DNA from: Candidatus Melainabacteria bacterium
Lineage (GTDB): Bacteria > Cyanobacteriota > Vampirovibrionia > Obscuribacterales > Obscuribacteraceae
Direction: 5' to 3'
Length of the DNA stretch: 64,000 nucleotides
NCBI GenBank assembly: GCA_963847765.1
Contig: CAWKBA010000008.1
Span: 10,643 to 74,642, forward strand
This document shows positions 1 to 64,000 of this stretch, piece after piece (position 1 is the stretch's first letter; every line of letters begins with the position of its first letter). The notes beneath the pieces are model-generated. The model saw nothing but the letters and a program-made list of their open reading frames with translations. It did not search any database and was not told where the DNA came from. The position numbers and the translations under genes are program-made.

Positions 1-146
1 AGCTCACCTTGAAAACTGCCGTTTTGATTTTCGGTCGGCGCCATATAAACAAGCGGGGTGGTCATGCCTGGTAAACACATAATCGGACTGGCGCTAATTA
101 AAAAAACTAGCACCGCTGAGATCAAGAAAGATGTTCCACGACTCAT
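1..146 (-). CDS. Partial CDS (N-terminus only, runs off the window); signal-peptide-like start, function unknown
   Basis: The reverse strand from the ATG at 146..144 reads MSRGTSFLISAVLVFLISASPIMCLPG..., which is hydrophobic and signal-like. It is open to the window edge. Confidence 0.3.
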   Translation of the reverse strand, partial: MSRGTSFLISAVLVFLISASPIMCLPGMTTPLVYMAPTENQNGSFQGE

Positions 147-240
147 GACGACCTTAATTGCTTCATACCCTCGTTTTATATTACTATTGCCTTGTCCTCT
201 TTTCATGAGGGATTTTAAAGATTAGTGAGCTGATAGCACC

Positions 241-1176
241 GTGGTAAGACATCAAAATCTGCTGGTAATCGTAGCCATATTATTTCTGGCAGCGATAATA
301 CTAGCCGCCAAAATGCAAAGACGTCTGAATGTGACAGTCCAACATTATTCTCTGGCCCCCCTGGGCACATGTATTACTGTGGCTTATGGTCCACATGTGA
401 ATGAAGGAGCTAATTTACTCGATCTGTATCTGCCTGAAAATTCCACAGCCGCTCAAATTAATAACAATAAAACAACACCATTGATTGTTTTTATCCATGG
501 GGGTGCCTGGCAAACTGGTGATAAATCCATGGTACCCAGCCCAAAAGAATTTACCGATCGCGGCTATGCTCTGGCCAGCATAAATTACCGATTAACGGGA
601 GACACACCACATCCGGCGCAAATTGAAGACTGCAAAACAGCTATAAACTGGCTGCATGATCATGCCAAAATTTTTAAAATCAATCCTGATCGCATAGGTG
701 TCTGGGGAATGTCGGCCGGCGGGCATCTGGTAGCCCTGCTTGGCACCACATGTGATATCAATTCACCAACATGGGCATCTCCACATGGGGTTCCCTGCCA
801 TGTGGAAGCTGTCTGCGACTGGTGCGGGCCAACCGATCTCACTACTATGGCCGGCCAGGCAGGCTCACACTATGTCCTTGCTCAAGCAGTAACATTATTT
901 TTGCAGGGAACCCCGGCAGGCAAACTTTCACTTGCCAGAGAAGCCAGTCCCATGACTTATGTACACAAAGGCTTGCCCCCATTTTTAATCATGCATGGAG
1001 ATAGAGACACAATTGTTCCTGTTGAACAAAGTAAGGAGTTTGCCAAAGCTTTAAAAGCTGCTCATGTCAATGTGACTTTGCAAATTGTCCCGGGAGCAAA
1101 TCACAATTTTGCTAATACGAAAACCATCAACACCGTATTTCATTTCTTTGATTCAATATTGAAAAAAGGAAATTAA
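241..1176 (+). CDS. Alpha/beta hydrolase (esterase/lipase type) with N-terminal membrane anchor or signal
   Basis: 311-aa ORF with a GTG start. It has the oxyanion-hole motif HGGAW, the nucleophile elbow GMSAGGH and a C-terminal HGDRD catalytic-type motif. The N-terminal segment is hydrophobic. Confidence 0.75.
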
Positions 1177-2285
1177 TCGATATATTCGCGGAGGCGGCGG
1201 CTGCGATTAGGGTGCCTTAATTTGCGCAAAGCCTTAGCTTCGATTTGTCTAATTCGTTCACGCGTAACGCCAAAGAGCTGCCCCACTTCTTCCAGAGTGC
1301 GTTGCCTGCCATCATCAAGACCAAAACGCAAACGCAGAACATCACGCTCTCTAGGAGACAATGAAGCCATTACCTCCATGATGTCTTCGCGCAATAATTC
1401 TTGTGTAACCGAAGTAGAGGGTGTTTCAGCATCTCTGTCTTCAATAAAATCTCCCAATCGGCTGTCTTGTTCAGAACCCACTGGTGTCTCCAGAGATATG
1501 GGATCCTGAGCAATTTTGACAATATCCCTCAACTTGCCCAGTGAAATTTCCATACTTAAGGCAATTTCTTCTTCTGTAGGCTTGCGACTTTTGTCCTGGG
1601 AAAGCGCTCTTGTCACTTTCTTTAATTTATTAATCGTTTCCACCATATGCACCGGAATGCGAATGGTTCTGGCTTGATCAGCAATGGCTCTGGTAATCGC
1701 TTGCCTGATCCACCAGGTAGCATAAGTACTGAATTTGTAGCCTCTTTCATAGTCAAATTTTTCGGAAGCCCTTATTAAGCCAAGATTACCTTCTTGAATT
1801 AAATCAAGAAAAAGCATACCTCGTCCCACATATTTTTTGGCAATAGAGACAACAAGCCGCAAATTAGCCTGCACCAGCTTACGTTTAGCCACAGCTCCAT
1901 CAGCACCACCACTTTCTATTCTTCTTGCCAAATCAATTTCTTGATCTGCCGACAAAAGTGGAATCCGGCCAATTTCCCTCAAGTACATGCGCACCGGATC
2001 ATCAGAAGACAGCCCCTTGGACACTTCTTCTTCAAATTCCGGTGCATCGGCTTCAATTTTTTCCTGAGCTTCTTCAAGAAAAACCGCTTCTTCACCGGCA
2101 GCAACGGGAATATCTCCTTCTGCTTCTCCATCACCAGGCAAAAGCAGGTCTTCAAGACCGGAACGCTCTCGAGCTTTACCTGCTTCTTCCAGCCGATCAA
2201 GCTTGTTTATAAAAGTATCTTCTTTTCTCTTTCTTACGAACCAAGTTTTTATCCGCTCCGTTTTAGTACACAAAACACGGCACAA
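1173..2285 (-). CDS. rpoD: Primary-like sigma-70 family RNA polymerase sigma factor
   Basis: Region 1.2 is [11 protein letters not shown], region 2 is [19 protein letters not shown] and RTIRIPVHM, and region 4.2 is [30 protein letters not shown]. It lies directly downstream of dnaG, the conserved dnaG-rpoD arrangement. The exact start is uncertain. Confidence 0.9.
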
Positions 2286-2294
2286 GCGCCTGCA

Positions 2295-4223
2295 CTACAT
2301 TACCAATTCTAAATTGATTTCGGCAATTTTTTGCTTGATGGCATCAATTTCATTCATTGTATTCATGGTTGGCAAGGTAATTCTTTCCAGACGGCTTAAT
2401 TCAGATATTTTACTCTGGAACAGATTATTCTTATCAGATTTGTCAACAACAGTCAGTTGATCACGCAATTTTTTCGTCAAAGCCGCAATACGCCCCTTAA
2501 CAAGTTTTACCCGAGATTGCAATAATAAGACAGACACAGGAATTTTTTGTTTCTTAATTTCCTCTGCTTTAAGGAGAATATCTACCAGGGCTGCCGATAC
2601 TGGTGGCTCAGCAGCAAAATAATTGAGCAGTTTATTGCCCAGTTGCTCAACATCATTGAAATTATCACCAAGTTCGTATATGGCTTTGATAATACGGCTG
2701 TGAGTGCTTGTGATTAGTTCTTCCTGTGCCAATGCCTGAAAGGCCAGGTCATAATCAGTCTTGTCAGAAAGAAAAGCAGCAATCAACCAGCGCTCAGCCT
2801 CAACCAGCCCATCTGCCATCTGCCGTCCATTCCGAACCGGCGTTTTCTGGTCCTTTACCTTAGCGTCACTGTGCTCGGAAATTGAATAATAGGCAGCCGC
2901 CTTTACCTTTCGCTGTGCGCCAGCGACATCAGATAGCAGGCTTTCTTCTCTAATATCAAGCTTGCTTGCCAATTGTCTTATATATTCACTACGGGCAACA
3001 GCATTTTTAATGCGGGCAAGAATAGGCACTGCTTTGCCTGCCGCCTCAATGCGGCCGTCACGTGTTTTGCTGTCGCAATCAGCCAGGGCTTGATCAAGCT
3101 CATATTCAAGCAAAGGTTGCGAATTTTCTAAAGCACCTTTGAATAAAGCCGCCCCATTTTCAGCCCGTAAACATTCATCAGGATCTTTGCCGCCGGTGAG
3201 ACGAATTACTCTTAGATCTATGCCCACACCCGAGGCTAGTTCTTCCAGGGTATGCGCCCCTTTTTCTATAGCTCTGGCACCGGCACTATCAGCATCAAAA
3301 GCCAGATAGACCCGTTTTGATTCTGTGTGACGAACAAGCAATTTCCCCTGTTCATTACTCAATGCCGTGCCTAAAGTGGCAACTGTATTATTAAAGCCAT
3401 TTACATGAGCGGTAATGGCATCAAAATAGCCTTCGACAACAATCACCGAATCTTGTGCTTTGATTGCCTCTCTGGCTAAAGGAAAAGCAAAGAGATGATC
3501 ACCTTTTTTATAAATAAGCGTTTCCGGAGAATTTAAATATTTAACCTGATCATCGCCCAATGTCCTGCCGCCAAAAGCAATTACCCGCCCCTGCTCATCA
3601 GCAATGGGGATAATAAGCCTGTGCCTGAACAAATCAAAATAGCCGCTGCCTTCTGTTCTATGCCTTGCCAATCCTGCCTCTGCCAGCGTGGATGCGGCCA
3701 CTTTATGGCTTGTCGAAAGATAATTGATTAAGCCATCCCAGCCAGGCGGAGCATAGCCAAGCCGGAATTTTTCCACCATGGTTTCGTTAATGCCGCGACT
3801 GGCTAAATATTGTCTGGCTATAGTGCCTTGAGTGGGATCCTTGAGCAGCTTGGCATAAAACTGGCAGGCTTGCTCATAAAGAAGCAAGAAAAAGCTGCGT
3901 TTTTTATGCTCAGTTTTTTCTTCTTCCGTTTCAATCAGGGTTACGCCATATTGGTTGGCTAACTGCCGCACTCCCTCAAGAAAATCGTAGCCCTTGGCCT
4001 TTTGGACAAAAGTAAAGACGTCCCCGCCTTCTCCACAGCCAAAACATTTGAATATGCCTTTGTCCGGGTTGACATAGAAAGATGGTGTTTTTTCTTTGTG
4101 AAATGGGCACAAGCCTTTATAGTCCTTGCCAACGCGTTTCAGGACCACCACTTCTGAAACAACTTCCAGGATATTGGCGCGACTGCGCACAGCCTCTATC
4201 ACTTCATTGTTTATTGCTTTCAA
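2295..4223 (-). CDS. dnaG: DNA primase
   Basis: 642-aa ORF with the CHC2 zinc finger CPFHKEKTPSFYVNPDKGIFKCFGCGEGGD and a TOPRIM region (VVEGYFD ... AFDADSAG). Confidence 0.92.
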   Translation of the reverse strand: MKAINNEVIEAVRSRANILEVVSEVVVLKRVGKDYKGLCPFHKEKTPSFYVNPDKGIFKCFGCGEGGDVFTFVQKAKGYDFLEGVRQLANQYGVTLIETEEEKTEHKKRSFFLLLYEQACQFYAKLLKDPTQGTIARQYLASRGINETMVEKFRLGYAPPGWDGLINYLSTSHKVAASTLAEAGLARHRTEGSGYFDLFRHRLIIPIADEQGRVIAFGGRTLGDDQVKYLNSPETLIYKKGDHLFAFPLAREAIKAQDSVIVVEGYFDAITAHVNGFNNTVATLGTALSNEQGKLLVRHTESKRVYLAFDADSAGARAIEKGAHTLEELASGVGIDLRVIRLTGGKDPDECLRAENGAALFKGALENSQPLLEYELDQALADCDSKTRDGRIEAAGKAVPILARIKNAVARSEYIRQLASKLDIREESLLSDVAGAQRKVKAAAYYSISEHSDAKVKDQKTPVRNGRQMADGLVEAERWLIAAFLSDKTDYDLAFQALAQEELITSTHSRIIKAIYELGDNFNDVEQLGNKLLNYFAAEPPVSAALVDILLKAEEIKKQKIPVSVLLLQSRVKLVKGRIAALTKKLRDQLTVVDKSDKNNLFQSKISELSRLERITLPTMNTMNEIDAIKQKIAEINLELVM

Positions 4224-4350
4224 GACCGTTGTCCTCTCCTGACCCTAATTCATACTACGCTAAAGCGCAGAAAAGGTTCATTTATTATAAGTTAGGCGCT
4301 GCCTCGGCTTCGTCCCTCGCCTCAACGCGCGTTCACACGCCTTACTCCCG

Positions 4351-4372
4351 CCGGCTCCTCGCCGCCGTTCGT
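4351..4372 (+). repeat. CTCCTCG-GTTC intergenic core motif copy
   Basis: ccggctcctcgccgccgttcgt lies in the dnaG/murQ divergent intergenic region. Confidence 0.5.
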
Positions 4373-4487
4373 TCGGCTAACAGCCCTACCACAATTACCT
4401 TATCTTCCGCTATGCTTAATATCTAATCAAAATCTTACTATAAAATTCAAACAAGTAAATATATCAACGATATACTATCCGAGCATA

Positions 4488-5411
4488 ATGAAACCTGCCA
4501 GCCAATTTGAACACCTGATTACCGAAGAGCGCAACCCGCGCACAAAGGATCTCGATCTTCTCAACACGGTTGATCTTGTCACCCGCGTTCAAGCAGAAGA
4601 TTCTCAAGTAATCCAGGCAGTTCAAAAGACCATACCGCAAATTGCTGCAGCTGTAGATTTAATTGTCGAACGTTTACATAAAGGGGGGCGGCTAATTTAT
4701 TTTGGCGCCGGCACCAGCGGCCGATTAGGCATACTCGACGCCTCTGAATGTCCGCCTACTTTTGGCATCAATTATGATCTAGTTACAGCTTATATTGCCG
4801 GTGGCAAAAACGCCGTTTTTGAAGCCGCAGAAGGAGCCGAGGATCGATCTGATTTAGGCGAACAGGATGTTCTTACAGCCAAGATCACAGCCAATGATAT
4901 TGCCTGTGGTATCACCGCCAGCGGTAGAACTCCATATGTGATTGGCGCTTTGCGCAAAGCAAAAGAGCTGGGAGCATCCAGAATAGGAGTTATTAATAAT
5001 GCTGTTAGTAACGCTAAAGAATTAGTTTCTTTATGCAATGTCACCATTGCCGCAGTCACTGGTCCGGAAGCCCTTACCGGCTCAACTAGAATGAAAGCCG
5101 GCTCAGCCCAAAAAATGGTACTTAACTTGCTTACTACTTGTACTATGGTTAAGCTGGGCAAAGTATATGAAAATCTGATGGTTGATGTGACACCAACAAA
5201 CGATAAATTAAAAGAAAGAGCTGTTTCCATCATTACCGCCGTATGTTCTGTGCCAGATGATACTGCCAGGACCGCTTTGGAAACTTCCGGGAACAGAGCC
5301 AAAACAGCCATTCTAATGATCAAGAAAAGAATTAGTCATTTACAGGCAGAAGAATTACTCGTTCAATGCGGCGGCTCGTTGCGTAAAGCGCTTACGAAAG
5401 AGCAGGTTTAA
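4488..5411 (+). CDS. murQ: N-acetylmuramic acid 6-phosphate etherase (SIS domain)
   Basis: 307 aa. EERNPRT, GAGTSGRLGILDASECPPTFG and TGSTRMKAGSAQKMVLN are typical MurQ motifs. Confidence 0.85.
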   Translation: MKPASQFEHLITEERNPRTKDLDLLNTVDLVTRVQAEDSQVIQAVQKTIPQIAAAVDLIVERLHKGGRLIYFGAGTSGRLGILDASECPPTFGINYDLVTAYIAGGKNAVFEAAEGAEDRSDLGEQDVLTAKITANDIACGITASGRTPYVIGALRKAKELGASRIGVINNAVSNAKELVSLCNVTIAAVTGPEALTGSTRMKAGSAQKMVLNLLTTCTMVKLGKVYENLMVDVTPTNDKLKERAVSIITAVCSVPDDTARTALETSGNRAKTAILMIKKRISHLQAEELLVQCGGSLRKALTKEQV

Positions 5412-5423
5412 ATTTTACATTCG

Positions 5424-6230
5424 CTAGTCGAATAACGCGGATCTGCGGCTTATTTTTAACCAGAACGAGTCGTCAAAGGTAGGGCTGAATTGCCACAAAA
5501 GCTTTTTCAGGTATTCCATTTTTGCTTTTATTATAGGATCGGATTTGGCCCTGTGATCCACAACTGAATAATTTACCATCATGTTAGCAAACACTTCCGC
5601 TTTGTCTTCATCAACGCCTGTTGTAGAATATCGATTTAAAAAACCAATAAGCGAATTGTCTGGAACTCCCAGACCAAGCTGGGATTGATAAAATTTTCCG
5701 CCTTTACCGTATGTAAAACTTGGGGGATTGAGAGCTTTCCATCCCTGATCATCATCAATGACCCCATCATCTCTAAAATCAATCATATGAAAGAATTCAT
5801 GGTGTATGACTATACGTTGATAATGCGGATCATAAGCTGCTCGTGCCACATCCAAATACAGCGTATTATTCGCCCAATCTGGAATAGCACCCCGCCGTTG
5901 ACCATCAAACACAAGATCCTCACAAAGAATAATTCGCTCTAAATCTGCTCGTTTAATTACATCCGGTGGATACAATGAGAACTCGTAAACAAAAATAGGA
6001 AGATATTTTATGAGGGACGTTGTTTCCGGATTTTTTCCATTAATCACCCATCGGCTGCTTTGAGCTGGGAAAATTTCATGATCAGTTTGGATAGTTATGT
6101 TTAATCGGTTCGCTAGGTTGTCTACCGGTCTCCTGTCGAACTCGGTTCCCCCAAAACTTTTATAAGGATTAAGAAATATCGATACCAGACAAACAAAAGC
6201 CAAAACTCTCATTGATATACCTCTTTTCAT
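5424..6230 (-). CDS. Secreted zincin-like protein with HExxH motif, family not recognised
   Basis: 268 aa with an N-terminal signal-like segment (MRVLAFVCLVSIFL) and an HExxH motif within IVIHHEFFHMIDF. It is the last gene of a three-gene same-strand cluster. Confidence 0.5.
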   Translation of the reverse strand: MKRGISMRVLAFVCLVSIFLNPYKSFGGTEFDRRPVDNLANRLNITIQTDHEIFPAQSSRWVINGKNPETTSLIKYLPIFVYEFSLYPPDVIKRADLERIILCEDLVFDGQRRGAIPDWANNTLYLDVARAAYDPHYQRIVIHHEFFHMIDFRDDGVIDDDQGWKALNPPSFTYGKGGKFYQSQLGLGVPDNSLIGFLNRYSTTGVDEDKAEVFANMMVNYSVVDHRAKSDPIIKAKMEYLKKLLWQFSPTFDDSFWLKISRRSALFD

Positions 6231-6236
6231 TTTTAG

Positions 6237-6497
6237 TCAGTAAATCCTTCGTCGGCATTTCTGGCAATAAACGCGCAAGCCGTTGGGCCTGAAGAATTTC
6301 ACTTCCGACCATTGTTTATCATGGACTAAGTAAAGCCGATCATCGCTTACACCGCGGTAAGCGATATGTACACGGGCATTGCAGCATGGAGAGCTATCAA
6401 TAGAGGAATCTTGTTGTTCGGGTTGTTTGTCCTTGCTTTTAAGATCTTTTCTTTTTGCTATAAGTCTGCTTATAAAGTTAGACAATATATTCTGCAT
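6237..6497 (-). CDS. Small Cys-containing protein (possible zinc ribbon), unknown function
   Basis: 86-aa ORF with SPCCNARVH and a C-terminal CQKCRRRIY. It is tightly packed between the flanking genes (5-6 nt gaps). Confidence 0.35.
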   Translation of the reverse strand: MQNILSNFISRLIAKRKDLKSKDKQPEQQDSSIDSSPCCNARVHIAYRGVSDDRLYLVHDKQWSEVKFFRPNGLRVYCQKCRRRIY

Positions 6498-6502
6498 ATT
6501 AG

Positions 6503-7522
6503 TTAGTTGAGAGGTAGATCGTTCATACCACTTTTCCCAGAAACCGTTCTATAGAGCTGCTCGGCCTTTGCATCGTCCTGACTTGCCTTGTCGGCTTGGC
6601 CAAGCTCTTTGTATGCTAATGCACGTTGTTGAAAATTAAACCATTGATAAGAACGCGGCAAAAATTGTTTGCAGCTTGCCGCACTAAAATCATCAACGGC
6701 TTTTTGATACTGTTTTGTTTGCATATAAGCATAGCCGCGCTCACTATTAATGTCTGGGTATTGAAATGGCGGAACAAATCGATCAAATGAAACACATTTT
6801 GAAAAGTCTTGAATAGCTTTATCATACTGTTGCGAACGATTATAAGCTTTCCCTCTGAGATGATAAGCATCGCCAACAAGGCTGTCATAGCCAACAGGTG
6901 GTTCTCGCTTCATTTCCTGAGGTTCTATCTTGATTATCTCGGTACAATCTAGAATCGCTCGCAGAAAATCGTTTTTCTTAAAATACGCCTGGCCGCGACT
7001 AAAGTAAATGTTATTTGCATATTCAGGGCGCAGAAAACTGTGTTTGCTATGCAAATACGTCAGAGTTTTAGGATATCCAGTTAATTCCAGTGCTTCGCTA
7101 AAATCAGCAATTGCTGCGTCGTATTTTGCCAACTTAGATAATTCATTACCACGATCTAAATAAAACTGAAACTCTTTGGGTTCAATCTTAATACATTGGC
7201 CATAATCGGAAATTGAGTCTCCATCTCTACCTTCTCGAGCCAGCAGCTCTGCTCGCCAAGAAAGAGCATGTAATTTTTTCTCCAACCCATCTGCAGGCTT
7301 CCAACTATCCAAAGCCTCACCAAGACATTGCACAGCCTCAGGGCACGGTGTATTTTCTCCCCACGGCGAGCATCTTTGGTATGCCGATAAGGCCTTGTCG
7401 AACCAAAGATCAAAAGGATTTGTGAAATATGTGTCTTTAATCCAGGACAGGCAGAATAACATATAGCCTGCCGCAGCGATTGCAGCGACCGTATAAAGCA
7501 TAGTTTTGGGCCGTTTCAACAT
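6503..7522 (-). CDS. Membrane-anchored TPR-repeat protein
   Basis: 339 aa with an N-terminal TM (MLYTVAAIAAAGYMLFCLSW). There are several TPR-like units, e.g. YFSRGQAYFKKNDFLRAILDCTEIIKIEP and YHLRGKAYNRSQQYDKAIQDFSKCV. Confidence 0.65.
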   Translation of the reverse strand: MLKRPKTMLYTVAAIAAAGYMLFCLSWIKDTYFTNPFDLWFDKALSAYQRCSPWGENTPCPEAVQCLGEALDSWKPADGLEKKLHALSWRAELLAREGRDGDSISDYGQCIKIEPKEFQFYLDRGNELSKLAKYDAAIADFSEALELTGYPKTLTYLHSKHSFLRPEYANNIYFSRGQAYFKKNDFLRAILDCTEIIKIEPQEMKREPPVGYDSLVGDAYHLRGKAYNRSQQYDKAIQDFSKCVSFDRFVPPFQYPDINSERGYAYMQTKQYQKAVDDFSAASCKQFLPRSYQWFNFQQRALAYKELGQADKASQDDAKAEQLYRTVSGKSGMNDLPLN

Positions 7523-7577
7523 TCTATTTCGAATCCTCCCTCCTGCATTCCTTAAATATTATTTCTTCGCTTCGATC

Positions 7578-7600
7578 GGGCTCGTAAACTTCGCCCCTAC
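7578..7600 (-). repeat. GTAGGGGC-family element, degenerate copy (intergenic)
   Basis: The plus strand reads gggctcgtaaacttcgcccctac. It contains the exact 8-mer GCCCCTAC but its stem is imperfect. Confidence 0.5.
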
Positions 7601-7693
7601 AATTTCTTCGTTATTACTTCGTTTCTGCACTGGCACAGCAATTCACGTGATACGTCGGCGGGCGAGGCGTAGCCTGCCCTTACCGGGTCATTG

Positions 7694-9232
7694 TTACAAT
7701 TTGGTTTTGGTTTCATCTTTTACTTTGGCAAAGGCAGGCAGAAAAATTGGCAAACTGACAATAAAAGTAGAGCCTTTGCCTAAAACAGAATCGACCTCAA
7801 TTGTACCGTGATGCCTGGCAATAATTTCTCGCGTAATGGCAAGCCCCAGGCCCGTACCACCACTAGCTCTGCTTCTGGCTTTGTCAGTACGATAAAAGCG
7901 ATCGAAAATACGTGGCAAGTCAGCAGGATCAATTCCTTGCCCTGTATCTTGAATTTTAATTTGCACTTGCTCATGCTCAGCCATTGCAACAGCCACCGTC
8001 ACTGAACCTTGCTCAGGAGTGTAATTAACGGCATTAGTTAAAATATTGATTAATGCCCTCTGTAATTGCAAATAATTACCGAGCACAGAAAGTCCGGGCG
8101 ATTCATCATTATCGGCACTGTCTTCAGGCAGTTGCATAGACAAATTTATTTTTTTTCGCTGTGCCTGAGGTTTAATTTCATCGACAGCATCACGAATAAG
8201 TTGCTGCAAATTGACTGGCTCATGGCCAACACTTTCAGGAGTGCCGTCTAACCGCGTGATATCCAGCAAATCCTGCAATAAGCTTGTCTGCCGATGTACT
8301 AGTTTTTCCAACGAATTAAGAAATTGCGCTCTCAACGTATTGTCTTCGGCAGCGCCTGCCTGCAAAGCTTCTACTACAGCGCTGATAGCCATGGTTGGTG
8401 TTTTTAATTCATGGCTGGCATTAGCAAGAAATTCCTGCCTCATCCGCTCTTGTTCAGCTAACCGTCCAATCATCTGGTTAAAAGAAAGCCCTAGCTCGCC
8501 AATTTCGTCGCGCCTGGACACAGGCACAAATTCGGAAATATCTCCTGATAAAGCAATATTTTTGGCCATGGCACTCATTTCTTGTACAGGCTTACTTATA
8601 CGCTTGGCTAGCCATAGACTAATTAAAGCAGTGACCACGCCTGTAGCTAAAATGATTTCTAGAAAAACAATTAAATCATGACGCAGGCGCTGGTCTAGAT
8701 TGGTCAGGGGAACGCCAACCCGAATTACTCCAGTTGTACTTCCCGCTGATCGTACCGGATAAGCAACATAATACCAATTCGTTTGTGTAGACTGAGCCTT
8801 CCGCGTGTAGAAAGCAACAATGCCGGCAAGAGCATCGTTGATTTCTGATTGATTAGAGATATTTTCGCCGTTGCCGTTTTTTAAATTAGCCTGTGAATCA
8901 GCTAATACATTACCGCTTTCATTAACTACTGTAATAGCTACATTTAATTTTGAGGCATGGCGATCGACTGCCTTCTTTATGCGCAATTTGGCTTGCATGG
9001 AATCAAGCACTAAATCATTGTCTATTTCCAGAGATAGATTAACTGCCGCCACTTCTAATGAATTGTTTAAATCTTTAATTGATTCAGTTTTAATCATCAG
9101 TAGCGCCCAGAGACTAACTGCAAACAAAGCCACTGTCACAACCAGCAAATAGCTGAAAAGAAGCTGGTTAGCAAGGCTGCTGAAAAACCAGCGGTAAATG
9201 GTTTTGAACAATTTGAACTCGAAAATATTCAT
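7694..9232 (-). CDS. Sensor histidine kinase (two TM segments, HAMP, HisKA, HATPase_c)
   Basis: 512 aa with the H-box ASHELKTPT, the N-box ILTNAVNYTP, and the G-boxes DTGQGI and GGTGLGLAI. No response regulator gene is adjacent. Confidence 0.85.
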   Translation of the reverse strand: MNIFEFKLFKTIYRWFFSSLANQLLFSYLLVVTVALFAVSLWALLMIKTESIKDLNNSLEVAAVNLSLEIDNDLVLDSMQAKLRIKKAVDRHASKLNVAITVVNESGNVLADSQANLKNGNGENISNQSEINDALAGIVAFYTRKAQSTQTNWYYVAYPVRSAGSTTGVIRVGVPLTNLDQRLRHDLIVFLEIILATGVVTALISLWLAKRISKPVQEMSAMAKNIALSGDISEFVPVSRRDEIGELGLSFNQMIGRLAEQERMRQEFLANASHELKTPTMAISAVVEALQAGAAEDNTLRAQFLNSLEKLVHRQTSLLQDLLDITRLDGTPESVGHEPVNLQQLIRDAVDEIKPQAQRKKINLSMQLPEDSADNDESPGLSVLGNYLQLQRALINILTNAVNYTPEQGSVTVAVAMAEHEQVQIKIQDTGQGIDPADLPRIFDRFYRTDKARSRASGGTGLGLAITREIIARHHGTIEVDSVLGKGSTFIVSLPIFLPAFAKVKDETKTKL

Positions 9233-9353
9233 AACAAGAGCTTAAGATATTTAGACCAATCTGAAAAGAAAGCCACAAGTGTTACTATAATCCCTAAATA
9301 GGGCAGGTCTGTAATTGGACAAATAATCATCATTAACCGGAGGTCTATTTCCA

Positions 9354-9692
9354 ATGTCTTCTGTGGCAAATGTAACCGATAGTAGTTTTGAACAAGAGGT
9401 ACTGAAAGCCGAAGTACCGGTATTAGTTGATTTCTGGGCGCCCTGGTGCGGCCCTTGTAAAGCAGTTGCGCCCGTAGTTGAGGACTTATCTCAAGAATAC
9501 GCTGGACGCCTGAAAGTAGTTAAGCTAAATACCGACGAAAACCCGAAAACAGCACAGGCATACACTATTCGGGGTATTCCCAGTCTATACCTTTTCAAGA
9601 GCGGGCAAGTTGTTGAGCAAATTGTAGGCGCCGTGCCTAAAGCAACACTTACATCAGCAATTAACAAGCATATGGAAGCTGTTAAGCGCTAA
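9354..9692 (+). CDS. trxA: Thioredoxin
   Basis: 112 aa with [14 protein letters not shown] and the cis-Pro motif GIPS. There is a GGAGG-like RBS upstream. Confidence 0.9.
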
Positions 9693-9712
9693 TTGCTTGC
9701 ATCGGAAAATAA

Positions 9713-10216
9713 GTGAAGGAACTCTTGCTGGCTTTTATCTTGGCTCTGGTTATTGGCAGCATTATTAATGGCTGGCAGCAACAACCCAGCCCGCCAGCTC
9801 AAAGCTCAGGCACGGGCTCAAAGAACACGGGCGGAGCTTCGCCCCGCCCCTACGCGAACGCCGTTACAGGAGCGGGTCGCGATTTTCCTGTAACCGATAA
9901 TAGTTTTGAACAAGAAGTAGTAAAGGCTAAATTGCCGGTATTAGTAGATTTTTGGGCGCCCTGGTGCAGCCACTGTAAAACTATTGCTCCTGTAGTTGAA
10001 GACTTATCTCAAGAATATGCCGGGCGCCTGAAAGTAGTTAAGCTAAATACTGACGAAAATCGCAAAACTGCGCAGGCATATAATATACGGGGACTGCCAA
10101 GCCTATACATTTTCAAGAACGGGCAAGTTGTTGAACACATTGTTGGCGCTGCTCCTAAGGCAACACTGGTAGCAGCAATTAATAAATACGTTGAAGCCGT
10201 TGCGTCCGGAAAATAA
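9713..10216 (+). CDS. Membrane-anchored thioredoxin paralog (WCSHC active site)
   Basis: 167 aa. An N-terminal TM (MKELLLAFILALVIGSIINGW) is followed by a linker and a Trx domain. The Trx domain is closely similar to trxA at the nucleotide level by my hand alignment. Confidence 0.8.
   Translation: MKELLLAFILALVIGSIINGWQQQPSPPAQSSGTGSKNTGGASPRPYANAVTGAGRDFPVTDNSFEQEVVKAKLPVLVDFWAPWCSHCKTIAPVVEDLSQEYAGRLKVVKLNTDENRKTAQAYNIRGLPSLYIFKNGQVVEHIVGAAPKATLVAAINKYVEAVASGK
9828..9853 (-). repeat. GTAGGGGC hairpin element, in frame inside the thioredoxin paralog linker
   Basis: cgggcggagcttcgccccgcccctac is the near-exact reverse complement of the copy at 11086..11112. It is translated as GGASPRPY. Confidence 0.8.
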
Positions 10217-10774
10217 ATGAAAGAAATCTTGCTAGCTTTTATTTTGGCTCTAATTATTGGCAGTATTATTAATGGTTGGCAGCAACAGCCCCCTCAGGAA
10301 GCACAGCGCAAGCCAATAGCGGGTACAACTGGCAACAGTACAAAGACAAGCGAGAACACTGGCTCAACGGGCAAGGTTGTAGGGGCGGACTTTGTCCCGC
10401 CCGCACCCGCCCCTACAGGACCCAGGCGTGATTTTCCTGATTTTAACTCCTTCCCTAGCCTTGATTCTGCCAATTTTAATGATTTAGTGCTTGCCAGCGA
10501 GAAACCTGTTTTTATTGTTTGTTTTACACCCAACAATTTATCTTGCGAACGAATGATACCCCTGATTGCCGCATTGGCTCAGGAACATGCCGACTCGATA
10601 AAAATGACAAAACTGAATGTACTGGGCAATGCAGGCTTGGCACAGAAATACGAAGTTTATTCAGTGCCAACCTTTATTGCATTCAGCAAAGGACAGATAA
10701 CAGCTAGATTAACCGGGGTCGTAGCCAAAGATCGCTTAGAAGAGATGGTAAAAGTGGCAAACCAAAGCCGATAG
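10217..10774 (+). CDS. Membrane-anchored thioredoxin-like protein lacking the CxxC pair (single Cys retained)
   Basis: 185 aa. The N-terminal TM is nearly identical to that of the preceding gene. In the Trx fold, WCGPC is replaced by NNLSC and the cis-Pro motif VPT is retained. Confidence 0.7.
   Translation: MKEILLAFILALIIGSIINGWQQQPPQEAQRKPIAGTTGNSTKTSENTGSTGKVVGADFVPPAPAPTGPRRDFPDFNSFPSLDSANFNDLVLASEKPVFIVCFTPNNLSCERMIPLIAALAQEHADSIKMTKLNVLGNAGLAQKYEVYSVPTFIAFSKGQITARLTGVVAKDRLEEMVKVANQSR
10379..10404 (+). repeat. GTAGGGGC hairpin element, in frame in the thioredoxin-like linker
   Basis: gtaggggcggactttgtcccgcccgc has the stem GGGCGG/CCGCCC. Confidence 0.8.
10405..10416 (-). repeat. Partial GTAGGGGC element (half-site)
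   Basis: acccgcccctac lies immediately after the full copy and contains the exact 8-mer in the opposite orientation. Confidence 0.5.
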
Positions 10775-10831
10775 TGGGTAAAATAAAGTAAGGAAGAGGT
10801 AGCTTAATCTGGCTCCAGGTTAAATAAACCA

Positions 10832-11083
10832 ATGAAGAGTTATCTGATTATTTTCATCTTAGTCCTTTGTTTTACATGTTGGTTGGGCGACGCCGGCAAT
10901 CCGCCCAGTACCGTGCCGGTTAGAATTGGTGAGATGACCAGTGCCCCTTACGGACCCATTCACCAGGAAGAGATGATACCGGATTTTACTTATGTCGATC
11001 AGCCAAGGAATAGTCCTTTTATAACCAAAATAGAAAACAGTAGTATCGGCCATGAAGCGGAATTCCCCATTGGCTTAAGATAA
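10832..11083 (+). CDS. Small secreted or lipoprotein-like protein, unknown function
   Basis: 83 aa with a hydrophobic N-terminus containing Cys residues (MKSYLIIFILVLCFTCWLG). Confidence 0.4.
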   Translation: MKSYLIIFILVLCFTCWLGDAGNPPSTVPVRIGEMTSAPYGPIHQEEMIPDFTYVDQPRNSPFITKIENSSIGHEAEFPIGLR

Positions 11084-11085
11084 TC

Positions 11086-11112
11086 GTAGGGGCGGGGCGA
11101 AGCTCCGCCCGC
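11086..11112 (+). repeat. GTAGGGGC hairpin element (intergenic)
   Basis: gtaggggcggggcgaagctccgcccgc starts 3 nt after the stop codon of the preceding ORF. Confidence 0.8.
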
Positions 11113-11159
11113 ATCAGCCCACGAAGAAAAGAAACAATAAAGAAGAATCACCAATAATA

Positions 11160-11353
11160 ATGAAGACCTGGGCAAAATGGACGTTATTGATACTATGGAC
11201 AGTGCTGTTGCTTTGCACCGCCGGCTTCTGGAATCCTTTTGCCTCATTTCCAGCTCTTATTAAATACTCAGTTGTTTCCTGGTTGGAGCGGCGTTATTTG
11301 GCGCTCTTGTTCTTCTTATTCAATTCTTTATTTTACTTTCTATTATTTTTCCT
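11160..11353 (+). other. Probable N-terminal transmembrane segment of the FtsH-like gene, in a different frame as sequenced
   Basis: ORF 11160..11459 begins MKTWAKWTLLILWTVLLLCTAGFW (TM1). The frame of the 1044-aa ORF is open from 11264 and there encodes LVGAALFGALVLLIQFFILLSIIFP (TM2). Adding one A to the A3 run at 11262..11264 would join the two. Confidence 0.4.
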
Positions 11354-14300
11354 TTGCCGCCACGTGCAGATCTCAAAGCCCCCAAAAGTATCTGGCGCAA
11401 ATTTTTTCCTTTCTTATTTAAAGCCCCAACCATCAATCCCAAAGCTCCTACCCTGCTAAAAGAATTAGTTGGTAATGAAAGAGCCAAGACTGAAATTCAG
11501 GAAGTTGTAGAAATGCTTACTGATCCAAGCAAGTACAATGCAACCGGCGCTCAGGTGCCTAAGGGAATGCTTTTCATTGGACCACCCGGTGTTGGCAAAA
11601 CATTATTTGCCCGCGCCATTGCTAATGAAATCGGCATTCCTTTTTTCGTAATCGAAGGTTCCAGTATAAGCGGATTAATTATGGGTTTAGGTGTACTCAA
11701 ACTAAAAACATTATTTACCAAATTGCGCCAATTTGAACGATCGATAATTTTTATAGATGAAATCGATTCCATGGCAGCTCGCCGTAAAGCCGACAAAGGC
11801 TTTGGTGGTGTTGCCGACATGAATATGACTCTAAATACTTTGCTCACCGAAATGGATGGTTTTTATGGCAGCAATATGATGGTTATTGGCGCCACTAACA
11901 ATGATTCTACGTTGGATCCTGCTCTTATGCGTTCCGGCCGCATGGACAGAAGAATTTATTTTGAATTGCCTAACCCGGAAGAAAGAAAAGAGCTATTTCG
12001 CTATTACTTGAATAAAGTCAATGCTGATTGGCCGGCTATAGATTTAGACGAACTAGCTATGCTCACCGCCAATTATTCTCCAGCTGAAATTGCAGGCGTT
12101 GTTAACGAGGCGGCTTTAATTGCCAATCGCCCCAATGGTCCGGGCAAAGTGACTTCGGCTGTAATTATTCAAGCTCTGGAACGCATGTCGGTTGGACTTG
12201 AGCGCACCATGGTTGGTTCAGGCATTCAAATAACCAGTCATGATGCTTCAGTACGTCTTGATGATGTTATCGGTATTGATGATGTTAAACACGATATGCT
12301 TGAGATAGTAGATTTTTTACGGCGCGGTGATGAATTGCGACGTATTGGCGCCAAAATTCCTAAAGGTATTTTGCTGGTCGGGCCTCCTGGTGTGGGTAAA
12401 ACAATGCTCGCTAAAGCTATAGCTAACGAAGCCGGCGTACCTTTTTATGGCTTATCAGGCAGTTATTTTATCAATGCTTATGTCGGTGAAGGAGCTGAGC
12501 AAATAAGAGCCCTTTATACACAGGCGCGCAAAAGCCCGGCGGCAATTGTTTTTATGGATGAAATTGACGCTCTCGGTGGTACAGTCACAGACACAGGCAG
12601 CCAACGTCACAGTGCTCTTAATCAATTATTGGTTGAACTGGATGGCATTGGGCGCAGTAATGTTATCACTATTGGCGCCACCAACGTAGAACAAAATCTT
12701 GATCCTGCTTTTATGCGCTCGGGTAGATTCGATCGCAAAACCTATATAGGCTTACCTGATGCCGACGGCAGAAAGAAATTATTTAAAAAATATTTGAAGG
12801 ATATTAAATTAGCCTCTGAACCGGATTTAGACAATTTGGCAAAAATATCAGTCAATTTTTCCGGGGCTGATATTGCTGCTGCTACTAATGAAGCTGCCAT
12901 TATTGCCGTGCGTCGCGGCAGCAAGCATGTGGAACAAATAGATCTGGAAAATGCTGTTGATCGCATATCCGTAACGGCTGGCCATAAATTAAACACCGGC
13001 GGTATGAATTTATCTCGCGTGCCTGACATTGATGTCATGCTCGATGACGTTAAAGGCATGGATTCAGCCAAGGCTGAAGCAGCAGAAGTAGTAGCTCTGC
13101 TTAAACATGCCGATAAAGTGGCCAAAAGTGGATTGAAAGCGCCCAAAGGAATATTACTGGTAGGCCCGCCTGGTACTGGTAAAACAATGCTGGCCAAAGC
13201 CATTGCTAATGAAGCTGGTGTGCCATTTTATGCACTATCCGGCGGTGATTTCCAATCTATGTGGGCTGGTGTTGGCTCTAATCGTGTGCGCGCCGTTTAT
13301 GAGCAGGCACGCCGCAGCGGCAAGCCCTGTATTGTCTTTATAGATGAAATTGATGCCATCGGCAGCAAGCGCGGCGTAGAACGTGGTGGCGGTGCCGTGC
13401 AAGACTCTAATAAAACACTCAATCAATTATTGAGCGAGCTGGATGGTTTTGGTAAACATAAAGTGCTTACCATTGGCGCCACTAATAACGCCGATATACT
13501 TGATGGGGCGTTATTGCGTCCGGGACGTTTTGATCGCAGAATCGACATTCCATTGCCTAATCTTGAAGGCAGAGAGGCTATCGTTAAGTCTTATCTAAAA
13601 GATGTGCCTTACGATGAATCAGTAAATCCGCTTGATGTCGCTCGTATGACCGTGTATAAAGCCGGGGCTGATTTGGCCAATATTGTCAATGAAGCCGGAC
13701 TTGTTGCTATCCGTGACGGGCGCACAAAAATAGCTCAATCAGATCTTATTCAAGCTGTTCAAAGGGTCAGCTTCGGTATGTCTTACAGTGGCAATGTTTT
13801 GCGCGATGAATTGTTGCACACAGCTCATCATGAGGCCGGACACGCTATAGTCTCTTATTTCCGCAATCGCAAAGATCGCATCCAGGTATTAACCATTGTG
13901 CCTGTTGGCCAAGCGTTAGGCTATCTCTGGAGGGTACCAAAAGAAGACTATCACTCCACTTCCAAAGAAGAATGGATGACAAATATGGAAGTGGGACTTG
14001 GCGGCTATGCAGCAGAAGAATTATGTTATCAAACTACTACAGCCGGTCCTTGTTCTGATCTGGATAAAGTGGCCTATTTCGCCCGCAAGATGATCAGAGA
14101 ATGGGGCATGGGTTCATTCAAATTCAATGTTGATCGGGCCTTTGGCGGCGAATATTCTCGCACTTCGCCGGAAACTGAACGACAAATAGAAGAAGAAATC
14201 AAAGGCATTGTTGATCAATGTTTGGACAATGTGCGTGAATTGCTACGTAAGCATAAGGATAAACTGCTCAATTTAGCCGAAGCCCTCATGGAAAAAGAAA

Positions 14301-14488
14301 CTCTCTACTTCCGCGACATCGCTAGAATTCTTGAGCCTGATCGTTCCGAACTAGACATTGAACGCGAATCTTTGATATTAGCCGACAAAAAATTAGTGGG
14401 CAAAGTACCCATAATAAATCTCGAAGCTATCAAAGGTTTATCCGATCCAGAAAAAGAGCCAGAAAAACCGAAAGAAAATCCCGATTAA
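11354..14488 (+). CDS. FtsH-like ATP-dependent zinc metalloprotease with three tandem AAA+ modules and one M41 peptidase domain
   Basis: 1044 aa. Walker A GPPGVGKT / GPPGVGKT / GPPGTGKT lie near 11579, 12379 and 13162. Walker B motifs are FIDEID / FMDEID / FIDEID. There are three GATN...R.GR.DR second-region-of-homology motifs, and HHEAGHAIV lies near 13825. Confidence 0.85.
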   Translation: MPPRADLKAPKSIWRKFFPFLFKAPTINPKAPTLLKELVGNERAKTEIQEVVEMLTDPSKYNATGAQVPKGMLFIGPPGVGKTLFARAIANEIGIPFFVIEGSSISGLIMGLGVLKLKTLFTKLRQFERSIIFIDEIDSMAARRKADKGFGGVADMNMTLNTLLTEMDGFYGSNMMVIGATNNDSTLDPALMRSGRMDRRIYFELPNPEERKELFRYYLNKVNADWPAIDLDELAMLTANYSPAEIAGVVNEAALIANRPNGPGKVTSAVIIQALERMSVGLERTMVGSGIQITSHDASVRLDDVIGIDDVKHDMLEIVDFLRRGDELRRIGAKIPKGILLVGPPGVGKTMLAKAIANEAGVPFYGLSGSYFINAYVGEGAEQIRALYTQARKSPAAIVFMDEIDALGGTVTDTGSQRHSALNQLLVELDGIGRSNVITIGATNVEQNLDPAFMRSGRFDRKTYIGLPDADGRKKLFKKYLKDIKLASEPDLDNLAKISVNFSGADIAAATNEAAIIAVRRGSKHVEQIDLENAVDRISVTAGHKLNTGGMNLSRVPDIDVMLDDVKGMDSAKAEAAEVVALLKHADKVAKSGLKAPKGILLVGPPGTGKTMLAKAIANEAGVPFYALSGGDFQSMWAGVGSNRVRAVYEQARRSGKPCIVFIDEIDAIGSKRGVERGGGAVQDSNKTLNQLLSELDGFGKHKVLTIGATNNADILDGALLRPGRFDRRIDIPLPNLEGREAIVKSYLKDVPYDESVNPLDVARMTVYKAGADLANIVNEAGLVAIRDGRTKIAQSDLIQAVQRVSFGMSYSGNVLRDELLHTAHHEAGHAIVSYFRNRKDRIQVLTIVPVGQALGYLWRVPKEDYHSTSKEEWMTNMEVGLGGYAAEELCYQTTTAGPCSDLDKVAYFARKMIREWGMGSFKFNVDRAFGGEYSRTSPETERQIEEEIKGIVDQCLDNVRELLRKHKDKLLNLAEALMEKETLYFRDIARILEPDRSELDIERESLILADKKLVGKVPIINLEAIKGLSDPEKEPEKPKENPD

Positions 14489-14736
14489 ATAATTTCTTCA
14501 TCTGAGTAATATTGATGCTCGCGCTAGCCGCGCTAACTTGCTCAGGGAAGTTTAATTTTGATAATCAGCTAATAAGTCTTTAATTGAATGGACCGTAATG
14601 GTTAGGCTCGCAAGTCAAAAAAGGCAGTAGCGAGCATCCGGCGCGGCTTTTCGCTCAGATTGAAAAACCCACTTAAACTAGTAAGGTACATTGCTTGATT
14701 TTACCTGCGCTCAAATTTCGTATATCGTATCTGCAG

Positions 14737-14800
14737 GTCGCAGCGGCCGCAATGGGCCGCGAGGCATATGAGTTATGCCGAGCGGGTCTGCCGCTGAAAC
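14737..14800 (+). repeat. 64-nt intergenic hairpin repeat, copy 1
   Basis: gtcgcagcggccgcaatgggccgcgaggcatatgagttatgccgagcgggtctgccgctgaaac. The central hairpin is GGCATA-TGAGT-TATGCC. It matches the reverse complement of 58068..58131. Confidence 0.75.
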
Positions 14801-14845
14801 AATAACCTAATATGCAATCGACCCCTCAGTCCGTGGTCATCCACT

Positions 14846-15376
14846 CTATGATGCTCGATAAATTTCGTCAACCAAGGCCGCTTCCCTGATTGTGTAATAT
14901 TCTCTTGAACCTTTCTGATATCGTTCTTTTAATTTGCGGCGTAATTTACTTTCTTTAGTCGGTGGATCTTTTTCTGGTGGATTGGTTTTTAGCTCTTTTT
15001 TCTTGTGTTTTAACCATTTATCCAAATGAATTTCCAATTGAGGTAAATGTTTGTCTACTATATCCCAGACAATTTTAGGATCTGTTTTCCAATATACATG
15101 AACCAAAATTGTTCGCATTCCCTTAATTAATGCCCATTCAATGTCAGGATAAAGTTCGTCATAATGATATTCACTCACCAGTTTCGAAGCCGCTTCGCCG
15201 ATTATGGAAAGGTGTCTTTCACAATAGCCACGAAAATATTCATCCTCAAACCAAGCTTTTTCTCCTTTTGAAAATTTTGGATGACAATGAATTGATCGAA
15301 TGGACTGCTTAATATCTTGCAGACGATCAAGCTCCTTGCGTCCAAAAGATTTTTTTATTTTTCTCTCTTCGTTCAT
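14846..15376 (-). CDS. HEPN domain (DUF86-type) toxin-like protein with Lys-rich C-terminal extension
   Basis: 176 aa with an Rx4H motif in MRTILVHVYW. Its start overlaps the stop of the upstream nucleotidyltransferase gene (ATGA). Confidence 0.75.
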   Translation of the reverse strand: MNEERKIKKSFGRKELDRLQDIKQSIRSIHCHPKFSKGEKAWFEDEYFRGYCERHLSIIGEAASKLVSEYHYDELYPDIEWALIKGMRTILVHVYWKTDPKIVWDIVDKHLPQLEIHLDKWLKHKKKELKTNPPEKDPPTKESKLRRKLKERYQKGSREYYTIREAALVDEIYRAS

Positions 15377-15662
15377 AAAGGCACAGCTTCATCCAACACG
15401 TCTTTGCGTATCCCTGTTTTGAGCATTTTATCTGTTCCCAAATCCACCTTGCGGCCAAGAAGCTTTTCCAATTCTTCCTGCAATACGAACAAATCGCCAA
15501 GATAATACTGCTTGTTGAATTTCACCAACATATCGACATCGCTTTTTCATCATAATCGTCACGCGCACAAGACCCGAAGACACGCACATTGCTTGCTCCA
15601 TGCCTGGCACAAATGGCTAGAATCTCATCGCGTTTTTCAACTAATTGATCAACGATATCCAT
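15373..15662 (-). CDS. Minimal nucleotidyltransferase (MNT) antitoxin-like gene, frameshifted as sequenced
   Basis: The reverse strand reads MDIVDQLVEKRDEILAICARHGASNVRVFGSCARDDYDEK, then the frame is lost. Adding one base to the homopolymer at 15543..15547 restores SDVDMLVKF...LEKLLGRKVDL. Confidence 0.65.
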
Positions 15663-15749
15663 AGGATAATCCACCAGATATTATTATACGGCCAACAGTC
15701 TATTGATTATAGCCCAATTTTAGAATTCATTTGACAACTTTAATCTATA

Positions 15750-17504
15750 TTATTTCTCGCTATAAGGATTCGGCAGATAAGGCAATTTGTCTGTTTCTCT
15801 TTCCGGTTTGCGCAATTCGACTTCTTCGATTAAAACTGAAGGGGTGATTAAATCCGTATACGACAAACCACTTGAGCCGGCATACAGACCTTGCAGCCCT
15901 AAGATAAGGACTTGCATCATTGCCGGTATAAACGATGTCGCGCAGCACACGCAAAGATAGAGAACTAAATTGGGCGCCGCGCACCAGTTGTTCTTTGCCA
16001 TCATCAACAGAAACTGAATAAATAATAATGGCGGGCGGGCAGTTATGCCACCGGTTGCACCGCTGGCTACACTTGCTTTAACTTCTGCAAGCAGCGAAGC
16101 CGGATCAAATACATGCCGGCATCATATGTTGACAGCCGACGAGCAATCATCACTGATTTCAAGCCTTCTTTTTTGCCTAATTCTATAAGCTTATCTTTTA
16201 GCTGGGCTGGGCTTAATTGATTACTCGGAATCTATAAATAAAATATTGGCTTCGCCCACACCATTAATTGAATGTCCATTGCTGTGATCAGTGTATAAAG
16301 TAGGCATGCGGCTTGTGCAAAAAGTTTTGAGAATGCCTTTATCAACAAGAAGAACTTTTTGTGCCGGCACCCCATCATCATCTATTTTATAACCACCAAA
16401 TAATGGGCTGGTTTTTAAAGTTTTTTGCTAAGGGATCATCAGTAATAGTAATAAATTCAGGCAAGATTCGCCGTCCATAAAGATCTTTCAATGGATTACG
16501 TCTGGCGGGCTGTGCATTTTCCATACCACTGGCCGAGATTTTCTTGCGCATGACCTAAATTGGGGCGCAAAATCTGATTGAAAAATTCAGCTGCAGCCTG
16601 TCCTTCCAGCAATATTGGCCCGCGATATTCATCAGCCAGCGGTGCCGATTTCAAGCTAATCAAATTAGCAATCATGTCTTTAATTGCCTGCTCCAGCACT
16701 TCTTTTGCGGGCAATTCGTTTTCACTGTAGCCGGCAAAGACTCTGCTGTCTGCCAATTGCATGCCGTCGTCTGCTTGCAAGCTAGCCATAATTGTCAGCA
16801 AATATTGATTTTGATATTCCCGGCAATATGTGCCTTCGCTGTTTACAAACCAGTCATTACAGCCATTGGCACTAAACCAACAAGTGAATGTTGAATGGCT
16901 GGATATTGGCTGAAAATAGCCGAAAGTGATTTAATTGTTGTTTGCCAATGATCGCTGTCTGAGTCAAACTTAAGCGGTTTATCGATAACAGCAACCGGCT
17001 TTTCCTTCGACATATCATCGGGACGCTCTCTGACATTATTTTGAGCCAGGTAAGTTTTTTTAGCTTCCAGATTTTTTATAGCTACTTTATAATCCGCATC
17101 AGTGCGCAACCATAATGTATGGCGAATGGCATCATAGTCATCGTCGATAGTAATAACGTTCCCATGAGGGAGAATTCCCGATTGTGCTGCGGCCGGGTTA
17201 GAGAAGTTTGAGCTGTCTAATTTATAATCTCCTTCGCGAACATCAACTTTAAGATCTCGCCAGCGTTTATGCTCATTTTCAGTCAGCGCCCCGCATGATG
17301 CTGAAAGAGAAACGTTATCATATTGCGTAATTGTGTAAGAGAGAAAATATGGACCAGTATGGCCATTAAGTTTAAGGCGTTCTTTGAGCGGGCCATTTCA
17401 TCTTGCATGGCCTGCATGACTATGTCAGGAGCATCCGCAAGCGCCGGCAAACAAGGCACAAGCATAATCAAAATTACAGCCCAGCTGAAAAAACTTTTTC
17501 TCAA
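15750..17504 (-). pseudogene. TldD/PmbA-family secreted protein, paralog or partner of the upstream gene, broken by about eight frameshifts
   Basis: The pieces (signal peptide RKSFFSWAVILIMLVPCLPALA ... SPSVLIEEVELRK) align in order to the neighbouring TldD-like protein but occupy all three frames. No HExxxH motif is present (PmbA-like). Confidence 0.6.
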
Positions 17505-19237
17505 TTTTTCTTTTCCTTATTTTCAGATAAAGGCGGCGGCAGCACCGGCGGCTTGATTTGCTCGTTTGTTTTTCTTTCTACTTCAATTGTTTTAATGAGC
17601 AAGCTGGGCGAGGTTGCTGACACCGGCACCCAGCCTGATTCAGCACCACAAGTGCCGTTAAAAGTGTCCGGGTCATCGCCGGCTTGAATAATATTTTCTA
17701 GCGAAGTTAATGGTGTGCCGACCAGGTCTACACCACGTACAAGTTCATCAGGGCGGCCGTCAGCATAAACTTTGGTGACCATAAGCGGCAACAACTTAAA
17801 AGATTGAGGCATCATCGTCTGAGTAACTGTAAAGCCGCCTGGCCAGTTGATCAAAAATCAAGCCATATTGTTTGCCTTGTTTTTTTGTTTCATTTATAAG
17901 TTCCTGGCGCAATTGGCTATAGGGCACAGTTTTACTGGCCACAACCATAAGATTGCCCTGCCGGGCGGTAGGCTGATAACCCGGGGCACAGCGCCCGTGG
18001 CCGTTGCTGTGTGGACAGCCCTTCACCGGAGAGCGCCCGCACAGAAAAGTTTTTAAAACACCATGATCAACAATGGTTACCTTTTGCGCCGGTACCCCTT
18101 CATCATCAATGGTATAGAAGCCGTTTAAAGTTTTTGACTTCAACTTCTCGCAAAGCGGGTCATCAATGACTGAAATAAATTCGGGCATAATTTGCTGTCC
18201 CAATTTTTTAGCAAAAGTGCGCCCTTCTTCCATGTCTTTCTGGCGATGCCCTTCAATGCGATGCCCCAGTGTTTCATGGAAATAAACAGCAGCCGCCTTG
18301 CCGTTTAAAATAGCCGGTCCGCTGAACGGCTCAGCCGGCGGTGCCGTTCGCAATTTTTCAAGCGATTGCGCCAGATCGTTAACTGTTTGAGCAAACTTCG
18401 TCTCATCGGGAAGCTCATCTGCTGATCTTGCTTCCACACTGTCATAAAGCCACAGTCTCATACCATCATCAGCAAGAGCCTCGGCACTGGTCGATAAACG
18501 GTACTGCACACCTTCATCTTCAACCTTTGTGCCTTCGCTTGTTACCAGATAGCGGTGAGTGTGAATAGTTGCAAAATCAACACGCGAGTGGAAAATCTCC
18601 GGATATTGCCGATAAATAACAGACAAATGTCGAAGCCTACTCTCCCAGACAGCGCGATCGGCTATTAAAACTGCCGGCTGGCCGGTATGAACACAAGGTT
18701 TTTCAGCAGAAAAATCAGCCGAAGTATCTTCTTCCGGTGCTAGTACATCCTCATTTGCTTTGACAGTTGCATAACGTTTCTGGGCAGATTTAAAAGCAGC
18801 ATCGGTCTTGCCCATACAGCTGCTCGAATAGCCTTTTCATTATCTTCAAGCGGAATCGGCGAATGAGCCACTGGAAATAAAGCAGATAAATCAGGCTTGT
18901 TGCCACGGATTTTATGAGTATTATCTCGTTGAGGGCTGCCTACTCTTAAATCCAGCTCTAACATGCGTTGGTGCCGGGGATAGCTGTCGATATTTAAAGC
19001 ACCATATTGTGACAAGAGATCAAGTGTTTCTGTGTCGTAAAGTCTATAAGCAAGAAAATATAGTGGTGCTTCGCCGGCTGTTTTTAATTTATCGAAAGAG
19101 CGATTTAGCTCTTTTTGCAACGCTGCCATGACAACATTATCTGAAGTATGAGCATTTTGTGCTCCCGCAACCGGACTATATATAAGCTGCCAGAGCAAAA
19201 GGACAGCCAGGCAAATAGACCAGTTTTTTTCTTTCAT
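17501..19237 (-). CDS. Secreted TldD-like metalloprotease, interrupted by two homopolymer frameshifts as sequenced
   Basis: It has a signal peptide (MKEKNWSICLAVLLLWQLIYSPVAGA), HETLGHRIEGH and SNGHGR. The three ORF pieces join at the C3 run 18811..18813 and the A5 run 17853..17857. Confidence 0.7.
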
Positions 19238-19396
19238 GGAGACAGATGCAGTCCTTTATTTATCAATGAGCAATCAAGAGCAGTGTACTTAGAATAGCAA
19301 GGATTGCCCGGTTTTTGTATTGCTTTGTCAAGCACGTATACTAAATATCTACATACGATATATGAGTTGATCAAGCCATCGACAGAGGAGATCGCC

Positions 19397-20428
19397 ATGA
19401 AAGTTGAAACAATGCAAAATACAATGCAGGCAGCACAAATAATGAAGCCCAAAGGTGGTTTGCAACTTAGTGCCGTAGAAATCAAAAATCCGGATGGCAA
19501 TATGGTCCGGCTTAAGGTCGAAGCTTGTGGAATTTGTCACAGCGATAGTTTTTCATTTGAAGGAACCTGGCCTGGTATTCCATATCCAGTTGTACCTGGA
19601 CATGAAATTGTCGGTACTGTGGATGCAGTCGGACCAAATGTAACCAGATTTAAAAAAGGTGATCGTGTTGGTGTTGGCTGGCATGGCGGTCATTGCGGAA
19701 TATGCGCCTCTTGCCGCAGCGGGGATTTTATTGCTTGCGAAAAATTACAAACCCCTGGTATTACCTGTGATGGCGGCTATGCCGAGTATGCTATTTTTCC
19801 GGAAAATGTTTGTGCCATGGTTCCTAAGAATATGGATCCGTGCGAAGCAGCACCTTTATTATGTGCCGGTGTGACTACTTTCAATGCTTTGCGCCATACC
19901 GGTGCCAGAGGTGGAGATGTCGTTGCCGTCCTCGGCATTGGCGGACTGGGACATTTAGCAGTCCAATTTGCCAACAAAATGGGCTTTCATACGATTGCTA
20001 TTGCGCGCGGCAAAGATAAAAAAGAAATGTCCATTAAACTTGGCGCCGCTAAATATATAGATTCGCAGGCAGAAGACGTTGTCGCTGAATTAAAAAAACT
20101 TGGCGGTGCTAAAATAGTACTGGCTACTGTCACTCAATCAGAGGCTATGTCTCCACTCATAGATGCATTGGCTATAGACGGTAAATTATTCATAGTCGGT
20201 GCTGGTTTTGATTCGTTAAAGGTTACTCCTGTTCAATTAATTATGGCTCGCCGATCAATAGTTGGTTGGCCAAGCGGCACAGGCCGTGACTCGGAAGAAT
20301 GTATGCAATTCTGCGCTCAAACCGGCATACGCCCGATGATTGAACGCTTTCCCCTTAAAGATGTTAGTGCCGCTTACGAACATATGATGAGCGGCAAAGC
20401 CCGTTTTCGCGCCGTGCTGGAGTTTTAG
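19397..20428 (+). CDS. Zinc-dependent alcohol dehydrogenase (MDR family)
   Basis: GICHSD, GHEIVG, a structural-zinc Cys cluster (CGICASCRSGDFIAC) and GIGGLGH. The start was chosen at the internal ATG preceded by GGAG. Confidence 0.8.
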   Translation: MKVETMQNTMQAAQIMKPKGGLQLSAVEIKNPDGNMVRLKVEACGICHSDSFSFEGTWPGIPYPVVPGHEIVGTVDAVGPNVTRFKKGDRVGVGWHGGHCGICASCRSGDFIACEKLQTPGITCDGGYAEYAIFPENVCAMVPKNMDPCEAAPLLCAGVTTFNALRHTGARGGDVVAVLGIGGLGHLAVQFANKMGFHTIAIARGKDKKEMSIKLGAAKYIDSQAEDVVAELKKLGGAKIVLATVTQSEAMSPLIDALAIDGKLFIVGAGFDSLKVTPVQLIMARRSIVGWPSGTGRDSEECMQFCAQTGIRPMIERFPLKDVSAAYEHMMSGKARFRAVLEF

Positions 20429-20443
20429 GATAGGAATATATTC

Positions 20444-20807
20444 TCATTCTGTTCTTTCCCTAATCAGGGTGACTAGCTTCTCCTTGATTTTGGGCAGGTA
20501 TTCAACACCTTCCCAAACTTTCTCATAATCGGCATTCCAGTACCAGTGCACAAGATGCCGTCTCATACCGACAGTACCGCGCCAATCTATATTCAGGATG
20601 TTTGCTGTCGTAATCGTATTCGCGGCGCAGATGTGAGGCACATTCACCAATTCGTTCCATGTAATAGAAAATCCAAACCTGAAAGAACTCATCTTGCTCG
20701 AATGCTTGCCGCCCCTTCGCATACTGAGGGTGATTCTCTATCTTATCAATAGCTTCCCGCATATCCAGCAGCCAGTGCAGCTCTTTCCTGTCACCGGTGG
20801 ATGTCAT
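20444..20807 (-). CDS. HEPN domain (DUF86-type) protein, frameshifted as sequenced
   Basis: The two overlapping ORFs together give ...DSKHPE / IDWRGTVGMRRHLVHWYW (Rx4H). The shift lies near 20590..20600 and is not in a simple homopolymer. Confidence 0.65.
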
Positions 20808-21133
20808 AACGCCCTAGTTTCCGACAGAACAGCATCCTTGATTCTGTGGCGCAGCCCGGGCTCATCAACCACATCCACACTAACACCGAGGAGTTTTTCC
20901 AGGTCTTCATGCAAAGCCTCAATAGTCCCAAAATATTTGAAGCCGTTCAGATTGGCACCACTGAGGTCAACTAGAATATCTATATCACTCTTATCGTTGT
21001 AGTCGCCCCGAGCACAAGATCCGAATACTCGCACATGCCTAGCACCGTATCTTTCGCATACGGCTAGGATCTCATTCCGTCTTTTGGCTAACAGCACCGG
21101 CATATTCATATTGGCATCCCTTCCCTTTACCAA
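20804..21133 (-). CDS. Minimal nucleotidyltransferase (MNT) antitoxin-like protein
   Basis: 109 aa with GSCARGDYNDKSDIDILV. It overlaps the downstream HEPN gene by 4 nt. Confidence 0.8.
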   Translation of the reverse strand: MVKGRDANMNMPVLLAKRRNEILAVCERYGARHVRVFGSCARGDYNDKSDIDILVDLSGANLNGFKYFGTIEALHEDLEKLLGVSVDVVDEPGLRHRIKDAVLSETRAL

Positions 21134-21231
21134 TTATCCCATAACACAATTCGGCAAAACTAATCTTTTATCGAATGACTGCCCGCAAAGAGCGACAAAA
21201 CCCGCTTCCGTGCCGTGCTGGCATTTTAAAA

Positions 21232-21545
21232 TCGGTTTAGATTATCATGATAATCTAAAGTGGCAAATTACTTTTGTACTACTAACCAGGCAAGGTGCGA
21301 ACCTATTGCTCAAGGACTTGCGCAAATTTATTGATAACGCCCGTGGACAAGTAGCTCAACAGGTCAACGCGGTGAATTGACACCAGATTTGGTATTCAGT
21401 ATCCTTAATCTTCACCAGCAACAGGAGTTTGCACAGGTGATCGACCAATCTAAATCGGGAATTGACGCAAAAGGAGCTAAAATTGGTATTCCGGTTATCC
21501 TGGCCAGGATTGTTGCTTGCCTATTTACCAATACCAATTACCGGC
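21232..21545 (+). pseudogene. Possible N-terminal remnant of a DUF1016/YhcG-type PDDEXK nuclease gene
   Basis: LLKDLRKFIDNARGQVAQQVNAVN, then QIWYS and QQQEFAQVIDQ in other frames, resemble the N-terminal pattern of that family. The rest of the gene is absent. Confidence 0.3.
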
Positions 21546-21578
21546 TTCGGGCTCAAAGCCGGTTGAATCGACTCCAGC

Positions 21579-22220
21579 ATGCCGCGGCATGCATTTACAG
21601 GGTTGATTGTTATCCTTGTACTAGCACTGCTTTCACAGCTAGGTTCAGCAGTGTATTGGTCATTTTGCGTTTACCAACTTCATAGGTTGCTGAAACAAGC
21701 CAGCGAAACATATCAAATAGGACCACGTAAAGCAGTTGTTCTTTGCTCCTTGCTTCATCCGTTATTGGTACCAGCAATTTTTGGTCTTGCACTGGGTCTT
21801 GCGGCGGTGTCCATCGCATTAGAATTTACTCTGCTCAAAGCGATCAAACCGTCAGGGCTAGTGTGCGCCATTTTTGCTGCACTATCGGCGGTACTGATAA
21901 TAATAATTTGTGTGGTACTAATGGTCGCGATGATCTATTGGCACCTTCGCTGGACTGGTACAATTGCCAAATTTGTTAATGACCGACAGCCATCAAAAAA
22001 AATGTCAAAAATTCTCTGCGGACTTTGCTTGCTGATGCCGGGAGTGTTCGGATTGCCTTCGTGTTTCGGAGCAAATGCATCCGGTATGTTTCAGCCCATG
22101 TTGTTTGTTATGTCCTTTTTGCTTGCACCGGCAGTAGGATTTGTCGTGCTACGACACTTAGCACAAAAAATAAGCGAAGTGCTGAATAAGCCAACCATTG
22201 CCGAAACACATCCAGGTTGA
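21579..22220 (+). CDS. Polytopic membrane protein, unknown function
   Basis: 213 aa with about five hydrophobic helices and no motif I recognise. Confidence 0.5.
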   Translation: MPRHAFTGLIVILVLALLSQLGSAVYWSFCVYQLHRLLKQASETYQIGPRKAVVLCSLLHPLLVPAIFGLALGLAAVSIALEFTLLKAIKPSGLVCAIFAALSAVLIIIICVVLMVAMIYWHLRWTGTIAKFVNDRQPSKKMSKILCGLCLLMPGVFGLPSCFGANASGMFQPMLFVMSFLLAPAVGFVVLRHLAQKISEVLNKPTIAETHPG

Positions 22221-22327
22221 AAACAAACGGTCTGGTGAATTAAATTAAAGTTCCGAATCTCGAAATAGTAAAGGAACAGCCAGTACTTAACCTGTCTAAT
22301 GTGAGTTCATGGCGCCGGAGCGATTAA

Positions 22328-23361
22328 TTACGGATTAAATGCAAACAAGAAGGTCGTGACGAGATTAAAGCCGGCATGACCAATAATTGTCGTTGTCGTG
22401 TTGGTATAGCGCTTCACCAACCCCATCAGTATTGACCAGATAGTCACTTGCACTATAAATATCGGTGCATGCGCAAATTGCCCGTGGAGCATGCCATGCA
22501 ATAACGCCGCCGGCAGAATACCAAAAACAGGTTGCAGAGCGCCTCTAATCAATGTCTCTTCACCAATACCGGCACACAACGCTGTTGCCAGAGCCAGAAT
22601 AGCCGAAGGCACAAAACCGCCACCAGCAGTAAAAGTACCCGAATTGTAAAAAGAAAGCTTTGTTGCTAAGTCCTGTCCAGGTAAGTGGTGCGTGAAATGT
22701 GCCCAAATTGCATCATAAAGGAAACTGCCCAGGATTAAAGCAATACCTATACCTATTTGTTTTTGGCTTGGTTTCACCCAGCCTAATCGAGCCATGGCTA
22801 TTTTATATGGACGGGTGACATAAATGCCTACACCCAAAAGGAAAGCAAGATTAAACCTATGCCGTTGTAGGAGAGCAATTGCATAAGCATAAGAGGTATG
22901 GGCAAAGGCATGTATGGCATTTTGAAACTATCCGGCTCAATGCTCATGAGCAAATAGGCAAAAGTAGTCACATAAATGAATAAAGCCATTAAATGCGGAA
23001 AAGAGTTTGGCACGAAGATTTTTTTGCTTAAAAAATATTCGGCTGCTTTAATGTTTTTTCTGATCAGCGGCAACAATATTTGCCCGGTAATGAGCAGATC
23101 GGCTCCAGTAAATAGCCAGGAAAACCCCTTTCTCACAGGCATAAACAATATGAGAAATGTTGTCGCAACAGCAAAAACCAGGGCATTAATCGCCCAAAAA
23201 CTAATAAATAGCTCCAGAGGAGTAATTAATAAAAGTCCCTCCGCTACCGCCACAGCAACAATGACAAACCTTAAAATCCATTCCAACCAGCGCCTTTTCC
23301 TGGCCACATGGGCTAAAAGCCCTAGTAGCGCAAGGATTAAAATAAGCAAAAAATCTAACAA
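22328..23361 (-). CDS. CPBP-family (CAAX/Abi) intramembrane protease with extra N-terminal TM domain; one homopolymer frameshift as sequenced
   Basis: It has GEETLIRG (EExxxR), LLHGMLHG and HAGFN motifs. The two ORFs join if the A4 run at 22836..22839 has one more base. Confidence 0.7.
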
Positions 23362-23532
23362 AGTAGTGGCCTAAAATAGAGAATTTTATATTTCTGGGCT
23401 TTAATTTTTGCAGCTTCGTGCTATCATATTGACAAGATTGTACCGACTGTTGGTTATATCATACTGGAACTTGTGTGCAAGGAATCCAAAGCAGTCAGAA
23501 GGACAATTAACAGTTCGGAGGTGAATCCAAGC

Positions 23533-23760
23533 ATGGTTACCAGAAAAAATATATTACTAGCCTCAGTTTTCGCAGGCGCGCTGGGGTTGGTTGCATCGAC
23601 AAGTTTTGCCAGTGGACCCATTGTTTTAGGTCCGTCGGTAGCTCCAGTAATGCCTAAATTAGTGGCTACCCAAACAGGACAATCAACAATGCAAACAAAG
23701 GCATTGTCTATCTACAGGCAAGTTCGTAGCTTTTGGTTATCGCGAGCCATTGTACGCTAA
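23533..23760 (+). CDS. Small secreted protein, unknown function
   Basis: An internal ATG is preceded by GGAGGTG. The signal peptide is MVTRKNILLASVFAGALGLVASTSFA. Confidence 0.4.
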   Translation: MVTRKNILLASVFAGALGLVASTSFASGPIVLGPSVAPVMPKLVATQTGQSTMQTKALSIYRQVRSFWLSRAIVR

Positions 23761-23780
23761 CCGTTTGATTGACCTTTGAA

Positions 23781-23805
23781 CAGGCGGTACAAAGCCCGCC
23801 CCTAC
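23781..23805 (-). repeat. GTAGGGGC hairpin element (intergenic, between convergent genes)
   Basis: caggcggtacaaagcccgcccctac has the stem GGCGG/CCGCC. Confidence 0.7.
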
Positions 23806-23814
23806 AATCGGCAT

Positions 23815-24096
23815 TTATTTGCCGATGCGGATCATGATTTCATCTTTGCCGACCAGATTTAATCTTTCTCTGGCCAGCCGTTCAATACCGGCTGCAGAAT
23901 GATAACTATTCAGTCCATCACAAAGATCTTTATTAATTTCCAAAGCCTGCTTCTCGGTGTCTTTGAGCATCTGAGCTTGCCCAAGCAAAAATAATTGCCT
24001 ATCTACACTGCCATAGATTGACTTTACTGCTTGAAAAATAGCAAAGCCGGTAATAATAATCAGAAAAAGTTCTTTGAATAGGCGTGATTTTGTCAT
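23815..24096 (-). CDS. FtsB/DivIC-type septum formation initiator
   Basis: One TM (LFLIIITGFAIFQAV), a coiled coil, and the C-terminal signature IERLARERLNLVGKDEIMIRI. The start was placed at an internal ATG. Confidence 0.65.
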   Translation of the reverse strand: MTKSRLFKELFLIIITGFAIFQAVKSIYGSVDRQLFLLGQAQMLKDTEKQALEINKDLCDGLNSYHSAAGIERLARERLNLVGKDEIMIRIGK

Positions 24097-24101
24097 TAAA
24101 T

Positions 24102-24902
24102 CTATTGTCCAGAAAAAGTCTTTACCTGCACTTCCAACCAACCCCTGCTTTGTAATGATTCAGCCATCTTGATACCTCTTTCTCTTTCATCATACATAGC
24201 TACGACAAATTGGGGCATAGTAATTTTGCCTTGATTCAAAAGATATTCTGCTAATTGAAGCGACTTAAGCTCATTTTCGTTTACATAGCCGGCGCTCAGT
24301 ATCAATTCTTCAATTGACACTTCCGGAGCCAGTTTAATTTGATTGGTAAGTGCCAGTACTTCCGGCTGACCAATGATCTGTGCCTGCAACAATAACTGGA
24401 CAAGTTGAGGCAAATGATCCGGTGCTTCAACCGATACAGGCGTTGCTTTTTCTACCTGCATAGCTTCCAAAAAGTCTATTGTGCCACTGGCGGGAATTGC
24501 CCCTCGCTCCAACAGCCAATGCCGGACTGCAAATAAATCATGACTTAGTCTCAACCTTGGCTTGCGCAAGATATAACCTGCATCAAGCAAAGTATGAAAT
24601 TCTTCCGGCATTTCAGGAACATTCATTTCCTGCAGGAAACTGTTGACGGCACTAATATAAGCACCCACAACAGCATTTTGGGTTGCATCACAAGACAACC
24701 CGAATAGCTCGTACAAGTCAAGCGGTGGGCTTAAGTCCTCCTCCGGCAAAGGACGGATAAGATCAGGGAAAAGCTGGCAAAGCTGTTTTGCCACCACAAT
24801 AACGCCGTAAATATCTGACTGCGCCCAACTTTGCCGCAAGGAGGCGCACAGAATCTGGCTTTCTAATTCAATGCGATTTGGGCTGATGCCCATTTCGGCC
24901 AT
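24102..24902 (-). CDS. Protein with degenerate J-like segment and two T2SSE_N-like repeats
   Basis: 266 aa. DLYELFGLSCDATQNAVVGAY is J-domain-like but lacks HPD. LLLQAQIIGQPEVLAL and LLNQGKITMPQFVVAM resemble GspE-N repeats. Confidence 0.45.
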   Translation of the reverse strand: MAEMGISPNRIELESQILCASLRQSWAQSDIYGVIVVAKQLCQLFPDLIRPLPEEDLSPPLDLYELFGLSCDATQNAVVGAYISAVNSFLQEMNVPEMPEEFHTLLDAGYILRKPRLRLSHDLFAVRHWLLERGAIPASGTIDFLEAMQVEKATPVSVEAPDHLPQLVQLLLQAQIIGQPEVLALTNQIKLAPEVSIEELILSAGYVNENELKSLQLAEYLLNQGKITMPQFVVAMYDERERGIKMAESLQSRGWLEVQVKTFSGQ

Positions 24903-24919
24903 ATTTCTATTTCCTATTA

Positions 24920-25390
24920 CTATTCAATTGCAAACGTTAACTCCGTGTGTCCAACACGTATTTTGTCACCGGAAGAGAGCATTTGTCTTTTTATTACCGG
25001 GTGTCCGTTAAGCAATGTGCCATTGGTAGATCCCAGATCTTCAACCCAGAACTCACCATCTTCATACGTAATCCAGGCATGATGGCGAGAAGCATAAGTA
25101 TCATCCTTAACTACTAACTGATTGGAGGGATCGCGCCCGATTTTCATCTTCATGCTTGTTAATGGCACTTTTTGCCCCGATTTTTCAATCAGAACCACTG
25201 ATTGCGGCACTTCCCCCTCCTGCATATCCGCATCGGATGCGCCGACATGATCGAGAGGAAGATTTTTTAAATCCAAGTCAGTCAGCGTAGAACAATAGAC
25301 GCAGCGCGTCCCGGACGGCGTAGGACGTCCACAATTGGGGCAGGGTTCGATAGCGGCACTAATGCTGTCAGTCATAACCGGCATCTCCAA
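24920..25390 (-). CDS. Zinc-ribbon plus FHA domain protein
   Basis: CPNCGRPTPSGTRCVYC is followed by an FHA core (KIGRDPSNQLVV...SRHHAWI...WVEDLGSTNGTLLNG). Confidence 0.8.
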   Translation of the reverse strand: MEMPVMTDSISAAIEPCPNCGRPTPSGTRCVYCSTLTDLDLKNLPLDHVGASDADMQEGEVPQSVVLIEKSGQKVPLTSMKMKIGRDPSNQLVVKDDTYASRHHAWITYEDGEFWVEDLGSTNGTLLNGHPVIKRQMLSSGDKIRVGHTELTFAIE

Positions 25391-25469
25391 AGTAAAACAA
25401 GACAGGACATATTATTATACTCCTCCTAGAAAAGTCCAGGAAGACAATACAGCCAGGCAAAAAGAGCAA

Positions 25470-25889
25470 TTAAAGAATAGCCAGCGGCGGCGAAGAATCA
25501 TAACATTGACTTACATAAATAGGCATCATATCTAAGGAATTAAACCTTTCCGATGGATTATCTATTGCAATTGTCATACCGGTAGCTTTGTCCGATGTAT
25601 TGATTTCTGTTGTCCCTTTCTTTAGACGAAAGCAGGCAACACAATATACTGGTCTGTAGCCTTTAGGTTGAAAGGGCACTCGTGTCGATGAGCCGCATTG
25701 GGCACAATTGACTTCAGCAGTTTGTTTGGGATCTCCACTTCTTTGCACTCGCATTAAAATGCGGCAATTGGCGCAACGTTTTGGCTCATTAGCCAAACCT
25801 TTGACGCTAAAGAATTCCTGCTCTCCGGCAGAAAAAATAAATGCTTTTTGGCAGTCGCGGCATATAAGATGTTTATCCTCGAATGGCAT
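25470..25889 (-). CDS. Double CxxC zinc-ribbon protein
   Basis: MPFEDKHLICRDCQKAFIFSAGEQEFF...RCANCR...CAQCG...YCVACF. The start is uncertain. Confidence 0.6.
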   Translation of the reverse strand: MPFEDKHLICRDCQKAFIFSAGEQEFFSVKGLANEPKRCANCRILMRVQRSGDPKQTAEVNCAQCGSSTRVPFQPKGYRPVYCVACFRLKKGTTEINTSDKATGMTIAIDNPSERFNSLDMMPIYVSQCYDSSPPLAIL

Positions 25890-26015
25890 ATATCGTTCCA
25901 TTTCAGCTGCGGTATGCAGCCGCCCTTCGCCATTTATCGGTGCCATCCTAACACGCAAATTAGATATTGATTACTCGAAAGTTGTCTAAAATTCAGTTTT
26001 TTAGTTCTATAAAGA

Positions 26016-27112
26016 TCAAACTATTTCTCTGCCTGATTTAGAACGAGAATATGGTGCTAAATTGACATTCGCCACCTGGGGAGGCAGGGTTTGTGTAGGG
26101 GCGCGTTGCACGCGCCCGCTTACGCCCATGTTTTCGCCCGCTCCGACCGTAAAATAGCCTGCCGCAGCTATCATAGCGGCATTGTCCGTACAAAGCGCTC
26201 GTTCAGGCAAAAATACTGGTACCGGCGACAGAGCCAGCAATTGCTGCCGCAAGGAAGAATTAGCAGCTACGCCACCAGCCAGAACTATAGCCGGCGCCTG
26301 TGTCTTTTCTGGGCACGGAGCGTTTTGTCTATCAAAGCACCAACCACCGCTTCCTGAAAAGAAGCAGCTAAATCGGCTACCGGCCAGGGTTGTTCTATCT
26401 TTTCCAGGCAGCGCCACACTGCCGTTTTTAAACCGCTGAAACTAAAATTAAAACCTGCCACTGCGGCCTTAGGAAATGGAAATCTTGTTTTGTCCCCGGA
26501 AACAGCCAGATTATCAATTGCCGGCCCGCCCGGATAGCCAAGTCCCAGTAACCGCGCCACTTTATCATATGCCTCGCCGGCAGCATCGTCAATTGTTTGC
26601 CCGATAACTTGCGCCTGGGCAAAATCATTAAAATACATAAGCTGAGTGTGCCCGCCGCTAACCAGCAAGGCTAAAAATGGTGGTGTAAGCGCAGCTTGTA
26701 GGGGCTGCTTTAGCAGCCCGTGTTCTCCGCCCGTGCCTTCGTTTTCCAGATAATTGGCACAAACATGAGCAATAAGATGATCAACACCAATTAAAGGCAA
26801 ATCCCAGGCAAACGACAGAGCTTTGGCCGCCGATAATCCTACCAACAAAGTGCCAATCAAGCCTGGTCCAATTGTGCAGGCAATACCATCCAGATCAGCA
26901 GGGCTTATTTGCGCCTGCTTCATAGCCAATTCAATCACACTATTAATGTTTTCCAGATGCTCACGGGCAGCTATTTCAGGTACGATACCGCCATAATTTT
27001 TATGCAATTCCATCTGCGACATAAGACAATTAGAGAGGATATGTCGCCCATCAGCAACCACCGCCGCTGCTGTTTCGTCACAACTGCTTTCAATACCCAA
27101 AAAAATTGCCAT
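26016..27112 (-). CDS. tsaD: tRNA N6-adenosine threonylcarbamoyltransferase, one homopolymer frameshift as sequenced, with C-terminal extension
   Basis: GIESSCDETAAAVV, GPGLIGTLLVG and LAGGVAANSSLR. The two ORFs join if the T4 run at 26305..26308 has one more base. Confidence 0.85.
26095..26119 (+). repeat. GTAGGGGC hairpin element, TTGCA-loop subtype, inside the tsaD 3' extension
   Basis: gtaggggcgcgttgcacgcgcccgc has the stem GGGCGCG/CGCGCCC. Confidence 0.8.
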
Positions 27113-27261
27113 AGTTTTAATATTAACTCTGTCCGGATATACCGTCTGCGCCTGGCTTTTCTCATTAAAATATTGTTGACAAGCCTGCCTGCCAGGAGTA
27201 GCATTCTGCCACGAGGTGCACCGACCTTGGCTATTTGCCTATCAGGGCTTGAATTTACCAC

Positions 27262-28073
27262 ATGAACAACCTTTTTTATCCTATTCCTTATTTAGGCGCT
27301 GCCCTGTTTTGCCTCATCCTGGCGGGACAACCATGCCTTGCTGACGGATCAGGATCTGTTTCGGTGTCTACCGCAACCGGATCCGGCTCAGGGTCTAGCT
27401 CAACTACCCCTTATGATATATCTGAGCCACCTGGGGCAGCAGCTACAGGCACAGGCTTTAATCAAGGCTCCAACACGTCGCAGGCAGCTGGATATGGCAA
27501 TGTAAATGTACCTTTTAGTGAATACGGCAACTATACTCACAATCAGCTCAGTCAAGAACCTTTTGACAAATTACCTATACTTCAAGTGAATAACACTAAT
27601 TTAGACGGAAGCGGCAAACAATATATGACTATATTGCAGGCAATAACGGACAGCAGACGCAAGCAGGTGCAACATACCCGGGCACCTACAAACAAATCCC
27701 CGCTGGTCGAGCCAATCTGAATCCAAATTTCCCGAGTCAAGAATCTTCTTACCCAAGTACAGAAGGCACTATGGGTGTCACCGGTCTGGCACCGGCTACT
27801 ACAGCCATACAAGCTGGCGCATTACCAGGCCAACCCGGTCAATATTCTTTTCCTGCTATTGACTCAGGCAAATTTGAATATGGCTTTGATCCCAACTTTA
27901 CTTCTAAGCAATACGGCGGCGCTTATAATGCCGCCAATACTCCAGTAGGCGCAACAGGAGGAAACAGATATTCCAATACCCCGGGTATTGTCGGAGGTAC
28001 CATTTTACCGCCTACTTCGACTAGTTCTGTTGATATAAATTCAATTGACTTAGATCCAATGCCGCTCGATTAA
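27262..28073 (+). CDS. Secreted low-complexity (G/S/T/N/P-rich) protein; one frameshift as sequenced
   Basis: It has a signal peptide (LGAALFCLILAGQPCLA). ORFs 27262..27720 and 27771..28073 join if the A3 run at 27616..27618 has one more base. Confidence 0.45.
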
Positions 28074-28077
28074 GCTT

Positions 28078-28827
28078 ATGATCAAATACAAACACCAATT
28101 ATTGTTTTTATTAATAGCCTGCTTAAATTGCATAGGCATTAGCAGCGCTACTGCCGACACACAAACTACAGCCACAAAACAAGGCTCTGTTGGATCTGCC
28201 GCTACCGGCTACGACTATAGCACTTTTGGAAGCAATCCTGATTCAGATACGTCCAATGCTGCGGTTTATCAGGGAGAGCGTGGTTATCCGGGCATGCTCC
28301 CCAATCGTGATCCTAATCTTGCTGATGAATATGCACGCAATACACCCGGACCACAAACTTATCCTTCTAATACCTATATACTGCCCGCCCAAAACTTGCC
28401 CGATAAATTTCGGGCACAGCACTATTTTGCTTTACCAAATACTTCAACGCGCCTACTAACACCTGTTGATCCTAAGATCCCAGTAAACTCTGCCGGTTTA
28501 CCGCCTACTACTCTCGATAGCTTCGTTTCCGAAGCCAATGCAATCGGTCAGGCAGAAGCAATTTACGGCGATGAAGGCAGTATATATATCCCTCCAGACA
28601 GTAATTTTGATGCCACTCATCGTATTGCCAGAGGTTTTGACAAAACGACCGAACATGGATTGACAACAGGACATGGCAGCTTTTTGCCTTCTGCCTGGGG
28701 TTATGACGGAGTTCGCAACCCAGGCGAATGGTCTAAATCTGCGCATCCCACTAAACCCTCCTTAGCAACATCTACCGCCGACTCTACCGATGTAAATGAG
28801 CCGGCTGTGTCTGTACCAACCAATTAG
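28078..28827 (+). CDS. Secreted protein, unknown function
   Basis: 249 aa with a signal peptide (LLFLLIACLNCIGISSATA). The mature part is low-complexity and polar. Confidence 0.5.
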   Translation: MIKYKHQLLFLLIACLNCIGISSATADTQTTATKQGSVGSAATGYDYSTFGSNPDSDTSNAAVYQGERGYPGMLPNRDPNLADEYARNTPGPQTYPSNTYILPAQNLPDKFRAQHYFALPNTSTRLLTPVDPKIPVNSAGLPPTTLDSFVSEANAIGQAEAIYGDEGSIYIPPDSNFDATHRIARGFDKTTEHGLTTGHGSFLPSAWGYDGVRNPGEWSKSAHPTKPSLATSTADSTDVNEPAVSVPTN

Positions 28828-28881
28828 CAATAAATTGTGGCTCTTTTGCTAGAATCTGTTGATGATAGTTGGAGAGCTGGC

Positions 28882-29268
28882 ATGATCAAAACAATTACTA
28901 CTGAGAAAGCACCGAAAGCAGTTGGTCCTTACTCGCAGGCCATAGTCGCTAATGGTTTTGCCTTTCTTTCCGGGCAGATAGCTATTGATCCCCAATCTAA
29001 TCAATTTGTGGGTGGATCAATCGAAGAACAAGCCAGGCTGGTTCTGAGTAATAGTTCTGCTGTTTTGCAATCAATGGGCAGCGGTCTGAATAAAGTTGTC
29101 AAAACAACGGTATTCTTAAAAGACATATCCGACTGGGAGTCCATGAACAAAATCTATGCGGAATTTTTTGCCGATCACAAACCGGCACGCTCTACAATCC
29201 AGGTAGCCAAGCTTCCTAAAGATGCAGCCATAGAAATAGAAATGATTGCTCTGGTGGACCAATCATGA
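28882..29268 (+). CDS. ridA: RidA/YjgF-family reactive intermediate deaminase
   Basis: APKAVGPYSQA, GQIAIDP, KTTVFL, and ARSTIQVAKLPKDAAIEIE. Confidence 0.85.
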   Translation: MIKTITTEKAPKAVGPYSQAIVANGFAFLSGQIAIDPQSNQFVGGSIEEQARLVLSNSSAVLQSMGSGLNKVVKTTVFLKDISDWESMNKIYAEFFADHKPARSTIQVAKLPKDAAIEIEMIALVDQS

Positions 29269-29836
29269 ACCTTGTATTTATCAATCACACCCTTTTGCTG
29301 GTCATTGTAATCATTGCCATTATCATTGATTGGCGCACCACTAAGATTCCCAATTGGCTTACTTTCCCTGCTGCTGCCTGCGGTATTATTCTCAACTTCC
29401 TTGTTGAGGGTTGGCATGGAGCTTTAATGGCTGCTGCCGGTTGGTTATTGGCAGCAGTGGTATCTGCTGTCCTGGGTAATTTACCTCTGGGTGCTGCCTC
29501 TAAGGGTGGTGGCTTTGGCATGGGCGACGTTAAATTGCTGGCTGCTGTTGGTGCTTTTTAGGGCCAAAAAGTGCCCTGATTGCCATTTTTTACTTCTGTC
29601 TTTTCTTTGGATTGATCTCATGCTTTCTTCTGTCCAGGAAAGTGCCCTGGAAGCAAGTTGGTATTCTTGTCTCTACAGCAATTTTTGACGGCGATATTAG
29701 TGGTGTTAAACTCGATACCAGCCAGCTGCGCGCGCAAGGCAAATCCCCCATACCAGTCAGCGTAGCTATACTCGTCGCTGCCGTTTTGACTATTTATTTT
29801 AGAGTGCAGACTCTGCAATTTTTCGGATTGCATTAA
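29265..29836 (+). CDS. tadV: Flp prepilin peptidase (A24 family, TadV/CpaA type), one homopolymer frameshift as sequenced
   Basis: The catalytic Asp contexts are IIDWRTTKIPN and GMGDVKLL. The frames join if the T5 run at 29555..29559 has one more base. Confidence 0.7.
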
Positions 29837-30204
29837 GTAGCGCAGCCGCTTGCGGCGTGCATTACAATCAACTGATCGCCAATTTGTGTGCCGGTTTTGC
29901 TGATCACACCGGCAGGCAGTTCAAGACAACTGTGTGCCCGGGGATATATTGCCGATATTTGCCAGGGCTTAAGATCTTCGCACAGACCAACCACTACCAG
30001 TTTTTTGTCAATGAAAATAGCATCAATTGAGTAAGTCATACCTATGCAGTGAATGGCATTGCAGGGAATAATGAGCATACCTTGATCCAGCTCCAGAGGA
30101 GGGCTAAATAACAAGCCTCGCAAGCGTGCCAACAAACTACTGGCTTTGCATACCTGCTCAGCTAGAACCTGCTGGCGGGTTTCATTTGTTATCTGCAAAG
30201 GCAT
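29833..30204 (-). CDS. DUF192 family protein
   Basis: 123 aa. RLRGLLF...GMLIIPCNAIH..GM.YSIDAIFID...ELPAG is typical of DUF192/COG1430. Confidence 0.7.
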   Translation of the reverse strand: MPLQITNETRQQVLAEQVCKASSLLARLRGLLFSPPLELDQGMLIIPCNAIHCIGMTYSIDAIFIDKKLVVVGLCEDLKPWQISAIYPRAHSCLELPAGVISKTGTQIGDQLIVMHAASGCAT

Positions 30205-30241
30205 TGTAATTGCCTGCTGGGACTGCTAAGCGTTAGCATTT

Positions 30242-31171
30242 TCACTTCGTGCCGCCCATCATCGGACCAAGTGCAGTCATAATGGTAATGATAGCTGGAC
30301 CTAACATAGGCGCCATAATCAACGGCATAACAAATATCATAATTACTGGAATCATCTTTACCGGTACTTTGGCTGCTTCTTCCTCTTTCTTACGTTTTAG
30401 CCGTTCGCGCAATGCTTCGCCTTGCTGTCTTAATGGATAACTGATGTCTGAACCTTTCGCTTCAGCAGCTATCAAAGCACTAGCCATGCTGATAAGTTCG
30501 TCCACTCCACAGCGCTCACCCATCTCTCTCAAGGCTATTGGTACGGATTTGGCAAATATCTTAACGTCACTAATCAACTGTTGCATTTCTGCTGCCATGA
30601 TCGGGCAGGAATCAGCCGTTTCTTTGCCAACCTTATCCACGGCCATTAAAAGACCTAGTCCTGCCTGAGCGCAGACAATCATCAAGTCAATTATGGTTGG
30701 CAATTCTCTAAGCAAAGTATTTTGCCTGGCTTTGGCACGACCACCAAGAAAAAAATTAGGGAAATACCAGCCCACACCTACTGCCGGTATACACATAAAA
30801 AGCATCATCGGACTACCGGAAGCGGATAATATGCCGGTCAAAAGAATAATAGCTATAAAACTTGCTTTTATGCCCATGTATATGGCCAGGTGAGCAGGAG
30901 TGCGGTAATTAGCTTGTGTCAAAAGTTCAACAGTACGCCTATCCGCAACTGCCGGCATTACGCTCAGCACCAGTTCTCCAACTGTTCGCATCAGAGATAG
31001 TAAAAGGGATTCTTGTGGTTTGCCGGCCGCTGAATCTTGAGAAGCCTTGCGCGGGCGTATCCTCACCGCATAAGAGTCAACATATTGAGCAAAAACCGGA
31101 CGCATTAATAAAATTAGCGCCCCGCCTACTCCCAAGAAAGTTAATATGCCGACTATAAATGTAGATCCCAA
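30242..31171 (-). CDS. tadC: Tad pilus platform protein TadC (T2SSF domain)
   Basis: 309 aa polytopic protein with a T2SSF-like core (LPTIIDLMIVCAQAGLGL), placed after tadB. Confidence 0.8.
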   Translation of the reverse strand: MGSTFIVGILTFLGVGGALILLMRPVFAQYVDSYAVRIRPRKASQDSAAGKPQESLLLSLMRTVGELVLSVMPAVADRRTVELLTQANYRTPAHLAIYMGIKASFIAIILLTGILSASGSPMMLFMCIPAVGVGWYFPNFFLGGRAKARQNTLLRELPTIIDLMIVCAQAGLGLLMAVDKVGKETADSCPIMAAEMQQLISDVKIFAKSVPIALREMGERCGVDELISMASALIAAEAKGSDISYPLRQQGEALRERLKRKKEEEAAKVPVKMIPVIMIFVMPLIMAPMLGPAIITIMTALGPMMGGTK

Positions 31172-31177
31172 AGTAAG

Positions 31178-32023
31178 TTACACCTCAAAAGTAGTCATTC
31201 TGATCAAGATATAGGCACCTATAAATTCCCAACCTATTAAAACAAAGAGGATGACCCGCGCTACCGGATGATTAAGAAACGGAATAATATATCCAGGAGA
31301 AATTGCATAAGTCATAAGGATTATGGCATATGGTATGGAACCAATAAATATAGCCGTCATTTTCCCCTGCGCTGTTAGAGCATTCATATAGTCACGCAAT
31401 TTGAAACGCTCTCTTATTGAATCGGCAATTGTAGCTACAACATCAGCTAAATTACCACCGACGTCCTGACTGATAAAAATAGCCTGGGACAGTAATTTAA
31501 AATCGGGGGTATTAATTCTGGCAGCCATTTCGTGCATGGCGTCTCTAAATGCTTTTCCCAACTGCAAAGAAACAAGCCCTCGCTTAAATTCCGAACGTAT
31601 GGGATCAGTGCCTGTTTCAGCCAACACTTTGAAAACTTCTATAACGGGCGACCCTGCTCTGAGCGCACTAACCATGGTTTCCAGAGTCTGGGGCAGCTGT
31701 TCCATAATCTTACTTTGCCGTTTTGTGGCTAGCTGCCCTATATAAGCAATAAAACCACCCGCTCCTAAAAACAATCCGGCAACAAATGCAATCACATTCA
31801 GCTCAGGCACATAGAATAATGCTAATCCGGCCAAAACAACTCCAGTGATAAGAGAAGTAACTATCCATTGTACCTTCATCTCATTATATTTAGCCTCAAG
31901 ACCAGCCTGAGCTAATTTTTGGGCAAGATAATTCTCATGCCGAGTGGTTAGAAAAATATTCACATCTTCCTGATCGTGATATTTCAGCTTCATTTTTTTT
32001 CGATGCTGATTCAAACGAAGCAT
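31178..32023 (-). CDS. tadB: Tad pilus platform protein TadB (T2SSF domain)
   Basis: 281 aa with the T2SSF core (LPQTLETMVSALRAGSPV), placed after cpaF. Confidence 0.8.
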   Translation of the reverse strand: MLRLNQHRKKMKLKYHDQEDVNIFLTTRHENYLAQKLAQAGLEAKYNEMKVQWIVTSLITGVVLAGLALFYVPELNVIAFVAGLFLGAGGFIAYIGQLATKRQSKIMEQLPQTLETMVSALRAGSPVIEVFKVLAETGTDPIRSEFKRGLVSLQLGKAFRDAMHEMAARINTPDFKLLSQAIFISQDVGGNLADVVATIADSIRERFKLRDYMNALTAQGKMTAIFIGSIPYAIILMTYAISPGYIIPFLNHPVARVILFVLIGWEFIGAYILIRMTTFEV

Positions 32024-32167
32024 TTCATCGGACCAGGCCCGCGAACAAACTTAAGCGTGACCACCCCCGCTAGAATAACAACGACAAAAATTGATATTGC
32101 AATGCTTTCCATAAGCTACATGCTACTATACATCAGCCTCAAAGACCCGGATAAACCCACCGCCTTT

Positions 32168-33820
32168 TTATCTAAGCCATTCCAGTTTGAACGGCACAGA
32201 CTCTTGTTCGAGCTGTTCTAGGAATTTTGGCGGCAATCCAGAGCCAACATGGCGACATTTGAAAAATCCGCGCGCGTCTCTGCCCTCTCTTTCCAAATGG
32301 AATAGGGAGCTGATGGCAATGGTTTCACCTTCCATACCGGTTATTTCACAAATTTCCGTTACTCTCCTTGTACCATCTTCCAGACGGCGGATTTGCACAA
32401 TAACTTGAATTGCCGAGGCAATTAACTCGCGTGCTGCTTTGGCCGGCATATCCATACCAGCCATAAGAATCATATTCTCCAGACGTTTTGTGCAATCTCG
32501 CGGCGTGTTGGCGTGAATAGTCGTCATAGAACCCGAGTGACCAGTGTTCATTGCCTGCAACATATCAAATGCCTCTTCACCCCGGCATTCTCCCATAATA
32601 ATCCTATCCGGTCTCATCCGTAGTGTGTTAACTACAAGCATGCGTTGTGTTATCTGCCCTTTGCCTTCGGTGTTAGCCGGCCTTGTTTCCATCCTCACCC
32701 AGTGATCGTGTTGCAAGCGCAGTTCAGCTGCGTCTTCGATTGTAATAATGCGTTCACGTGGATTAATGTGAGCAGAAAGAGCATTTAACAGAGTTGTTTT
32801 ACCGGAGCCGGTACCACCGGATATGATTAAATTGATGCGCCCCTTAACGCATGATTTGAGCACTTCCGCCATCTGTACAGACATAGCTCCTTTTTCTACG
32901 AGCTGTCCAAGAGACATGGCATTGGCGCCGAAACATCGTATCGTGATCGTCGGACCATCGATTGTCACTGGTGGAATAGTGGCATTAACACGTGAACCAT
33001 TGGGTAAGCGAGCATCAACCATTGGCGAGTTATCATCTAATCTTCTTCCTAGCGGTTGAATAATTTTATCGATTGTCTGGCGTAAATGTCTTTCATTTTC
33101 AAAAGCTACAGCCGTCTTCTCCAGCCTGCCATGACGTTCAACATAGATATTATTCACACCATTAACACAAATATCTCCAATACTGGGATCGCGTAAAAGT
33201 GGTCCTAAAGGGCCAAAGCCAAAGACTTCGTCCAAAATATTTTGCAGCAGTATACCCTTTTCCATCATGGTTAAAGGGGCTGGATCCGAATTGACAATTT
33301 CACGTATGCGGGCACGCACCTGGGCTTGCGTATCTTCAGAAATATTGGTTAACCTTGAAGTATCAAGCTCACGGCGCAGTTGATCAATAATGAATTTTTC
33401 ACGCTCTCTGATAAGCTGCTGGTTAGCGGAAAACTTGGCTCCCATATCTCCACTAACAGCTGCGTTTTCTGCTGCACCACCATGCCCATAGTTAGCGTCT
33501 TCTTTTGCATCAATGCGTTCTATCTCGGCTCGGCTTGGTCCCATGCCAGCTTCCACGGCAGACCCACCTGGACGGCTGGCACCACCAGCAATACCAGTAG
33601 CCGTTCCACCGGGTCTCTGCATGCCACTTTGTCCAGGCGGTGGCGCTGCTGTTTTACCGCCAACACCTGTAGAACCTTGCTGCCCAGATAATCCTGTTGC
33701 TTGCTGTTGGGCCGGCACGACATCTGCACCCTGTCTTTGCCTGACTAATTGCCCCATCAACGATGAGGCGGGTCTTGCCGGCAAATTCTGGTCTTTTCTT
33801 TCCTCACCCATAAAACTCAA
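32168..33820 (-). CDS. cpaF: Tad pilus secretion ATPase CpaF/TadA with about 110-aa low-complexity N-terminal extension
   Basis: Walker [12 protein letters not shown], Asp box [10 protein letters not shown], Walker B and His box (IIMGECRG...[14 protein letters not shown]). The N-terminus is G/A/P/Q-rich. Confidence 0.9.
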
Positions 33821-33837
33821 TCACCATCCTTAAACCT

Positions 33838-33863
33838 GTAGGGGCGGGGCTTGTCTCCGCCCG
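33838..33863 (+). repeat. GTAGGGGC hairpin element (cpaE-cpaF intergenic)
   Basis: gtaggggcggggcttgtctccgcccg has the stem GGGCGG/CCGCCC. Confidence 0.8.
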
Positions 33864-33878
33864 TGTTCTCACCCGCCG

Positions 33879-35069
33879 TCATCGTTTGAAGAACGCCGGC
33901 AATTTGAAACCTTTAGCCTTTTCAGTAGTAGTATTATCTTTTTGTTGTGTAATAAGAAGCTGTTCGCCTCCGGCTAATCTTCTTGCCAGCGAGTCAAGTG
34001 ATTTCCCCAGAGCCGATTGCGTGGGAGAAATTTGCCCTTGATTATTCGCCCATTTTGCTGTTTTGGCATCATTAGGTACTTCATGAAAAATCGGATAATT
34101 TAAACTGGCACGGCATTCACTCAAAACGTCCTGCGGCTGCCACTCAGAGCGATTAATTATCAGAAGTAGCTTTTCCTGATTGTAATGCGCCTTAAACGTA
34201 TCCAGGCATTTGCGCGCATTAACAATCGCCGCCCAGTTGTATTCTGTAATAACCAGCACCTGATCTGCCAGATCTAAGGTGGCTATGGCTCGTTCATCTA
34301 ACAAGTTTTTGGGCAGATCGACAAGAGTAAAGCGAAATTCCTGCTTGGCCGTATAAAGAATTTCCTGAACCTGAGCAGCATAAATATCACCAATGTCTTC
34401 CAGATCCGGCGGGGCAGCAAGAACACTCAATTTTTCATCATATCTGGTCATTAAGTTGCGCAAATAAGTGGCATCAAAGTTAGTATGTGAAAAATCAATC
34501 GTGCTCAAACTGAAAGATGGTTCCAGGTTTAAATACTGAGAAACCATGCCGAATTGCAAATCGAGATCGACAATACAAGTTTCACCGTATTTGCCCAGAT
34601 AACCAGCCAAGTTTGTGCAAATTGTAGTGGCACCAATACCACCAGTAGGGCTAAAAATTGCAATTACCTTGCCGGCAGCAGTTGATATCGATTCACTTTG
34701 ATGCTTAAGTTGAATACTCTGCACCGCAGCAGGTAAATCAGTCCGCCACCGCTCAGCATCAAGGAAATCAGACGCCCCTAATCTATAGGCTGTTCTAATC
34801 AATTCCGGATCAGGCACTTCATAACTGACAAAGAAATAAACATCAGGAAAGGTTTCTCTTAATTCAGCCAGCAGTGACAGCCCCCGTACCGGCGCCGGAC
34901 TCAGTTCAATCCAAACCAGTTTAGGGTGCAGACTGCCTATTTGCTCTCGGGCCATACTGCCAGATACCGTACTAACCAGGGCTAACGAAGGCTGGCTATG
35001 AATCAGATCTTCTATGGTCTGGCGCTTATCCAAACCAGCATCACAAATTAACACTGTAGTCAGTTTCAT
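33879..35069 (-). CDS. cpaE: TadZ/CpaE-type pilus assembly protein (atypical receiver plus ParA/MinD-like ATPase fold)
   Basis: The N-terminus is receiver-like, followed by a deviant P-loop (IAIFSPTGGIGATT). Confidence 0.75.
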   Translation of the reverse strand: MKLTTVLICDAGLDKRQTIEDLIHSQPSLALVSTVSGSMAREQIGSLHPKLVWIELSPAPVRGLSLLAELRETFPDVYFFVSYEVPDPELIRTAYRLGASDFLDAERWRTDLPAAVQSIQLKHQSESISTAAGKVIAIFSPTGGIGATTICTNLAGYLGKYGETCIVDLDLQFGMVSQYLNLEPSFSLSTIDFSHTNFDATYLRNLMTRYDEKLSVLAAPPDLEDIGDIYAAQVQEILYTAKQEFRFTLVDLPKNLLDERAIATLDLADQVLVITEYNWAAIVNARKCLDTFKAHYNQEKLLLIINRSEWQPQDVLSECRASLNYPIFHEVPNDAKTAKWANNQGQISPTQSALGKSLDSLARRLAGGEQLLITQQKDNTTTEKAKGFKLPAFFKR

Positions 35070-35133
35070 ATTTTAATAGCCTTAATTCTCCCCAGCTATA
35101 GAATTTGTACCCAGCCTGCCGTAGATGAATCGT

Positions 35134-36081
35134 CTACCCGCTGGGCACAGAGACTACATCTTTGGCGCTGCCTTTCCAGACTTCTATTTCATGCATAGGA
35201 GGAGGCGGTGGAGCTGCCGGAGCCATAGCTCCTGGCATTCCTGCTCCCATATCGGGACCACCAGGCAATGGTGGTGGTGGTAGTGAACTTGGTGGAGGCA
35301 GGGCGGCTATATCATCGCCTTTACCACCTCCAGCAAACATAGAAGTAACATCCACAGTAGCCACCGGCTTGCGGTCCTTATCATTTCTCAAGGTCAGATA
35401 AAGTTTGCTGGCGCTGATGGCCTTAATTAATTTATTGGCATCTTCAGGGCTCACACAAACAGTTACAGAACTAGAAGGAATGGCTGTAGATTGCCCAGGA
35501 TTTTTCTGATAAAGCTGCCCAACAGCAATTACTTCCACGTCTGATAATATTGGTGCTGCTTTTGTTTCAGCCCCGGCACCGACCATAGCAATAATATCTA
35601 CACGGCTATCCGGATTAACAAAACCAGCAACTCCAGAATTATTGTCCACACCAAAGGTTAGAGCTCGCATACCTTCTTTAAGTTTGGCTTCAAAGCCCAG
35701 TGAAATACCTTGTGGAGCCAGATCATGCTGGGAAACTATCTGTCCGGCCAGAATGCCGTATTTAGCAATCCGTCCAGTAGCCAAGCTGGCGGAAGTAATA
35801 GCGTCTTGTGGTATTTTGCTTTGTTCAATTTCCCTTTCTTCTAAAGCTTCGCTTGGTATAGCTTGTCCTTCAGGTATATCTTTAATTGTATAAACGACTT
35901 TGCCCTTGGCATTAGCTTTTTGCTCCAGTTCAGCTTTGCGTGCTTCGTAGGTCTTGGTTTGCTCCGAAATAATTCCAGTGACCCCCATAGCAATAACACC
36001 TGCCACGACAACAATAATTACTAAAAGCAGCGCAATCGGTATTCTGGAAAGCTGCAATATTAGCGCCTGTAATGGATTCAT
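35134..36081 (-). CDS. cpaB: Flp pilus assembly protein CpaB/RcpC with Pro-rich C-terminal tail
   Basis: N-terminal TM, SAF-like and RcpC-like regions. The tail is LPPPSSLPPPPLPGGPDMGAGMPGAMAPAAPPPPP. Confidence 0.75.
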   Translation of the reverse strand: MNPLQALILQLSRIPIALLLVIIVVVAGVIAMGVTGIISEQTKTYEARKAELEQKANAKGKVVYTIKDIPEGQAIPSEALEEREIEQSKIPQDAITSASLATGRIAKYGILAGQIVSQHDLAPQGISLGFEAKLKEGMRALTFGVDNNSGVAGFVNPDSRVDIIAMVGAGAETKAAPILSDVEVIAVGQLYQKNPGQSTAIPSSSVTVCVSPEDANKLIKAISASKLYLTLRNDKDRKPVATVDVTSMFAGGGKGDDIAALPPPSSLPPPPLPGGPDMGAGMPGAMAPAAPPPPPMHEIEVWKGSAKDVVSVPSG

Positions 36082-36420
36082 TAACCTCTCTCCTTATTCC
36101 TTAAATTCCTTACTGTAACCCTGCTCTCAAACTCTAATTCTGTAACAATCTTCCCTTATTAACCAGTCCACTATTTATCATTTTCTCCAGTACAAGTATC
36201 ACTCATATTTTGCCAATCGACTTTAACTGGCCGGTAAACTTATTAAGGAGCGATTTACTAAACTAACAGTCTTCTTAATAATTTGCCCCACAGATTTCTC
36301 TTGCCACATCTGCCAAGCTTTTATTCTCTTCTCCAGTTATTTATTTCGGAAGATACACAACTGGCGCAGAAAAGAAGCCTTTTCCCTGCCTCTTTACTGC
36401 AAAAATCAGGATACTTAAGT

Positions 36421-36597
36421 CTATTGTGAGCCCTTGGTTATAGAACTTAATTGTCCTATGACTGAAGAAAACGCATTCTGTATAGATGTACTAAAGGACC
36501 CTTGCAAGCTAAAGATAATACTAATAACCAGAGCTATGAAAGCTAGAATGGCTCCATATTCAGTAATACCCTGTCCGGATTCATCAAAAAAAAGCAT
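36421..36597 (-). CDS. flp: Flp-family type IVb pilin (copy 1)
   Basis: The Flp motif is ESGQGITEYGAILAFIALVISIIF. An RBS-supported ATG at 36617 is out of frame unless the A8 run at 36586..36593 has one more base. Confidence 0.8.
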   Translation of the reverse strand: MLFFDESGQGITEYGAILAFIALVISIIFSLQGSFSTSIQNAFSSVIGQLSSITKGSQ

Positions 36598-36907
36598 TTT
36601 GCTAAGCCGGTAATCATAACAATCTCCTGAAATAATCATAACTAGATCACACAAGCCGGTCTAATTATCAAGGGCTACTTTTATGCGGAGAATTAAAAGG
36701 CAGTCTTTTAACGAGAACTACTCTGGTAAAAATTTAACAAAAGAGCAATTAGAACCTAAATAGCCTTAGCTTCATTATATATAATTGCCTGGAAAGCTCT
36801 ATATTTCTTAAATATTCTCTTTCCGTATGTTATTGCCGCACAGCACTACGTTCAGATCAAGCATTTTGATAAAAGCCTGATTGATGAAATAGTTAAACTG
36901 TTAAACC

Positions 36908-37125
36908 AAAGCCTGTTCTGAGCTTACGAGCCGCCGGCTATAGAATTTAACTGTCCGCCGACCGAAGAAAACGCATTTTGCAATGCAGCTTGGAACGACC
37001 CCTGCAAACCAAAGATAATGGCAATAATAAGCGCTACGAAAGCCAGAATGGCTCCGTACTCAGTAATGCCCTGTCCAGACTCATTAGTAAAAAAGTGTTT
37101 TAAGTTAATAAGCATAACAACCTCC
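36908..37125 (-). repeat. Left arm of 218-bp inverted repeat (contains flp copy 2 with RBS and 3' flank)
   Basis: Its reverse complement matches 38868..39085 with about 11 mismatches by my hand alignment. Confidence 0.9.
36924..37115 (-). CDS. flp: Flp-family type IVb pilin (copy 2)
   Basis: MLINLKHFFTNESGQGITEYGAILAFVALIIAIIFGLQGSF..., with AGGAGG 6 nt upstream of the ATG. Confidence 0.85.
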   Translation of the reverse strand: MLINLKHFFTNESGQGITEYGAILAFVALIIAIIFGLQGSFQAALQNAFSSVGGQLNSIAGGS

Positions 37126-37350
37126 TGAAAAACACCAATAGCTAGACTAAACAATTCAGCCTAATTATCAAGGGCTACTTTTATTTGAGAATTTAATAGC
37201 TGTCTTTTAATGAGGACAACTCTAGTAAAGATTAAACAAAAAATCAATATAGAACCTTATAGCCCTAGTTTTATTATATATAGCCTTGCTTGAAAAGTTT
37301 TCTTTTTTAAACATTTCCTTTTCGTATCTTATTGCTATACATTGCCCGGT

Positions 37351-38598
37351 TCAGGACAGGCTTTTTGATAGAAGCTTTGGCTGGCATATGATTTTCAGCA
37401 CCCGAGAATACGCCCATATTACAGTTGTTGTTAAAAATAATGGCTGAGCTAAATTATGCATGAACAGGACAATCAATATATATAAGTCAACCAAAAACCA
37501 TAACAGCAATAATTCGCGCCTGAGGCTTTGATTAGATTTCAAAACAGGATTTTCAAAAACAATCATACCGGCAATAGCAAAAATACTAAGATCGTAATAG
37601 CGCAAATATGGCAAAATCAACGGCAAAATCAGTATGCCAAGCACAAAGATCAAGGACATAACACCGGTATTGTTCATAGGCATTCTTTTAACTAGCTGCC
37701 GGCAAAAAAATAGAGCCTGCAAGAATATGATCATTGCCAGCAAGTAAATCACAAAATCAAGTGCTGGCTGCCAGTGAGCCGGGAAAAGCGTTGTGATCGC
37801 CTCATGCAATGAGCTAATTAGAAATGTCTTGTGCTGGCAAGTAGGATCTCGCCAAATTTCAGCATCCAGTTTTAGAGAAGACAACCATTTATTGGCTACA
37901 ACCGGTCCAAAACAAAAAATACTGCTGAGGCTTACAACAAGCATTCCAACAATGAAACTGGCTAAACAGCTCAATTTTTTTGACCTGGTGAAAGCAGCAA
38001 TAAAGAAAACAGGTACGGCTATAAATTGAGGTTTGAGCAATAACAAAGACCAAGCCAGCCCAGCTTTAACAGGCTTTTCTTTAGCATAGTAATAATAACC
38101 AAGGGCCAGAGGCAGACAAAGAATTATCAGACCAATCTGTCCGATAAATAAAGTGTGGATGATAGGCAAATAGAGAAGGCTGTCCCAAAAATAGGCTAAA
38201 TAGTTTCCACCATTTAACGAGGCCATAAGTGCTGAACATAATAAAAGAGCTAACAAGGAAAGCACCTGCCAAACTATAAATGCCGTTTGTGGCGATAAAT
38301 GGCTAAAAGGCTCAAACAAAAGTGCAATTAAAGGCGGGTATTGAAAAAATGGTTTTGCATTTGCTGCCAGGTGCGGCAAGATTTGGTGAGCGCAACGATC
38401 AAATGGTGCTTGAGCAAACGATGTTTGGTTTTGATCCGGATAAAGGTCGGTAGTTTTACCTTCTTTGACCATACAACCAGCAACATAAAAGGCTGCCAGG
38501 AAATCTGTTTGCTGGTTAACGTCAGCACAGGCAAAAGCACCACAGGTAACAAAAACCAGGAGTAAGACAGCGATTATTCTTAAAACAATACTTTTCAT
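37351..38598 (-). CDS. GT87/DUF2029-like polytopic glycosyltransferase (GT-C fold)
   Basis: 415 aa with many TM helices. The N-terminal pattern DFLAAFYVAGCMVKEGKTTDLY...FFQYPPLIALLFEPF is typical of DUF2029. Confidence 0.6.
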   Translation of the reverse strand: MKSIVLRIIAVLLLVFVTCGAFACADVNQQTDFLAAFYVAGCMVKEGKTTDLYPDQNQTSFAQAPFDRCAHQILPHLAANAKPFFQYPPLIALLFEPFSHLSPQTAFIVWQVLSLLALLLCSALMASLNGGNYLAYFWDSLLYLPIIHTLFIGQIGLIILCLPLALGYYYYAKEKPVKAGLAWSLLLLKPQFIAVPVFFIAAFTRSKKLSCLASFIVGMLVVSLSSIFCFGPVVANKWLSSLKLDAEIWRDPTCQHKTFLISSLHEAITTLFPAHWQPALDFVIYLLAMIIFLQALFFCRQLVKRMPMNNTGVMSLIFVLGILILPLILPYLRYYDLSIFAIAGMIVFENPVLKSNQSLRRELLLLWFLVDLYILIVLFMHNLAQPLFLTTTVIWAYSRVLKIICQPKLLSKSLS

Positions 38599-38867
38599 TT
38601 TTTTGGCAACAACAACTGAATTATTAAATTCAAGACATTAAATTCTCGAAAATCACCTTGGCAATTTCAACTTGGCTAAGATAGAATGAAAATAACTGTA
38701 TTCATTTAACTAGAAATAGTTGGCTGGATTCAGCTTTTGAAAATTAGCTTCTTTACTATAATTACTACCTTAGTTTTTCAAAGTTCTACGGCTTCTTAAT
38801 TGCTAAATTGACATTACACCTTAACAGTTAATGTTGTTTAGTGAAAATAAGATATAAATGGGGGATC

Positions 38868-39085
38868 GGGAGGTTGCTATGTTTACTAACTTAAAGCACT
38901 TTTTTACTAATGAGTCTGGACAGGGCATTACTGAGTACGGAGCCATTCTGGCTTTCGTAGCACTTATTATTGCCATTGTCTTTGGTTTAAAGGGGTCGTT
39001 CCAAGCTGCATTGCAAAATGCGTTTTCTTCGGTCGGCGCTCAATTAAATTCTATAGCCGGCGGCTCGTAAGCTCAGAACAGGCTT
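38868..39085 (+). repeat. Right arm of 218-bp inverted repeat (contains flp copy 3)
   Basis: See the left arm. The identity extends 15 nt past the stop codon (taagctcagaacaggcttt). Confidence 0.9.
38879..39070 (+). CDS. flp: Flp-family type IVb pilin (copy 3)
   Basis: MFTNLKHFFTNESGQGITEYGAILAFVALIIAIVFGLKGSF..., with GGGAGG upstream of the ATG. Confidence 0.85.
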   Translation: MFTNLKHFFTNESGQGITEYGAILAFVALIIAIVFGLKGSFQAALQNAFSSVGAQLNSIAGGS

Positions 39086-39129
39086 TTTAAGAATTACTGT
39101 TTGACACTTGGTCAATCAGAGGGGGGGAT

Positions 39130-40626
39130 TTATTGTTTCATTGACCGGTGATGAACAATAATTTCCGCTTGCTCATTTTTAAAAGCTACCTGCCAGGCAG
39201 CATCTTTTTCAAGATACTGGCATAGCCTGGTCGCGGGAGAGAGAAAAATCCAATTAATTTTGTACTTGATTAGCAATTCTCGCCAGGTGGGATTACAGTC
39301 AGCAATTGCTAAATAATCCCGTACGGTTTGCTGGGAGTAGATATCAAAGCGCGTATCAATAAAGAGCTTGACTGGGTTTTTTCCATTCCACATAAGCACA
39401 TCGCCAAATTCAGGATCATTAAAAAGATTCCCTGATGGGTTATGCACAGCGATATAATCCAGGGCTTGAAACGGCGGTACAAAGACTCTAGAGATTGCCG
39501 GAATAGTCGGATGGCTGAACAGCAGCATACTCAAACTGCCTGCTATTGCTGATAGCACGATCAGGGCATGTATATTCTTTTGTTTAGTTCCAGCCGGTGT
39601 CTCGGTTTTGATGTGAAACCCACTGCCAATCAACGGCAGCATTAATAGCAAACCAAAGGTAATGAGACGTTGAAAAAGTATTCCTAAAACCATGCCTACT
39701 ATGGCGATGAGCATATAAATAAAATCACTTCCTGTTAATGCCGGTCGAAACCCGCGCCTAATGCGAAACAAGGCTAATAATGAAAGACCGCCAAAAGAAC
39801 AAAGTAGTGGCAGATTATGACTGGCTAGAGTTGTCGTGAATGGCTGCAGTTCACCTATGTAGCGATTAGCCGGGTGAAAATAAAGATGTGGTATGTACTG
39901 CCAGAGTAAAATACCATATGGCGTTATCAATGAGGCCAATAGACAAAAAACAAAACTGATCGACCAGGTGGTCAGCAAAGCCCGACGGTTGCCACACAAA
40001 TCTCTGAGGCTTAACACAAGCAAAAGCAAGATGCCGATTACAAAACCACTATGCAGGTTGGCCCAGAGAACCATTATTACCGCCAGGACAGTCGCCAGTT
40101 TCCAATTTATCCTATGAGAATCTGTTCTCATTTCCTGCCTGACGACAATCTCAAGGTACACAGCTAAAAATAAATAGGAGAATATTTCCGGCTTTAGCAA
40201 CATGCGTTCAATAGAACCAAGGGCAACACCAATTGTAATCAGTCCGGCACGTAATGACCCTAACTTAAAACATTCCAGTATGCGCCAGGGCATAATGATC
40301 AGAGAATATACAAGTATGCTGCAGGCAAAAGTCACCAATCCCATCGTTCCAGCAACTGTGATTATTGCAAAGAAAATAACTTCCGTTAGCCATTGATAAA
40401 CGACCAGTCCTTGAGGAGCAGAATACATAGCAAAAGTGTATGAAAAGGGATCAGTAACCGGCAACATCTTATGCTGGCAAATCCAGCGCCCCATAGACAG
40501 GAGAAAACATGTGTCCGGCTCGCGAAGTGAAAAAGCCGCTACGCCTATACCGTAAATGAAAGCTAATGATATAGTTACCAGTATGGCAATAGCAAAATTT
40601 CTTTTAGGCATCGCCCATACTTCCAA
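39130..40626 (-). CDS. Large polytopic membrane protein, GT-C-like putative glycosyltransferase
   Basis: 498 aa with more than 10 TM helices. It is a paralog of the divergent neighbour, sharing LLSMGRWI...DPFS near the N-terminus and DPEFGDVLMW...IDTRFDIYS near the C-terminus. Confidence 0.5.
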   Translation of the reverse strand: MEVWAMPKRNFAIAILVTISLAFIYGIGVAAFSLREPDTCFLLSMGRWICQHKMLPVTDPFSYTFAMYSAPQGLVVYQWLTEVIFFAIITVAGTMGLVTFACSILVYSLIIMPWRILECFKLGSLRAGLITIGVALGSIERMLLKPEIFSYLFLAVYLEIVVRQEMRTDSHRINWKLATVLAVIMVLWANLHSGFVIGILLLLVLSLRDLCGNRRALLTTWSISFVFCLLASLITPYGILLWQYIPHLYFHPANRYIGELQPFTTTLASHNLPLLCSFGGLSLLALFRIRRGFRPALTGSDFIYMLIAIVGMVLGILFQRLITFGLLLMLPLIGSGFHIKTETPAGTKQKNIHALIVLSAIAGSLSMLLFSHPTIPAISRVFVPPFQALDYIAVHNPSGNLFNDPEFGDVLMWNGKNPVKLFIDTRFDIYSQQTVRDYLAIADCNPTWRELLIKYKINWIFLSPATRLCQYLEKDAAWQVAFKNEQAEIIVHHRSMKQ

Positions 40627-40684
40627 AAGGTAATTGATCCCATCTCTTCATCAAATATAACGGTTAACTGTCAATCTGCCAACT

Positions 40685-42130
40685 ATGCAAGCTGATCAAA
40701 TCAGCCAAAGAGATAAACTGTGTCTGCAAATCAGCTTGCTGTTTTTTTTGCTGACACTTATTTATTTTGGCATGACGATATGCCGGCTTTGTCTCTGTCA
40801 ACGAGATATATACTACCTGCTCTCCATGGGACGATGGATTATCGAACAAGGCGGGTTGCCGCAAACAGATCCCTTTTCCTGGACATATTCTGTTTATCCA
40901 AACGGCTGCCCGTTTGTAGTGCATCAATGGCTGACTGATATCATCTTTTTCGCTGCGCTAAAAATGCTTCGTGCCAATAGTCTGGTACTGATTACGGCAA
41001 CAACTCTATGTCTGAGTTTTCTTATCCTGATTCTTCAGACAATGAAGCTTTTGCGCCTTGGTCAGACAGTGACTCTTTGCCTTTTATCGCTTTCTTTACT
41101 TGCTGCAACCGCACATCTGCAGGTACGCCCGGAAATTTTTTCCTATGTTTTTATTTCACTCTACTATTTTATTTTGCTCAAAGCGGATCATATGGGCAAA
41201 TTAACGACAGAAAGCCTGATCATTCTCACCTTGAGCATGATCCTCTGGTGTAATCTGCATAGCGGGTTTGTGGCTGGACTGATTATTATCTGCTTTTGGT
41301 TATTATTTTCTCTTATCGATCAGATCGTGTTTCACAAATCAACATTGAACAATAGCTATTTTTTTGCACTGCCGCTCTGTTTTACAGCCACATTGATTAA
41401 CCCGGTTGGTTGTAATTTATGGTTATATCTTCCTGCCCTATATTTTTCACCAATAAGTCATTATATAGACGAATGGCGGCACATTGATTTAAGTTTCTTC
41501 CGCTATGACCCATTCTACGCGCTGCTAATTTTAATAACTATTTTTGCTCTTCTTGCCCACAGAATTGTTAGCACCGGCAAATTAAAAGATACAGGATTGA
41601 AACCCATTGCCCTTGGTGCGATAGCAATTGTAATTAGCTTTTGTGTTTGCCGCTTTATGAATATTGCCTCTATGTCTTTGATTATAGCCATAGCCATGCT
41701 CTTGAATAAATTAAACCAGGCAAAAAATCAAAATGAAAATTCACCGCCGCAGTCTCCTTCATACGTTTATAGTCTATCTTTTGGCATATCAAGCACTTTC
41801 ATTGTTCTTGCCACCACCATAATTATCATGGATAGATTTCCAGCTAAGATTGCCGTTAATTACGACGAATTTTCCATGCCTGTTGGTGCAATCGATTTTC
41901 TAAAACAGCATCCGCAGAAAGGGCGACTTTTAAACGATCCTGAAAATGGTGATGTTCTTGTGTGGTATTTGCAACCTTGCCCTAAAATTTTTGTTGACTC
42001 GCGTTTTGATTTATACAGTCCCGCCATGTTAGATAAATACTTTAAATTAATAGCGTGTAATGCCGGCTGGCAAGATGATTTGCAGTCATTCAATATTGAC
42101 TGGCTTTTTGTAGGACTGGTTATCCGATAA
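40685..42130 (+). CDS. Large polytopic membrane protein, GT-C-like putative glycosyltransferase (paralog)
   Basis: 481 aa with LLSMGRWIIEQGGLPQTDPFS and DPENGDVLVW...VDSRFDLYS. Confidence 0.5.
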   Translation: MQADQISQRDKLCLQISLLFFLLTLIYFGMTICRLCLCQRDIYYLLSMGRWIIEQGGLPQTDPFSWTYSVYPNGCPFVVHQWLTDIIFFAALKMLRANSLVLITATTLCLSFLILILQTMKLLRLGQTVTLCLLSLSLLAATAHLQVRPEIFSYVFISLYYFILLKADHMGKLTTESLIILTLSMILWCNLHSGFVAGLIIICFWLLFSLIDQIVFHKSTLNNSYFFALPLCFTATLINPVGCNLWLYLPALYFSPISHYIDEWRHIDLSFFRYDPFYALLILITIFALLAHRIVSTGKLKDTGLKPIALGAIAIVISFCVCRFMNIASMSLIIAIAMLLNKLNQAKNQNENSPPQSPSYVYSLSFGISSTFIVLATTIIIMDRFPAKIAVNYDEFSMPVGAIDFLKQHPQKGRLLNDPENGDVLVWYLQPCPKIFVDSRFDLYSPAMLDKYFKLIACNAGWQDDLQSFNIDWLFVGLVIR

Positions 42131-42279
42131 TCAATGCTCTTTCTAAAGATCCCGGCTGGACTACTCTGTATTCTGACTATACGGCAGTGATTATGAGGAG
42201 AACAAACCGTCATCAATAACCTATACTCAACGCACAGGAAGATTTTGATACCCTTAACGAGGAAAGTAATTGATTCACA

Positions 42280-43215
42280 ATGCCAAAGCTTAAAATCTGG
42301 TTTGTTTCGCCTTGCTTTTTTGATGTGGAGTCATTCAAAGAGTTAAGAAAGCGCTGCTTAGATATGGTTCATAAATCTCTGCCGGAACTGGAGCCAAAGT
42401 TTGTCGTAATTGATGATTCTGGCGGACAAGATAGTCAAGCGATCGGATTAAGTGATGAGCCATCAACTACTGTTCTTGTGCCGCCTTATAACATTGGGCA
42501 CCAAAGCGCGATTGTTTTTGCCTTGCGGTCGATTTTGCCGGATATAGATCCAATGGACTATATCGTTACTCTTGATTGTGATGGAGAAGATAAGCCGGAA
42601 GATATTCCATCGTTGATAGAACCACTTTTTACTAAGCCAGATGATGTATACGCAGTTGCGCTTGCTCAAAGAACAAAAAGAAGCGAAACACTCAAATTTA
42701 AAACACTCTACTTCTTTTTCAAAATTTTCTTTTCTATATTGACTGGTACCAATATAAAGAACGGCAATCTCGCAGCATTTAGAGGACAATTTATAAATGG
42801 TGTCATTTTTCATCCTTACTTTGATTACTGTTATTCTTCCTCTTTGGTTGCTCTGCCTTTGAAAAGAAAAAATATTTCAATAGCCCGCGGCTCCAGATAT
42901 TTTGGCAAAAGTAAAATGACTTTGATCAGCCTGATTGGACATGGTTTCAGAATGCTCTTGCCATTTTCAGAACGGATTGCAATTAGAGGGATCATTCTTT
43001 CTGGCGGTTTGTTATTGCTAAGCACTGCCGGCTTGCTGTTTACCATAGTCTTGTGTAAAGTTCACCAGTACCCTCGTGATTGGCTTATTACAATTGAAGT
43101 TCTATCCTGTTTTTTCAGTATTTTTCTATTTATAATTTCCTTTATCTTTTTGCTACATTTCATCAAACCAGAGCTATCAGCCTGCGCAACTGGACTGGTT
43201 CTTCTTCGGGGGTAG
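42280..43215 (+). CDS. GT2 polyprenyl-phosphate glycosyltransferase, GtrB/DPM1-like, with two C-terminal TM helices
   Basis: VVIDDSGGQD, the DxD context TLDCDGEDKPEDIPSLI, and two C-terminal hydrophobic helices. Confidence 0.75.
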   Translation: MPKLKIWFVSPCFFDVESFKELRKRCLDMVHKSLPELEPKFVVIDDSGGQDSQAIGLSDEPSTTVLVPPYNIGHQSAIVFALRSILPDIDPMDYIVTLDCDGEDKPEDIPSLIEPLFTKPDDVYAVALAQRTKRSETLKFKTLYFFFKIFFSILTGTNIKNGNLAAFRGQFINGVIFHPYFDYCYSSSLVALPLKRKNISIARGSRYFGKSKMTLISLIGHGFRMLLPFSERIAIRGIILSGGLLLLSTAGLLFTIVLCKVHQYPRDWLITIEVLSCFFSIFLFIISFIFLLHFIKPELSACATGLVLLRG

Positions 43216-43288
43216 GTTTTAAATCTCGGTAGAGTTTATATGTGCTTGAAAACATCCACAGAAAGGCAGGCTCTAAACGAAGCTCAAT

Positions 43289-45493
43289 ATGCTAATGTTC
43301 TATTATGGTGCCTGTGTCCCTGCCCAAACATTTTCAGTGATTATCCACAATCAGATGAATGCAGAAATTGAATCGATCGAGTCTCTAAACAAAATCCGCT
43401 TTCGTCTATTGCTTTTCAGCGTGCTTTCTCTATATATGGAGATGATGGTCATTCGTTATCTTGGCACAGAGATAACGATATTTTCGTATTTTAAGAACCT
43501 TTCGCTCATGTCCGCATTCTTAGGATTAAGTCTGGGATTTTTGTTTGCCAACAGCAATCGTGACTATTTCAAATGGTCTGGAATTGCCTTTCTGTTTCTC
43601 AATGGAATTATAGCCACTGCACTGATGCTCCATATCACCTTTTTGAGCTTTACCAACCCGTTTGAGTTCATGCTCTTCGGCGTCGGCGGTGTGAAAGAAC
43701 ATGTGCCGAGCCTAGTTGCCAGCACCGGCACGTTGTTGATTATGCTGTCCCTGTATTCACTCAGCGCTTTTTCCTTTATCGGACTCGGTCAGCGCATGGG
43801 ACAGCTCTTTTCCAAGCTTCCAGCCCTTCAGGCTTATTCCATTAACATTGCCGGCTCATTGTTGGGAACAGCTATATTCGCGCTGTTAAGTTTACTGGAA
43901 ACCTCCCCAGGAATCTGGATGCTGATTGCTGGAATCCTTTTTATTTTGGTGCAAAGAAAACCGGCACATTTTGCGATCATTGCACTGGCAATCGTCTATA
44001 TGTGCTGGCTTTCACCATGGATCACTCGCAAATTCTATGGTGATAACTATGTTAAAACTCTTTGGTCTCCTTACTATCGCATCGATCTCGTCCAATCCAG
44101 GGAAGGACTGAAGCCGCCCCTGCATTGGGGTTGGCATTTAATGGTGAATTACGACGCCTTCCAAACACTCTTGGACTGTTCGCCGAAGAACCTGGCTACA
44201 TTACCTCAAAACGCGCAAAAAGTTATGTTGCAGCTGTATAGTACGCCTTATTTGCTGGAAAAAGCAGTGCCCAAGAAAGTTTTGATTTTGGCGCCGGGAA
44301 ACGGCAGCGATGTAGCGGGAGCAATTAGATCCGGAGTAGAGAGCATTGATGCCGTTGATATAGATCCAGTGATTACCAGACTGGGCAAAACACTTCACCC
44401 TGAAAAACCATATCTTGCTCCCAATGTGTCCCTGCACGTGATGGATGCACGTACCTTTCTTAGAACTTGCACTAAGAAATACGATCTGATTGTTTTTGCC
44501 TATCTGGACAGCCATACTGCTTATTCTTGTTTCTCATCGCTTCGCACCGACAATTACATTTTCACCAAAGAAGCTTATGCGGAAGCAAATAAATTATTAA
44601 ACAAAAACGGGAAAATTTATGTTAGCTTCATTTGCTTTAAGGATTATCTCTGGGACAGGCACTGCAAAGAACTAGCAGCTGCGACCGGGACGAAACCGCT
44701 TGGCTATCGTACTTTTAACGGCAATGTTAATATCGGCTACCTTATTGCGGGTCCCGGCACAAAGGGTAAAAGCGAGGCTGATTACAATATGCCCTATCCA
44801 AAGTTTCCCGTCAATCTGAATAGTTCTGTAGCACTCGCAGAAGACGACTGGCCATTTCTATTTCTTCCTGACCGTGAACTGTCTCTTACCTATATGATTC
44901 CATTATTCTGCGTAATGATGCTTTCCTTGCTTGCGGTCATCCGGCCAATTCAGTCAGGTCTTAAGAGCAAGCTAAACTGGCAAATGCTCATGCTCGGAAT
45001 GGGTTTTATGTTGCTTGAGGTTAGAGCCATGGCCGATCTCTCATTGCTCTTTGGCTCAACCTGGTTTGTCAACGTTTTTGTGATCTCGGGCATTCTTCTC
45101 GTAATTCTTCTAGGAAACTGGTTAGCTTCCAGATTAAGCGTTAGCTATATCATTCCACTCATTATTGGCTTATGCTTCTGTCTTTTACTATCGACATTCG
45201 TGCGGGCTAGCGATCTCACCATATATGGTGAATCGCTTGGACGGGCTCTGGGAATTATATTTTATATTTTCCCTGTTACTTTTGCTGCAGCTGTTTTCGC
45301 CATAATTTTCAAACAATCAAAAATCGCCAGCAGTGCATTGGCGTTCAACCTACTGGGCGGCTTAATTGGCGTGTCTCTTGAATATACGTCGATGTGGCTT
45401 GGTGTGCGCGCCCTGGGCTGGATTGCCATTGCCATTTATATATTGCTGCTTGCCACTTTCATGAACAAGCGCCCTATTCCCAGATTACATTAA
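43289..45493 (+). CDS. Spermidine synthase-like (SAM/aminopropyl transferase fold) domain embedded in a polytopic membrane protein
   Basis: 734 aa. N- and C-terminal TM bundles flank VLILAPGNGSDVAGAI...IDAVDIDPVI...MDARTFL...YDLIVFAYLDSH. The start is uncertain. Confidence 0.65.
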   Translation: MLMFYYGACVPAQTFSVIIHNQMNAEIESIESLNKIRFRLLLFSVLSLYMEMMVIRYLGTEITIFSYFKNLSLMSAFLGLSLGFLFANSNRDYFKWSGIAFLFLNGIIATALMLHITFLSFTNPFEFMLFGVGGVKEHVPSLVASTGTLLIMLSLYSLSAFSFIGLGQRMGQLFSKLPALQAYSINIAGSLLGTAIFALLSLLETSPGIWMLIAGILFILVQRKPAHFAIIALAIVYMCWLSPWITRKFYGDNYVKTLWSPYYRIDLVQSREGLKPPLHWGWHLMVNYDAFQTLLDCSPKNLATLPQNAQKVMLQLYSTPYLLEKAVPKKVLILAPGNGSDVAGAIRSGVESIDAVDIDPVITRLGKTLHPEKPYLAPNVSLHVMDARTFLRTCTKKYDLIVFAYLDSHTAYSCFSSLRTDNYIFTKEAYAEANKLLNKNGKIYVSFICFKDYLWDRHCKELAAATGTKPLGYRTFNGNVNIGYLIAGPGTKGKSEADYNMPYPKFPVNLNSSVALAEDDWPFLFLPDRELSLTYMIPLFCVMMLSLLAVIRPIQSGLKSKLNWQMLMLGMGFMLLEVRAMADLSLLFGSTWFVNVFVISGILLVILLGNWLASRLSVSYIIPLIIGLCFCLLLSTFVRASDLTIYGESLGRALGIIFYIFPVTFAAAVFAIIFKQSKIASSALAFNLLGGLIGVSLEYTSMWLGVRALGWIAIAIYILLLATFMNKRPIPRLH

Positions 45494-45526
45494 GTCCTCA
45501 ACGGACGTATAGACGCGTCGCTTCCG

Positions 45527-45548
45527 CCGCCTCCTCGGCGCCGTTCAC
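45527..45548 (+). repeat. CTCCTCG-GTTC intergenic core motif copy
   Basis: ccgcctcctcggcgccgttcac lies between the convergent gene ends at 45493 and 45560. Confidence 0.5.
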
Positions 45549-45559
45549 TCTGCTATACT

Positions 45560-47169
45560 TTATTCCCACTCGATAGTGGCGGGTGGTTTGGAGGTAATGT
45601 CATAAACAACACGATTGATGCCGGGTACTTCATTGACAATGCGAGAAGAAATGACCGCTAATAAATCAAAGGGCAGCCGTGCCCAATCAGCCGTCATGCC
45701 ATCTTCAGAAGTAACGGCTCGGATAACAATTTGATTTTGATAAGTACGTTGATCGCCCATTACACCCACTGATTTGGTTGGCAAAAGCACAGCCAAAAAT
45801 TTGCCAGACTTTTCTATATAGACCATGGGACTTTGATTTCTTCGCGAATAATCCAGTCAGCTTCACGCAAAATTTTAAGTCGTTCTTTAGTCACTTCGCC
45901 AAGTACTCGAATAGCCAGTCCTGGCCCTGGAAAAGGATGCCTCTCGCGAATGCCCTCCGGCACGTCTAATTCTTTGGCAACTCGGCGCACTTCGTCTTTA
46001 AATAATTTGGCAAAAGGCTCAACCAATTTAAATTTCAAATCTTCCGGCAAGCCGCCGACATTGTGATGCGATTTGATTTTTACTGCCACCCGTTCACCGG
46101 TTTTAGGATCGATTTGCGTGCCTGCCGATTCAATAACATCAGGATAGAGGGTGCCCTGGGCAAGATAATCAAACGGTCCTAGTTTTTTTGATTCTTCCTC
46201 AAATACACGAATGAATTCAGCACCAATGTTTTTTCGTTTTTCTTCCGGATCGGTAACACCTGCCAGTTTAGCAAGAAAGCGATCTCTGGCTTTTACAAAA
46301 TGTACTTGAATTTTAAAATCACGTTCAAAAGTTTCCACCAGCCATTCCGGCTCATTTTTGCGCATAAAGCCTTGATCGATAAACATACAGGTAAGCTGAT
46401 CGCCTATGGCTTTATGCAATAAAAATGCCAAAGTCGAACTGTCTACGCCACCAGACAGAGCCAATAGCACCCGTTTTTTCCCTACTTTCTGGCGCACCGC
46501 CGCTATGGTTTGATCAATAAATTTTTTCATTGTCCAATTGCCGCGACTGCCGCAAATGTCGACAACAAAATTACTGATTATTTTCTGTCCCCCTTCGGTG
46601 TGGGCCACTTCCGGATGAAATTGCACACCATAAAAATTGCGCTCCTCATCAGCAATTGCCGCTACCGGCGTTGCTGCAGTGCTGCCAATGACATCAAAGC
46701 CTGGCGGAAGAACAGAGGCGCTATCACCATGGCTCATCCAAATTTGCATACTTGCTTCTAGACCAGCAAATAATTTACCGTGCCGAAGGACTGTAAGAAC
46801 AGCTCGTCCATATTCTCTAACTTCAGCCGGTATAACTTCACCGCTGAGATCTCTTGCCATTAACTGCATGCCATAACATATGCCCAGCACCGGCACACCC
46901 AGTTTCCAAATTTGCGGATCAACCTGTGGTGCCCCGGGCTCATAGACGCTGTTAGGTCCGCCGGACAAAATAATCCCCTTTACTTTCAATTCACGCAGCC
47001 TGTCCGCCTTAGTGTCGTAAGGCAAAAGCTCTGAATATGTATTAACTTCTCTAACTCTTCTGGCAATGAGTTGCGAGTACTGGGCCCCAAAATCAAGAAT
47101 GGCTATAGTATCGGCCGCTATTGCCTGAGAGGGGCTCACCTCAGACAATTTATCTTCTTTTTGAATCAT
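45560..47169 (-). CDS. guaA: GMP synthase (glutamine-hydrolysing), one homopolymer frameshift as sequenced
   Basis: The GATase motifs are GICYGMQ and HPEV; the ATP-PPase motif is SGGVDSS; the C-terminus is [12 protein letters not shown]...KPPATIEWE. The frames join if the T3 run at 45832..45834 has one more base. Confidence 0.9.
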
Positions 47170-47178
47170 GTTTTTAAA

Positions 47179-47297
47179 CGCTCCGCTCGCTAATCCTTAG
47201 CGAGCTCCGCTTTATCCCCGTTCCGCTTTCACCTGCTCCTCGCAGCTGTTCGCTTCACTACACATTCTTGTAATCTCTGCGCTGCGCTCCGCTCGCT
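47179..47297. repeat. GC-rich intergenic element bounded by a perfect 13-nt direct repeat
   Basis: cgctccgctcgct occurs at 47179..47191 and 47285..47297. An internal hairpin gctcgcta/tagcgagc lies at 47186..47206, and the CTCCTCG...GTTC core lies at 47232..47253. Confidence 0.6.
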
Positions 47298-47386
47298 TCA
47301 TCAGCTTTAAATAGTTATAGTTAATTGGCGTCCAAAAAAGGGCTTGCGTAAAGCATAATTGCTAGAATTAAACACAATTAGCCCAA

Positions 47387-49657
47387 GTGAGAAAATATCA
47401 GCCCAGAATGTTAAAGAAGCAGAGCAAGATTAAACTGCCCTGGAATGAAATTCGGTTCGTATTCATTTTAGCCTTTTGTTTTCTTTGTGCTGGCTGCGCA
47501 GGCAATAAAGTAACACCAGAAATTAGTTCTCAGGAGCCGGCAGACTTAAGCCCGTTACCGCCGCAACTGCAAGTTGAGCCCCTTTCTTTTGATTATCTTT
47601 TGCAATCCTATGACTTTCTTAATGACAAAAATAGAATTATTGCCCTAAAGCATTTCCTGGCTCAAAACAATCTCGACGACAGGCAAAAAGCAGAAGCTGC
47701 TTATATGCTAGCCAGGCTCATTCAGCAATCAGCTGATGCTGCCCAGGGGCAGGCGCTGCAACTTTTTGATCAAGCTCAGACTTATCCTCCTCTAAAAATA
47801 AAGTCTCTATGGCATAAAAGTGAGATTGCCGCAATACTGGGCAAAGAAAAACTGGTTCGCCAGGTTTTAGCAACTTTGCTGCCCGAATTAAAAGATCAAA
47901 CCAGCATAGCTGCCGCTCAATATTCACTGGCTCAATCATATGTAAGAGCTGGTGAAATTGACAATGCCATCCGCTTACTAAAACAAATCAGGGTTGATTT
48001 TCCCGGCACAGACTATGCCATTGGCGCAGGCTATTATCTTGGCACCCTGTCTCCCCAAAATGCCCGCGCTTATTATTTTGAATATTTGCAAGCCAGTCCC
48101 AACGGGCATTTCACCGCCGACATTCTCCTCAAACTGGAAAAGCTCGCCAGACCAAATATTTTGCCATTCAAAGAAAGCGAGCTGGTTGCAATGGCGAATG
48201 CTTACTCAGCTATTGGTGAATATAAATCAAGTCTTGCCTGCTGGCAAAAAGCCGGCACCAATAAACACTTGCTGCCGGTTGCCAGCTGTTTGCTTAGGTT
48301 GGGACAAATCAGGCCAGCTCAAGAAAAATTTTTTGAGAGTCTGGCGGAACAGGCGGATGAGCCGGGCGGGAGCGGGCGCATGCAATGCGCCCCTACCGAA
48401 TTAGCTAACGAAATCAGCTCACGTTTAAAACATGCCGACTCTATTCGCTTCTGGCAAAAACTACGAGGCTTTAAAGGTGCCTTTCAAGATAAAGTTCTCT
48501 GGAATCTTGCTATAAGGAGCAATTTCACTGATGCTCTTCGTTATTATCAAGACCTTATCACTCATTACCCGGATTCGACGTTTGCACCAGAAGCACAGTG
48601 GGTTTTGTTATGGCACAAATTTAAATCTACAAAAACCATATGGCTGCCAGCTTTATCTGAACTTTTCCATAAAGCAGCAATTAAATATAATCAGTGTTCA
48701 TTGACTCCACGATTTTTATTTTGGGCCGGAAAAACATTAGAAAAAGGCGGCAACAAACAAAGGGCGTGCTCTTATTTCAAGCAGGTCTCAAGCCAGTTTC
48801 CTTATAGTTATTACGGGCAAAGAGCTGCATTTCGTCTTAATTCACTGATCAGCTCCTCCCCAGACATTTATTTCAAGCTTCAATATTCCGGAGTTAAAAA
48901 TAATACTGATCTTCCCTGGAATTGGCCGCCACCGGAAAAATCACTTAAAGACCTGGGTAACCCGACTCTTGGTGAACTTATATATATAAAGCAATACCAG
49001 GAGGCATTGCTTGAGGGCGATAAGCTTTCAGCTAAGCTTGTCTCCTGGTTGCAGGCAATGAATGGGCAGCCCTGGTTGGCAATTAACACCGCTTATGCAT
49101 GCCTACAAGATAAGTCTTGTTCCTCGTCCGACAGCCAGATACTTCGGCAATATTCTTTCCCTTTGCTATACAATCGGGATATATCTTGTTATTGTCGCAA
49201 CAGTGGTCTGGACGATCCTGTGCTGGTGCAGGCGCTTATACGTGAAGAGTCACGTTATAATCCGCAAGCAGTAAGTTCAGCACATGCGCTTGGGCTGTGC
49301 CAGCTGATGCCTGCCACCGCCAGCAGTATTGCAGTCGGATATGGTATTAAACTTAAGAATAAAGATCAGCTTTTTCAGCCGCAAATTAATATGCGGTTGG
49401 GCATTTCTTATTTGTCGTCCGCATTGCATATTTTCAATAATGAACCATTGCTGGCTGTTGCCGGTTATAATGCCGGTATTAATGCTGTGAAAAGTTTCAC
49501 TGTAGGGGCTCGTTGCACGAGCCCGCTTCACAAAGCGCGCTCAATTGCAGATCCGGATCAGTTTGTAGAAGATTTTCCTTTTTCAGAAACACGAGATTAT
49601 ATACGTAAAGTCTTCAGCAGCCGCTGGTCTTACGACAAGATTTATGAGCATCAATAA
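47387..49657 (+). CDS. slt: Soluble lytic murein transglycosylase (Slt70-like: superhelical N-domain plus SLT catalytic domain)
   Basis: 756 aa with a GTG start and a lipobox-like LCAGC. The catalytic region is LIREESRYNPQAVSSAHALGLCQLMPATA...AGYNAG. Confidence 0.8.
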   Translation: MRKYQPRMLKKQSKIKLPWNEIRFVFILAFCFLCAGCAGNKVTPEISSQEPADLSPLPPQLQVEPLSFDYLLQSYDFLNDKNRIIALKHFLAQNNLDDRQKAEAAYMLARLIQQSADAAQGQALQLFDQAQTYPPLKIKSLWHKSEIAAILGKEKLVRQVLATLLPELKDQTSIAAAQYSLAQSYVRAGEIDNAIRLLKQIRVDFPGTDYAIGAGYYLGTLSPQNARAYYFEYLQASPNGHFTADILLKLEKLARPNILPFKESELVAMANAYSAIGEYKSSLACWQKAGTNKHLLPVASCLLRLGQIRPAQEKFFESLAEQADEPGGSGRMQCAPTELANEISSRLKHADSIRFWQKLRGFKGAFQDKVLWNLAIRSNFTDALRYYQDLITHYPDSTFAPEAQWVLLWHKFKSTKTIWLPALSELFHKAAIKYNQCSLTPRFLFWAGKTLEKGGNKQRACSYFKQVSSQFPYSYYGQRAAFRLNSLISSSPDIYFKLQYSGVKNNTDLPWNWPPPEKSLKDLGNPTLGELIYIKQYQEALLEGDKLSAKLVSWLQAMNGQPWLAINTAYACLQDKSCSSSDSQILRQYSFPLLYNRDISCYCRNSGLDDPVLVQALIREESRYNPQAVSSAHALGLCQLMPATASSIAVGYGIKLKNKDQLFQPQINMRLGISYLSSALHIFNNEPLLAVAGYNAGINAVKSFTVGARCTSPLHKARSIADPDQFVEDFPFSETRDYIRKVFSSRWSYDKIYEHQ
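48372..48396 (-). repeat. GTAGGGGC hairpin element, TTGCA-loop subtype, in frame in slt
   Basis: gcgggcgcatgcaatgcgcccctac has the stem GGGCGCA/TGCGCCC. It is translated within SGRMQCAPTE. Confidence 0.8.
49502..49526 (+). repeat. GTAGGGGC hairpin element, TTGCA-loop subtype, in frame in the slt catalytic domain
   Basis: gtaggggctcgttgcacgagcccgc has the stem GGGCTCG/CGAGCCC. It is translated as VGARCTSPL. Confidence 0.8.
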
Positions 49658-49660
49658 ATT

Positions 49661-49927
49661 TCAGCTCAGAGCCGGCTTCTCTTGCGTAGGTTCAACCTTC
49701 TCGCTAGCTCGAGCCTCAAATTCCCATTTGAACAGCTTTGACCACAAGTGGGGCGTATTTGGTAGAGGTGAGGAACTTGCAGGGGCAAGGCTTGCTGAGC
49801 CCGCAGCAGTATGATCTTCACGCGGTAATTTATAGCCACAGGTCAGACATAAATGCTTTTTGACAGCAGTCATTTGAAATTTGCAGCGTGGGCAAACAGG
49901 GTATTGCATATCTTCCCAGACAGTCAT
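49661..49927 (-). CDS. Small zinc-ribbon protein
   Basis: 88 aa with CPRC...CLTC. Confidence 0.4.
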   Translation of the reverse strand: MTVWEDMQYPVCPRCKFQMTAVKKHLCLTCGYKLPREDHTAAGSASLAPASSSPLPNTPHLWSKLFKWEFEARASEKVEPTQEKPALS

Positions 49928-50140
49928 ATAGATAGCTTGTGGTCTTAATTCGAGTATAGCACGGACCAGTAATTTGCCGGCAAATTTTTCATCTAAGCCT
50001 CAGCGCCATCACTGATCCATCGTTGTGTGCGGCCGGACTCAATTCTGGGTTCTGATTGTTTAATCCTCAACCGGACAATTAATAAAGTCAGTAAGCTATA
50101 GTTAGCCGGACAGTCCAACTGTCATATAAAGGAGATAATT

Positions 50141-50347
50141 ATGGCCAACGCGTATAAAATTACTGAAATTGTCGGCTGCTCATCCAAAAGCTTTTCTAAC
50201 GCTGCAGAGGAAGCCGTCAGGCGAGCATCAACCACTATTCGTCATTTGAGCTGGTTTGAGATTGTTGAACAACGAGGCTTAATTAAAGATGGCCAGGTAG
50301 CAGAATTCCAGGTAACCATAAAACTTGGTTTTAAGCTTGAAGAATAA
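50141..50347 (+). CDS. Dodecin-family flavin-binding protein
   Basis: 68 aa. YKITEIVGCSSKSFSNAAEEAV...WFEIVEQRG.I.DG....FQVTIKLGF is typical of dodecin, and there is a strong AGGAG RBS. Confidence 0.75.
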   Translation: MANAYKITEIVGCSSKSFSNAAEEAVRRASTTIRHLSWFEIVEQRGLIKDGQVAEFQVTIKLGFKLEE

Positions 50348-50359
50348 ACAGCTTTCCAC

Positions 50360-50388
50360 TGCTTGACATATTCTGCTTTTCAAGCAGG
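50360..50388 (+). terminator. Possible stem-loop after dodecin gene (no clear T-tract)
   Basis: ctgcttga ... tcaagcag forms an 8-bp stem with a 13-nt loop. Confidence 0.25.
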
Positions 50389-50471
50389 TCGCAACAACTA
50401 GCGCAGTTGCGCTAAGTACGGTATAAATATTTAAGCTTTGTGGTTATTGGCTAGATCAAATCAGTAAATCA

Positions 50472-51221
50472 ATGGACTTAATGTCAATTAACTCAGTTGC
50501 CAGCAGGCTCGGGCTTTCGGTGCACCAACTCAGGCGCTGGGAACTAATGTTTGGACTGGAAATAAAACGCGGGCGTGGTCAACAACGCCAGTACAGGACT
50601 GAAGATGTATCAGTATTGGAGCGGATTAAAGAACTGGTTGAGCAAGGTTGGCCAACCACTCAAATAAGGCCTCAGCTAGAAGCTGAAGGACTGCTTACAC
50701 CTAAATTAATTGGACTGCCTTCGCAGGTCGGCGAACAAGAAATTTTGGTTGAATCGGTAATTGGTTTGCGCAATTTTGCTGAGCGTCGTTTTATCGATCT
50801 TTCTCATCAGATTGAAGAACTGAGACAGCTTTTTATTACTATTACCCTCAAACAAGAACTGCAAAGTGAATTAGACGCCCCGTGGCAGCCGTTGACCAAG
50901 GAATTTATAAGCGATACGCCGCAAAGCCAGGCCGAAGAAATTGCTATTGGTCCGACTGTCTCGGTGTCTCCAGCTCCAGCCGGCGAAACGAAAAAAGTGG
51001 CTGCCCCACCACCAACAGCAATGGGACTGGGTGAGATTACCGATCAAAACTACCTGACCATTCTTGGACGGGCACTTGATTTAGTGACCTGGACAGATGA
51101 ACAAGCTGATGAATATGCGTCTAAACACTTCAACATACCGCACTGGGATGAAATGGGACGCAGTCAGGCAGAGAACTTAATTAACCATCTAGCCGGCATT
51201 TTTGAAAATAAGAGCGCGTAG
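50472..51221 (+). CDS. MerR-family HTH protein with long non-canonical C-terminal region
   Basis: The N-terminal SINSVASRLGLSVHQLRRWE...YRTEDVSVLERIKEL is a MerR-type HTH. The C-terminal 170 aa were not recognised. Confidence 0.6.
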   Translation: MDLMSINSVASRLGLSVHQLRRWELMFGLEIKRGRGQQRQYRTEDVSVLERIKELVEQGWPTTQIRPQLEAEGLLTPKLIGLPSQVGEQEILVESVIGLRNFAERRFIDLSHQIEELRQLFITITLKQELQSELDAPWQPLTKEFISDTPQSQAEEIAIGPTVSVSPAPAGETKKVAAPPPTAMGLGEITDQNYLTILGRALDLVTWTDEQADEYASKHFNIPHWDEMGRSQAENLINHLAGIFENKSA

Positions 51222-51231
51222 CTCCAAATAT

Positions 51232-51720
51232 ATGCCTGAAAATGCTGCTAGTCGTATATTATCCCGTGATCAATTAAAAGAGACGGTCGATTGGTGCCGC
51301 AAACAAAAAAAAACTATTGTCGCCACCAATGGTTGCTTTGATATTTTGCATAGTGGACATTTGCAGCTGCTCAATAGCGCTAAAACTCTAGGCGATATAC
51401 TGATAGTGGGCATCAATAGCGATCTATCAGTCAAAAAGTCAAAAGGAAACGATCGCCCTTTAGTCAATGAAAAAGAAAGAGCTGAAATTTTAGCTAATTT
51501 AAGAGCTGTCGATTTTGTCATAGTTTTTGATGAAGACACAGCCGTTGAATTGCTGAAAGCAATCAAGCCTGATATTTATGTCAAAGGCGGCGATTACAAT
51601 ACCAACAACCTCCCTGAGGCGCCGGTGATGACCTCTCTTGGTGGCACTATAAAATTTATAGAACTGGCGCCCGGCAAAAGCAGTACCGGCTTAATTGAAA
51701 AAATCAATAAGACCATTTAA
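51232..51720 (+). CDS. Cytidylyltransferase-fold protein, RfaE domain II-like (D-beta-D-heptose 1-phosphate adenylyltransferase type)
   Basis: TNGCFDILHSGHLQLL, VGINSD, RPLVNEKERAEILANLRAVDFV, and PDIYVKGGDY. Confidence 0.8.
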   Translation: MPENAASRILSRDQLKETVDWCRKQKKTIVATNGCFDILHSGHLQLLNSAKTLGDILIVGINSDLSVKKSKGNDRPLVNEKERAEILANLRAVDFVIVFDEDTAVELLKAIKPDIYVKGGDYNTNNLPEAPVMTSLGGTIKFIELAPGKSSTGLIEKINKTI

Positions 51721-52575
51721 TTAATTTATTTGCAGTCCAAGGTTGTCGGTAAGAACAATTTCGATTTCTTGCCCTGGGCCAAGATTGATATTGTCACCAG
51801 AGCGAAATAGAGCAATGGCGGAGCCGCCTAAAGCTGTAGCAATAGTAGGCACTCCTAAAGTGGCTACATTGGCGGCAACAAGAGCTCCTCTGGTAGCCCC
51901 ATGCGAATCTGCTCCTGATACAGCCCGTATCTCAGATCCGACTCTGGTACCAAAATTGGTGCCAGGATCCAGTTGACCTTTCTCATTGGCTATTCCTTTT
52001 TCAAACTCCAGAGCCGCATCCAATGGAATCACTTCACCTGTGGGTGTGACAATTTGATCCAACTTCAGCCCAATCCGTCCGGCACGGCTTATCATTCTTG
52101 GTTTGTTCACCAGAGCAATCCGCCCTCTAATTAAAGACCCGCGCGGCAATAACAAATTAGTGCCAACAAATAGATCGTCACGTACATGCCCCTCAAATAT
52201 ATCGCCGGGCTGGCTGGCTTTAGCGTCGACTCTTGTCTCCAGAACAAGTTTCATGTGTGTTTTTACCGGCAAAGTAGTAGAGGCAGCCTCGCCTCGTAAA
52301 ACTGTTCCAATTTTTGATCCTATTGCCGCCAAACCACTTCTGGTCGTATTGCCGGGTGGTTTTTCCCCAGTTTCTTTAAAAGCAGGAAAATCAGGTACAT
52401 TTTTAAGTTCAATCGGCTGGGCCAGCTGGTCATTATTTTCAGCTTCAGGCGGAGCCAACCTTGGCAAAGAAGGCTGGTAAGAAGAACTTTGCCCATAAAC
52501 AGGGACCATGTGAGTCATGCCCACAATTGATAGCACAAAAACGGAGCGCACCTTGATATTGTCAAAACAGATCAT
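51721..52575 (-). CDS. Secreted protein, unknown; weak resemblance to VirB10/TrbI-type beta-barrel segments
   Basis: It has a signal-like N-terminus. KLVLETRVDAKASQPGDIFEGHV...LPRGSLIRGRI...GRIGLKLDQIVTPTGEVIPL gives a pattern-level resemblance only. Confidence 0.35.
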   Translation of the reverse strand: MICFDNIKVRSVFVLSIVGMTHMVPVYGQSSSYQPSLPRLAPPEAENNDQLAQPIELKNVPDFPAFKETGEKPPGNTTRSGLAAIGSKIGTVLRGEAASTTLPVKTHMKLVLETRVDAKASQPGDIFEGHVRDDLFVGTNLLLPRGSLIRGRIALVNKPRMISRAGRIGLKLDQIVTPTGEVIPLDAALEFEKGIANEKGQLDPGTNFGTRVGSEIRAVSGADSHGATRGALVAANVATLGVPTIATALGGSAIALFRSGDNINLGPGQEIEIVLTDNLGLQIN

Positions 52576-52604
52576 AACTATTCAATCCCTCAGATAATTC
52601 TCTC

Positions 52605-53027
52605 TTACGTATTTCTTCGCACCAGTGCCGATACAACCGGCATTTCTGCATATTTACCCAGCAAAGCAAATATCGCGCCATAAATCATCAATCCATAAAT
52701 GCAAGCGTCAATTAATAATAAAAGCCACTCTATGGCCGTACCTGTGACCATAACAACCATTTCTTTCATAGGCAATAAGGCAAATATTAAAGACAACATT
52801 CCCGTTAATATAGCTTGAAGTGTAGACCCGGTCCAGTTCAGTAAAAACATAAAAACTGCCAATAAAATCGACTGTAAAAAGTGAAAATAAAAAAATGGCG
52901 CTGTTTGGGCGTTTTTTTTAAACAATAACAAATAAAGTAGTCCAATCAACCCACAGCTGGGATAACAGGCAGCAGAGATGACTTTATCTAATAATTCTGG
53001 TTGTTGATTCTTAACTAAATAAGGCAT
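52605..53027 (-). CDS. Small polytopic membrane protein, unknown function
   Basis: 140 aa with four hydrophobic helices. Confidence 0.5.
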   Translation of the reverse strand: MPYLVKNQQPELLDKVISAACYPSCGLIGLLYLLLFKKNAQTAPFFYFHFLQSILLAVFMFLLNWTGSTLQAILTGMLSLIFALLPMKEMVVMVTGTAIEWLLLLIDACIYGLMIYGAIFALLGKYAEMPVVSALVRRNT

Positions 53028-53143
53028 TTTCTTAATTAAGTGACTTGTTGTTCTAATTAAGCCGCTGATCTCATCTACAAGTACACATTATCTACACAGA
53101 TTGGAATAATAATAAGGGTATTATTGCTCAAAAATCAGTTCAT

Positions 53144-53623
53144 ATGAGCTTTACAACAATGACCCGTTATTCACATCGCAAACCAGCTCAATCAAATGCC
53201 GGATCTACCTTAAGTGAAATTCCGCCTGCTCTTTTCTTGCTTATTTTCTTTGCTGTTTTCCCTGTCGTTAATCTGATAATTATGGGACTTACTTATTCTT
53301 CTTGCGCTCTCCTTAACAATTTGGAGTTAAGAGAAGCCGCCAGAACGCCGAACTCACAATTATCGGCTGTCATACTTTCTGTACAGCAAAATTGGCAATC
53401 AGGCACATTGGGTCAATTGACCGGGCTAGTCAGCCCTCCGGAAACAGATGTCACTTATAGTAATAATGGCTCGGATACTTATGTCACTGTGTCCACTGTT
53501 TTCACAGCCAAATCATTATTCAACATTCCGTTTTTTAAAGGCATACCCGGTCTGGGAGGACCATGGACTTATACAATTGCCGGCAATAGGGTCCTGGAGG
53601 ATCCAAGCTATGCCACCTTTTGA
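53144..53623 (+). CDS. TadE-like pseudopilin
   Basis: An N-terminal hydrophobic segment follows GSTLSEIPPALFLLIFFAVFPVV. It sits next to other TadE/G-like genes. Confidence 0.55.
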   Translation: MSFTTMTRYSHRKPAQSNAGSTLSEIPPALFLLIFFAVFPVVNLIIMGLTYSSCALLNNLELREAARTPNSQLSAVILSVQQNWQSGTLGQLTGLVSPPETDVTYSNNGSDTYVTVSTVFTAKSLFNIPFFKGIPGLGGPWTYTIAGNRVLEDPSYATF

Positions 53624-54032
53624 AAAACCGGCGAGCAGGCATAAGCGGTCTGGACAGGCTCTAATTGAAACAGTAGCGGGACTAGTGTTGCTAATTCCCC
53701 TGGCACTGTTTTCTTATGATTTAACCTATATTTTAATCTCCAATCAAAATAACGAACGTCTGGCTGAAAATGCTGCCCGCGCTGCTGCCAATCATCTCAC
53801 CCTTTTGAGTGCAAAACAGGCAGCCCAGCAGGCTGTCGACAATTTTAATCAATCGACCGGCAACAACGGCACCCGCCTCGCCGATTTTAGCTATGATCAA
53901 GGCAGCAGCGGCCAGGTCGCACTGACTATACGCATGGAAGTTATATTGCCTGTTCCGTTTGGTTCCTGGAAAACAATGATCATACAGGCCCAATCAATTG
54001 TGCCCATTGTCGCTATCCCTGCCCCCACTTAA
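53610..54032 (+). CDS. TadE-like pseudopilin
   Basis: An internal ATG overlaps the upstream stop. GQALIETVAGLVLLIPLALFSYDL matches the TadE N-terminal motif. Confidence 0.65.
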   Translation: MPPFEKPASRHKRSGQALIETVAGLVLLIPLALFSYDLTYILISNQNNERLAENAARAAANHLTLLSAKQAAQQAVDNFNQSTGNNGTRLADFSYDQGSSGQVALTIRMEVILPVPFGSWKTMIIQAQSIVPIVAIPAPT

Positions 54033-54037
54033 TATCA

Positions 54038-55621
54038 ATGAAATCCATGAAAGAAAATAGATCCAAATTAAACAGACAACGGCAAAGTACAGGGGCATCA
54101 CTGGCCTTAGTAGCTGTTTGCGCTGGATTGATTATCCTCTTTCTGATCGTTTGTTTTCAGATGGCTCAACAAATGGGCGGTCTGCAAGAATTAAATTACA
54201 CTGCTGATTCAGCTGCACTAAACACAGCCAAGCGATCTATGGAAGTTAAAGTAGGGACTGGTCCTCTTTATAGTGATTGCGCTGATTCAACCGGTATGGT
54301 TGGACTGGCAAATATCAATCGTGTCTGGGGCAAGGCTTTTCTTATCAATGCCAATGTTGAAGAAATGATGGCTAATCAAGAACTGACCGATCAGGCCACC
54401 AATTCCGGTAATAATGCTTTTGCTGCCGCTCAACAAATAAATGATAATCTCTGCAGTGAAGTAGGCTCTATACCAATACTTAATTCGTTTTTTGATCAAA
54501 TTGCCGGCCAGCGATTGGCCAAGCTCTTAGGCAATGCTACATTGCAGCCTACAGATAAGATTGCCTGTGCCGGGTTCTGGCGCAGTTCTTTGGTCTATCG
54601 CGGTGACGAAAGTAATCTTGCTTTCCGCAGCAATCAAATTCCCGGTCCACTAAATTCTCAGATACAAGGCATCAGTACTGCCGGACAAACTTTTTTACAA
54701 GGCTATACACCTCTGCAAGCCAATGATAAATCTTTCTATTTTGTTCCTTTCCATCCAGTTGAAATGCCGCATTTAATTTCAGAAACTCTTTTTAAACAAA
54801 ATACCGCGGACATCAACCAATTGGACAATATAGTTAACCCATTGCCCAATGCCTTCGCTTGTTATGGACAGAAACCAATGAACACCAATGCTTTTGCCAT
54901 TGCCAATCCACAAAAACAATATAATTTGTCCATTCCTCATGCCTTTGCCTCAATTAATCTCATTAATACCGCTTATTGGATTGTGCAAGATAAACAAGTC
55001 AATGTGACAACTTACGGCTACACACCTGAAACACAATGGGGTGCACGCCAGATACCGCTGGGGGGCACAAACAATAATCACCTGGATGGTTATGCTTCTT
55101 TAGGTAATGAGTTTTCAGGCAATACGCTCTGGGCGGCTGTGCAATCAGTTCAGGGAGATTCGTCGCAAGCACTGGCACTGCTGCTGCAAAAAATCCAGGA
55201 AATAAAAGGAGATTTTACACAGGCTAATTTACAGCAATTCCTCCAGCAGCAAACTCTTGTTCCTGATGTCACCACTTATATAATCTATCCTAATTATACA
55301 AGCCCCGACAATACCAATCCCAGCATGCAAATTGCCCCTGTTTCAGCAAATTCAGCACGAACAACATTACCTCATTGGCTAAATGCCAGTGCCTCTAATG
55401 AAGGACAAACAAAAACCGTTTTGAGTCAAGAGCCAACTCAGGATCAGCCTAACTTTGACTGGGAAATGGTTACTGGCCCGGGTTACCACGCCAGTGGTAA
55501 TTGGACAATGGTAGAAGGCGCATTAGATTGGCAGCCTGGTACAGGTACAAACCAAACGCTGGGGCAGTTGTCTGTAGTCCACAACACTCGTTGTTATTTC
55601 ACCGCTGCACCAAATAATTGA
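54038..55621 (+). CDS. TadG-like large pseudopilin or pilus-associated protein
   Basis: 527 aa with an N-terminal Tad_N-like segment (GASLALVAVCAGLIILFLIVCFQMAQ). Confidence 0.6.
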   Translation: MKSMKENRSKLNRQRQSTGASLALVAVCAGLIILFLIVCFQMAQQMGGLQELNYTADSAALNTAKRSMEVKVGTGPLYSDCADSTGMVGLANINRVWGKAFLINANVEEMMANQELTDQATNSGNNAFAAAQQINDNLCSEVGSIPILNSFFDQIAGQRLAKLLGNATLQPTDKIACAGFWRSSLVYRGDESNLAFRSNQIPGPLNSQIQGISTAGQTFLQGYTPLQANDKSFYFVPFHPVEMPHLISETLFKQNTADINQLDNIVNPLPNAFACYGQKPMNTNAFAIANPQKQYNLSIPHAFASINLINTAYWIVQDKQVNVTTYGYTPETQWGARQIPLGGTNNNHLDGYASLGNEFSGNTLWAAVQSVQGDSSQALALLLQKIQEIKGDFTQANLQQFLQQQTLVPDVTTYIIYPNYTSPDNTNPSMQIAPVSANSARTTLPHWLNASASNEGQTKTVLSQEPTQDQPNFDWEMVTGPGYHASGNWTMVEGALDWQPGTGTNQTLGQLSVVHNTRCYFTAAPNN

Positions 55622-55640
55622 TCCTCAAATAAATGCTGCC

Positions 55641-56414
55641 ATGAAACTTATATCGTCACTATCCTGGATAAAAAACATTGGCAGTATAATGCTATTGATT
55701 TATTGTCTTAGTTGTTTGCCTGTTTATGGTGAAAGCCCTTTTCTAAAAAAGGGCATTGAGGCATACAATGCCGGCGACTATAATAAGGCTGCCGGGCATC
55801 TTGGCGCAGCCCAGTCAGCAGAATTCAGTAACCCCATTTTGCATTATTATCTAGCTAACACACTCATCCATCTTAATGATCGTGACGGTGCCATTCGTGA
55901 ATACAGAATTGCTTATGCTCTTGAACCGGATGGCGATGTGGCCAGAGAATGCCGCCTGGCTCTTTCCGCCTACGGAGCTGATTTATTCAATACAAGAAAA
56001 TCAAAACGCAGCAATATGGATCCCATGACAGCGTTTGGAAGAATTACATTTTCCTCTGATCCGGTCATTCAACAAGCTGTAGTAGCCATGCACAAACAAG
56101 TGGATCAATTAACATCCAACTACAGTAATGGGGGACAGAATACGAATATGCTGCGACGAGCTTATCGCTGGCAAAATCGGCAACTGATACAAGATAATGC
56201 CAGAAGCGCTTCTGCCGCCGCTGAGAGCGCCAACAATCTGGAAAAATTACTCAACAATAATGGCCCCCACAGCAATATCAAGCTGGATCCCTCCGGTACT
56301 AATTTGTATATTCGCAAATATGCTTATCCTGATTCATCCAATCAAACTCAGCCTTCAACAACAGTCAGTGGCAAATTAATCAATCAGCACTCTAATTCAT
56401 CTGTTAAACAATGA
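55641..56414 (+). CDS. Secreted TPR protein (possible TadD-like role)
   Basis: It has a signal peptide and two or three TPR units (GIEAYNAGDYNKAAGHL..., YYLANTLIHLNDRDGAIREYRIAYALEP). Confidence 0.55.
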   Translation: MKLISSLSWIKNIGSIMLLIYCLSCLPVYGESPFLKKGIEAYNAGDYNKAAGHLGAAQSAEFSNPILHYYLANTLIHLNDRDGAIREYRIAYALEPDGDVARECRLALSAYGADLFNTRKSKRSNMDPMTAFGRITFSSDPVIQQAVVAMHKQVDQLTSNYSNGGQNTNMLRRAYRWQNRQLIQDNARSASAAAESANNLEKLLNNNGPHSNIKLDPSGTNLYIRKYAYPDSSNQTQPSTTVSGKLINQHSNSSVKQ

Positions 56415-56438
56415 CTTCCGGTAGGGTACATTAAATAT

Positions 56439-58025
56439 ATGCCGGATCAAGAAAAATTGAGTGAGAATATAATTGCCCTGCTTTCTCAAATCGAACTGCC
56501 TGCAGTCAGTAAGACTGTTTGCACGCTGGCACGAGAAGTAAGCGGCTCTTCCTTTGCCGCTCTGCTTTTCTGGGATGCTGATCTGGAAGCTTTGACTAAT
56601 AGTTATCTTGACGGCGAAAAAACAGTTGCGGCAGAAAAATTTATTGAAGCTTTTGCTGATCAGTTTATCAGTAAAGAAAGCACATTCTATCAAATTGACA
56701 ATCAAGCTTTAAGCGAATCTGTGCCGGAAATATTGAGCCCGCTTTTTTGTTTAGAAATTTCTGACCATGATCAATTACGCGCTTGCTTGCTGATACCCAA
56801 CCGGCACAACAGAAATCCAGAAGACATTTTGTCTGCGTTGCAAAATTATCCTTTCTCTTTAATTATAAGCCGAGCCTGGGATTTTAGAGAATTGCGATTA
56901 GAAAATGAACGCTTGCGCAGCAATTATGAAGAGATGGAAGAACAAACAAGCATGCTTGAAGAGCAAACACGCAAGCTTATTCAAGATCTGACCATGAAAG
57001 ATACTATCAGAACCAAGCATGTAGAGCGGGAACGTCTTATCTATTCAATCAGCAGCGTGGTGCGCAGCTATATGGACATACAAAAAGTGCTGGAGACTAC
57101 TGTTGATCGCATTGGCAATGCTTTTGCAGTCAGTCGCTGTTTGCTTATTCGCACCGCTGATCATGCCACAGACGGGCAAGAACCCTTACAAGTATTTGAA
57201 TATGCAAAAGAGGCAACAAGCATAAAAGAATTATTTGCTTCGGCTGACGGCATTAATTTCGCTCACGCTGCTTTTGGCTTGGTGAGACCGCAAGATTTGA
57301 CGGAACCTTTTGTTGATATCAATCACAGTCTTAATCGTGATTTTATTGCTAAGCTTGGCTTTCGCTCCGGTCTTATTGTGCCTTTGCTGCTTAGAGAACA
57401 TTCTCTGGGTGTGCTCTTTTTGCATGATTGTTTTACACCGCGTTTCTGGAGCATTGATGATGTCTCATTGATCAATTCATTAGCTGATCAAATTTCGGTA
57501 GCCATTGAAAATGCGGAATTGCATCAAGAGCAAGAAAGGCAGGCTGTTACTGATGGTCTGACCGGCATTGCCAACCGCCGCAGTTTTAACAAGACACTTG
57601 CCCGTGAATTTGAACGAGCCAAGCGTTATCAGCAACCGCTGTCTCTGGTTTTGCTTGACCTGGATTATTTGAAAGTAATTAATGATAATTTTGGCCATCA
57701 AGTCGGTGATGAGGCCATTAAAGCTGTGGGGCAAGTTCTCAAACAATCATCACGATCAATTGACCTTGCTGCTCGTTATGGTGGAGAAGAATTTTGTTTA
57801 TTATTGCCCAATACCAAATTAGCTATGACTGAACAATTAGCAGAAAGGCTGAGGCGTAAGATTAATGACTTTCACCTGGAAGGGCCAGGACATATTTCCG
57901 TCAGTGTTGGCATTGCCAGCTATCCTCTTCATGCCGACGACAGTGATACGCTCTTTCGCAAAGCCGATGAAGCCCTTTACGAGGCTAAGCAGTCCGGACG
58001 GAATCTGGTTAAGGTCTGTTCTTAG
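56439..58025 (+). CDS. GAF-domain diguanylate cyclase (GGDEF, active-site GGEEF)
   Basis: A coiled coil and GAF-like region are followed by DGLTGIANRR...RYGGEEFCLLLP. Confidence 0.85.
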   Translation: MPDQEKLSENIIALLSQIELPAVSKTVCTLAREVSGSSFAALLFWDADLEALTNSYLDGEKTVAAEKFIEAFADQFISKESTFYQIDNQALSESVPEILSPLFCLEISDHDQLRACLLIPNRHNRNPEDILSALQNYPFSLIISRAWDFRELRLENERLRSNYEEMEEQTSMLEEQTRKLIQDLTMKDTIRTKHVERERLIYSISSVVRSYMDIQKVLETTVDRIGNAFAVSRCLLIRTADHATDGQEPLQVFEYAKEATSIKELFASADGINFAHAAFGLVRPQDLTEPFVDINHSLNRDFIAKLGFRSGLIVPLLLREHSLGVLFLHDCFTPRFWSIDDVSLINSLADQISVAIENAELHQEQERQAVTDGLTGIANRRSFNKTLAREFERAKRYQQPLSLVLLDLDYLKVINDNFGHQVGDEAIKAVGQVLKQSSRSIDLAARYGGEEFCLLLPNTKLAMTEQLAERLRRKINDFHLEGPGHISVSVGIASYPLHADDSDTLFRKADEALYEAKQSGRNLVKVCS

Positions 58026-58067
58026 CCCTGCGGATTTATTAAGTCCTGCCTCGCTACATATGTTTTG

Positions 58068-58131
58068 GTTTCAGTGGCACCCCTTCGGCATAACTCATAT
58101 GCCTCACGGCCACTGTGTTCCTCGCTGCGAC
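58068..58131 (-). repeat. 64-nt intergenic hairpin repeat, copy 2 (inverted relative to copy 1)
   Basis: gtttcagtggcaccccttcggcataactcatatgcctcacggccactgtgttcctcgctgcgac. The central 21 nt are identical to copy 1. Confidence 0.75.
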
Positions 58132-58484
58132 GGACGAACGAACGAGTCAGCTAAGATGCACTTAAGAAAAATACCTCGCGCTAGCTATGAAGCGGATTTA
58201 ATGCTGCCAAGAGCATGGAAGTTTTTCTCATCTGGCTGCTGTCCTGCTGCTGAAAAAGTTGGTTGTCAACCATCCATTAGTCCTTTTGGGCTGACGGATT
58301 GATTGCACGGCTTGGAAGATATCAATATTGACTTTGCTAAGGCTAATTTGCAAGGGTGAGGGCATTCTCGTTTTAATTTCAATGGATTGGAATCGTATAC
58401 CCGCTAAGGAAAGCAAGCATTAAGCAAACTGACGACCCGTGTTAACGGGCAGTCGGTTTGTGGATAGCGAAGACATGCGTTTTG

Positions 58485-59534
58485 ATGTCGGAGCAACCAC
58501 CCTACCAGGAGTTTGCCATGCTGTCAGGATTCAATTCCTTCGTGAGGCAATGCGTGCGTCCAGAGTTCAGTCTCCCGTTCGATTTCGCGTATCAAATGGT
58601 GGATTATGGTAGTCAACTCTTCCATCGGAAAAGGATCGGGCAGAGTCGGGATGCCATCGAGTATTTCCAAAACACGGACATCACAGAACTTGTCCATATT
58701 GGTCCGGAACCTTCAGACCAAGATGATGACATCATTGCAGGCCTGATCGCTAGTTCCCGCCTGTGGGATCCGGAGGAACCCGACCTCCGTGCAGACCGAC
58801 GCGGATTGTCTCAGTTCGGGTTATTGGACACAACAATATTCTCCGGGGCCTTCCGGATGTTCCCCTACGGGGACTCCGTGGTGACTCGATTACTGAAGCT
58901 GCTCATAGCAAATGCCCCCACCGCCAACGGCGCTCAGGCGTACCTCCGCCTGCAGCAACTGGAGGAGGAGGTCCACACACTGTTCTTGGGGCGATATTCG
59001 CGGGAAGTGTTTCGCATCCAAGGCGATCAACGCCAACTGGAAGAGTTGTTTCGGAAGCGAACGCTTCCCTCGTTCATCTCCTCCTTTGATGAATTGGAGA
59101 AGATCCTGGGCCGACTGGAGCATTGCAGTACACCCGAATCGTTGCTCCAATCGTTAGTGAATGCGATAGCCGCCTACCACTTGATCGCTGAAGGCTTCCT
59201 TGCGAAGCACGGCGCGCTGGTGCTGCGGCACATTCTAAAGCGTTACCCAGGTCTCCTTCCCGGATTCAAAGACGGCTTCGGCCGCGTTCAAGGCGACGAA
59301 GTCCACCACGTCACCGCTGGCGTGGAGATTCTGCGCCAGTTGGTCAGGGAGCACCCGGAGCTGGCGCGCGGCCTCCTGGACACGGTAGCTAGGATGGCAC
59401 CATCGGTCATGGGGACAGATCTTCCGTGGCTGCCAAAATTCTCTAAGTTAGTGCGGGATCTTCTCCGCGCGCTGGAAAATATCGGCATCACGCCGGCAGC
59501 GCGCGCCAAGATAAAGGACCTCTACGCCGCGTAA
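58485..59534 (+). CDS. Ferritin-like diiron-carboxylate protein (R2/AurF-like fold suspected) in a GC-rich island
   Basis: There are two ExxH motifs (LEEEVHTLF and GDEVHHVT) and an intervening conserved Glu (IAEGFL). Composition is much more GC-rich than the flanks. Confidence 0.5.
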   Translation: MSEQPPYQEFAMLSGFNSFVRQCVRPEFSLPFDFAYQMVDYGSQLFHRKRIGQSRDAIEYFQNTDITELVHIGPEPSDQDDDIIAGLIASSRLWDPEEPDLRADRRGLSQFGLLDTTIFSGAFRMFPYGDSVVTRLLKLLIANAPTANGAQAYLRLQQLEEEVHTLFLGRYSREVFRIQGDQRQLEELFRKRTLPSFISSFDELEKILGRLEHCSTPESLLQSLVNAIAAYHLIAEGFLAKHGALVLRHILKRYPGLLPGFKDGFGRVQGDEVHHVTAGVEILRQLVREHPELARGLLDTVARMAPSVMGTDLPWLPKFSKLVRDLLRALENIGITPAARAKIKDLYAA

Positions 59535-59572
59535 AGTCCCAGTGCGCGGATGTCCAACCCACACGACGACCT

Positions 59573-59625
59573 CAGGAGGCGATTACCACGTCGCCCTCTG
59601 GGGTCATTTTTTCTTTTTGTGGTTA
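59573..59625 (+). terminator. Possible intrinsic terminator after the GC-rich gene
   Basis: An imperfect stem (gaggcga...gtcgccctc) is followed by tcattttttcttttt. Confidence 0.35.
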
Positions 59626-59767
59626 TTTCACAGTGGACAGAGTCGCGGGTGGAGCACAGCAGTTATTTTATAAGGAGGAGCTGACCGTTGTTGAATTATC
59701 AGTTTTTGTACTTGTGAGAGCGTAGTATCATGACATAATGTCTATGCGTAAAATCTGGAGTATTAAC

Positions 59768-60076
59768 ATGGGACTTATTGATGATTTAGTACAAGGTATC
59801 AGCAAAGGGGTTAGTGAAATACAAGCCCGTTCGCAACAAATGATTGCCATCTACAATCTTAATCAAGAGATTAGAGAATTAGAGCAGCAAAAAATAGCTA
59901 AATTAGCCAACATTGGACGCCTGATGTACGACCAGTACGAACAACAAATAACGGCCAATGAAGAATCACTGCAGCAACTGTGCAAAGAAATAACCGCCCT
60001 GGGAAAAGACATTTCTCAATTGCAAACAAAAGTGGACAACCTTAAAGCACAAAGCAATTCTAATACTTCTGCTTGA
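59768..60076 (+). CDS. Small coiled-coil protein, unknown function
   Basis: MGLIDDLVQGISKG... has heptad-rich sequence, and GGAG lies 7 nt upstream of the ATG. Confidence 0.4.
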   Translation: MGLIDDLVQGISKGVSEIQARSQQMIAIYNLNQEIRELEQQKIAKLANIGRLMYDQYEQQITANEESLQQLCKEITALGKDISQLQTKVDNLKAQSNSNTSA

Positions 60077-60114
60077 CATTGAACCGCCATTGAATTACAC
60101 GATATAACAAGCTG

Positions 60115-61788
60115 ATGTCCAATTTAAAGAATAAACTTCTACCAGTCATACCTGTGATCATTGCCCTGATTGGCTGGCAATTTTATGTGCAGGCAACACA
60201 TAATGAATTATTACCCGGACCACTTTCATCTTTGAAAGCATTGATTGATCTGGCCACAAGCCATGTATTAATAATAGATTGTCTGTCCAGCCTTAAACGA
60301 GTATTCATTGGCTTTTGCTTTGCTGCTGTTACCGGCATTGTCCTTGGCCTGGCAATGGGATTGATTGCCCGTTTACGCATGGCTTTTGTTCCTATTATTG
60401 AATTGCTGCGACCAATCCCTCCTCTAGCCTGGATTCCTATAGCCATCACCCTTTTCGGTATCGGCGATCTATCATCATCGTTCGTCATTTTCATCGGTGC
60501 TTTCTATCCCATTTTTACCAATACATTGCTTGGTGTACGAGAAGTACCTATTACCTACATAGATGCAGCCAAAATGTTGGGGGCATCCAATTGGAGAATC
60601 TACCGACAGGTTATTTTGCCCAGTGCTTTGCCCAGTATATTTGCCGGATTAAGAATTGGTCTTGGTACTGCCTGGGCCTGTGTTGTCGCTGCCGAGATGA
60701 TTGCTGCCCGCAGTGGTCTGGGTTATGAAATCCAGCTTAACCGGCAATTATTACAACTAGACCGTGTAGTCGCCGGCATGGCTGTCATTGGCTTGATTGG
60801 TGTGACTATGAATACGCTAATGCACTGGCTGGAATTATATTGCCTGCCCTGGGAAAAAATATCGGGTGCGGGTTCCGGGCTCAGTGAACCTCGCCCCTAC
60901 ACAAGCCTCGCCCCTACTAGCCCGTCCCTCCCAGATCGCCCATCCGAGCTCATAAATCTCGCCTCGACAAATGTCGTGCCAACAAAATTACTTGGCGCGG
61001 CTGTACAGCTTGATAAAGTTGCCTTCAGTTATGGATCCACTAACATAATTGACGACATATCTCTGTCCATAAAGCCCAGCGAGTTCTTTTGTCTGCTTGG
61101 TTCCAGTGGTTGCGGTAAGACTTCGTTATTGCGCCTGATTGCCGGTCTTAATCAACCAACAGCAGGTAAAGTCACCATAAATGGTGGCATGATTGTCAAT
61201 CATAGATCTGAAATCACCATGGTTTTTCAAGCAGGGGCCTTATTTCCCTGGTTAACAGCCCTGGAAAACATTGCTTTCTCTCTGCAATCCAGAGGCTTGT
61301 CAAAAACAAAAGCCCTTGTTGAAGCCAAATCAATTCTGGCCATTGTTAGTCTGACCCATCTTGCTGCTCATTATCCCAACCAATTATCCGGCGGACAACA
61401 GCAAAGAATTGCCCTGGCTAGAGCACTTGCTTATCAACCACATTTGATTTTGTTGGATGAACCGTTTGCTGCTCTCGATAGTCAAACGCGCGAACTGCTT
61501 CAAGAAGATATTTCTTTACTTTTAGCGAACATGGGTGTTACCGTAATCCTTGTCACACACGACATCCGCGAAGCTGTGTTTATGGCCGATCGTGTCGCGG
61601 TTATGTCGCGCGGGCGTATAGTCAATGAACTTACCATTGATCTTGCTCGCCCTAGAGAAGATTCTTGCCGTTATAGTCAGCAGTTCAGTAAGGCACGAGC
61701 AACACTCTGGGACACCATGCATGGTAAGAACAGCAGTATAACAACTGCGCAGAATAGTATGAATCAATTGGAAATCTCACAATGCTAA
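60115..61788 (+). CDS. Fused ABC transporter permease-ATPase (nitrate/sulfonate/taurine NitT/TauT type)
   Basis: The permease has the EAA-like region DAAKMLGASNWRIYRQVILPSALP. The ATPase has GSSGCGKTS, LSGGQQQRIALARAL and ILLDEPFAALD. The two are joined by a linker of about 45 aa. Confidence 0.85.
   Translation: MSNLKNKLLPVIPVIIALIGWQFYVQATHNELLPGPLSSLKALIDLATSHVLIIDCLSSLKRVFIGFCFAAVTGIVLGLAMGLIARLRMAFVPIIELLRPIPPLAWIPIAITLFGIGDLSSSFVIFIGAFYPIFTNTLLGVREVPITYIDAAKMLGASNWRIYRQVILPSALPSIFAGLRIGLGTAWACVVAAEMIAARSGLGYEIQLNRQLLQLDRVVAGMAVIGLIGVTMNTLMHWLELYCLPWEKISGAGSGLSEPRPYTSLAPTSPSLPDRPSELINLASTNVVPTKLLGAAVQLDKVAFSYGSTNIIDDISLSIKPSEFFCLLGSSGCGKTSLLRLIAGLNQPTAGKVTINGGMIVNHRSEITMVFQAGALFPWLTALENIAFSLQSRGLSKTKALVEAKSILAIVSLTHLAAHYPNQLSGGQQQRIALARALAYQPHLILLDEPFAALDSQTRELLQEDISLLLANMGVTVILVTHDIREAVFMADRVAVMSRGRIVNELTIDLARPREDSCRYSQQFSKARATLWDTMHGKNSSITTAQNSMNQLEISQC
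60875..60900 (-). repeat. GTAGGGGC-family element in the ABC fusion linker
   Basis: ccgggctcagtgaacctcgcccctac is translated as GLSEPRPY. Confidence 0.65.
60906..60917 (-). repeat. Partial GTAGGGGC element in the ABC fusion linker
   Basis: cctcgcccctac is a second exact 8-mer, 17 nt after the first. Confidence 0.55.
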
Positions 61789-62819
61789 ATGTTTCTACGC
61801 CGGTCAAACCTTTTTGCCTGGCAGTATTGCTTGCTATCCTCTGTTCTGGTTGCAGCCGACAATCAAACGATCATTTCATCATTGGCTGGCAAACTGCCTG
61901 GGCCCCGTCCGGACAAATTGCTGAAGCATTGATCCATACTAATATTGCTAAAAAAGAAAATCTCGATCTTGATTTCTTGGGCTTTGTATATGGCCCGGAA
62001 ATAAATGAGGCGGCACTCAATCACAGTATCAACTGCCTGAACACAGGCATTGTTCCGGCTATCAGTCTTTTGGCTCAAAGTCAAAATTGGCTGATTATTA
62101 GCAGGCTAATTAGACAACCATTAGCCATAGTGGCTGGAAGCAGCTCTGGGATAAATAAAATAGCAGATCTGAAAGGGAAATCTATCGGCTTACCTATTGG
62201 CGGTGGGCCACACCCGTATCTTCTTAATTTATTGAAAAAGTACAAACTCTGGGACGGGCATTCAGAACCATTAGTCAAGCTGATCAACATTTCTCCTAGC
62301 GAACAAGTTATGTCTTTGCAGCAAAAAGTTGTTGATGCCATTGCCACCTGGGAACCGCAAACAACTATTGCAATTCAAAAAACCGGCGGCAAAATAATTG
62401 ATGAAGAAAGAAGTCCTGGTGTCATTATTGTTGAAAAACAATTTGCTCAAGCACATCCAGATCTTGTTATAAGACTGTTGCAGGCATATATGTCGGCTGA
62501 ATTTTTTGTGGCCACACATAGACCCTTAGTCGATGAGTGGTTTGCCCAAGAATCTCGTTTCAGTCAAGATCTTCTTAACACGATGCATATTACAGAACCG
62601 AATATGACACAACTTGATCCACATAAAATTGATTTGAACATTACCGCAGACGACCTAAAAGAAGCACAATCACTAGCCGATGTAATGTATCAAGCCCGGC
62701 TAATCAAGCAACCTATCAATCTTGCCGATCATATTGATCTTTCATATCTGAAGCAAGCAGCACAGCAATGGCAACATCTGGATCCGAGTGGCTTCAAAAT
62801 TGACACTGCACAACCTTAA
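61782..62819 (+). CDS. ABC transporter substrate-binding lipoprotein (NMT1/SsuA/TauA-like)
   Basis: It has a lipobox-like LCSGC and overlaps the upstream transporter gene by 7 nt. KGKSIGLPIGGGPH and ATWEPQ are typical of this binding-protein class. Confidence 0.7.
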   Translation: MLNVSTPVKPFCLAVLLAILCSGCSRQSNDHFIIGWQTAWAPSGQIAEALIHTNIAKKENLDLDFLGFVYGPEINEAALNHSINCLNTGIVPAISLLAQSQNWLIISRLIRQPLAIVAGSSSGINKIADLKGKSIGLPIGGGPHPYLLNLLKKYKLWDGHSEPLVKLINISPSEQVMSLQQKVVDAIATWEPQTTIAIQKTGGKIIDEERSPGVIIVEKQFAQAHPDLVIRLLQAYMSAEFFVATHRPLVDEWFAQESRFSQDLLNTMHITEPNMTQLDPHKIDLNITADDLKEAQSLADVMYQARLIKQPINLADHIDLSYLKQAAQQWQHLDPSGFKIDTAQP

Positions 62820-63190
62820 TTGACCGCCCGCGACTTATCAGCCTCAATAACGGCTGTCGCTCTACAATAAAGATATTCAATCATGTCTCCAAAAGAAATT
62901 CCTAATTCTTTTGCCTTTTTGCCAATTTGTTCCTTGACTTTGGGTTTAACCTGTGCGTGCAATTCGACATAACCTTTGGCCGGCCGACCAGGTTTTTCAT
63001 AACCGATAAGTTTCCCTTCCAGATAGTCAATATAATACCCACTAAGAATCTCATGAAATATCTTCCATGCTTCCTTTTCCGACTTAGCAACACCTAGGCA
63101 ACGTTCAAATAACGGCGATTGCACAATATAACAACCCTGGCGCTTGTCGTACCGAGAAAAAGCTGTTTTAGCTATGGCGTTTTTATTCAT
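62816..63190 (-). CDS. HicB-like antitoxin (HicB fold plus probable C-terminal DNA-binding segment)
   Basis: 124 aa. GCYIVQSPLFERCLGVAKSEKEAWKIFHEIL fits the HicB N-domain pattern. It overlaps the upstream small gene by 8 nt. Confidence 0.5.
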   Translation of the reverse strand: MNKNAIAKTAFSRYDKRQGCYIVQSPLFERCLGVAKSEKEAWKIFHEILSGYYIDYLEGKLIGYEKPGRPAKGYVELHAQVKPKVKEQIGKKAKELGISFGDMIEYLYCRATAVIEADKSRAVN

Positions 63191-63407
63191 TTATTTCTTC
63201 CCTATGTCTTTTTATTGCCTTCACGACTAGATTTACATAAGAATCCCATACTCCTCCGCCTTTGGTTCGCCTACCATGCGAGACGGCAAATCTCGCTAAA
63301 ACATAACCACTATTGGTCTTAACCTTGTAATGATTATTTTGGGACATCTCTATAAAGTATCCTGCTTTCTCGATTTTTCTTTTAAACTTACGAAAATCTT
63401 CCGGCAT
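63183..63407 (-). CDS. HicA-like mRNA interferase toxin
   Basis: 74 aa. FKRKIEKAGYFIEMSQNNHYKV is a HicA-like pattern, and the gene precedes the HicB-like gene. Confidence 0.45.
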   Translation of the reverse strand: MPEDFRKFKRKIEKAGYFIEMSQNNHYKVKTNSGYVLARFAVSHGRRTKGGGVWDSYVNLVVKAIKRHREEINE

Positions 63408-63534
63408 TACGTCTTCTTAATTCTACCAGTTTATTATATATTCTGTCAAGGTTATTGCTTTTCATTGTCGGTTTCTTAAACTGACAATCAGACCATAGCA
63501 AAGATTCGTGGCAGGGCTGTGGCATAATCTTAGA

Positions 63535-64000
63535 ATGCCAGACCAATCGGAATTAGATGAACATATTTCTGTCGTGCCGTACGATCCGCATTGGGCTGCC
63601 TTGTTTGAGCAGGAAGCCAAACAATTACACAGACTGTTAGGTGCAAAAGCGTATCAAATTCAACATATCGGCAGCACGGCTGTGCCAAGCATGCTCGCTA
63701 AACCAATCATCGATATCCTGATCGGTTTACCACAACAGGAGTTGATCGATGACATAGTTCTCGCCATCACTCCATTCGGCTTTGAAGATATGGGGGAAGC
63801 CGGTATCAAAGGTCGTCGGCATTTGCGCAAACGTAATCCCGTCGCCATTAACCTACACTTAGTGCTGGCAGATAGCGATCTCTGGCGCAACAATCTTGTT
63901 CTTCGCGATTACCTACGCACACATCCAAACGAGGCAAAACGTTATGGTGAGCTTAAGCGCGAAATCATTAACAACGGTACAAACACACTGCTGGCATATT
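63535..64000 (+). CDS. GrpB-family protein (partial, runs off the window)
   Basis: My translation from the ATG at 63535 reads VVPYDPHWAALFEQEAKQL...IQHIGSTAVPSMLAKPIIDIL...NLHLV...LRDYLRTHPNEAKRYGELK, which is typical of GrpB. Confidence 0.75.
   Translation, partial: MPDQSELDEHISVVPYDPHWAALFEQEAKQLHRLLGAKAYQIQHIGSTAVPSMLAKPIIDILIGLPQQELIDDIVLAITPFGFEDMGEAGIKGRRHLRKRNPVAINLHLVLADSDLWRNNLVLRDYLRTHPNEAKRYGELKREIINNGTNTLLAY

Follow-up and report, generated by a model that had tools for sequence, protein, structure and literature searches.

A dispersed GTAG-headed hairpin in the window

The window, by which we mean the whole 64-kb stretch of DNA analysed, belongs to Candidatus Obscuribacterales (Melainabacteria), a sister group of Cyanobacteria; proteins that cluster with those of the window are assigned to Candidatus Obscuribacterales or Melainabacteria. 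It holds 13 matches to GTAGGGGC/GCCCCTAC on both strands. The preliminary description had listed 12 occurrences, all of them at correct positions, and had missed the one at 26698(+) in TsaD. Because the matches at 10379 and 10409 belong to a single 38-nt palindrome, as its two feet, the 13 matches correspond to 12 elements, or one REP copy per 5 kb. The dispersed hairpin repeat proposed earlier is confirmed. Eight of the 12 elements lie in ORFs (trx2, trx3, two each in TsaD, Slt and the ABC permease-ATPase linker) and four are intergenic (7593, 11086, 23798 and 33838). As had been noted, most copies are thus intragenic and leave the frame unbroken, with 9 of the 13 matches inside ORFs and all of these read through. 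The elements are as follows:

7577-7600, minus strand: intergenic REP copy, GTAGGGGCGAAGTTTACGAGCCCG, 94 nt downstream of the histidine kinase gene 7694-9232 (minus); weak hairpin with G.A/A.G mismatches (dG -3.2, z -0.9)
9804-9853, minus strand: REP copy, core 9828-9853 (GTAGGGGCGGGGCGAAGCTCCGCCCG; 9-bp stem, -9.7 kcal/mol) and 3' tail with an extra GCCCG half-site; antisense in trx2 (9713-10216), in the linker from TM anchor to thioredoxin, translated TGGASPRPY
10379-10416, plus strand: double-foot REP, GTAGGGGCGGACTTTGTCCCGCCCGCACCCGCCCCTAC, located in trx3 (10217-10774) within the linker, read as VGADFVPPAPAPT; -10.3 kcal/mol
11086-11111, plus strand: intergenic REP copy, 2 nt past the stop codon of ORF 10832-11083
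23781-23805, minus strand: REP copy between convergent genes, 9 nt past the stop of a DivIC-like gene (23815-24141, minus); stem partly decayed
26095-26147, plus strand: REP copy, core 26095-26118 (GTAGGGGCGCGTTGCACGCGCCCG; -11.3 kcal/mol) and tail containing two further GCCC half-sites; in TsaD, antisense within its C-terminal tail, peptide ...GAGENMGVSGRVQRAPT..., upstream of the conserved YSRSK end
26698-26737, plus strand: REP copy, core 26698-26720 (GTAGGGGCTGCTTTAGCAGCCCG) and tail TGTTCTCCGCCCGTGCC; antisense in TsaD, in the loop that follows the HxxxH helix (ANYLE^LxPPF); -8.3 kcal/mol
33838-33878, plus strand: intergenic REP copy between TadZ/CpaE-like and CpaF-like genes, core 33838-33863 and tail TGTTCTCACCCGCCG
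48343-48396, minus strand: REP copy, core 48373-48396 (GTAGGGGCGCATTGCATGCGCCCG; -10.1 kcal/mol) and tail with CCGCCCG/CCGCC half-sites; antisense in Slt, peptide ...PGGSGRMQCAPT...
49502-49525, plus strand: REP copy, GTAGGGGCTCGTTGCACGAGCCCG, sense in the SLT domain region of Slt, read VGARCTSP; -9.5 kcal/mol, z -5.0
60863-60900, minus strand: REP copy, core 60876-60900 (GTAGGGGCGAGGTTCACTGAGCCCG) and tail GAACCCGCACCCG, within the linker that joins permease and ATPase in the fused ABC protein (60115-61788); stem with a G.A/A.G mismatch
60901-60917, minus strand: truncated REP head, GTAGGGGCGAGGCTTGT, abutting 60863-60900 in the same ABC linker

The copies at 11086-11111(+) and 9828-9853(-), described before as near-identical in opposite orientation, are in fact identical at 26 of 26 nucleotides.

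It is evident that the motif is enriched. In 100 dinucleotide-preserving shuffles of the window it was matched 0.96 times on average and at most 4 times, against the 13 matches observed. Its density is 203 per Mb in the window versus ~25 per Mb in 1.36 Mb of unrelated MAG DNA (L001-L080), an imperfect control that is mostly much G+C-richer than the window. No exact GTAGGGGC match was found in 43 kb of syntenic loci from two relatives (L084 and L085), likewise an imperfect control.

Each unit consists of an unpaired GTAG, a hairpin starting with GGGC and ending with GCCC, and then a G, over about 21-26 nt in general and 23-26 nt in the window, where the 38-nt double-foot element is the exception. 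The earlier definition of the unit as head, stem-loop and GCCCGC holds for the hairpin, but its GCCCGC end is only approximate because the base after the terminal G varies; one or two stuttered NCCCG half-sites often follow on the 3' side. Single-foot stems are G+C-rich and of 7-9 bp, with a constant GGGC/GCCC base and a variable inner stem whose changes are compensatory. Eight of the 12 elements fold well as DNA (-8 to -11 kcal/mol, z -2.9 to -5.0), namely seven single-foot elements with 7-9 bp stems and an unpaired GTAG, and the double-foot element with a 10-bp outer stem; the other four are weaker hairpins or truncated. Apart from this fused double-foot copy, no inverted doublets (REPINs), often regarded as the unit of replication, were found in the window. 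The TTGCA loop, cosmopolitan elsewhere, occurs in 3 of the 12 copies, and the others share the head and stem foot only. Among 284 independent copies of GTAGGGGC-NNN-TTGCA-NNN-GCCC, collected from all loci, 831 of 852 cells at the three unconstrained stem pairs are Watson-Crick, all four Watson-Crick types are used at one of these pairs, and none of 2000 column shuffles matched the observed covariation value.

In-frame insertions in protein-coding genes

All four copies open to comparison with orthologs, two in Slt and two in TsaD, are private in-frame insertions exactly at the elements. In the Slt alignment, an 8-aa insertion at 48343-48396 and a 7-aa insertion at 49502-49525 are absent from 9 orthologs, and in TsaD the loop and tail inserts, both in frame, are absent from 12 orthologs. 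Empty-site orthologs were not found for the trx2, trx3 and ABC-linker copies, whose linkers are variable. In the AF2 model of TsaD, the tail insert and the loop insert (residues 126-138) have pLDDT<50, and all other parts of the structure are predicted with confidence. The modelling covered the TsaD copies; in-frame copies in general probably add short disordered peptides. Five of the six reading frames through the unit are open, and the intragenic copies present the same nucleotides in five different frames and orientations. The intragenic share of this REP in the window is unusually high.

These results bear on whether there is a feature at all. In unrelated G+C-rich DNA, too, the 8-mer is present at sites that look like chance matches or terminators, as would be expected if the excess were a matter of chance or composition, or if the copies were conserved coding sequence for a Pro/Ala/Arg-rich peptide. 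However, the orthologs lack the peptides, so the elements are not ordinary conserved coding sequence, and the variety of frames argues in the same direction. Together with the shuffles and the covarying hairpins, the Slt and TsaD orthologs refute this explanation, to which we give practically no credence.

In-frame insertion into several unrelated genes also recalls the Rickettsia palindromic elements (RPEs), selfish palindromes specialised for entering genes in frame, and as a description of such palindromic insertions the analogy drawn earlier is apt. Classical RPEs are about 100-150 bp long, whereas the element here has 23-26 nt and a GTAG tag. Di Nocera 2013 (PMC3733652) equated RPE-4 and RPE-6 with short tagged REPs, but the short rickettsial elements carry CGTC instead of GTAG (PMC3733652). 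Because length and tag differ, the elements are not RPEs in the strict sense; moreover, their head is identical to that of REPs in and around RAYT genes, and four of the 12 copies are intergenic. That they are members or analogues of the RPEs is therefore very unlikely.

Turnover of copies among related genomes

The intergenic TadZ-CpaF site holds a REP in the window and in the related locus L084, and is empty in L280 and L085. The L084 copy is diverged (GTAGGAGC...GCTC) with compensated stem changes, while the gene flanking the site shows 83.5% nucleotide identity between the window and L084. At the TsaD loop, the single REP of the window is matched by a full inverted doublet in L280 and by a decayed remnant in L281; the latter locus also has, at 12282, a 24-mer near-identical to the ABC-linker REP at 60863-60900. 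In L082, a 165-nt REP-containing insertion directly follows the stop codon GCGTAG; the window and L084 have an empty site there. As to the target site, the evidence points both ways: the empty site of the L082 insertion ends in GTAG and another has no GTAG. Inverted doublets of the unit with a short spacer were found in L082 and in 119 metagenome stretches, and head and hairpin also occur in metagenome contigs spanning 29-69% GC. Evidently, the set of copies turns over between related genomes, by gain, loss and remodelling.

Could the elements instead be hairpins selected by the host (terminators, mRNA stabilisers or protein-binding sites), alike by convergence and not mobile? Three of the four intergenic copies lie downstream of a gene in sense orientation, the copy at 23781-23805 stands where L280 and L281 have a terminator-like hairpin in place of the REP, and the TadZ-CpaF stem has been kept by compensatory change while synonymous sites diverged. 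However, 8 of 12 elements are within coding regions, some sense and some antisense, a T-run is seen in none of them, the same 26-mer recurs unchanged at unrelated positions, presence varies among relatives, and the same head recurs across that whole range of GC content. We regard such convergence as highly improbable, and secondary host use of some copies is compatible with the REP explanation too.

Probable RAYT association and comparison with known systems

Five distinct subclass-2.4 RAYT genes from other metagenomes carry or adjoin the head and hairpin seen in the window. L164 has a gene for a Y1_Tnp protein (Pfam PF01797) that shows the motifs of subclass 2.4 (NHVH / WQ / YIxENP), and this gene contains the doublet GTAGGGGCGAATTGCATTCGCCC...CCCCTAC in frame. 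Among the best 120 homologues of this protein, at least 75 encode REP-derived peptides, ~10 residues past the HUH motif. A REP within the RAYT gene was confirmed in DNA in L273, L277 (two genes) and L271, and in L269 REPs flank the RAYT gene or have a GTGG head. GTAG-tagged REPs are defined by GTAG directly followed by a G+C-rich hairpin, and intragenic in-frame examples were catalogued already in 2013 (Di Nocera 2013, PMC3733652). Those of subclass 2.4 have three G-C pairs at the stem foot and double-foot variants (Quentin 2018, PMC6006769) and insert in frame in genes, the RAYT gene itself included (PMC6006769); the subclass is common in Cyanobacteria (PMC6006769, PMC5581495). The element is thus a small mobile repeat of an already known bacterial kind, here in an Obscuribacterales genome, and the earlier view that no described family matches it is not borne out, since it fits the GTAG-tagged REPs (PMC3733652) and the details of subclass 2.4 (PMC6006769). 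The motif most probably represents a REP family of the GTAG-tagged superfamily, of the sub-type that accompanies TnpA_REP/RAYT subclass 2.4 (RAYT group 4).

Profile searches found no RAYT gene in the 64-kb window, L081-L086, L280-L281 or the Ga0207053 contigs, so RAYT mobilisation of the window copies is what we infer by analogy with other genomes, from which the transposase link comes. By definition, most REPs lie outside genes, whereas 8 of the 12 window copies are intragenic. This counts against the REP reading, and so do the missing REPINs, the small number of copies with the TTGCA loop, the mixed evidence on the target site, the trx and ABC copies for which no empty-site orthologs were found, and the modest repeat abundance around group 4 RAYTs. 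A different route has been suggested for cyanobacterial small dispersed repeats (SDRs): those of Elhai 2008 are said to be hairpin elements of 21-27 nt nesting in heptamer repeats, for which movement through RNA intermediates was reportedly proposed. Size and hairpin shape agree with that description, the same 23-mer lies within heptamer tandem repeats in L114, L098, L107 and L124, the host lineage is sister to Cyanobacteria, and the window showed no RAYT. However, the physical link to RAYT 2.4 genes favours the RAYT route and no sign of an RNA intermediate appears in these data. Movement as SDRs is therefore unlikely, and SDRs and GTAG REPs, compared by description only, may be overlapping accounts of one phenomenon.

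If the window copies are subclass-2.4 REPs, the hairpin would form on single-stranded DNA, and a RAYT (HUH/Y1 endonuclease) would cut and join at the GTAG foot, as shown for E. coli TnpA_REP, thereby spreading copies through the genome. Insertions into genes would survive only if the number of added bases is a multiple of three, the single frame reading G-TAG is avoided, and the site is a loop, linker or tail that tolerates them; such copies would then simply be translated by the cell.

RPEs are likewise palindromes lying in frame in protein genes and adding peptides to surface regions, but are several times longer or CGTC-tagged; to our knowledge, they occur only in Rickettsia and are not linked with GTAG or RAYT 2.4. 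The E. coli REP/BIME system (PDB 4ER8; PMC3479197, PMC8266576), in which a Y1 HUH enzyme recognises the REP as single-stranded DNA, has the same arrangement of a GTAG guide beside an imperfect palindrome and provides the mechanistic model applied here. Its REPs, of RAYT subclass 2.2, are longer, bulged, extragenic and in BIMEs, and their stem has no sequence similarity to the one here. Pseudomonas REPINs (Bertels and Rainey 2011, PMC3116915) are inverted doublets, as in L082 and the 119 metagenome stretches, but the doublets here have far shorter spacers (8-13 nt) and a different RAYT group, and the window is without doublets except for its fused copy. The GTAG-tagged REPs of Di Nocera 2013 (PMC3733652) are closer: stem-loops of 20-40 nt with an unpaired GTAG at one end, 6-9 bp stems with G-T pairs, dimers (here in relatives), sites just downstream of ORFs and, for example in Opitutus terrae, in-frame short peptides in loops and linkers. 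The REPs of that survey are mostly intergenic, the present host phylum lies outside it, and GTAGGGGC was not found in its text or searched supplements.

Subclass 2.4 REPs differ in that copies here are mostly in housekeeping genes rather than flanking or inside RAYT genes, are single units with stuttered 3' half-sites and not dimers, and come from a genome fragment that showed no cognate RAYT. Around group 4 RAYTs, repeats are only modestly abundant (Bertels 2017, PMC5581495), and one copy per 5 kb looks above that level. In both, however, GT[AG]G stands directly at the foot of a long hairpin with three bottom G-C pairs, double-foot GTAG...CTAC variants and frame-preserving insertions occur (PMC6006769), and RAYT genes of subclass 2.4, a group present in Cyanobacteria-related and many other phyla (PMC6006769, PMC5581495), contain this very head and hairpin.

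Anatomy, folding and coding context of the repeat unit

The 8-mer GTAGGGGC and its complement match 13 times in the 64-kb window, against a mean of 0.96 and a maximum of 4 in dinucleotide-preserving shuffles. The preliminary description had listed twelve copies, all of which were correctly placed on recount, but it had overlooked a further one at 26698(+). The matches at 10379 and 10409 are both ends of one 38-nt palindrome, so the 13 matches represent 12 elements. Heads with one mismatch were rejected as further copies, since they occur at a chance-like frequency and without hairpins.

Read in register, each unit consists of GTAG, a hairpin that always opens with GGGC and closes with GCCC, and a final G, and it is 23-26 nt long except for the 38-nt double-foot copy at 10379-10416, which has GTAG at its 5' and CTAC at its 3' end. 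GTAG stands directly 5' of GGGC in 13 of 13 matches, and the three consecutive G-C pairs that follow it form the stem foot in all copies (GTAG/GGGC...GCCC). The inner stem and the 3-5 nt loop vary among copies with complementarity kept (GCG/CGC, GCA/TGC, TCG/CGA, TGC/GCA and GGGGC/GCTCC). Eight of the 12 elements fold as single-stranded DNA, with stems of 7-9 bp or, in the double-foot copy, a 10-bp outer stem (-8 to -11 kcal/mol, z -2.9 to -5.0). The seven well-folding single-foot copies leave GTAG unpaired, and the two feet of the double-foot copy pair mutually. The remaining four elements comprise three weak folds and one truncated head. Two of the weak copies have tandem G.A/A.G mismatches in the stem in common, and one of them recurs near-identically in a relative (L281:12282), so this stem type may be a sub-family rather than a product of decay.

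One or two extra NCCCG half-sites lie within 20 nt 3' of 7 of the 12 copies (about 9 observed vs about 0.4 expected from the window frequency), so that an insertion often has a footprint of 35-50 nt. The window copies have no flanking direct repeats. Five elements are on the plus strand, six on the minus strand and one is symmetric, without strand bias, and GC skew keeps one sign throughout. The window contains no HIP1 octamers, no Rfam matches at gathering thresholds and no hits in a tRNA scan. Its G+C content ranges from 39 to 47%. The segment 36000-44000 has a G+C fraction of 0.39-0.41 vs 0.43-0.47 elsewhere, holds a GT87 glycosyltransferase gene and ORFs without Pfam match but no REP (repetitive extragenic palindrome) copy, and may be foreign.

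Eight elements, with nine motif matches, lie inside ORFs and are read through, and four are intergenic. The host genes confirmed by Pfam encode three thioredoxins, TsaD, an SLT-domain protein with TPR repeats (Slt) and a fused BPD_transp_1 and ABC_tran protein. Three of the four intergenic copies are sense-oriented relative to the gene upstream, two of them 2-9 nt past its stop codon; the fourth is within the TadZ-CpaF operon. Read-through is easy because five of the unit's six frames are open, the sole stop being in the sense frame that reads G-TAG. Five frame and orientation combinations are in actual use among the window copies, and the peptide itself is therefore not what is conserved. Inside genes, six copies are antisense and two sense, which is not clearly different from the 3:2 expected from the open frames. 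Perfect 7-8 bp hairpins are kept by four intragenic copies.

Two of the intragenic elements are found in the following genes.

Window 9354-10774, plus strand: three thioredoxin genes in tandem, a cytoplasmic-type trx1 followed by two paralogs.

In the comparison of the two paralogs, the trx2 and trx3 elements are located between a common N-terminal anchor and a common RDFP motif preceding the Trx domain. Both paralogs have a membrane anchor of identical type with different REP-bearing linkers, and the third gene has a diverged active-site region. No empty-site homologue was found for the two linker elements of the ABC protein; they sit in a tolerant linker, whose sequence varies across all homologues compared. 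We also considered the REP as the creator of the permease-ATPase fusion and rejected this, since the best homologues are likewise fused, with linkers that are all variable. The fusion is ancestral.

Private insertions and site states among relatives

Orthologs allow insertion to be recognized in Slt and TsaD. Full-length alignment with nine Slt orthologs (42-61% identity) shows two private insertions in the window protein, of 8 aa and 7 aa, exactly at both elements. ANYLE and LxPPF directly adjoin in twelve TsaD orthologs (61-75% identity), and the window protein has about 16 extra residues between them, encoded by the 26698 element and its tail; about 17 further residues in the C-terminal tail come from the 26095 element, upstream of the conserved YSRSK end. 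Conserved sequence resumes downstream of these insertions in both proteins. The preliminary description had proposed in-frame insertion, as in Rickettsia palindromic elements, and the private inserts confirm it for these two genes. Overall confidence is high in an AlphaFold2 model of the window TsaD (mean pLDDT 80.6); the sole stretches with pLDDT under 50, residues 126-138 and 327-365, correspond to both REP-derived segments, a predicted disordered loop after the HxxxH helix and a predicted disordered tail. The TsaD region (26016-27112, minus strand) consists of two overlapping ORFs because a short homopolymer at about 26330-26345 contains a frameshift of 1 nt, and the public record likewise stops at the 275-aa N-terminal part (P0158). 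The frameshift is either an assembly indel or the mark of a real pseudogene; the latter would make it less certain that a working enzyme tolerates the inserts.

The window belongs to a contig of 358,024 bp from a Candidatus Obscuribacterales (Melainabacteria) MAG. Three relatives were reached via protein matches, namely L082/L280 (JGI 3300020798 / SRR8432610), L084/L281 (ERZ25073694) and L085, a 3.4-Mb contig. Synteny with the relatives covers window 32 to 58 kb. In L082, eight GTAGGGGC matches occur in 12.5 kb, and inverted doublets such as GTAGGGGCTGATTGCATCAGCCC-11 nt-GGGCGGATGCAATCCGCCCCTAC show the arrangement of a REPIN (inverted REP doublet).

The TadZ-CpaF intergenic site is filled in the window and, with GTAGGAGCGGATTGTATCCGCTCGTGTT at the equal place and in the equal orientation, in L084, and no element is present at this site in L280 and L085. 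The foot of the L084 copy is altered on both sides, from GGGC/GCCC to GAGC/GCTC. The adjoining gene shows 96.7% protein and 83.5% DNA identity between the window and L084; neutral sites have therefore much diverged, and the hairpin has nonetheless been kept. The TadZ-CpaF region of L085 (556-760, 205 nt, without REP) contains the direct repeat CCTTATTATTAAACGCTG[TC]TTCAGCT twice.

The TsaD loop is occupied in three lineages by different contents: one antisense REP and a tail in the window, a full doublet and a short tandem repeat in L280, and a decayed remnant ending CACCTAC in L281. Contents of all three end with ...CTAC on the same side, and because of this common end they fit a single old insertion later remodelled in place; alternatively, they may stem from a hot spot struck repeatedly.

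The site 3' of a MerR-like gene is empty in the window (…GCGTAG/CTCC) and in L084 (…GCTTAG/CTTT), and L082 has a 165-nt composite insertion there, directly past the stop codon (…GCGTAG/GGGC…). By analogy with IS200/IS605-type chemistry, this event resembles an insertion on the 3' side of a GTAG already present. The TadZ-CpaF empty site, however, is without GTAG, so that GTAG may be either target or cargo.

Existing sequence may also have been replaced. The element at 23781-23805 occupies the spot at which both relatives have a GACGGG…CCCGTC hairpin and a T-run, between convergent genes.

L280 11820-11870: terminator-like hairpin, counterpart of window 23781-23805.
L281 5520-5570: terminator-like hairpin, counterpart of window 23781-23805.

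The REP may have replaced this terminator-like hairpin. In L082, the initial 12 nt of an antisense REP head (GCCCCTAC…), at 2497-2509, encode the C-terminal end of the Slt ortholog (…YYQPLR, then stop), as if a truncated REP had taken the place of the end of that gene. The GMP synthase gene of L084 (6800-8000) is called in at least four pieces, which suggests frequent indel errors in this long-read assembly, and frame arguments from L084 need caution.

Spread in metagenomes and association with RAYT genes

GTAGGGGCNNNTTGCANNNGCCC, the form shared by three window copies and those of L082, served as a search pattern for public collections and was found in 63 stretches in viral contigs, and an inverted-doublet pattern was found in 119 stretches in metagenomes. 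The matching loci span 29-69% G+C, most of them with the identical 23-mer GTAGGGGCGTATTGCATACGCCC; the Ga0207053 lineage, another relative, has stem variants of its own. Some copies outside the window are nested in heptamer tandem repeats or larger palindromes. At L233 (189-455), three tandem 89-nt units, each a REP doublet within the same 'ttgagatgatac' inverted context, form an array of composite elements. Of the 852 cells that the three unconstrained stem pairs yield over 284 copies differing in their flanks, 831 are Watson-Crick; one pair occurs in all four Watson-Crick types, and the observed covariation value was approached by 0 of 2000 column shuffles, with the caveat that the doublet-scan pattern itself fixed the innermost of the three pairs.

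The window also encodes an FtsH-like protein (11354-14488, plus strand; 1044 aa) in which Pfam finds three AAA modules ahead of Peptidase_M41; an ordinary FtsH has one AAA module. A contig scan with this protein returned only ordinary FtsH genes of about 40% identity from unrelated phyla, and these loci were used as control DNA. In control loci from Actinomycetota, GTAGGGGC...GCCCCTAC pairs also occur but are orthologous stop-codon-plus-terminator hairpins, unrelated to the repeat.

A phmmer search then took the E. coli TnpA_REP (identical to PDB 4ER8) as query against the six-frame ORFs of every locus and found one RAYT (REP-associated transposase), at L164:279-833. The protein is a Y1_Tnp (PF01797) with the HUH motif 'PNHVHGII', 'WQRNYYERIIRN' and 'YICENP', and its gene contains a REP doublet, in frame, encoding VGANCIRPQITTGECNSPL. 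A search with this protein minus its insert gave 7508 homologues at E<1e-5, and JGI names several of them 'REP element-mobilizing transposase RayT'. At least 75 of the best 120 of these carry REP translations about 10 residues past the HUH motif (VGA[NY]CIRP, RGELHSP, RGVLHTP, G[EV]CN[ST]PL and GR[MV]Q.APT, often in tandem arrays), and the peptide of a double-foot palindrome, RGVLQYAPT, is also found. At the DNA level, GTAGGGGC hairpins lie within the RAYT gene in L164, L273, L277 (two genes) and L271 (two hairpins); in L269 they flank the gene, with a GTGG-headed one inside. The head and foot of the window units are identical to those of these REPs physically tied to subclass-2.4 RAYT genes, every case of which comes from genomes other than the window's.

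In L273 the internal GTAGGGGCGCGTTGCACGCGTCC…GGGCGCGTGCAACGCGCCCCTAC is of the same stem type as the window copy at 26095, and a further GTAGGGGC is located 4 nt ahead of the RAYT start codon, its TAG being the stop of the upstream gene. This RAYT, P0114 (4600-5200; also in L274-L276), is flanked on one side by a Fic/RhuM gene and on the other by the following gene of a type I restriction-modification locus, and the start of the downstream gene overlaps its end. It looks as if the entire P0114 gene had been inserted after GTAG. At L277 (9998-13418; also in L278 and L279), two subclass-2.4 RAYT genes, P0037 and P0038, lie in a MoxR-like AAA / DUF5682 / VWA operon on a contig of 40% G+C, each with an internal REP doublet, and no further REPs were found in the 20 kb around them. 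Only four loci came from scanning viral contigs for RAYT homologues. With a profile made from these subclass-2.4 RAYTs, no RAYT gene was found in the 64-kb window (of a 358,024-bp contig) or in any fetched Obscuribacterales locus.

Mobilization and comparison with known families

The anatomy, the covariation, the presence/absence variation between relatives and the in-frame private insertions are observations; the mechanism is drawn from work on E. coli TnpA_REP, the only RAYT for which cleavage and joining of a REP at GTAG have been demonstrated (PMC3479197, PMC8266576), and from IS200/IS605 chemistry. By this analogy, the hairpin would form on single-stranded DNA, a RAYT would recognize the stem foot and the GTAG guide, and cutting and rejoining at GTAG would copy or move the unit. 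Selection would then purge insertions that shift the frame, import TAG or strike structured protein parts. We conjecture that the half-site tails in the window and the 'NELHSPDN'-type tandem arrays in RAYT loops result from repeated partial events or from slippage in the 3' arm.

A more far-reaching reading is that REPs here are a standing source of in-frame peptide cassettes and that RAYT plus REP seed make up a self-contained kit which colonizes genomes horizontally; we consider this unlikely. The differing TsaD loop contents and the four perfect intragenic hairpins would argue for ongoing RAYT-driven turnover or for nucleic-acid-level selection inside coding DNA, and the subclass-2.4 RAYT genes' own REP at a fixed place about 10 residues past HUH, seen down to the shortest family members, together with a near-identical 23-mer in genomes of 29-69% G+C, would argue for the kit and its horizontal transfer.

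REPs are usually treated as intergenic, and this example shows that the bulk of lineage-specific differences in length among conserved proteins can come from them, here in a little-studied phylum of non-photosynthetic relatives of Cyanobacteria. For annotation, where the main practical value lies, odd low-complexity Pro/Ala/Arg/Gly-rich inserts (VGARCT.P, GR.Q.APT and ..PRPY) become recognizable as REP-derived and disordered in proteins of Obscuribacterales and others. For mobile DNA, the known range and density of the subclass-2.4 REP type are widened, and the filled, empty and remodelled sites can be used for studying the movement of 25-nt units.

Among short repeats, MITEs are 70-300 bp long, with terminal inverted repeats and target-site duplication; this identity was ruled out by the 23-26 nt unit and the absence of flanking direct repeats. 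Rickettsia palindromic elements are about 100-150 bp long and belong to the Rickettsia lineage. The window element is like them in its in-frame insertion within ORFs of functional proteins (Slt, TsaD) and differs in size (23-26 nt), GTAG tag and Obscuribacterales host. The cyanobacterial small dispersed repeats of Elhai (2008), with consensus sequences SDR1-8, are reportedly 21-27 nt long, hairpin-forming and nested in heptamer repeats; compared by description only, their size and heptamer-repeat nesting are matched in non-window loci. The short RPE-4 and RPE-6 carry a CGTC tag (PMC3733652). REPINs are predominantly inverted doublets, whereas the window has singletons and one fused double-foot copy; doublets of this type were seen in L082/L280 and in the 119 metagenome stretches. 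A full-text literature search for the 8-mer and for 15-20-mers returned no relevant paper.

The preliminary description did not recognize the element as a described family, which does not hold, since the kind is known both as GTAG REPs (PMC3733652) and from subclass 2.4 (PMC6006769). The GTAG-tagged REPs are defined by an imperfect, G+C-rich palindrome, 20-40 nt long, with GTAG directly before it (PMC3733652), and the window units share the length class, the G+C-rich stem-loop, the GTAG foot and compensatory stem changes with this superfamily. Di Nocera et al. (2013, PMC3733652) listed in-frame REPs in many genes and argued for their survival in flexible linkers and loops. The superfamily is mostly extragenic, and the window differs in having 8 of 12 copies inside ORFs.

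TnpA_REP subclass 2.4, which is RAYT group 4 of Bertels 2017, has the motifs NH[IFV]H / WQ / YIxNNP (Quentin et al. 2018, PMC6006769). Its REPs are canonical long ones with three G-C pairs at the stem bottom or 'double foot' ones, they occur within tnpA_REP genes with the frame intact, and the subclass is abundant among Cyanobacteria and Bacteroidetes, with scattered members in other groups (PMC6006769); group 4 is found in 17 bacterial classes, with modest abundance of flanking repeats (Bertels 2017, PMC5581495). The RAYT genes found in other loci agree with Quentin et al. (2018) in motifs, insertion site and REP shapes, and the window copies match both the foot of three G-C pairs and the double-foot variant. 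Thus, GTAG REPs, their association with RAYT 2.4 and in-frame intragenic copies are already known; what is new is the Obscuribacterales host, the high local density and high intragenic share (8/12), a clear series, in an essential enzyme, of sites that are filled, empty or remodelled, and the near-identical 23-mer common to genomes of very different composition.

Follow-up and report, generated by a model that had tools for sequence, protein, structure and literature searches.

A conserved FtsH-type protease with three tandem AAA modules in Obscuribacterales

The window analysed here, a stretch of 64,000 nucleotides from a Candidatus Melainabacteria contig (CAWKBA010000008.1), carries a gene for an FtsH-type protease with three AAA modules in tandem (Table 1). 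Three thioredoxin-family genes lie upstream of it: the product of one lacks a TM segment, the other two are anchored in the membrane, and the active site of the last is degenerate. Judged by gene order, they form a conserved neighbourhood of the triple-AAA gene. A small ORF always sits directly upstream of the protease gene (loci L001, L082, L083 and L084), and its product is a possible partner of the protease. A promoter and terminator scan at the locus gave counts at chance level, and support for an operon comes from gene spacing and synteny alone.

Table 1. Coordinates of the triple-AAA protease gene and its upstream neighbours in the window.
Feature	Coordinates	Strand	Details
Three thioredoxin-family genes, short gaps	9354..10774	+	Pfam; gene order repeated in four related loci
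Small ORF, 83 aa, N-terminal hydrophobic segment	10832..11083	+	Positional orthologues in L001, L082, L083, L084
5' part of gene, frame 0	11160..11279	+	Start codon, TM helix 1 (~11178-11231), 13-residue loop, start of TM helix 2
Frameshift site	11280..11281	+	1 base missing relative to intact orthologues; two bases of one codon left
Remainder of TM helix 2 (to ~11356) and basic/hydrophobic juxtamembrane linker (PLPPRADLKAPKSFWRKFFPFLFK..INPKAP)	11282..11446	+	Family alignment
AAA module D1	11447..12223	+	ORF residues 32-290; Pfam; Walker A GPPGVGKT, Walker B FIDEID, GATN, R..GR, aliphatic pore loop LIMG
AAA module D2	12251..13018	+	ORF residues 300-555; Pfam; Walker A GPPGVGKT, Walker B FMDEID, GATN, R..GR, pore loop AYVG
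AAA module D3	13034..13798	+	ORF residues 561-815; Pfam; Walker A GPPGTGKT, Walker B FIDEID, GATN, RPGR, pore loop MWAG (invariant Trp)
Peptidase_M41 zinc metalloprotease domain	13799..14353	+	Residues 816-1000; HEAGH 826-830, invariant Asp902; Pfam E 6.3e-44
C-terminal tail and stop codon	14354..14488	+	Weakly conserved, mean pairwise identity 0.43; pLDDT <50 at extreme end

The main ORF (11354-14488, + strand, 1044 aa) resolved in the Pfam scan into three AAA domains (PF00004, E 1.9e-119), three AAA_lid_3 domains and one Peptidase_M41 domain at residues 822-991, confirming the tandem arrangement of three AAA+ cassettes and one peptidase that an earlier note had read from the letters. The Walker A motifs start at ORF residues 76, 343 and 604 (nt 11579, 12380 and 13163), the Walker B sequences run FIDEID, FMDEID and FIDEID from D1 to D3, the GATN...R.GR.DR signature occurs three times, and HHEAGHAIV begins at residue 825 (nt 13826). 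These positions agree with those given in the note for the Walker A/B, second region of homology (SRH) and protease motifs, as do its pore-loop sequences, LIMGLG in D1, AYVGEG in D2 and MWAGVG in D3. The HExxH motif of M41 peptidases is present with its downstream acidic zinc ligand (PF01434, E 6.3e-44), and the classic-clade AAA module fused to the N-terminal side of the protease is D3, in which the Walker A/B motifs, the SRH and the Arg fingers are all present. FtsH has a single AAA module per chain, whereas this protein has three, each with its lid.

The note had also taken 11160-14488 as one ORF, which does not hold. Because of a frameshift the gene falls into two ORFs, one of 99 aa at 11160-11459, read in a different frame, and the 1044-aa ORF described above. 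Over its residues 1-42, the intact L082 orthologue shares 88% identity with the product of 11160..11279, which also agrees with the N-termini of P0002-P0056. Intact homologues read MKTWAKWTLL...KYSVVSVIGAALFGAL...PLPPRADLKAPK, which corresponds to window frame 0 as far as 11279, continued from 11282 in the main frame. When aligned at the DNA level with the closest locus, L001, the sole gap is 1 nt at 11279/11280 (window GTTTC-CTGG, L001 GTATCAGTAA), and the repaired gene, with the base restored, codes for 1109 aa. Every full-length orthologue inspected has an N-terminal anchor of two TM helices, which the window codes at 11160-11356, and many positions of the following region (11282..11446) are invariant or nearly so in the family alignment. 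The proposal of a two-helix anchor with almost no periplasmic loop therefore stands for the family, where the loop is ~13 residues, but in the window itself the frameshift cuts the anchor off. No Pfam match to the periplasmic FtsH_ext domain was found between the TM helices at E<=1 in the N-terminal 123 residues of P0002, while the controls P0219 and P0123 both match PF06480.

The missing base at 11279/11280 is probably an assembly error, because adjoining genes are frameshifted as well: the TldD- and Rce1-like genes of the window are affected, and at least six frameshifts besides this one fall in ~8 kb of adjoining conserved genes, a pattern typical of an indel-prone assembly. We consider it distinctly unlikely that the gene is truly broken in the source genome, whether as a pseudogene or as a gene split into a 99-aa membrane peptide and a soluble triple-AAA protease. 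The frameshift is present in the given sequence, and a public protein record (P0001) with the very sequence of the window ORF is likewise 1044 aa, as this reading would have it. Against it, beyond the frequency of frameshifts nearby, the 1044 remaining codons are free of stops with a pN as low as in intact orthologues, and the first in-frame start past the upstream stop is a TTG that falls inside the TM2 coding region. Moreover, a search with the anchor sequence matched 13 short fragments, and those in other assemblies are broken at unrelated positions, different from the break in the window. A programmed frameshift was rejected because 11274-11282 has no slippery heptamer, intact orthologues are all in frame, and the family does not share the break.

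The three-module form proved to be conserved, with more than 115 intact orthologues at 65-85% identity in independent assemblies, the named ones all from Obscuribacterales/Melainabacteria, relatives of cyanobacteria that do not photosynthesise. By sequence comparison, the window protein is an orthologue of a family conserved in this group. Three Walker A motifs and HExxH occur in 119 of the best 120 database matches, 118 of which are 1097-1220 aa long. In each of the three modules, Walker A GK[TS], Walker B DE, the sensor-1 Asn and both Arg fingers are kept in at least 119/120 sequences, and H826, E827, H830 and D902 of the protease are invariant (119 sequences). Each AAA module has a pN of 0.06-0.10 against a saturated pS of 0.65-0.82. 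These patterns indicate that selection preserves the protease site and each of the three ATPase sites, and the family-wide retention of ATPase motifs supports the catalytic competence that had been claimed for all three modules. The pore loops behave differently from one another. That of D1 is mostly aliphatic across the family, yet strongly conserved and hydrophobic (I98/F19, M93/F24), that of D2 is variable (gapped or non-aromatic in 18-19/120), and that of D3 carries an invariant Trp.

The modules are 50-57% identical to one another in DNA, and a search for long near-identical DNA repeats in the gene found none. Modules 2 and 3 share a 29-residue peptide with 28 identical residues, 15 of which use different codons, in line with the synonymous differences pointed out previously. 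An assembly-repeat artefact was rejected on this level of divergence and on the recurrence of the architecture in more than 100 assemblies. The note's reading of an old, selected triplication, and not an assembly repeat, is supported by the >115 assemblies, the saturated synonymous sites and the purifying selection on each module. A Cdc48 origin of D1 and D2 was likewise rejected: the best single-domain PDB match is FtsH in both cases (197 bits vs ~131 bits for Cdc48 domains with D1, 230 bits vs ~157 bits for p97 domains with D2), and the top PDB ranks of Cdc48/p97 arise from the sum of two domains. D3 and M41 (residues 561-996) are colinear with the FtsH chains 7zbh, 2dhr and 2ce7. On these alignments the protein is an FtsH-derived, membrane-anchored, ATP-dependent zinc metalloprotease with three tandem AAA cassettes. 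Its origin would lie in two duplications, within the gene, of the entire AAA cassette (large domain and lid, together with the linker normally leading to the protease), giving the order anchor-D1-D2-D3-M41; the backbone of a neighbour-joining (NJ) tree of the modules is poorly supported.

The monomer structure, one of the predictions that the note had called for, was modelled with AlphaFold2. The full monomer model (pLDDT 82.8, pTM 0.64) superposes on the D1-D2 chains of p97/Cdc48 with a TM score of 0.70-0.74 over ~540 columns, and its AAA and M41 part on apo FtsH (3kds) with a TM score of 0.87. A separate model of D1-D2 gave 0.69-0.73 against p97/Cdc48 D1-D2, with pLDDT <50 at residues 280-295; the D1-D2 and D2-D3 linkers in the full model have pLDDT 52-70 (blocks ~281-300 and 541-560). 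Adjacent modules are spaced as in p97 D1-D2, and residues 300-792 align colinearly as one match. Consecutive modules are thus predicted to adopt a p97-like stacked geometry, and module 3 with the protease an FtsH geometry, although AlphaFold2 was trained on many p97 structures and may give p97-like geometry to any tandem classic AAA pair.

Compared with canonical FtsH (MEROPS M41; the E. coli, Thermotoga/Thermus/Aquifex and mitochondrial AFG3L2/YME1L enzymes), the window family shares the two N-terminal TM helices and the fusion of a classic-clade AAA module and its SRH to an M41 domain with HExxH and Asp ligand. D3 and M41 match FtsH structures over their full length (368 bits with 7zbh; TM 0.87 for the model against 3kds), and the NCBIfam TIGR01241 score of the window protein exceeds the cut-off. 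The differences are the number of AAA modules, the absence of FtsH_ext from the window family, a Trp in the D3 pore loop where FtsH has Phe, and two additional ATPase tiers that are predicted to separate the FtsH-like unit from the membrane. With the type II AAA+ proteins p97/Cdc48/VAT, NSF and NVL the family has in common tandem classic-clade AAA modules at equal spacing and a predicted p97-like geometry (TM ~0.7). However, it has three modules instead of two, a membrane anchor in place of the N-terminal adaptor- or substrate-binding domain, and, where type II proteins have no protease, an M41 domain at the C-terminus of the same chain; the modules singly are also nearer FtsH than Cdc48. The non-aromatic pore loop of the first module recalls human p97, in which the D1 pore loop is also non-aromatic. 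In concept the protein resembles ClpAP/ClpCP, where more than one ATPase tier feeds a single proteolytic chamber and the two-ring layout is associated with stronger unfolding, but these machines belong to other AAA+ clades, use a separate serine peptidase, are soluble and have two tiers only.

Our preferred reading, held with moderate confidence, is that of a membrane-anchored FtsH-type protease whose hexamer sets three ATPase tiers over one protease ring, the deletion in the window being an assembly error. We infer this four-tier hexamer from the geometry of the AlphaFold2 monomer alone. Six chains would assemble through the M41 ring, as FtsH does. Below the membrane, three ATPase rings, each homotypic, would then share one axis, with D1 closest to the membrane and D3 on the protease, and substrate would reach the protease chamber by being threaded through a single long channel along this axis. 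D3, with its FtsH-type aromatic pore loop, would be the main translocase feeding the protease; D1, at the membrane, would be expected to engage substrate or extract it, and D2 may add grip or couple the rings. The expected outcome is an unfoldase stronger and more processive than single-ring FtsH. These ring roles, the substrates and the greater unfolding power are suggested by analogy with known two-ring AAA+ machines, and, given the family's variable D2 and mostly aliphatic D1 pore loops, not every tier need grip substrate.

Two other arrangements have to be weighed against this reading. The hexamer may be stacked as proposed with D3 alone translocating, D1 and D2 serving as ATP-binding assembly or regulatory rings in the manner of p97 D1 or NSF D2, which would stabilise the hexamer or gate access without pulling on substrate. 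The pore loops are consistent with such a division, most members lacking an aromatic residue in D1, the D2 loop being variable, with gaps in 18-19/120, and the invariant Trp being confined to D3. We nevertheless regard it as unlikely. Invariance of the Walker B Glu, of sensor-1 and of the two Arg fingers in D1 as well as D2 speaks for hydrolysis beyond mere binding. The D1 loop is itself strongly conserved and hydrophobic, and constraint on the first two modules matches that on D3. Very improbable, in our view, is a side-by-side arrangement of the modules of one chain, as in dynein or midasin, in which two chains would form a planar six-module ring with only two protease domains. Three does divide six, and the linkers from lid to next module (~10-45 residues) appear flexible from their low pLDDT, but both consecutive module pairs are predicted in the axial geometry of p97, at p97 D1-D2 spacing. 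In FtsH the M41 domains close into a ring of six-fold symmetry, which a proteolytic chamber requires, and a six-per-ring rule would suit relatives with two or four modules less well.

Such relatives exist in other lineages. The matches listed by a motif-based genome scan were canonical single-AAA FtsH and archaeal Cdc48 loci. In a representative sequence library, however, metagenome proteins with between two and four FtsH-type AAA modules ahead of a single M41 domain were P0122, P0123, P0124, the Thermoleophilaceae protein P0125, P0121, which has four modules, and P0144/RTL41810.1, a separate paralogue in Melainabacteria with two AAA modules. All modules of P0122 are colinear with the window protein at 43% identity; the other multi-AAA FtsH-like proteins reach at most 48% identity to it, several keep the FtsH_ext domain, and their gene neighbourhoods differ from that of the window gene. 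In the NJ tree three sets of modules group among themselves (support 74-92), namely those of P0123, those of P0125+P0141 and those of P0121+P0124+P0147, which suggests separate internal duplications. The claim of an undescribed architecture stands in so far as we found no paper describing a multi-AAA FtsH in the freely accessible literature, and the triple-AAA design is uncharacterised; it is less singular than had been supposed, since the occurrence of two, three or four AAA modules with M41 in other lineages means that the design recurs. A serious though tentative possibility is that the window protein, as a hexamer of three coaxial, all-active ATPase rings and a protease ring, is one case of a so far unrecognised multi-tier FtsH class that evolved repeatedly, with two, three or four tiers. 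If true, this class would span Melainabacteria, Thermoleophilaceae and other lineages, would include what is to our knowledge the first AAA+ machine to stack more than two rings, and would offer a natural experiment on ring number against unfolding force and processivity at the membrane.

FtsH, the protease universally in charge of membrane protein quality control, is considered a weak unfoldase, driven by one ATPase ring. A natural, conserved FtsH in which every chain has three intact ATPase modules poses the questions of how stacked AAA rings coordinate, whether extra rings increase pulling force, and by what route substrates reach a pore sited further from the protease. The orthologues are numerous enough for structural work, and the two- and four-module relatives provide a graded series. 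Multi-AAA proteins are labelled just 'FtsH' or 'AAA family ATPase', a systematic blind spot of annotation.

The earlier note had read this region as a gene for an FtsH-type protease with three tandem AAA modules, and our analysis supports that reading. In the 1044-residue product of the main ORF (see table), whose numbering is used throughout, Pfam returns three AAA domains (PF00004, E 1.9e-119, 3 stretches; here D1, D2 and D3), three AAA_lid_3 domains and one Peptidase_M41 domain (residues 822-991), and TIGR01241 scores above its cut-off. Walker A motifs at residues 76, 343 and 604, Walker B motifs FIDEID, FMDEID and FIDEID, three copies of GATN...R.GR.DR, and HHEAGHAIV starting at residue 825 all lie where the note had placed them. 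The ORF boundary did not hold: the supposed single ORF at 11160-14488 consists of two ORFs in different frames, the shorter of which has no Pfam match, and upstream extension of the main frame meets a stop on translation.

Features of the protease locus and its surroundings in the window
Feature	Position	Strand	Remark
Thioredoxin	within 9354-11083	+	upstream of protease gene
Membrane-anchored thioredoxin, WCSHC	within 9354-11083	+	upstream of protease gene
Membrane-anchored thioredoxin-like protein	within 9354-11083	+	upstream of protease gene; degenerate active site NNLSC
83-aa ORF	within 9354-11083	+	upstream of protease gene; hydrophobic segment at N-terminus
27-nt hairpin element	9826-9852	-	inside linker-coding part of second thioredoxin gene
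27-nt hairpin element	11087-11113	+	47 nt upstream of protease start codon
Short ORF, 99 codons	11160-11459		frame other than main ORF; ORF table
Main ORF, 1044 codons	11354-14488	+	ORF table
HepT-like ribonuclease (toxin) ORF	14846-15376	-	directly downstream of protease gene
TldD/PmbA-like genes, two	15753-19234	-	each in three frames
Rce1-like gene	22331-23310	-	in two frames
G+C 0.51	58001-60000		window background about 0.44

Full-length homologues begin MKTWAKWTLL...KYSVVSVIGAALFGAL...IIFPLPPRADLKAPK; in the window the first 40 of these residues are in the frame of the ATG at 11160 and the remainder in that of the long ORF. DNA alignment with the locus of P0002, the closest homologue (85% identity), shows the window to be one base short between 11279 and 11280, and inserting one base there yields a 1109-residue protein. 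The missing base could mean that this genome's copy of the gene is truly broken, and nothing points to a programmed frameshift in the window gene. We consider an assembly indel very probable, rather than biology, because neighbouring genes are also split, the breaks in N-terminal family fragments from other assemblies fall at unrelated positions, and the remaining 1044 codons contain no stop and are under constraint equal to that of intact orthologues. The window's assembly appears indel-prone; the split TldD/PmbA-like and Rce1-like genes have intact orthologues in L082, a related locus.

The best 120 database matches of the window protein are all at least 65% identical to it; 118 are 1097-1220 aa long, and three Walker A motifs together with one HExxH occur in 119. 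Records that name a source give Candidatus Obscuribacterales, Candidatus Melainabacteria, Candidatus Obscuribacter or an unresolved 'Cyanobacteria bacterium'; three, one Drouetiella sp. and two Oculatellaceae, are labelled by record name alone as photosynthetic cyanobacteria. Compared with one another, the modules of the window gene are 39-51% identical in protein and 50-57% in DNA, with no long near-identical DNA repeats. In a 29-residue peptide common to D2 and D3, 15 of the 28 identical residues use different codons, and conserved residues show a third-position identity of about 0.5. The triplication is old, as the note had held, and the family is conserved rather than an artefact.

All three modules look functional, judging from the 120-sequence alignment. 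In each module, at least 119 of 120 sequences keep Walker A GK[TS], Walker B DE, the sensor-1 Asn and both arginine fingers, in agreement with the earlier claim of intact ATPase motifs, and neither HExxH nor Asp902 varies. D1 and D2 have a mean pairwise identity of 0.73 and D3 one of 0.76; the protease domain (0.57) is lower than any AAA module. Per site, each module shows 0.06-0.10 non-synonymous differences, synonymous ones being saturated (0.65-0.82). The pore loops differ: conserved and mainly aliphatic in D1 ([I/F][M/F]G), variable in D2 (F or W, gapped in 18-19 of 120), and with an invariant Trp in D3.

As for origin, D3 and M41 together align end to end with canonical FtsH structures. 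PDB sequence searches with D1 and D2 rank Cdc48/p97 chains at the top, solely because these add up the scores of two domains (about 131+133 bits for D1, 157+155 for D2); FtsH, as a single domain, scores above each of these (197 and 230 bits). Since each repeat begins at the V.L.DV.G helix, takes in the lid and ends with the segment that leads into the protease in FtsH (ALERMSVGLER...), the sequence indicates that the entire FtsH AAA cassette was duplicated in tandem. In the family, the membrane anchor consists of two TM helices joined as a hairpin by about 13 residues, bearing out the proposed two-TM anchor with almost no periplasmic loop, although the frameshift separates it from the main ORF in the window. 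FtsH_ext was not found in this anchor, in contrast to control proteins.

We modelled the 1044-aa ORF with AlphaFold2 from an alignment of 119 sequences (pLDDT 82.8, pTM 0.64). The full model matches D1-D2 chains of p97/Cdc48 in the PDB with target-normalised TM of 0.70-0.74 over about 550 columns, apo FtsH (3kds) with 0.87 and AFG3L2 with 0.81; a separate D1-D2 model (pLDDT 76, pTM 0.57) gives 0.69-0.73 against those p97/Cdc48 chains. These matches predict that the consecutive pairs D1-D2 and D2-D3 are arranged axially, like the tiers of a stacked two-ring ATPase, and D3-M41 as in FtsH. Linker confidence is low and p97 is well known to AlphaFold2; the models are supportive, not decisive.

These data demonstrate the window protein's order of domains, its intact catalytic motifs, the selection on it and its descent from FtsH. 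For the assembled enzyme, we postulate that six chains would associate via the M41 ring, with D1, D2 and D3 forming one ring each, hence three ATPase tiers and 18 sites from membrane to protease. A single axial channel would thread the substrate, with D3 as the FtsH-like translocase and D1, adjoining the membrane, engaging or extracting substrates. By analogy with two-ring ClpA, ClpC and Cdc48, the additional tiers may give more grip than single-ring FtsH. D1 and D2 could instead be regulatory or assembly rings. An arrangement in which two chains form one planar ring is disfavoured by the predicted geometry of consecutive modules, by their spacing and by the requirement for a six-fold M41 chamber.

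The earlier note knew of no described FtsH with this architecture, and we found no paper on either a multi-AAA FtsH or a stack of three AAA rings; in annotation pipelines such proteins go under 'FtsH' or 'AAA family ATPase'. Other lineages do hold multi-AAA M41 proteins, so the architecture is uncharacterised but recurrent. When 1.84 billion representatives were searched exhaustively, the window family formed one 50% cluster (P0089). Beyond it are one representative with four AAA modules and M41 (P0121), seven with three by our own HMM count, and about forty with two; one three-module cluster comes from Thermoleophilaceae. Pfam gives three modules in P0122-P0125 and, at a strict threshold, two strong AAA stretches in P0137 and P0152, which have three by our HMM count; P0174 has three by that count alone. 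A bootstrapped NJ tree groups the modules of several such proteins within the protein and not by position, which suggests repeated internal duplications; P0122, however, aligns colinearly with the window protein (43% identity). The protease merits attention from those who study AAA+ proteases, above all as a target for structural and mechanistic work. Melainabacteria also have a two-module FtsH paralogue (P0144/P0304; RTL41810.1, MBS2004529.1) which combines a long periplasmic domain with one M41; canonical FtsH, and not the window protein, has the modules closest to its own. Four proteins of 1600-2100 aa in the representative library (P0133, P0138, P0142, P0149) carry five or six FtsH-like AAA modules but lack M41, three of them with hydrophobic TM-like segments.

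A divergent histidine kinase precedes the thioredoxin genes. The order kinase, thioredoxin, second thioredoxin-family gene, small ORF is kept in four related loci (L001, the closest, L082, L083 and L084; 67-85% identity to the window protein), some with extra genes interspersed. This hints at a link of the protease to envelope redox stress, weakly because all loci come from one order. The GC-rich hairpin element CGTAGGGGCGGGGCGAAGCTCCGCCCG occurs as two identical copies in inverted orientation, where chance would yield none. At the position of the HepT-like ORF, related genomes have a 416-441 aa ORF and a glycosyltransferase. G+C rises locally farther downstream (see table).

Follow-up and report, generated by a model that had tools for sequence, protein, structure and literature searches.

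Old divergent Flp pilin genes around a glycosyltransferase gene in a Melainabacteria genome are probably kept alike by gene conversion

Two Flp pilin genes, flp2 and flp3, form the arms of an inverted repeat around a glycosyltransferase gene in the stretch of Candidatus Melainabacteria DNA analyzed here (64 kb in total, hereafter the window). We consider it probable, at roughly 70%, that the two genes are an old divergent pair kept alike by patchy gene conversion and not the outcome of a recent duplication. The evidence comes from the structure of the repeat, its comparison with a syntenic relative and the pattern of variant sites in the arms.

A repeat search returned one inverted pair, with arms at 36908–37128 (minus strand) and 38866–39086 (plus strand) that are 221 nt long, 95% complementary and 1737 nt apart; these arms are the sole inverted repeat of at least 60 nt in the whole window. 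Each arm runs from the ribosome-binding site (RBS), 13 nt before the ATG, through the whole flp2 or flp3 coding sequence (CDS) to 16 nt past the stop codon. Similarity stops sharply at either edge, the flanks of the arms being unrelated. Alignment showed 12 differing positions and identical blocks of 65, 48 and 29 nt. The initial annotation had described near-identical divergent flp genes whose 5′ ends face a segment bearing a GT87-like gene and both upstream regions, and this geometry was confirmed; its estimates of 218-nt arms with about 11 mismatches and of identity over the RBS, the whole CDS and 15 nt past the stop codon were borne out with the slightly larger values given above. The segment between the arms (37129–38865) comprises the flp2 upstream region, the GT87 gene and the divergent intergenic region between GT87 and flp3.

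Both flp2 (36924–37115, minus strand) and flp3 (38879–39070, plus strand) encode a 63-aa Flp prepilin with a predicted mature part of 47 aa, the leaders MLINLKHFFTNESGQG and MFTNLKHFFTNESGQG, respectively, being followed by ITEYG. The flp2 product is identical to P0001, and relatives carry the JGI name Flp pilin. As read earlier and recovered in our translations, the two proteins differ at leader residues 2–3 (LI versus FT) and by I/V, Q/K and G/A exchanges in the mature part; with three of 47 mature residues differing, they are not clearly different proteins. A third, more diverged gene, flp1 (36421–36597, minus strand), shares 68–71% nucleotide identity with flp2 and flp3. Its start codon aligned with that of flp2 is out of frame, and an internal ATG yields MLFFDESGQG followed by ITEYG. 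Scores against PF04964 were 19.9 bits for flp2 (E = 6e-4), 17.0 bits for flp3 and 20.1 bits for flp1, compared to a Pfam cut-off of 32.2, while close relatives of the flp proteins have a precomputed PF04964 match or the JGI name ‘Flp pilus assembly pilin Flp’. The motif ESGQG/ITEYGAILAF, in which the leader ends in Gly and gives way to the hydrophobic segment with Glu-Tyr, is present in all three copies and all relatives. With this leader, the Glu-Tyr motif and a Tad gene neighborhood, all three are predicted from sequence to be Flp/Fap pilins. Exact-protein look-ups with flp2, flp3 (two start choices) and the neighboring M498 returned no match.

The gene string headed by flp2 reads flp2-flp1-cpaB-cpaE-cpaF-tadB-tadC. 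Its Tad assembly genes lie downstream of flp1 (30242–36081, minus strand) and comprise cpaB directly downstream of the flp genes (35134–36081; PF16976, E = 1e-21), a cpaE-like gene (33879–35069), cpaF (32168–33820) and tadB and tadC (30242–32023), encoding two T2SSF proteins; the cpaE-like and cpaF genes were named on the basis of gene order and high conservation in relatives. Neither a secretin nor a prepilin peptidase was identified among the open reading frames (ORFs) scanned. The flp3 gene is divergent from flp2 and convergent with M498, a predicted GT-C glycosyltransferase gene.

The enclosed GT87-family gene (37351–38598, minus strand) encodes a 415-aa membrane glycosyltransferase that matches PF09594 over profile positions 1–237 of 237 (68.7 bits, cut-off 25; E = 8e-19). 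In tandem with flp2 lies flp1, the two belonging to a 500-nt repeat unit of about 76–80% identity. The flp2 copy of the unit (36928–37375, minus strand) contains the flp CDS, ~235 nt of upstream sequence and, from the GT87 CDS, the final 22 nt with the stop codon; the flp1 copy (36428–36876, minus strand) includes a GT87 3′-end remnant at 36852–36876. Thus, flp2 and flp3 each have their own upstream region, and the flp2-type region is also duplicated ahead of flp1. The intergenic region common to GT87 and flp3 (38599–38878) bears no relation to the sequences upstream of flp1 and flp2; it contains two sigma-70-like matches (38658–38687 and 38821–38848, plus strand) that are consensus matches only. 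Promoter and terminator scans likewise gave only weak consensus matches, with promoter-like matches on either side of the segment, and an Rfam scan of 30–46 kb gave no match. The closest GT87 homologue (51%) was found in a contig termed L014, where a flp gene then follows on the same strand. A profile scan retrieved 31 GT87 loci, only one of which has a flp gene within 4 kb (L019, on the same contig as L014) and none of which shows the flp-GT87-flp arrangement; a JGI metagenome scan with the GT87 protein yielded no close relative.

In L010, the nearest relative available, a divergent flp pair occupies the same positions, but GT87 is missing. The gene order in L010 is cpaE, cpaB and flp on one strand, 549 nt, flp on the other strand, homologues of M498 and its paralogue M481 and finally guaA, where it ends. 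A single colinear match connects L010 3220–5033 to window positions 38869–40611, from flp3 through M498. This synteny makes flp3 the positional orthologue of the L010 gene for P0004 and places the origin of the divergent pair before the split of the two lineages. Nucleotide identity within genomes is 96% for flp2 and flp3, 81% for the L010 pair and 88% for a tandem pair in L011, whereas identity between genomes is 73–76% (74–76% for positional orthologues), below all within-genome values. Among site patterns of the four sequences (flp2, flp3 and the L010 pair), 29 are species specific, five paralogue specific and one discordant, as judged against the sole syntenic relative close enough, for which the assembly is fragmented and frameshift rich. 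Five paralogue-specific sites against one discordant site are no more than suggestive; for a 6-versus-1 split, a one-sided binomial test would give P = 0.06. The retained paralogue-specific sites, among them I/V and Q/K, border the three identical blocks, a mosaic that fits several short conversion tracts. For the 16 identical nucleotides past the flp2 and flp3 stop codons, no clear counterpart was detected in flp1 or L010, which suggests that at least one transfer event went slightly past the old homology. The flp upstream regions do not align between genomes, so that the orientation of the inner segment is not directly comparable with L010. The earlier proposal that gene conversion could shuffle variant sites between the arms is strongly supported by the identities and site patterns with this syntenic relative; comparison of the locus among relatives, which had also been suggested, showed that L010 keeps the divergent pair and that the arms evolve in concert, not independently.

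These data are consistent with a model in which two old paralogous Flp genes, long arranged back to back, would head the Tad pilus operon of a Melainabacteria lineage, with flp2 leading the flp-cpaB-cpaE-cpaF operon and flp3 pointing the opposite way beside a GT-C glycosyltransferase gene. Homologous recombination, presumably RecA mediated, would repeatedly copy short stretches between flp2 and flp3 by non-crossover gene conversion and hold them at 95–96% identity. Such repeated conversion would explain why identity ends where the paralogues cease aligning, at the RBS on one side and shortly after the stop codon on the other, while a few paralogue-specific sites survive. In this lineage, GT87 sits inside the flp pair, upstream of the operon copy, and a unit made up of the GT87 3′ end, the intergenic region and flp would later have been duplicated in tandem to give flp2 and flp1. 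Crossover inversion would probably occur rarely, without acting as a programmed switch. Gene conversion is known to drive the concerted evolution of inverted paralogous genes in other cases, such as duplicated bacterial tuf genes and palindrome arms. As in these cases, each flp copy resembles its paralogue in the same genome more closely than its positional orthologue in another, identity does not extend beyond the homologous gene body into the unrelated flanks and the pattern is mosaic; unlike in them, the arms are very short, code for pilins and have an unrelated glycosyltransferase gene between them.

The geometry had initially been likened to a phase- or antigenic-variation switch, in which homologous recombination flips 37129–38865 often enough for subpopulations to express pilin variants with swapped promoters and leaders, while also altering what GT87 transcription reads into. 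The arrangement would suit such a function: the 5′ ends face the segment, the shared identical blocks of 65 and 48 nt are long enough for RecA-dependent exchange and the gene conversion signal shows that the arms do recombine. Since conversion and crossover inversion share recombination intermediates, evidence for the former makes occasional inversion more, not less, plausible. Nevertheless, we regard a switch as unlikely, and several observations argue against it. Among ORFs of at least 120 aa in the 64-kb window, no recombinase, integrase or transposase domain was found, and the arms are whole genes rather than short inverted crossover sites, of which none was found. Three lines of sequence evidence identify the assembled orientation as ancestral: the GT87 remnant upstream of flp1, within the tandem unit, preserves the end of the gene together with its stop codon; L014 has the same GT87-to-flp order on the same strand; and the paralogue-specific sites on either side of the 65-nt block are in phase with L010. 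The three mature-protein differences all lie 3′ of this main block. A crossover inside it would therefore not move either mature pilin, and its effect would be limited to exchanging the upstream regions and leader residues 2–3. GT87 would carry along its own upstream region on inversion, and flp1 retains its flp2-type upstream region ahead of cpaB, so that inversion would not switch the operon off. Weaker evidence is that the 90% protein cluster, which samples essentially one genome, consists of flp2 and flp3 only, with no chimeric variants. In a literature search, we found no paper linking Flp pilins to inversion. The idea of an inversion switch, thus, did not gain support, given the lack of a recombinase gene in the window, the ancestral orientation and the retention of mature pilins upon crossover. 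Inversion by homologous recombination between the arms is possible in itself; if it occurs, Tad pili would gain a mechanism of variation that works without a recombinase, with a small predicted phenotypic effect. It is doubtful that the arms serve as a recombinase-independent (RecA-type) invertible element that occasionally exchanges pilin regulatory regions, re-routes GT87 read-through and gives Tad-pilus heterogeneity, which would be the first described inversion-based variation at a Tad/Flp locus.

Established inversion systems offer partial parallels. At the Campylobacter fetus sap locus, S-layer gene homologues in opposite orientations flank a segment that carries a promoter. The segment inverts in a RecA-dependent manner, and one promoter drives whichever of several proteins, distinct in their antigenicity, is made. 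The flp locus resembles it in having divergent homologues with conserved 5′ parts facing the segment and in needing no dedicated site-specific recombinase. It differs in that both flp genes have their own upstream regions and encode mature proteins differing at three residues, in that a third copy, flp1, would keep the operon promoter, and in that only one orientation has been seen. In Moraxella (Piv, acting on tfpQ/tfpI) and the R64 shufflon (Rci), pilin inversion is recombinase driven, with short specific sites, an adjacent recombinase gene and swapped C-terminal coding segments. Like these, the flp locus associates pilin genes with inverted repeats but, unlike them, has neither a recombinase nor a short crossover site that we could find.

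A recent inverted duplication, in which flp3 would be a new lineage-specific copy of flp2 and the 95% identity would reflect young age, appears improbable. It would account for the high identity, uniform save for 12 sites, and for the identical 16-nt tail absent from flp1 and L010. However, L010 has a flp gene at the exact position and in the orientation of flp3, adjoining the M498 homologue, and five variant sites share paralogue-specific alleles with L010, on which grounds this explanation was rejected. Other relatives also argue against it: the flp genes of L003 and L004 are divergent too, with arms only 70–75% alike, those of L003 adjoin an M481 homologue and, in L050, a truncated remnant of flp faces an M498 homologue in convergent orientation. 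Since gene conversion is just such an overwriting of one resident paralogue by another, the duplication reading collapses into that of an old pair under conversion. An assembly artefact, with the repeat or enclosed segment as a mis-join or collapsed repeat, was given hardly any credence and rejected, despite likely indel errors in the assembly (tsaD is split into two overlapping ORFs). An independent short-read contig (L001, Logan ERR11630394) is 100% identical to window positions 37068–38926, which validates the inner segment and both inner arm junctions. At either end it stops exactly 30 nt beyond the last variant that tells the arms apart, as expected where a graph with k = 31 breaks at a true repeat. 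The arms differ at 12 sites, and L010 synteny supports the outer junctions. L001 is the sole further contig of this strain; since both its ends fall within the arms, it is uninformative on orientation.

The pilin genes are situated amid GT-C glycosyltransferase genes (GT87, M498 and M481) and a gene for a GT2 enzyme. M498 (39130–40611, minus strand) is a membrane protein with no Pfam or NCBIfam family. In its predicted structure (model pLDDT 93.9), a multi-helix membrane domain and a periplasmic domain superpose on solved GT-C enzymes, and each of the top 16 PDB matches is a GT-C enzyme (STT3, DPY19, AglB, PglB and ArnT; E values of 2e-7 to 4e-3 and TM-scores on the query of 0.42–0.60), which assigns M498 a predicted GT-C fold. 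A nearly invariant Asp occurs in the first loop. M481 (40685–42130, plus strand) is a paralogue of M498 with about 29% identity, and the GT2 enzyme (42280–43215, plus strand) resembles polyprenyl-phosphate sugar synthases (ArnC-like), with scores far below equivalog cut-offs. This glycosyltransferase island around the flp genes suggests pilin glycosylation, in which the surrounding enzymes may modify the pilins. In Pseudomonas aeruginosa, glycosylation genes are located beside the pilin gene, encoding TfpO/PilO, with a C-terminal Ser acceptor, and the GT-C arabinosyltransferase TfpW. Similarly, the flp genes adjoin membrane glycosyltransferase genes of the lipid-linked-donor type (GT87, M498 and the GT2 enzyme), and all but one of the Flp relatives examined end in Ser. 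Unlike in the P. aeruginosa system, the putative glycosylation in Melainabacteria would act on pilins of the Flp (Tad, type IVc) kind, through GT87 and a group of GT-C enzymes that lack a family name.

The locus clearly illustrates, on a small scale, how a pilin gene family evolves in concert. It also calls for caution, as enclosing a cargo gene between gene-sized inverted arms does not by itself make a switch. The context is arguably of more use than the repeat: Flp genes of non-photosynthetic cyanobacterial relatives lie in a variable glycosyltransferase island, the members of which, GT87, two GT-C proteins without a named family and a GT2 synthase-like enzyme, offer a testable lead to Flp glycosylation.

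A window-wide repeat search recovered the arrangement described in the initial annotation, with two near-identical Flp pilin genes in inverted repeat around a glycosyltransferase gene. The arms (36908-37128 and 38866-39086) are 221 nt long, 95% complementary and spaced by 1,737 nt, and constitute the sole inverted repeat of at least 60 nt in the 64-kb window. Each runs from the ribosome-binding site (RBS) through an entire 63-codon prepilin gene (flp2, 36924-37115, minus strand, left arm; flp3, 38879-39070, plus strand, right arm) to 16 nt beyond the stop codon, with a sharp loss of similarity on both sides. The encoded proteins are distinguished by leader residues 2-3 and, in the mature part, by I/V, Q/K and G/A exchanges. 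The enclosed minus-strand gene (37351-38598) belongs to the GT87 glycosyltransferase family (Pfam, E = 8e-19). An independent short-read contig (L001, Logan ERR11630394) matched window 37068-38926 at 100% and ended on both sides exactly 30 nt past the last arm-specific variant. Such ends reflect k = 31 assembly-graph behavior at a true repeat; L001, therefore, confirms the sequence but is uninformative on orientation.

On the minus strand, the GT87 gene is followed by flp2, flp1, cpaB (RcpC domain), a cpaE-like gene, cpaF, tadB and tadC (two T2SSF genes) and a DUF192 gene. Neither a secretin nor a prepilin peptidase was recognized among the window open reading frames (ORFs) scanned. About 15 kb from the operon, a weak TadE/G-like match (53448-54032, E = 0.014) and adjoining ORFs without any family (53144-55621) may represent another set of minor pilin genes related to Tad. 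The genes flp1 and flp2 form a tandem 500-nt unit that is ~76-80% identical, upstream region included (copies at 36428-36876 for flp1 and 36928-37375 for flp2), corresponding to ~20% divergence since duplication. The unit includes the last 22 nt and stop codon of the GT87 gene, of which a recognizable 3' remnant lies upstream of flp1. The sequence upstream of flp3 has no relationship to the upstream region of this unit. In flp1 (36421-36654), a 2-nt length difference close to homopolymer runs puts the RBS-bearing start codon, which aligns with those of flp2 and flp3, out of frame; the in-frame ATG is located ~27 nt from the RBS. The copy could be genuinely degenerating, or the assembly could contain an indel here. 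Elsewhere, tsaD (26016-27112) is split into two overlapping ORFs covering Pfam profile positions 1-216 and 214-263, a probable frameshift pointing to assembly indel errors. Comparable pairs of overlapping ORFs are present at 17796-19237 (PmbA/TldD-like) and 22328-23361. Direct repeats were also seen within a gene for a 1,044-aa FtsH-like protein (11354-14488), with three AAA modules ~790-800 nt apart preceding a Peptidase_M41 domain, and at 9371-10188 (300 nt, 82% identity), where the second copy overlaps a thioredoxin-domain gene (9713-10216) directly followed by another (10217-10774).

The closest relatives of the window are Melainabacteria (Vampirovibrionia) metagenome-assembled genomes (MAGs), among which the guaA-cpaB stretch is variable: L002 carries one flp gene, L007-L009 and L011 two in tandem, and L003, L004 and L010 divergent copies. 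In the closest relative, the syntenic L010 (cpaB and cpaE ~80-83% identical to the window at the DNA level), cpaE, cpaB and one flp gene (protein P0007) occupy one strand; after a 549-nt spacer without a GT87 gene, a second flp gene (P0004) follows on the opposite strand, then homologs of M498 and M481, two membrane proteins encoded beyond flp3, and lastly guaA. A single colinear match joins L010 3220-5033 with window 38869-40611. Together with the synteny, this identifies flp3 as the positional ortholog of the P0004 gene, and the back-to-back pair is, therefore, older than the divergence of the two lineages. In L003, two flp genes immediately precede an M481 homolog, and in L050 a truncated remnant of flp persists in convergent orientation to an M498 homolog. 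In three related MAGs (L002 6275-6627, L003 6033-6447, L005 4920-5083), tandem arrays of perfect or near-perfect 111-113-nt repeats separate guaA from the flp region; the window has no such array. L005 additionally harbors two tandem cpaB paralogs (8644-10942; proteins 67% and 85% identical to the window CpaB), each with a duplicated upstream region.

Despite the age of the pair, codon-aligned nucleotide identity was higher within genomes (window flp2/flp3, 96%; L010 pair, 81%; L011 pair, 88%) than between window and L010 copies (only 73-76%, positional orthologs included). Comparing flp2, flp3 and the operon and divergent copies of L010, 29 sites were species specific, with both copies of one genome alike and differing from both of the other; five were paralogue specific, flp2 agreeing with the operon copy and flp3 with the divergent copy; and one was discordant. 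The paralogue-specific sites, which include those encoding I/V and Q/K, flank blocks of 65, 48 and 29 nt without a mismatch. The duplication is old, the copies have been homogenized within each genome, a few paralogue-specific sites survive and the flanks are unrelated, a combination that characterizes repeated gene conversion in short tracts and supports this part of the interpretation in the initial annotation. A recent inverted duplication as the origin of flp3 is unlikely, since the common ancestor already had a flp gene at this position. The locus is best filed under an already known kind, inverted paralogous surface-protein genes kept alike by gene conversion.

The further proposal that the arms form an inversion switch for phase variation found no support. 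No recombinase, integrase or transposase domain was detected among window ORFs of at least 120 aa, and any inversion would thus need general homologous recombination. The main identical block lies 5' of all three mature-pilin differences, so that a crossover within it would swap only upstream regions and leader residues 2-3 while the mature pilins stay in place. The GT87 upstream region would move together with its gene, and, in front of the assembly genes, flp1 has its own version of the flp2-type upstream region; the effect of inversion is likely small. No chimeric pilins occurred in the 90% protein cluster, which has Flp2 and Flp3 as its only members, a weak indication given that the cluster samples essentially a single genome. 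Among 31 metagenome GT87 loci, none had the flp-GT87-flp geometry and only L019, from the same contig as L014, had flp nearby, and a literature search found no paper connecting Flp pilins with inversion. Judged on this anatomy, a programmed or consequential inversion device is unlikely.

Three findings point to the assembled orientation as the ancestral one. The GT87 remnant upstream of flp1 implies that, by the time of the tandem duplication, GT87 already immediately preceded flp in the same orientation. Likewise, the closest GT87 homolog (L014, 51%) has a flp gene 166 nt downstream on the same strand. Lastly, on inversion through the 65-nt block, sites 5' of it would travel with the segment while those 3' would stay; the paralogue-specific sites on either side have the same phase as in L010, indicating no net crossover in this block since the lineages split. 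A flipped minority of molecules in a population would be compatible with all three.

Beyond flp3 lie the genes for M498 (39130-40611, minus strand) and its paralog M481 (40685-42130, plus strand), neither of which falls into a Pfam or NCBIfam family. This side also carries genes for a GT2 enzyme similar to polyprenyl-phosphate sugar synthases and for a 734-aa protein containing a spermine-synthase-like domain, as well as guaA. An AlphaFold model of M498, with 50 homologs as input, reached a pLDDT of 93.9, and its top 16 matches in the PDB were all GT-C glycosyltransferases (STT3, DPY19, AglB, PglB and ArnT). The M498/M481 group is confidently predicted to adopt an STT3-, DPY19- or ArnT-like GT-C fold. 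Its first loop contains a nearly invariant Asp within a D-P-D-T-like motif, and in several Melainabacteria genomes its members are again found beside divergent flp genes (window 39130-42130, L010 3504-6530, L003 6448-7887, L050 2040-5068). With GT87, M498 and GT2 around them, the pilin genes therefore sit within an island of lipid-linked-donor glycosyltransferases. That Flp pilin genes occur together with GT87 and with GT-C enzymes of no named family is, in our view, a more promising lead than the repeat. The Flp proteins examined (window, L002-L011 and P0001-P0012) have Ser- and Ala-rich C-terminal tails, and all but one (P0011) end in Ser. In the pilin of Pseudomonas aeruginosa 1244, the C-terminal Ser is the glycan acceptor, which the terminal Ser here recalls. 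Judging from these sequences, the C-terminal Ser and Ser-rich tails are possible O-glycosylation acceptors, and we infer that the Flp pilins of this locus may be glycosylated.

Follow-up and report, generated by a model that had tools for sequence, protein, structure and literature searches.

Does a set of glycosyltransferase genes lying among Flp pilin genes serve those pilins, or does it belong to the envelope at large? The question is raised by positions 37351-45493 of a 64,000-nt stretch of DNA (hereafter the window) from an uncultured member of the Obscuribacterales, Candidatus Melainabacteria bacterium (GCA_963847765.1, contig CAWKBA010000008.1, positions 10,643-74,642, forward strand). 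A preliminary description had read the five open reading frames of this segment as a lipid-linked glycosylation island that modifies Flp; the coordinates of all five were confirmed.

Layout of the pilin and glycosyltransferase genes

The segment is preceded by a tad operon on the minus strand (30242..36081), comprising rcpC/cpaB (35134..36081; Pfam RcpC), tadZ (33879..35069; AAA_31/CbiA), tadA (32168..33820; T2SSE), tadB (31178..32023; T2SSF) and tadC (30242..31171; T2SSF). Next to it lie two prepilin genes on the same strand, flp2 (36421..36597) and flp1 (36924..37115; product MLINLKHFFTNESGQG/ITEYG...SIAGGS, the slash marking the processing site), and a third, flp3 (38879..39070, plus strand), is a near-identical inverted copy of flp1. 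The in-frame ATG of flp2 yields a 10-aa leader (MLFFDESGQG/ITEYG...), whereas a T8 run has put the ancestral start (~36617) out of frame. The Pfam Flp_Fap profile scores the three genes at 17-20 bits (19.6 for flp2) against a cut-off of 32.2; despite these sub-threshold scores they are probably genuine, since their products carry the processing motif ESGQG/ITEYG, have a mature length of 47-48 aa and are encoded next door to rcpC-tadZ-tadA-tadB-tadC.

The copies flp1 and flp3 form an inverted repeat, whose left arm (36908..37128, flp1 with its flanks) pairs with a right arm at 38866..39086. This 221-nt, 95% identical duplication brackets a GT87 gene (37351..38598) that shares its minus strand with flp1, flp2 and the tad operon. 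Beyond flp3 lie the large membrane proteins p1 (39130..40611, minus strand) and p2 (from 40685, plus strand), a GT2 gene (42280..43215, plus strand) and a gene for a SpeE-like membrane protein (43289..45493, plus strand); p2, the GT2 gene and the SpeE-like gene all read away from flp. They are followed by guaA, encoding GMP synthase (45563..47169, minus strand; frameshifted near 45796-45832), and by a gene for a TPR-SLT lytic transglycosylase (47387..49657, plus strand) that belongs to a conserved SLT-guaA-GT-C neighbourhood. Between 36082 and 45562 no unassigned intergenic gap exceeds ~340 nt. No flippase gene of the GtrA, SMR or MATE type was found at the locus, and a Pfam search of the five proteins for such domains was negative, although the transmembrane domains of the SpeE-like protein carry no assignment.

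Enzymes encoded by the segment

The GT2 product is an ArnC/GtrB-type polyprenyl-phosphate glycosyltransferase. It matches PF00535 (E 7.8e-8), carries a DCD motif and two hydrophobic C-terminal transmembrane helices, and aligns over its full length with the ArnC structure 9hwj_A (E 1.9e-8, residues 2-285 to 6-281), in agreement with the GtrB/DPM1-like assignment made previously from its DxD motif and helices; JGI labels its homologues 'polyisoprenyl-phosphate glycosyltransferase'. Although built like ArnC, it does not qualify as an orthologue: the match to the NCBIfam equivalog PRK10714 (E 1.6e-9) reaches 37.2 bits, far under the cut-off of 529. The product of 37351..38598 is a clear GT87 member, the Pfam profile being matched at 68.7 bits (E 8.3e-19; cut-off 25) over positions 1-237 of 237. 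No PDB chain was matched by this protein at E<=1 with phmmer, and therefore PimE was not matched either. The GT87 enzymes that have been characterised, PimE among them, act on glycans with a lipid anchor.

The two large membrane proteins are paralogues, as had been proposed (29% identity over 464 aa, E 7e-61), and belong to a family without annotation. The start of p1 is probably at 40611 rather than 40626, giving a 493-aa protein identical to P0001. The assembled ORF of p2 stops at 42130; its 3' end is frameshifted at a T5 run near 42105-42115, and the family's C-terminal motif resumes in another frame to 42219. Neither protein has a sequence match in Pfam, NCBIfam or PDB, and 60 family members gave no Pfam match. 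The AF2 model of p1 (pLDDT 94, pTM 0.93) matched only GT-C enzymes in Foldseek at E<=0.003 (STT3, DPY19, AglB, PglB, ArnT and AftB). The oligosaccharyltransferases STT3, AglB and PglB gave the best matches (E down to 3e-7 for STT3; query-normalised TM-score 0.53-0.62), and protein-modifying GT-Cs (STT3, DPY19, AglB, PglB) rank ahead of ArnT and AftB; no PMT structure appears among the top 50. Directly after the first transmembrane helix lies D33 (EPD; family consensus DPD), kept in at least 90% of the 60 family members, and D54 (DPFSY) is invariant across 26 closer members; both residues are also found in p2. Further conserved positions in p1 are R140-P-E, W183-x-N-x-H187, R315 and D419-x-R421. 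Judged from the predicted structure, p1 and p2 thus belong to the GT-C superfamily, with a GT-C_A fold that extends to p2 by paralogy, and the fold and first-loop acidic residues that the preliminary description had proposed looking for are present. The family is very large, with 44,428 cluster representatives at E<=1e-3, and multi-copy: at least 16 genomes appear two or more times among the matches, and one locus (L003) holds three copies inside 12 kb.

The product of 43289..45493 is, as described, a spermidine-synthase-like membrane protein: it matches PF01564, and residues ~252-485 of its AF2 model (pLDDT 87) match SpeE structures in Foldseek (TMt ~0.6). It scores 35 bits against NCBIfam speE (cut-off 249.55), and the family reads D405-S-H-T-A at what appears to be the place of the SpeE 'DSxDP' motif. 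Homologues with 45-60% identity occur across Obscuribacterales in varied, unrelated genomic contexts; we regard the protein as a probable bystander with order-wide conservation and doubt that it belongs to the module.

Neighbours of the GT-C family in related genomes

The p1 protein is the orthologue of a guaA-adjacent GT-C present across Obscuribacterales. In a set of 79 related genome loci holding the p1/p2 family, the 10 kb on either side of the GT-C gene include guaA at 38 loci, a GT87 gene at 8, an SLT gene at 7, flp at 4 and tadA at 2. The dedicated linkage to Flp that had been suggested finds no support in these co-occurrence counts in relatives. The reverse comparison took in about 15 tad loci of relatives whose upstream sequence extends for at least 5 kb; one of them (L161) has the set of GT2, GT-C and GT87 genes beside tad. 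At the closest tad loci with 10 kb of upstream sequence (L087 and L090; TadZ 94-95% identical), no glycosyltransferase gene adjoins flp, which is flanked instead by guaA, DUF362 and a SQHop-like gene; the same Ser-rich Flp tails are kept there even so. The window lacks the DUF362/SQHop pair, which at about 25 loci is the conserved upstream neighbour of flp.

Linkage between the GT-C family and flp is confined to one sublineage, represented by the window, L172, L074 and L007. In L172, p1 and p2 abut a divergent flp pair, and in L074 p2 lies 85 nt from two flp genes that share its strand, in the order flp-flp-p2; the p2 orthologues adjoining flp in these two loci are 57-67% identical. In L121 a GT87 gene and flp are 0.5 kb apart. 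The gene content between guaA and flp is different in each of the window, L172, L074, L007, L088, L087, L090 and L032. The interleaving with flp noted in the preliminary description is real in the window but derived rather than ancestral, because the DUF362/SQHop pair is missing and the inverted flp duplication brackets the GT87 gene.

Orthologues of the GT2 gene are missing from almost all related loci, and the combination of GT-C and GT87, in some cases with GT2, recurs in the distant lineages L003, L032 and L168. An acidobacterial locus (L168) contains two members of the p1/p2 family together with GT9 heptosyltransferase, WecG, GT2 and GT87 genes, an LPS-like cluster, and has no tad genes; in L032, genes for a dehydratase/epimerase, a DegT aminotransferase, a GT2 and a GNAT protein, an Arn-like aminosugar route, lie between GT-C genes.

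Comparison with known systems and the likely acceptor

In Gtr-type three-component periplasmic glycosylation, a GtrA flippase and a GtrB polyprenyl-P-glucose synthase operate with a Gtr* GT-C enzyme (PMC11127046). The present locus is similar in its GT2 with two C-terminal helices and in GT-C enzymes expected in the periplasm, but it has no flippase gene, three GT-Cs instead of one, the large two without a Pfam model, and no O-antigen locus or prophage context around the module. The Arn pathway (ArnB/ArnA/ArnC/ArnT) modifies lipid A with aminoarabinose. ArnC is the best sequence and structure relative of the GT2, the fold matches of p1 include ArnT, and L032 places aminotransferase, dehydratase/epimerase and GNAT genes beside GT2 and GT-C; however, the window has no homologues of ArnA, ArnB or ArnD, and in sequence neither p1 nor p2 resembles ArnT. 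The mycobacterial GT87 mannosyltransferases PimE and Rv2181 depend on polyprenyl-P-mannose, and here, too, a clear GT87 member has a Ppm1-like/GtrB-like donor synthase nearby, although the host is a diderm and, to our knowledge, no PIM or LAM is known from Obscuribacterales.

AglB glycosylates archaeal pilins and archaellins. Although STT3, AglB and PglB are the closest structural matches of p1, its periplasmic domain is much smaller (~110 aa), an STT3 Pfam domain and a WWDYG motif are absent, and the Flp proteins of the window contain no N-x-S/T sequon (NAF and NSI only). The Wzy_C domain of TfpO/PilO/PglL-type enzymes is likewise absent from the five proteins by Pfam search. In Pseudomonas aeruginosa, the pilin-linked GT-C enzyme TfpW adds arabinose to group IV PilA, and its adjacency to pilA defines a pilin allele group. 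Pilin Araf glycosylation is also mentioned in PMC11127046. As with TfpW, a GT-C gene here adjoins a pilin gene, and a polyprenyl-P-monosaccharide would serve as donor, but the adjacency is limited to 4 of 79 loci and the pilin is a 47-aa Flp rather than type IVa.

We favour, as reasonably probable, an envelope glycosylation module that uses a polyprenyl-phosphate-linked sugar and is probably not dedicated to Flp, the GT-C and flp genes having been brought close by local rearrangement. Lipid-linked periplasmic glycosylation is supported by the presence of a GT87 protein, two GT-C-fold proteins and an ArnC/GtrB-type GT2; the enzymology proposed in the preliminary description accordingly stands, with the donor synthase beside three GT-C enzymes and the first-loop acidic residues conserved. 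[quoted passage not shown] A flippase encoded outside the locus would then flip the lipid-linked sugar, and GT87, p1 and p2 would transfer sugar to an extracytoplasmic acceptor. That p1 and p2 use a polyprenyl-phosphate-linked donor is suggested by the neighbouring donor-synthase gene. The GT-C genes would come from the old SLT-guaA-GT-C neighbourhood of Obscuribacterales, which in this lineage lies beside the tad locus; the DUF362/SQHop-like pair that normally separates the two appears to have been lost in this genome, and this loss, with the inverted flp duplication around GT87, would account for the 'embedded' look. As acceptor we consider an envelope glycoconjugate most likely, for example LPS, a glycolipid or a polysaccharide. 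Another envelope acceptor had been flagged earlier as the alternative; dedication to Flp is not supported, guaA rather than flp being the conserved neighbour. The missing flippase gene, the abutting GT-C and flp genes in the window's sublineage, the protein-modifying fold matches and the Ser-ending Flp tails count against this reading.

The abutting genes, the fold matches and the Flp tails would fit a Tad-pilus analogue of TfpW, with a GT-C enzyme adding the GT2-derived sugar to Ser in the exposed C-terminal tail of Flp. Ala/Ser-rich tails are the kind of sequence used by O-glycosylation systems, and the Obscuribacterales Flp tails are of this composition, with a strikingly conserved C-terminal Ser in 47 of 52 distinct proteins. 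Adjacency in the window, with GT87 between two flp genes and on the strand of flp1, flp2 and the tad operon, the arrangements in L172, L074 and L121, and the protein glycosyltransferases at the top of the p1 fold matches agree with such an island. A passage of PMC6182317 that cites Inoue 2000 also gives Flp1 of A. actinomycetemcomitans as glycosylated. No density attributable to a modification is seen in the Tad pilin of Caulobacter (PMC10710030). We nevertheless consider a Flp island unlikely: guaA accounts for the position of the GT-C genes, flp being within 10 kb at just 4 of 79 loci; most tad loci, L087 and L090 included, have no adjacent glycosyltransferases and retain Ser-rich tails; the arrangement is derived; p2, the GT2 gene and the SpeE-like gene are directed away from flp; and members of the GT-C family are found, too, in LPS-type clusters that have no tad genes. 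The preliminary description had itself named missing flp linkage in relatives and an unrelated pathway as evidence against its inference, and much of this is what the relatives show.

A protein target need not be Flp alone. General O-glycosylation of the PMT/Ppm1 type, acting on Ala/Ser-rich segments of many secreted or periplasmic proteins with Flp at most one substrate, would fit the p1 fold, the Flp tails and an order-wide, multi-copy family tied to no single acceptor gene. We rate it as very improbable: p1 and p2 show neither a Pfam match to PMT or STT3 nor a WWDYG-like motif, PMT structures fall outside the top 50 fold matches, and the company that the family keeps, with GT87, GT9, WecG and aminosugar genes, points to a glycan or a lipid as acceptor. 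We give equally little credence to the view that the segment is no functional unit at all, with independent membrane enzymes gathered in the variable guaA-tad region and their partners encoded elsewhere. The guaA-flp gene content that varies in all related genomes examined, the rarity of GT2 orthologues, the unrelated contexts of the SpeE-like gene and the lack of a flippase gene are in its favour, but the GT-C and GT87 combination recurs in distant L003, L032 and L168, and a donor synthase beside three donor-using enzymes is the arrangement expected of a module. Beyond this locus, p1 and p2 bring into view a very large GT-C family, with ~44,000 cluster representatives, that carries no annotation in any database.

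Genes of the island and their reading frames

The ORF list reproduces every gene coordinate of the preliminary description. The GT87 gene (37351..38598, − strand) matches Pfam GT87 over the whole profile (E 8.3e-19, 68.7 bits against a cut-off of 25); a PDB sequence search with its product found nothing. The GT2 gene (42280..43215, + strand; PF00535) encodes an ArnC/GtrB-type protein whose alignment with known ArnC structures covers its whole length (9hwj_A, E 1.9e-8, residues 2–285), and its close homologues are labelled ‘polyisoprenyl-phosphate glycosyltransferase’ by JGI. The DxD-type motif and two C-terminal helices ascribed to it are visible in the translation as DCD and two hydrophobic helices. 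Between these genes lie those for two large membrane proteins, p1 (39130..40626, − strand, with a probable start at 40611) and p2 (40685..42130, + strand). These are paralogues (29% identity over 464 residues, E 7e-61), and neither has a Pfam, NCBIfam or PDB sequence match. Pairing of a polyprenyl-phosphate-sugar synthase with GT-C transferases is a well-known type of module. The reading of the locus as a lipid-linked glycosylation island is supported as regards a donor synthase (GT2) with GT-C transferases, a scheme for which PMC11127046 describes the paradigm. No flippase is encoded in it.

The 734-aa protein with a spermidine-synthase-like domain (43289..45493, + strand) had been counted as part of the same island. 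Modelled at pLDDT 87, it has a central domain with the aminopropyltransferase fold (TM-score to SpeE structures about 0.6), flanked on both sides by helical transmembrane bundles. The protein is 45–60% identical across the order and 36–38% identical to homologues further afield, among them one labelled Verrucomicrobiae, and its gene contexts occur both with and without glycosyltransferases. Two of these, L170 and L171 (L-numbers denote loci of related genomes or metagenome contigs), are inconsistent with membership of the module, and we therefore treat this SpeE-like protein as a probable bystander.

The three small flp genes (flp1, 36924..37115, − strand; flp2, 36421..36597, − strand; flp3, 38879..39070, + strand) share the processing site ESGQG↓ITEYG, and their Flp_Fap scores fall below the Pfam threshold. 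Downstream of them are the tad genes rcpC/cpaB, tadZ, tadA, tadB and tadC (30242..36081, − strand), with a DUF192 (COG1430) gene directly 3′ of tadC (29833–30204); no secretin (RcpA/CpaC) or TadV prepilin peptidase was found by Pfam in the ORFs checked on either side. G+C content is 0.38–0.40 in the stretch holding flp, GT87, p2 and GT2 (36001–44000) versus 0.44–0.46 in the tad, guaA and SLT genes on either side of it. We do not read this as horizontal transfer, because the codon content of membrane proteins could account for it. A promoter and terminator scan of 36000–45900 gave the same counts as shuffled sequence and is therefore uninformative on operon structure.

Several reading frames are broken. 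Past the p2 stop at 42130, the C-terminal motif of the family (YPIINALSKDPGWTTLYSDYTAVIMRR...) can be read on to 42219 in a different frame, with the shift at a T5 run near 42105–42115; either the p2 3′ end is misassembled or the protein has truly lost about 35 aa. The GMP synthase gene guaA (45563–47169, − strand) is split by a frameshift near 45796–45832, with residues 1–446 and 458–535 of a relative's GuaA matching in different frames. Similar breaks are numerous in L074 and L172 and hint at homopolymer errors of long-read sequencing in these metagenome-assembled genomes. In flp2, the ATG aligned with the flp1 start and ribosome-binding site is out of frame at a T8 run (36590–36625), and the in-frame ATGs give a leader of 10 or 24 aa; this shift may come from misassembly, mark a pseudogene or result from slipped-strand phase variation.

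A large GT-C family without a name

Of the 83 homologues retrieved by a search, almost all are from Obscuribacterales or ‘Melainabacteria’ metagenome-assembled genomes. The names supplied at source all read ‘hypothetical protein’ except for one TPR label, and precomputed Pfam domains occur only in two TPR-bearing matches. A Pfam scan of all 60 members of the family alignment gave single-member matches only (best E 0.0018, none convincing), and PDB sequence searches with p1 and with the 60-member profile found nothing. The AlphaFold2 model of p1 built on this 60-sequence alignment (pLDDT 94, pTM 0.93) has the GT-C fold: all Foldseek PDB matches with E ≤ 0.003 are GT-C enzymes, namely STT3, DPY19, AglB, PglB, ArnT and AftB, with STT3 at E 2.7e-7 and TM 0.58–0.62. 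The first loop holds the expected acidic residues, D33 directly after TM1 (acidic, and conserved in at least 90% of family members) and a second conserved position, D54; p2 carries equivalents of both. Further residues kept in the family are R140-P-E, W183-x-N-x-H187, R315 and D419-x-R421. Given the Foldseek matches and these conserved residues, the earlier designation of p1 and p2 as GT-C-like was right.

When 1.84 billion cluster representatives (50% identity) were scanned in full with HMMER, 44,428 of them matched the family at E ≤ 1e-3 and 21,328 at E ≤ 1e-30. The libraries searched hold no Pfam or NCBIfam model and no sequence-related solved structure for the family. On the predicted fold, p1 and p2 thus belong to a GT-C_A family that is both large and unnamed in these libraries.

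Linkage to flp and origin of the arrangement

We searched ±10 kb around GT-C family members with the proteins of the window, using loci found with a 26-sequence alignment of the family. These comprised 79 loci of species-representative genomes, almost exclusively of Obscuribacterales, with a genome often contributing two or three. The most frequent neighbour was guaA (38/79 loci), followed by GT87 (8/79) and the TPR-SLT lytic transglycosylase SLT, located at 47387..49657 (+ strand) in the window (7/79); flp was present in four of the 79, and tadA, GT2 and the SpeE-like protein in two each. The commonest order is SLT ... guaA and then GT-C directly, with GT87 often across guaA from GT-C (L017, L024, L078 and L079). 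In the reverse direction, 80 metagenome loci were anchored on RcpC, about 15 of them with at least 5 kb upstream. Among these 15 or so, only L161 has GT2, GT-C and GT87, arranged as in L032; a few carry a lone GT-C or GT87 gene 6–8 kb away, L121 has GT87 0.5 kb from flp, and the remainder have no glycosyltransferase. L087 and L090 (TadZ 94–95% identical), the two nearest relatives whose loci extend 10 kb upstream, have the order SLT–guaA–(HTTM)–DUF362–SQHop-like–flp–tad and no glycosyltransferases. Co-occurrence with flp is therefore rare on both sides, with flp at 4 of 79 GT-C loci and the glycosyltransferase set at one of about 15 tad loci; linkage in relatives does not support a dedicated Flp glycosylation island, and we consider such an island unlikely.

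What lies between guaA and flp changes with every genome examined in the window's sublineage. The interval holds p1, GT87 and then four unrelated genes in L007; a SpeE-like paralogue, p2, p1 and then a divergent flp pair, without GT87, in L172; p2 alone, 85 nt after two same-strand flp genes, in L074; only the SQHop-like gene in L088, where a frameshifted GT-C lies across guaA; and no glycosyltransferase in L087 and L090. The L088 tad locus is closely related to that of the window (RcpC 83%, TadZ 94% identical) and lies on a contig labelled human oral metagenome. In about 25 loci, which make up most of the Obscuribacterales tad loci (for example L087:6641-8645, L090:6175-8271 and L007:14435-16425), flp is immediately preceded by a conserved, divergent pair of genes for DUF362 and an SQHop_cyclase-like protein, the latter resembling the C-terminal domain of squalene-hopene cyclase. 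This pair occurs nowhere in the window; it may be a tad-locus accessory that has gone unrecognised.

Within the window, flp1 and flp3 with their flanks form a 221-nt inverted repeat, 95% identical (36908–37128 and 38866–39086), whose arms bracket a 1.7-kb GT87 segment, and flp1 and flp2 are tandem 500-nt units. Recombination between the inverted arms would reverse the orientation of GT87 with respect to the tad operon; pairs of divergent flp genes are also seen in L007, L074, L088, L090 and L172. The variable interval, the inverted repeat and the tandem units together mean that the ‘embedding’ among flp genes is a recent, local product. In the proposed course of events, the DUF362/SQHop-like pair would have been lost, flp duplicated and genes rearranged within a variable region situated between an old guaA–GT-C block and the tad locus. 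More generally, rearrangement of an old syntenic block can create adjacency in a single genome.

Envelope glycoconjugate or pilin as possible acceptor

We favour an envelope glycoconjugate as the acceptor, on the basis of two gene contexts and of the known acceptors of GT87 enzymes. In the acidobacterial locus L168, which lacks tad genes, two members of the GT-C family are grouped with genes for a GT9 heptosyltransferase, WecG, GT2 and GT87; this looks like an LPS-type locus using the family of p1 and p2. The same stretch (L168:6250-16300) also holds two unassigned proteins of ~545 aa and an ICMT-like methyltransferase. In L032 (5437-9944), an NAD-dependent dehydratase/epimerase, a DegT aminotransferase, GT2 and GNAT are nested between two GT-C genes and GT87, 2.3 kb upstream of flp–tad and arranged identically in L161; by gene content, this cassette is a predicted Arn-like route to a polyprenyl-phosphate aminosugar. 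Characterised GT87 enzymes such as PimE act on lipid-anchored glycans (PMC12041525). However, the best fold matches of p1 are protein-modifying enzymes, and of 52 distinct Flp sequences from Obscuribacterales, 47 have an Ala/Ser-rich tail with Ser as the last residue. The mature tail is typically ...QLNxLSSAAxxAS, and is conserved with or without nearby glycosyltransferases (window, L007–L166).

The competing proposal is that Flp is O-glycosylated on these Ser-terminal, Ala/Ser/Gly-rich tails by the flp-adjacent p1 and p2, possibly with GT87, using a polyprenyl-phosphate sugar made by GT2. We know of no enzyme system identified so far that glycosylates Tad/Flp pilins, and the proposal would fill a real gap, Flp1 glycosylation having been reported without a known enzyme. 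A. actinomycetemcomitans Flp1 is stated to be glycosylated (PMC6182317, citing Inoue 2000); in the Tad pilin of Caulobacter, no density attributable to a modification is seen (PMC10710030). AglB-like N-glycosylation is rejected, as the window's Flp has no sequon and there is no STT3 or WWDYG signature. The Synechocystis gene sll1696 is located downstream of pilA and is implicated in PilA1 glycosylation (PMC8546353); the size of the pilA1–pilA2–sll1696 transcript, ~1.8 kb, implies that Sll1696 is too small for a 500-aa GT-C. Pilin modification by p1 and p2 is kept under consideration because of the sublineage-local adjacency and the conserved Ser-terminal tails; on the comparative evidence it is a minority hypothesis, and we judge it improbable beside the favoured envelope acceptor. 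If true, it would assign a function to a GT-C family of >20,000 cluster representatives.

The most useful by-product of the analysis is the recognition of a predicted GT-C_A family with defined invariant residues, which offers an entry point to envelope glycosylation in Obscuribacterales, Acidobacteria and other phyla.
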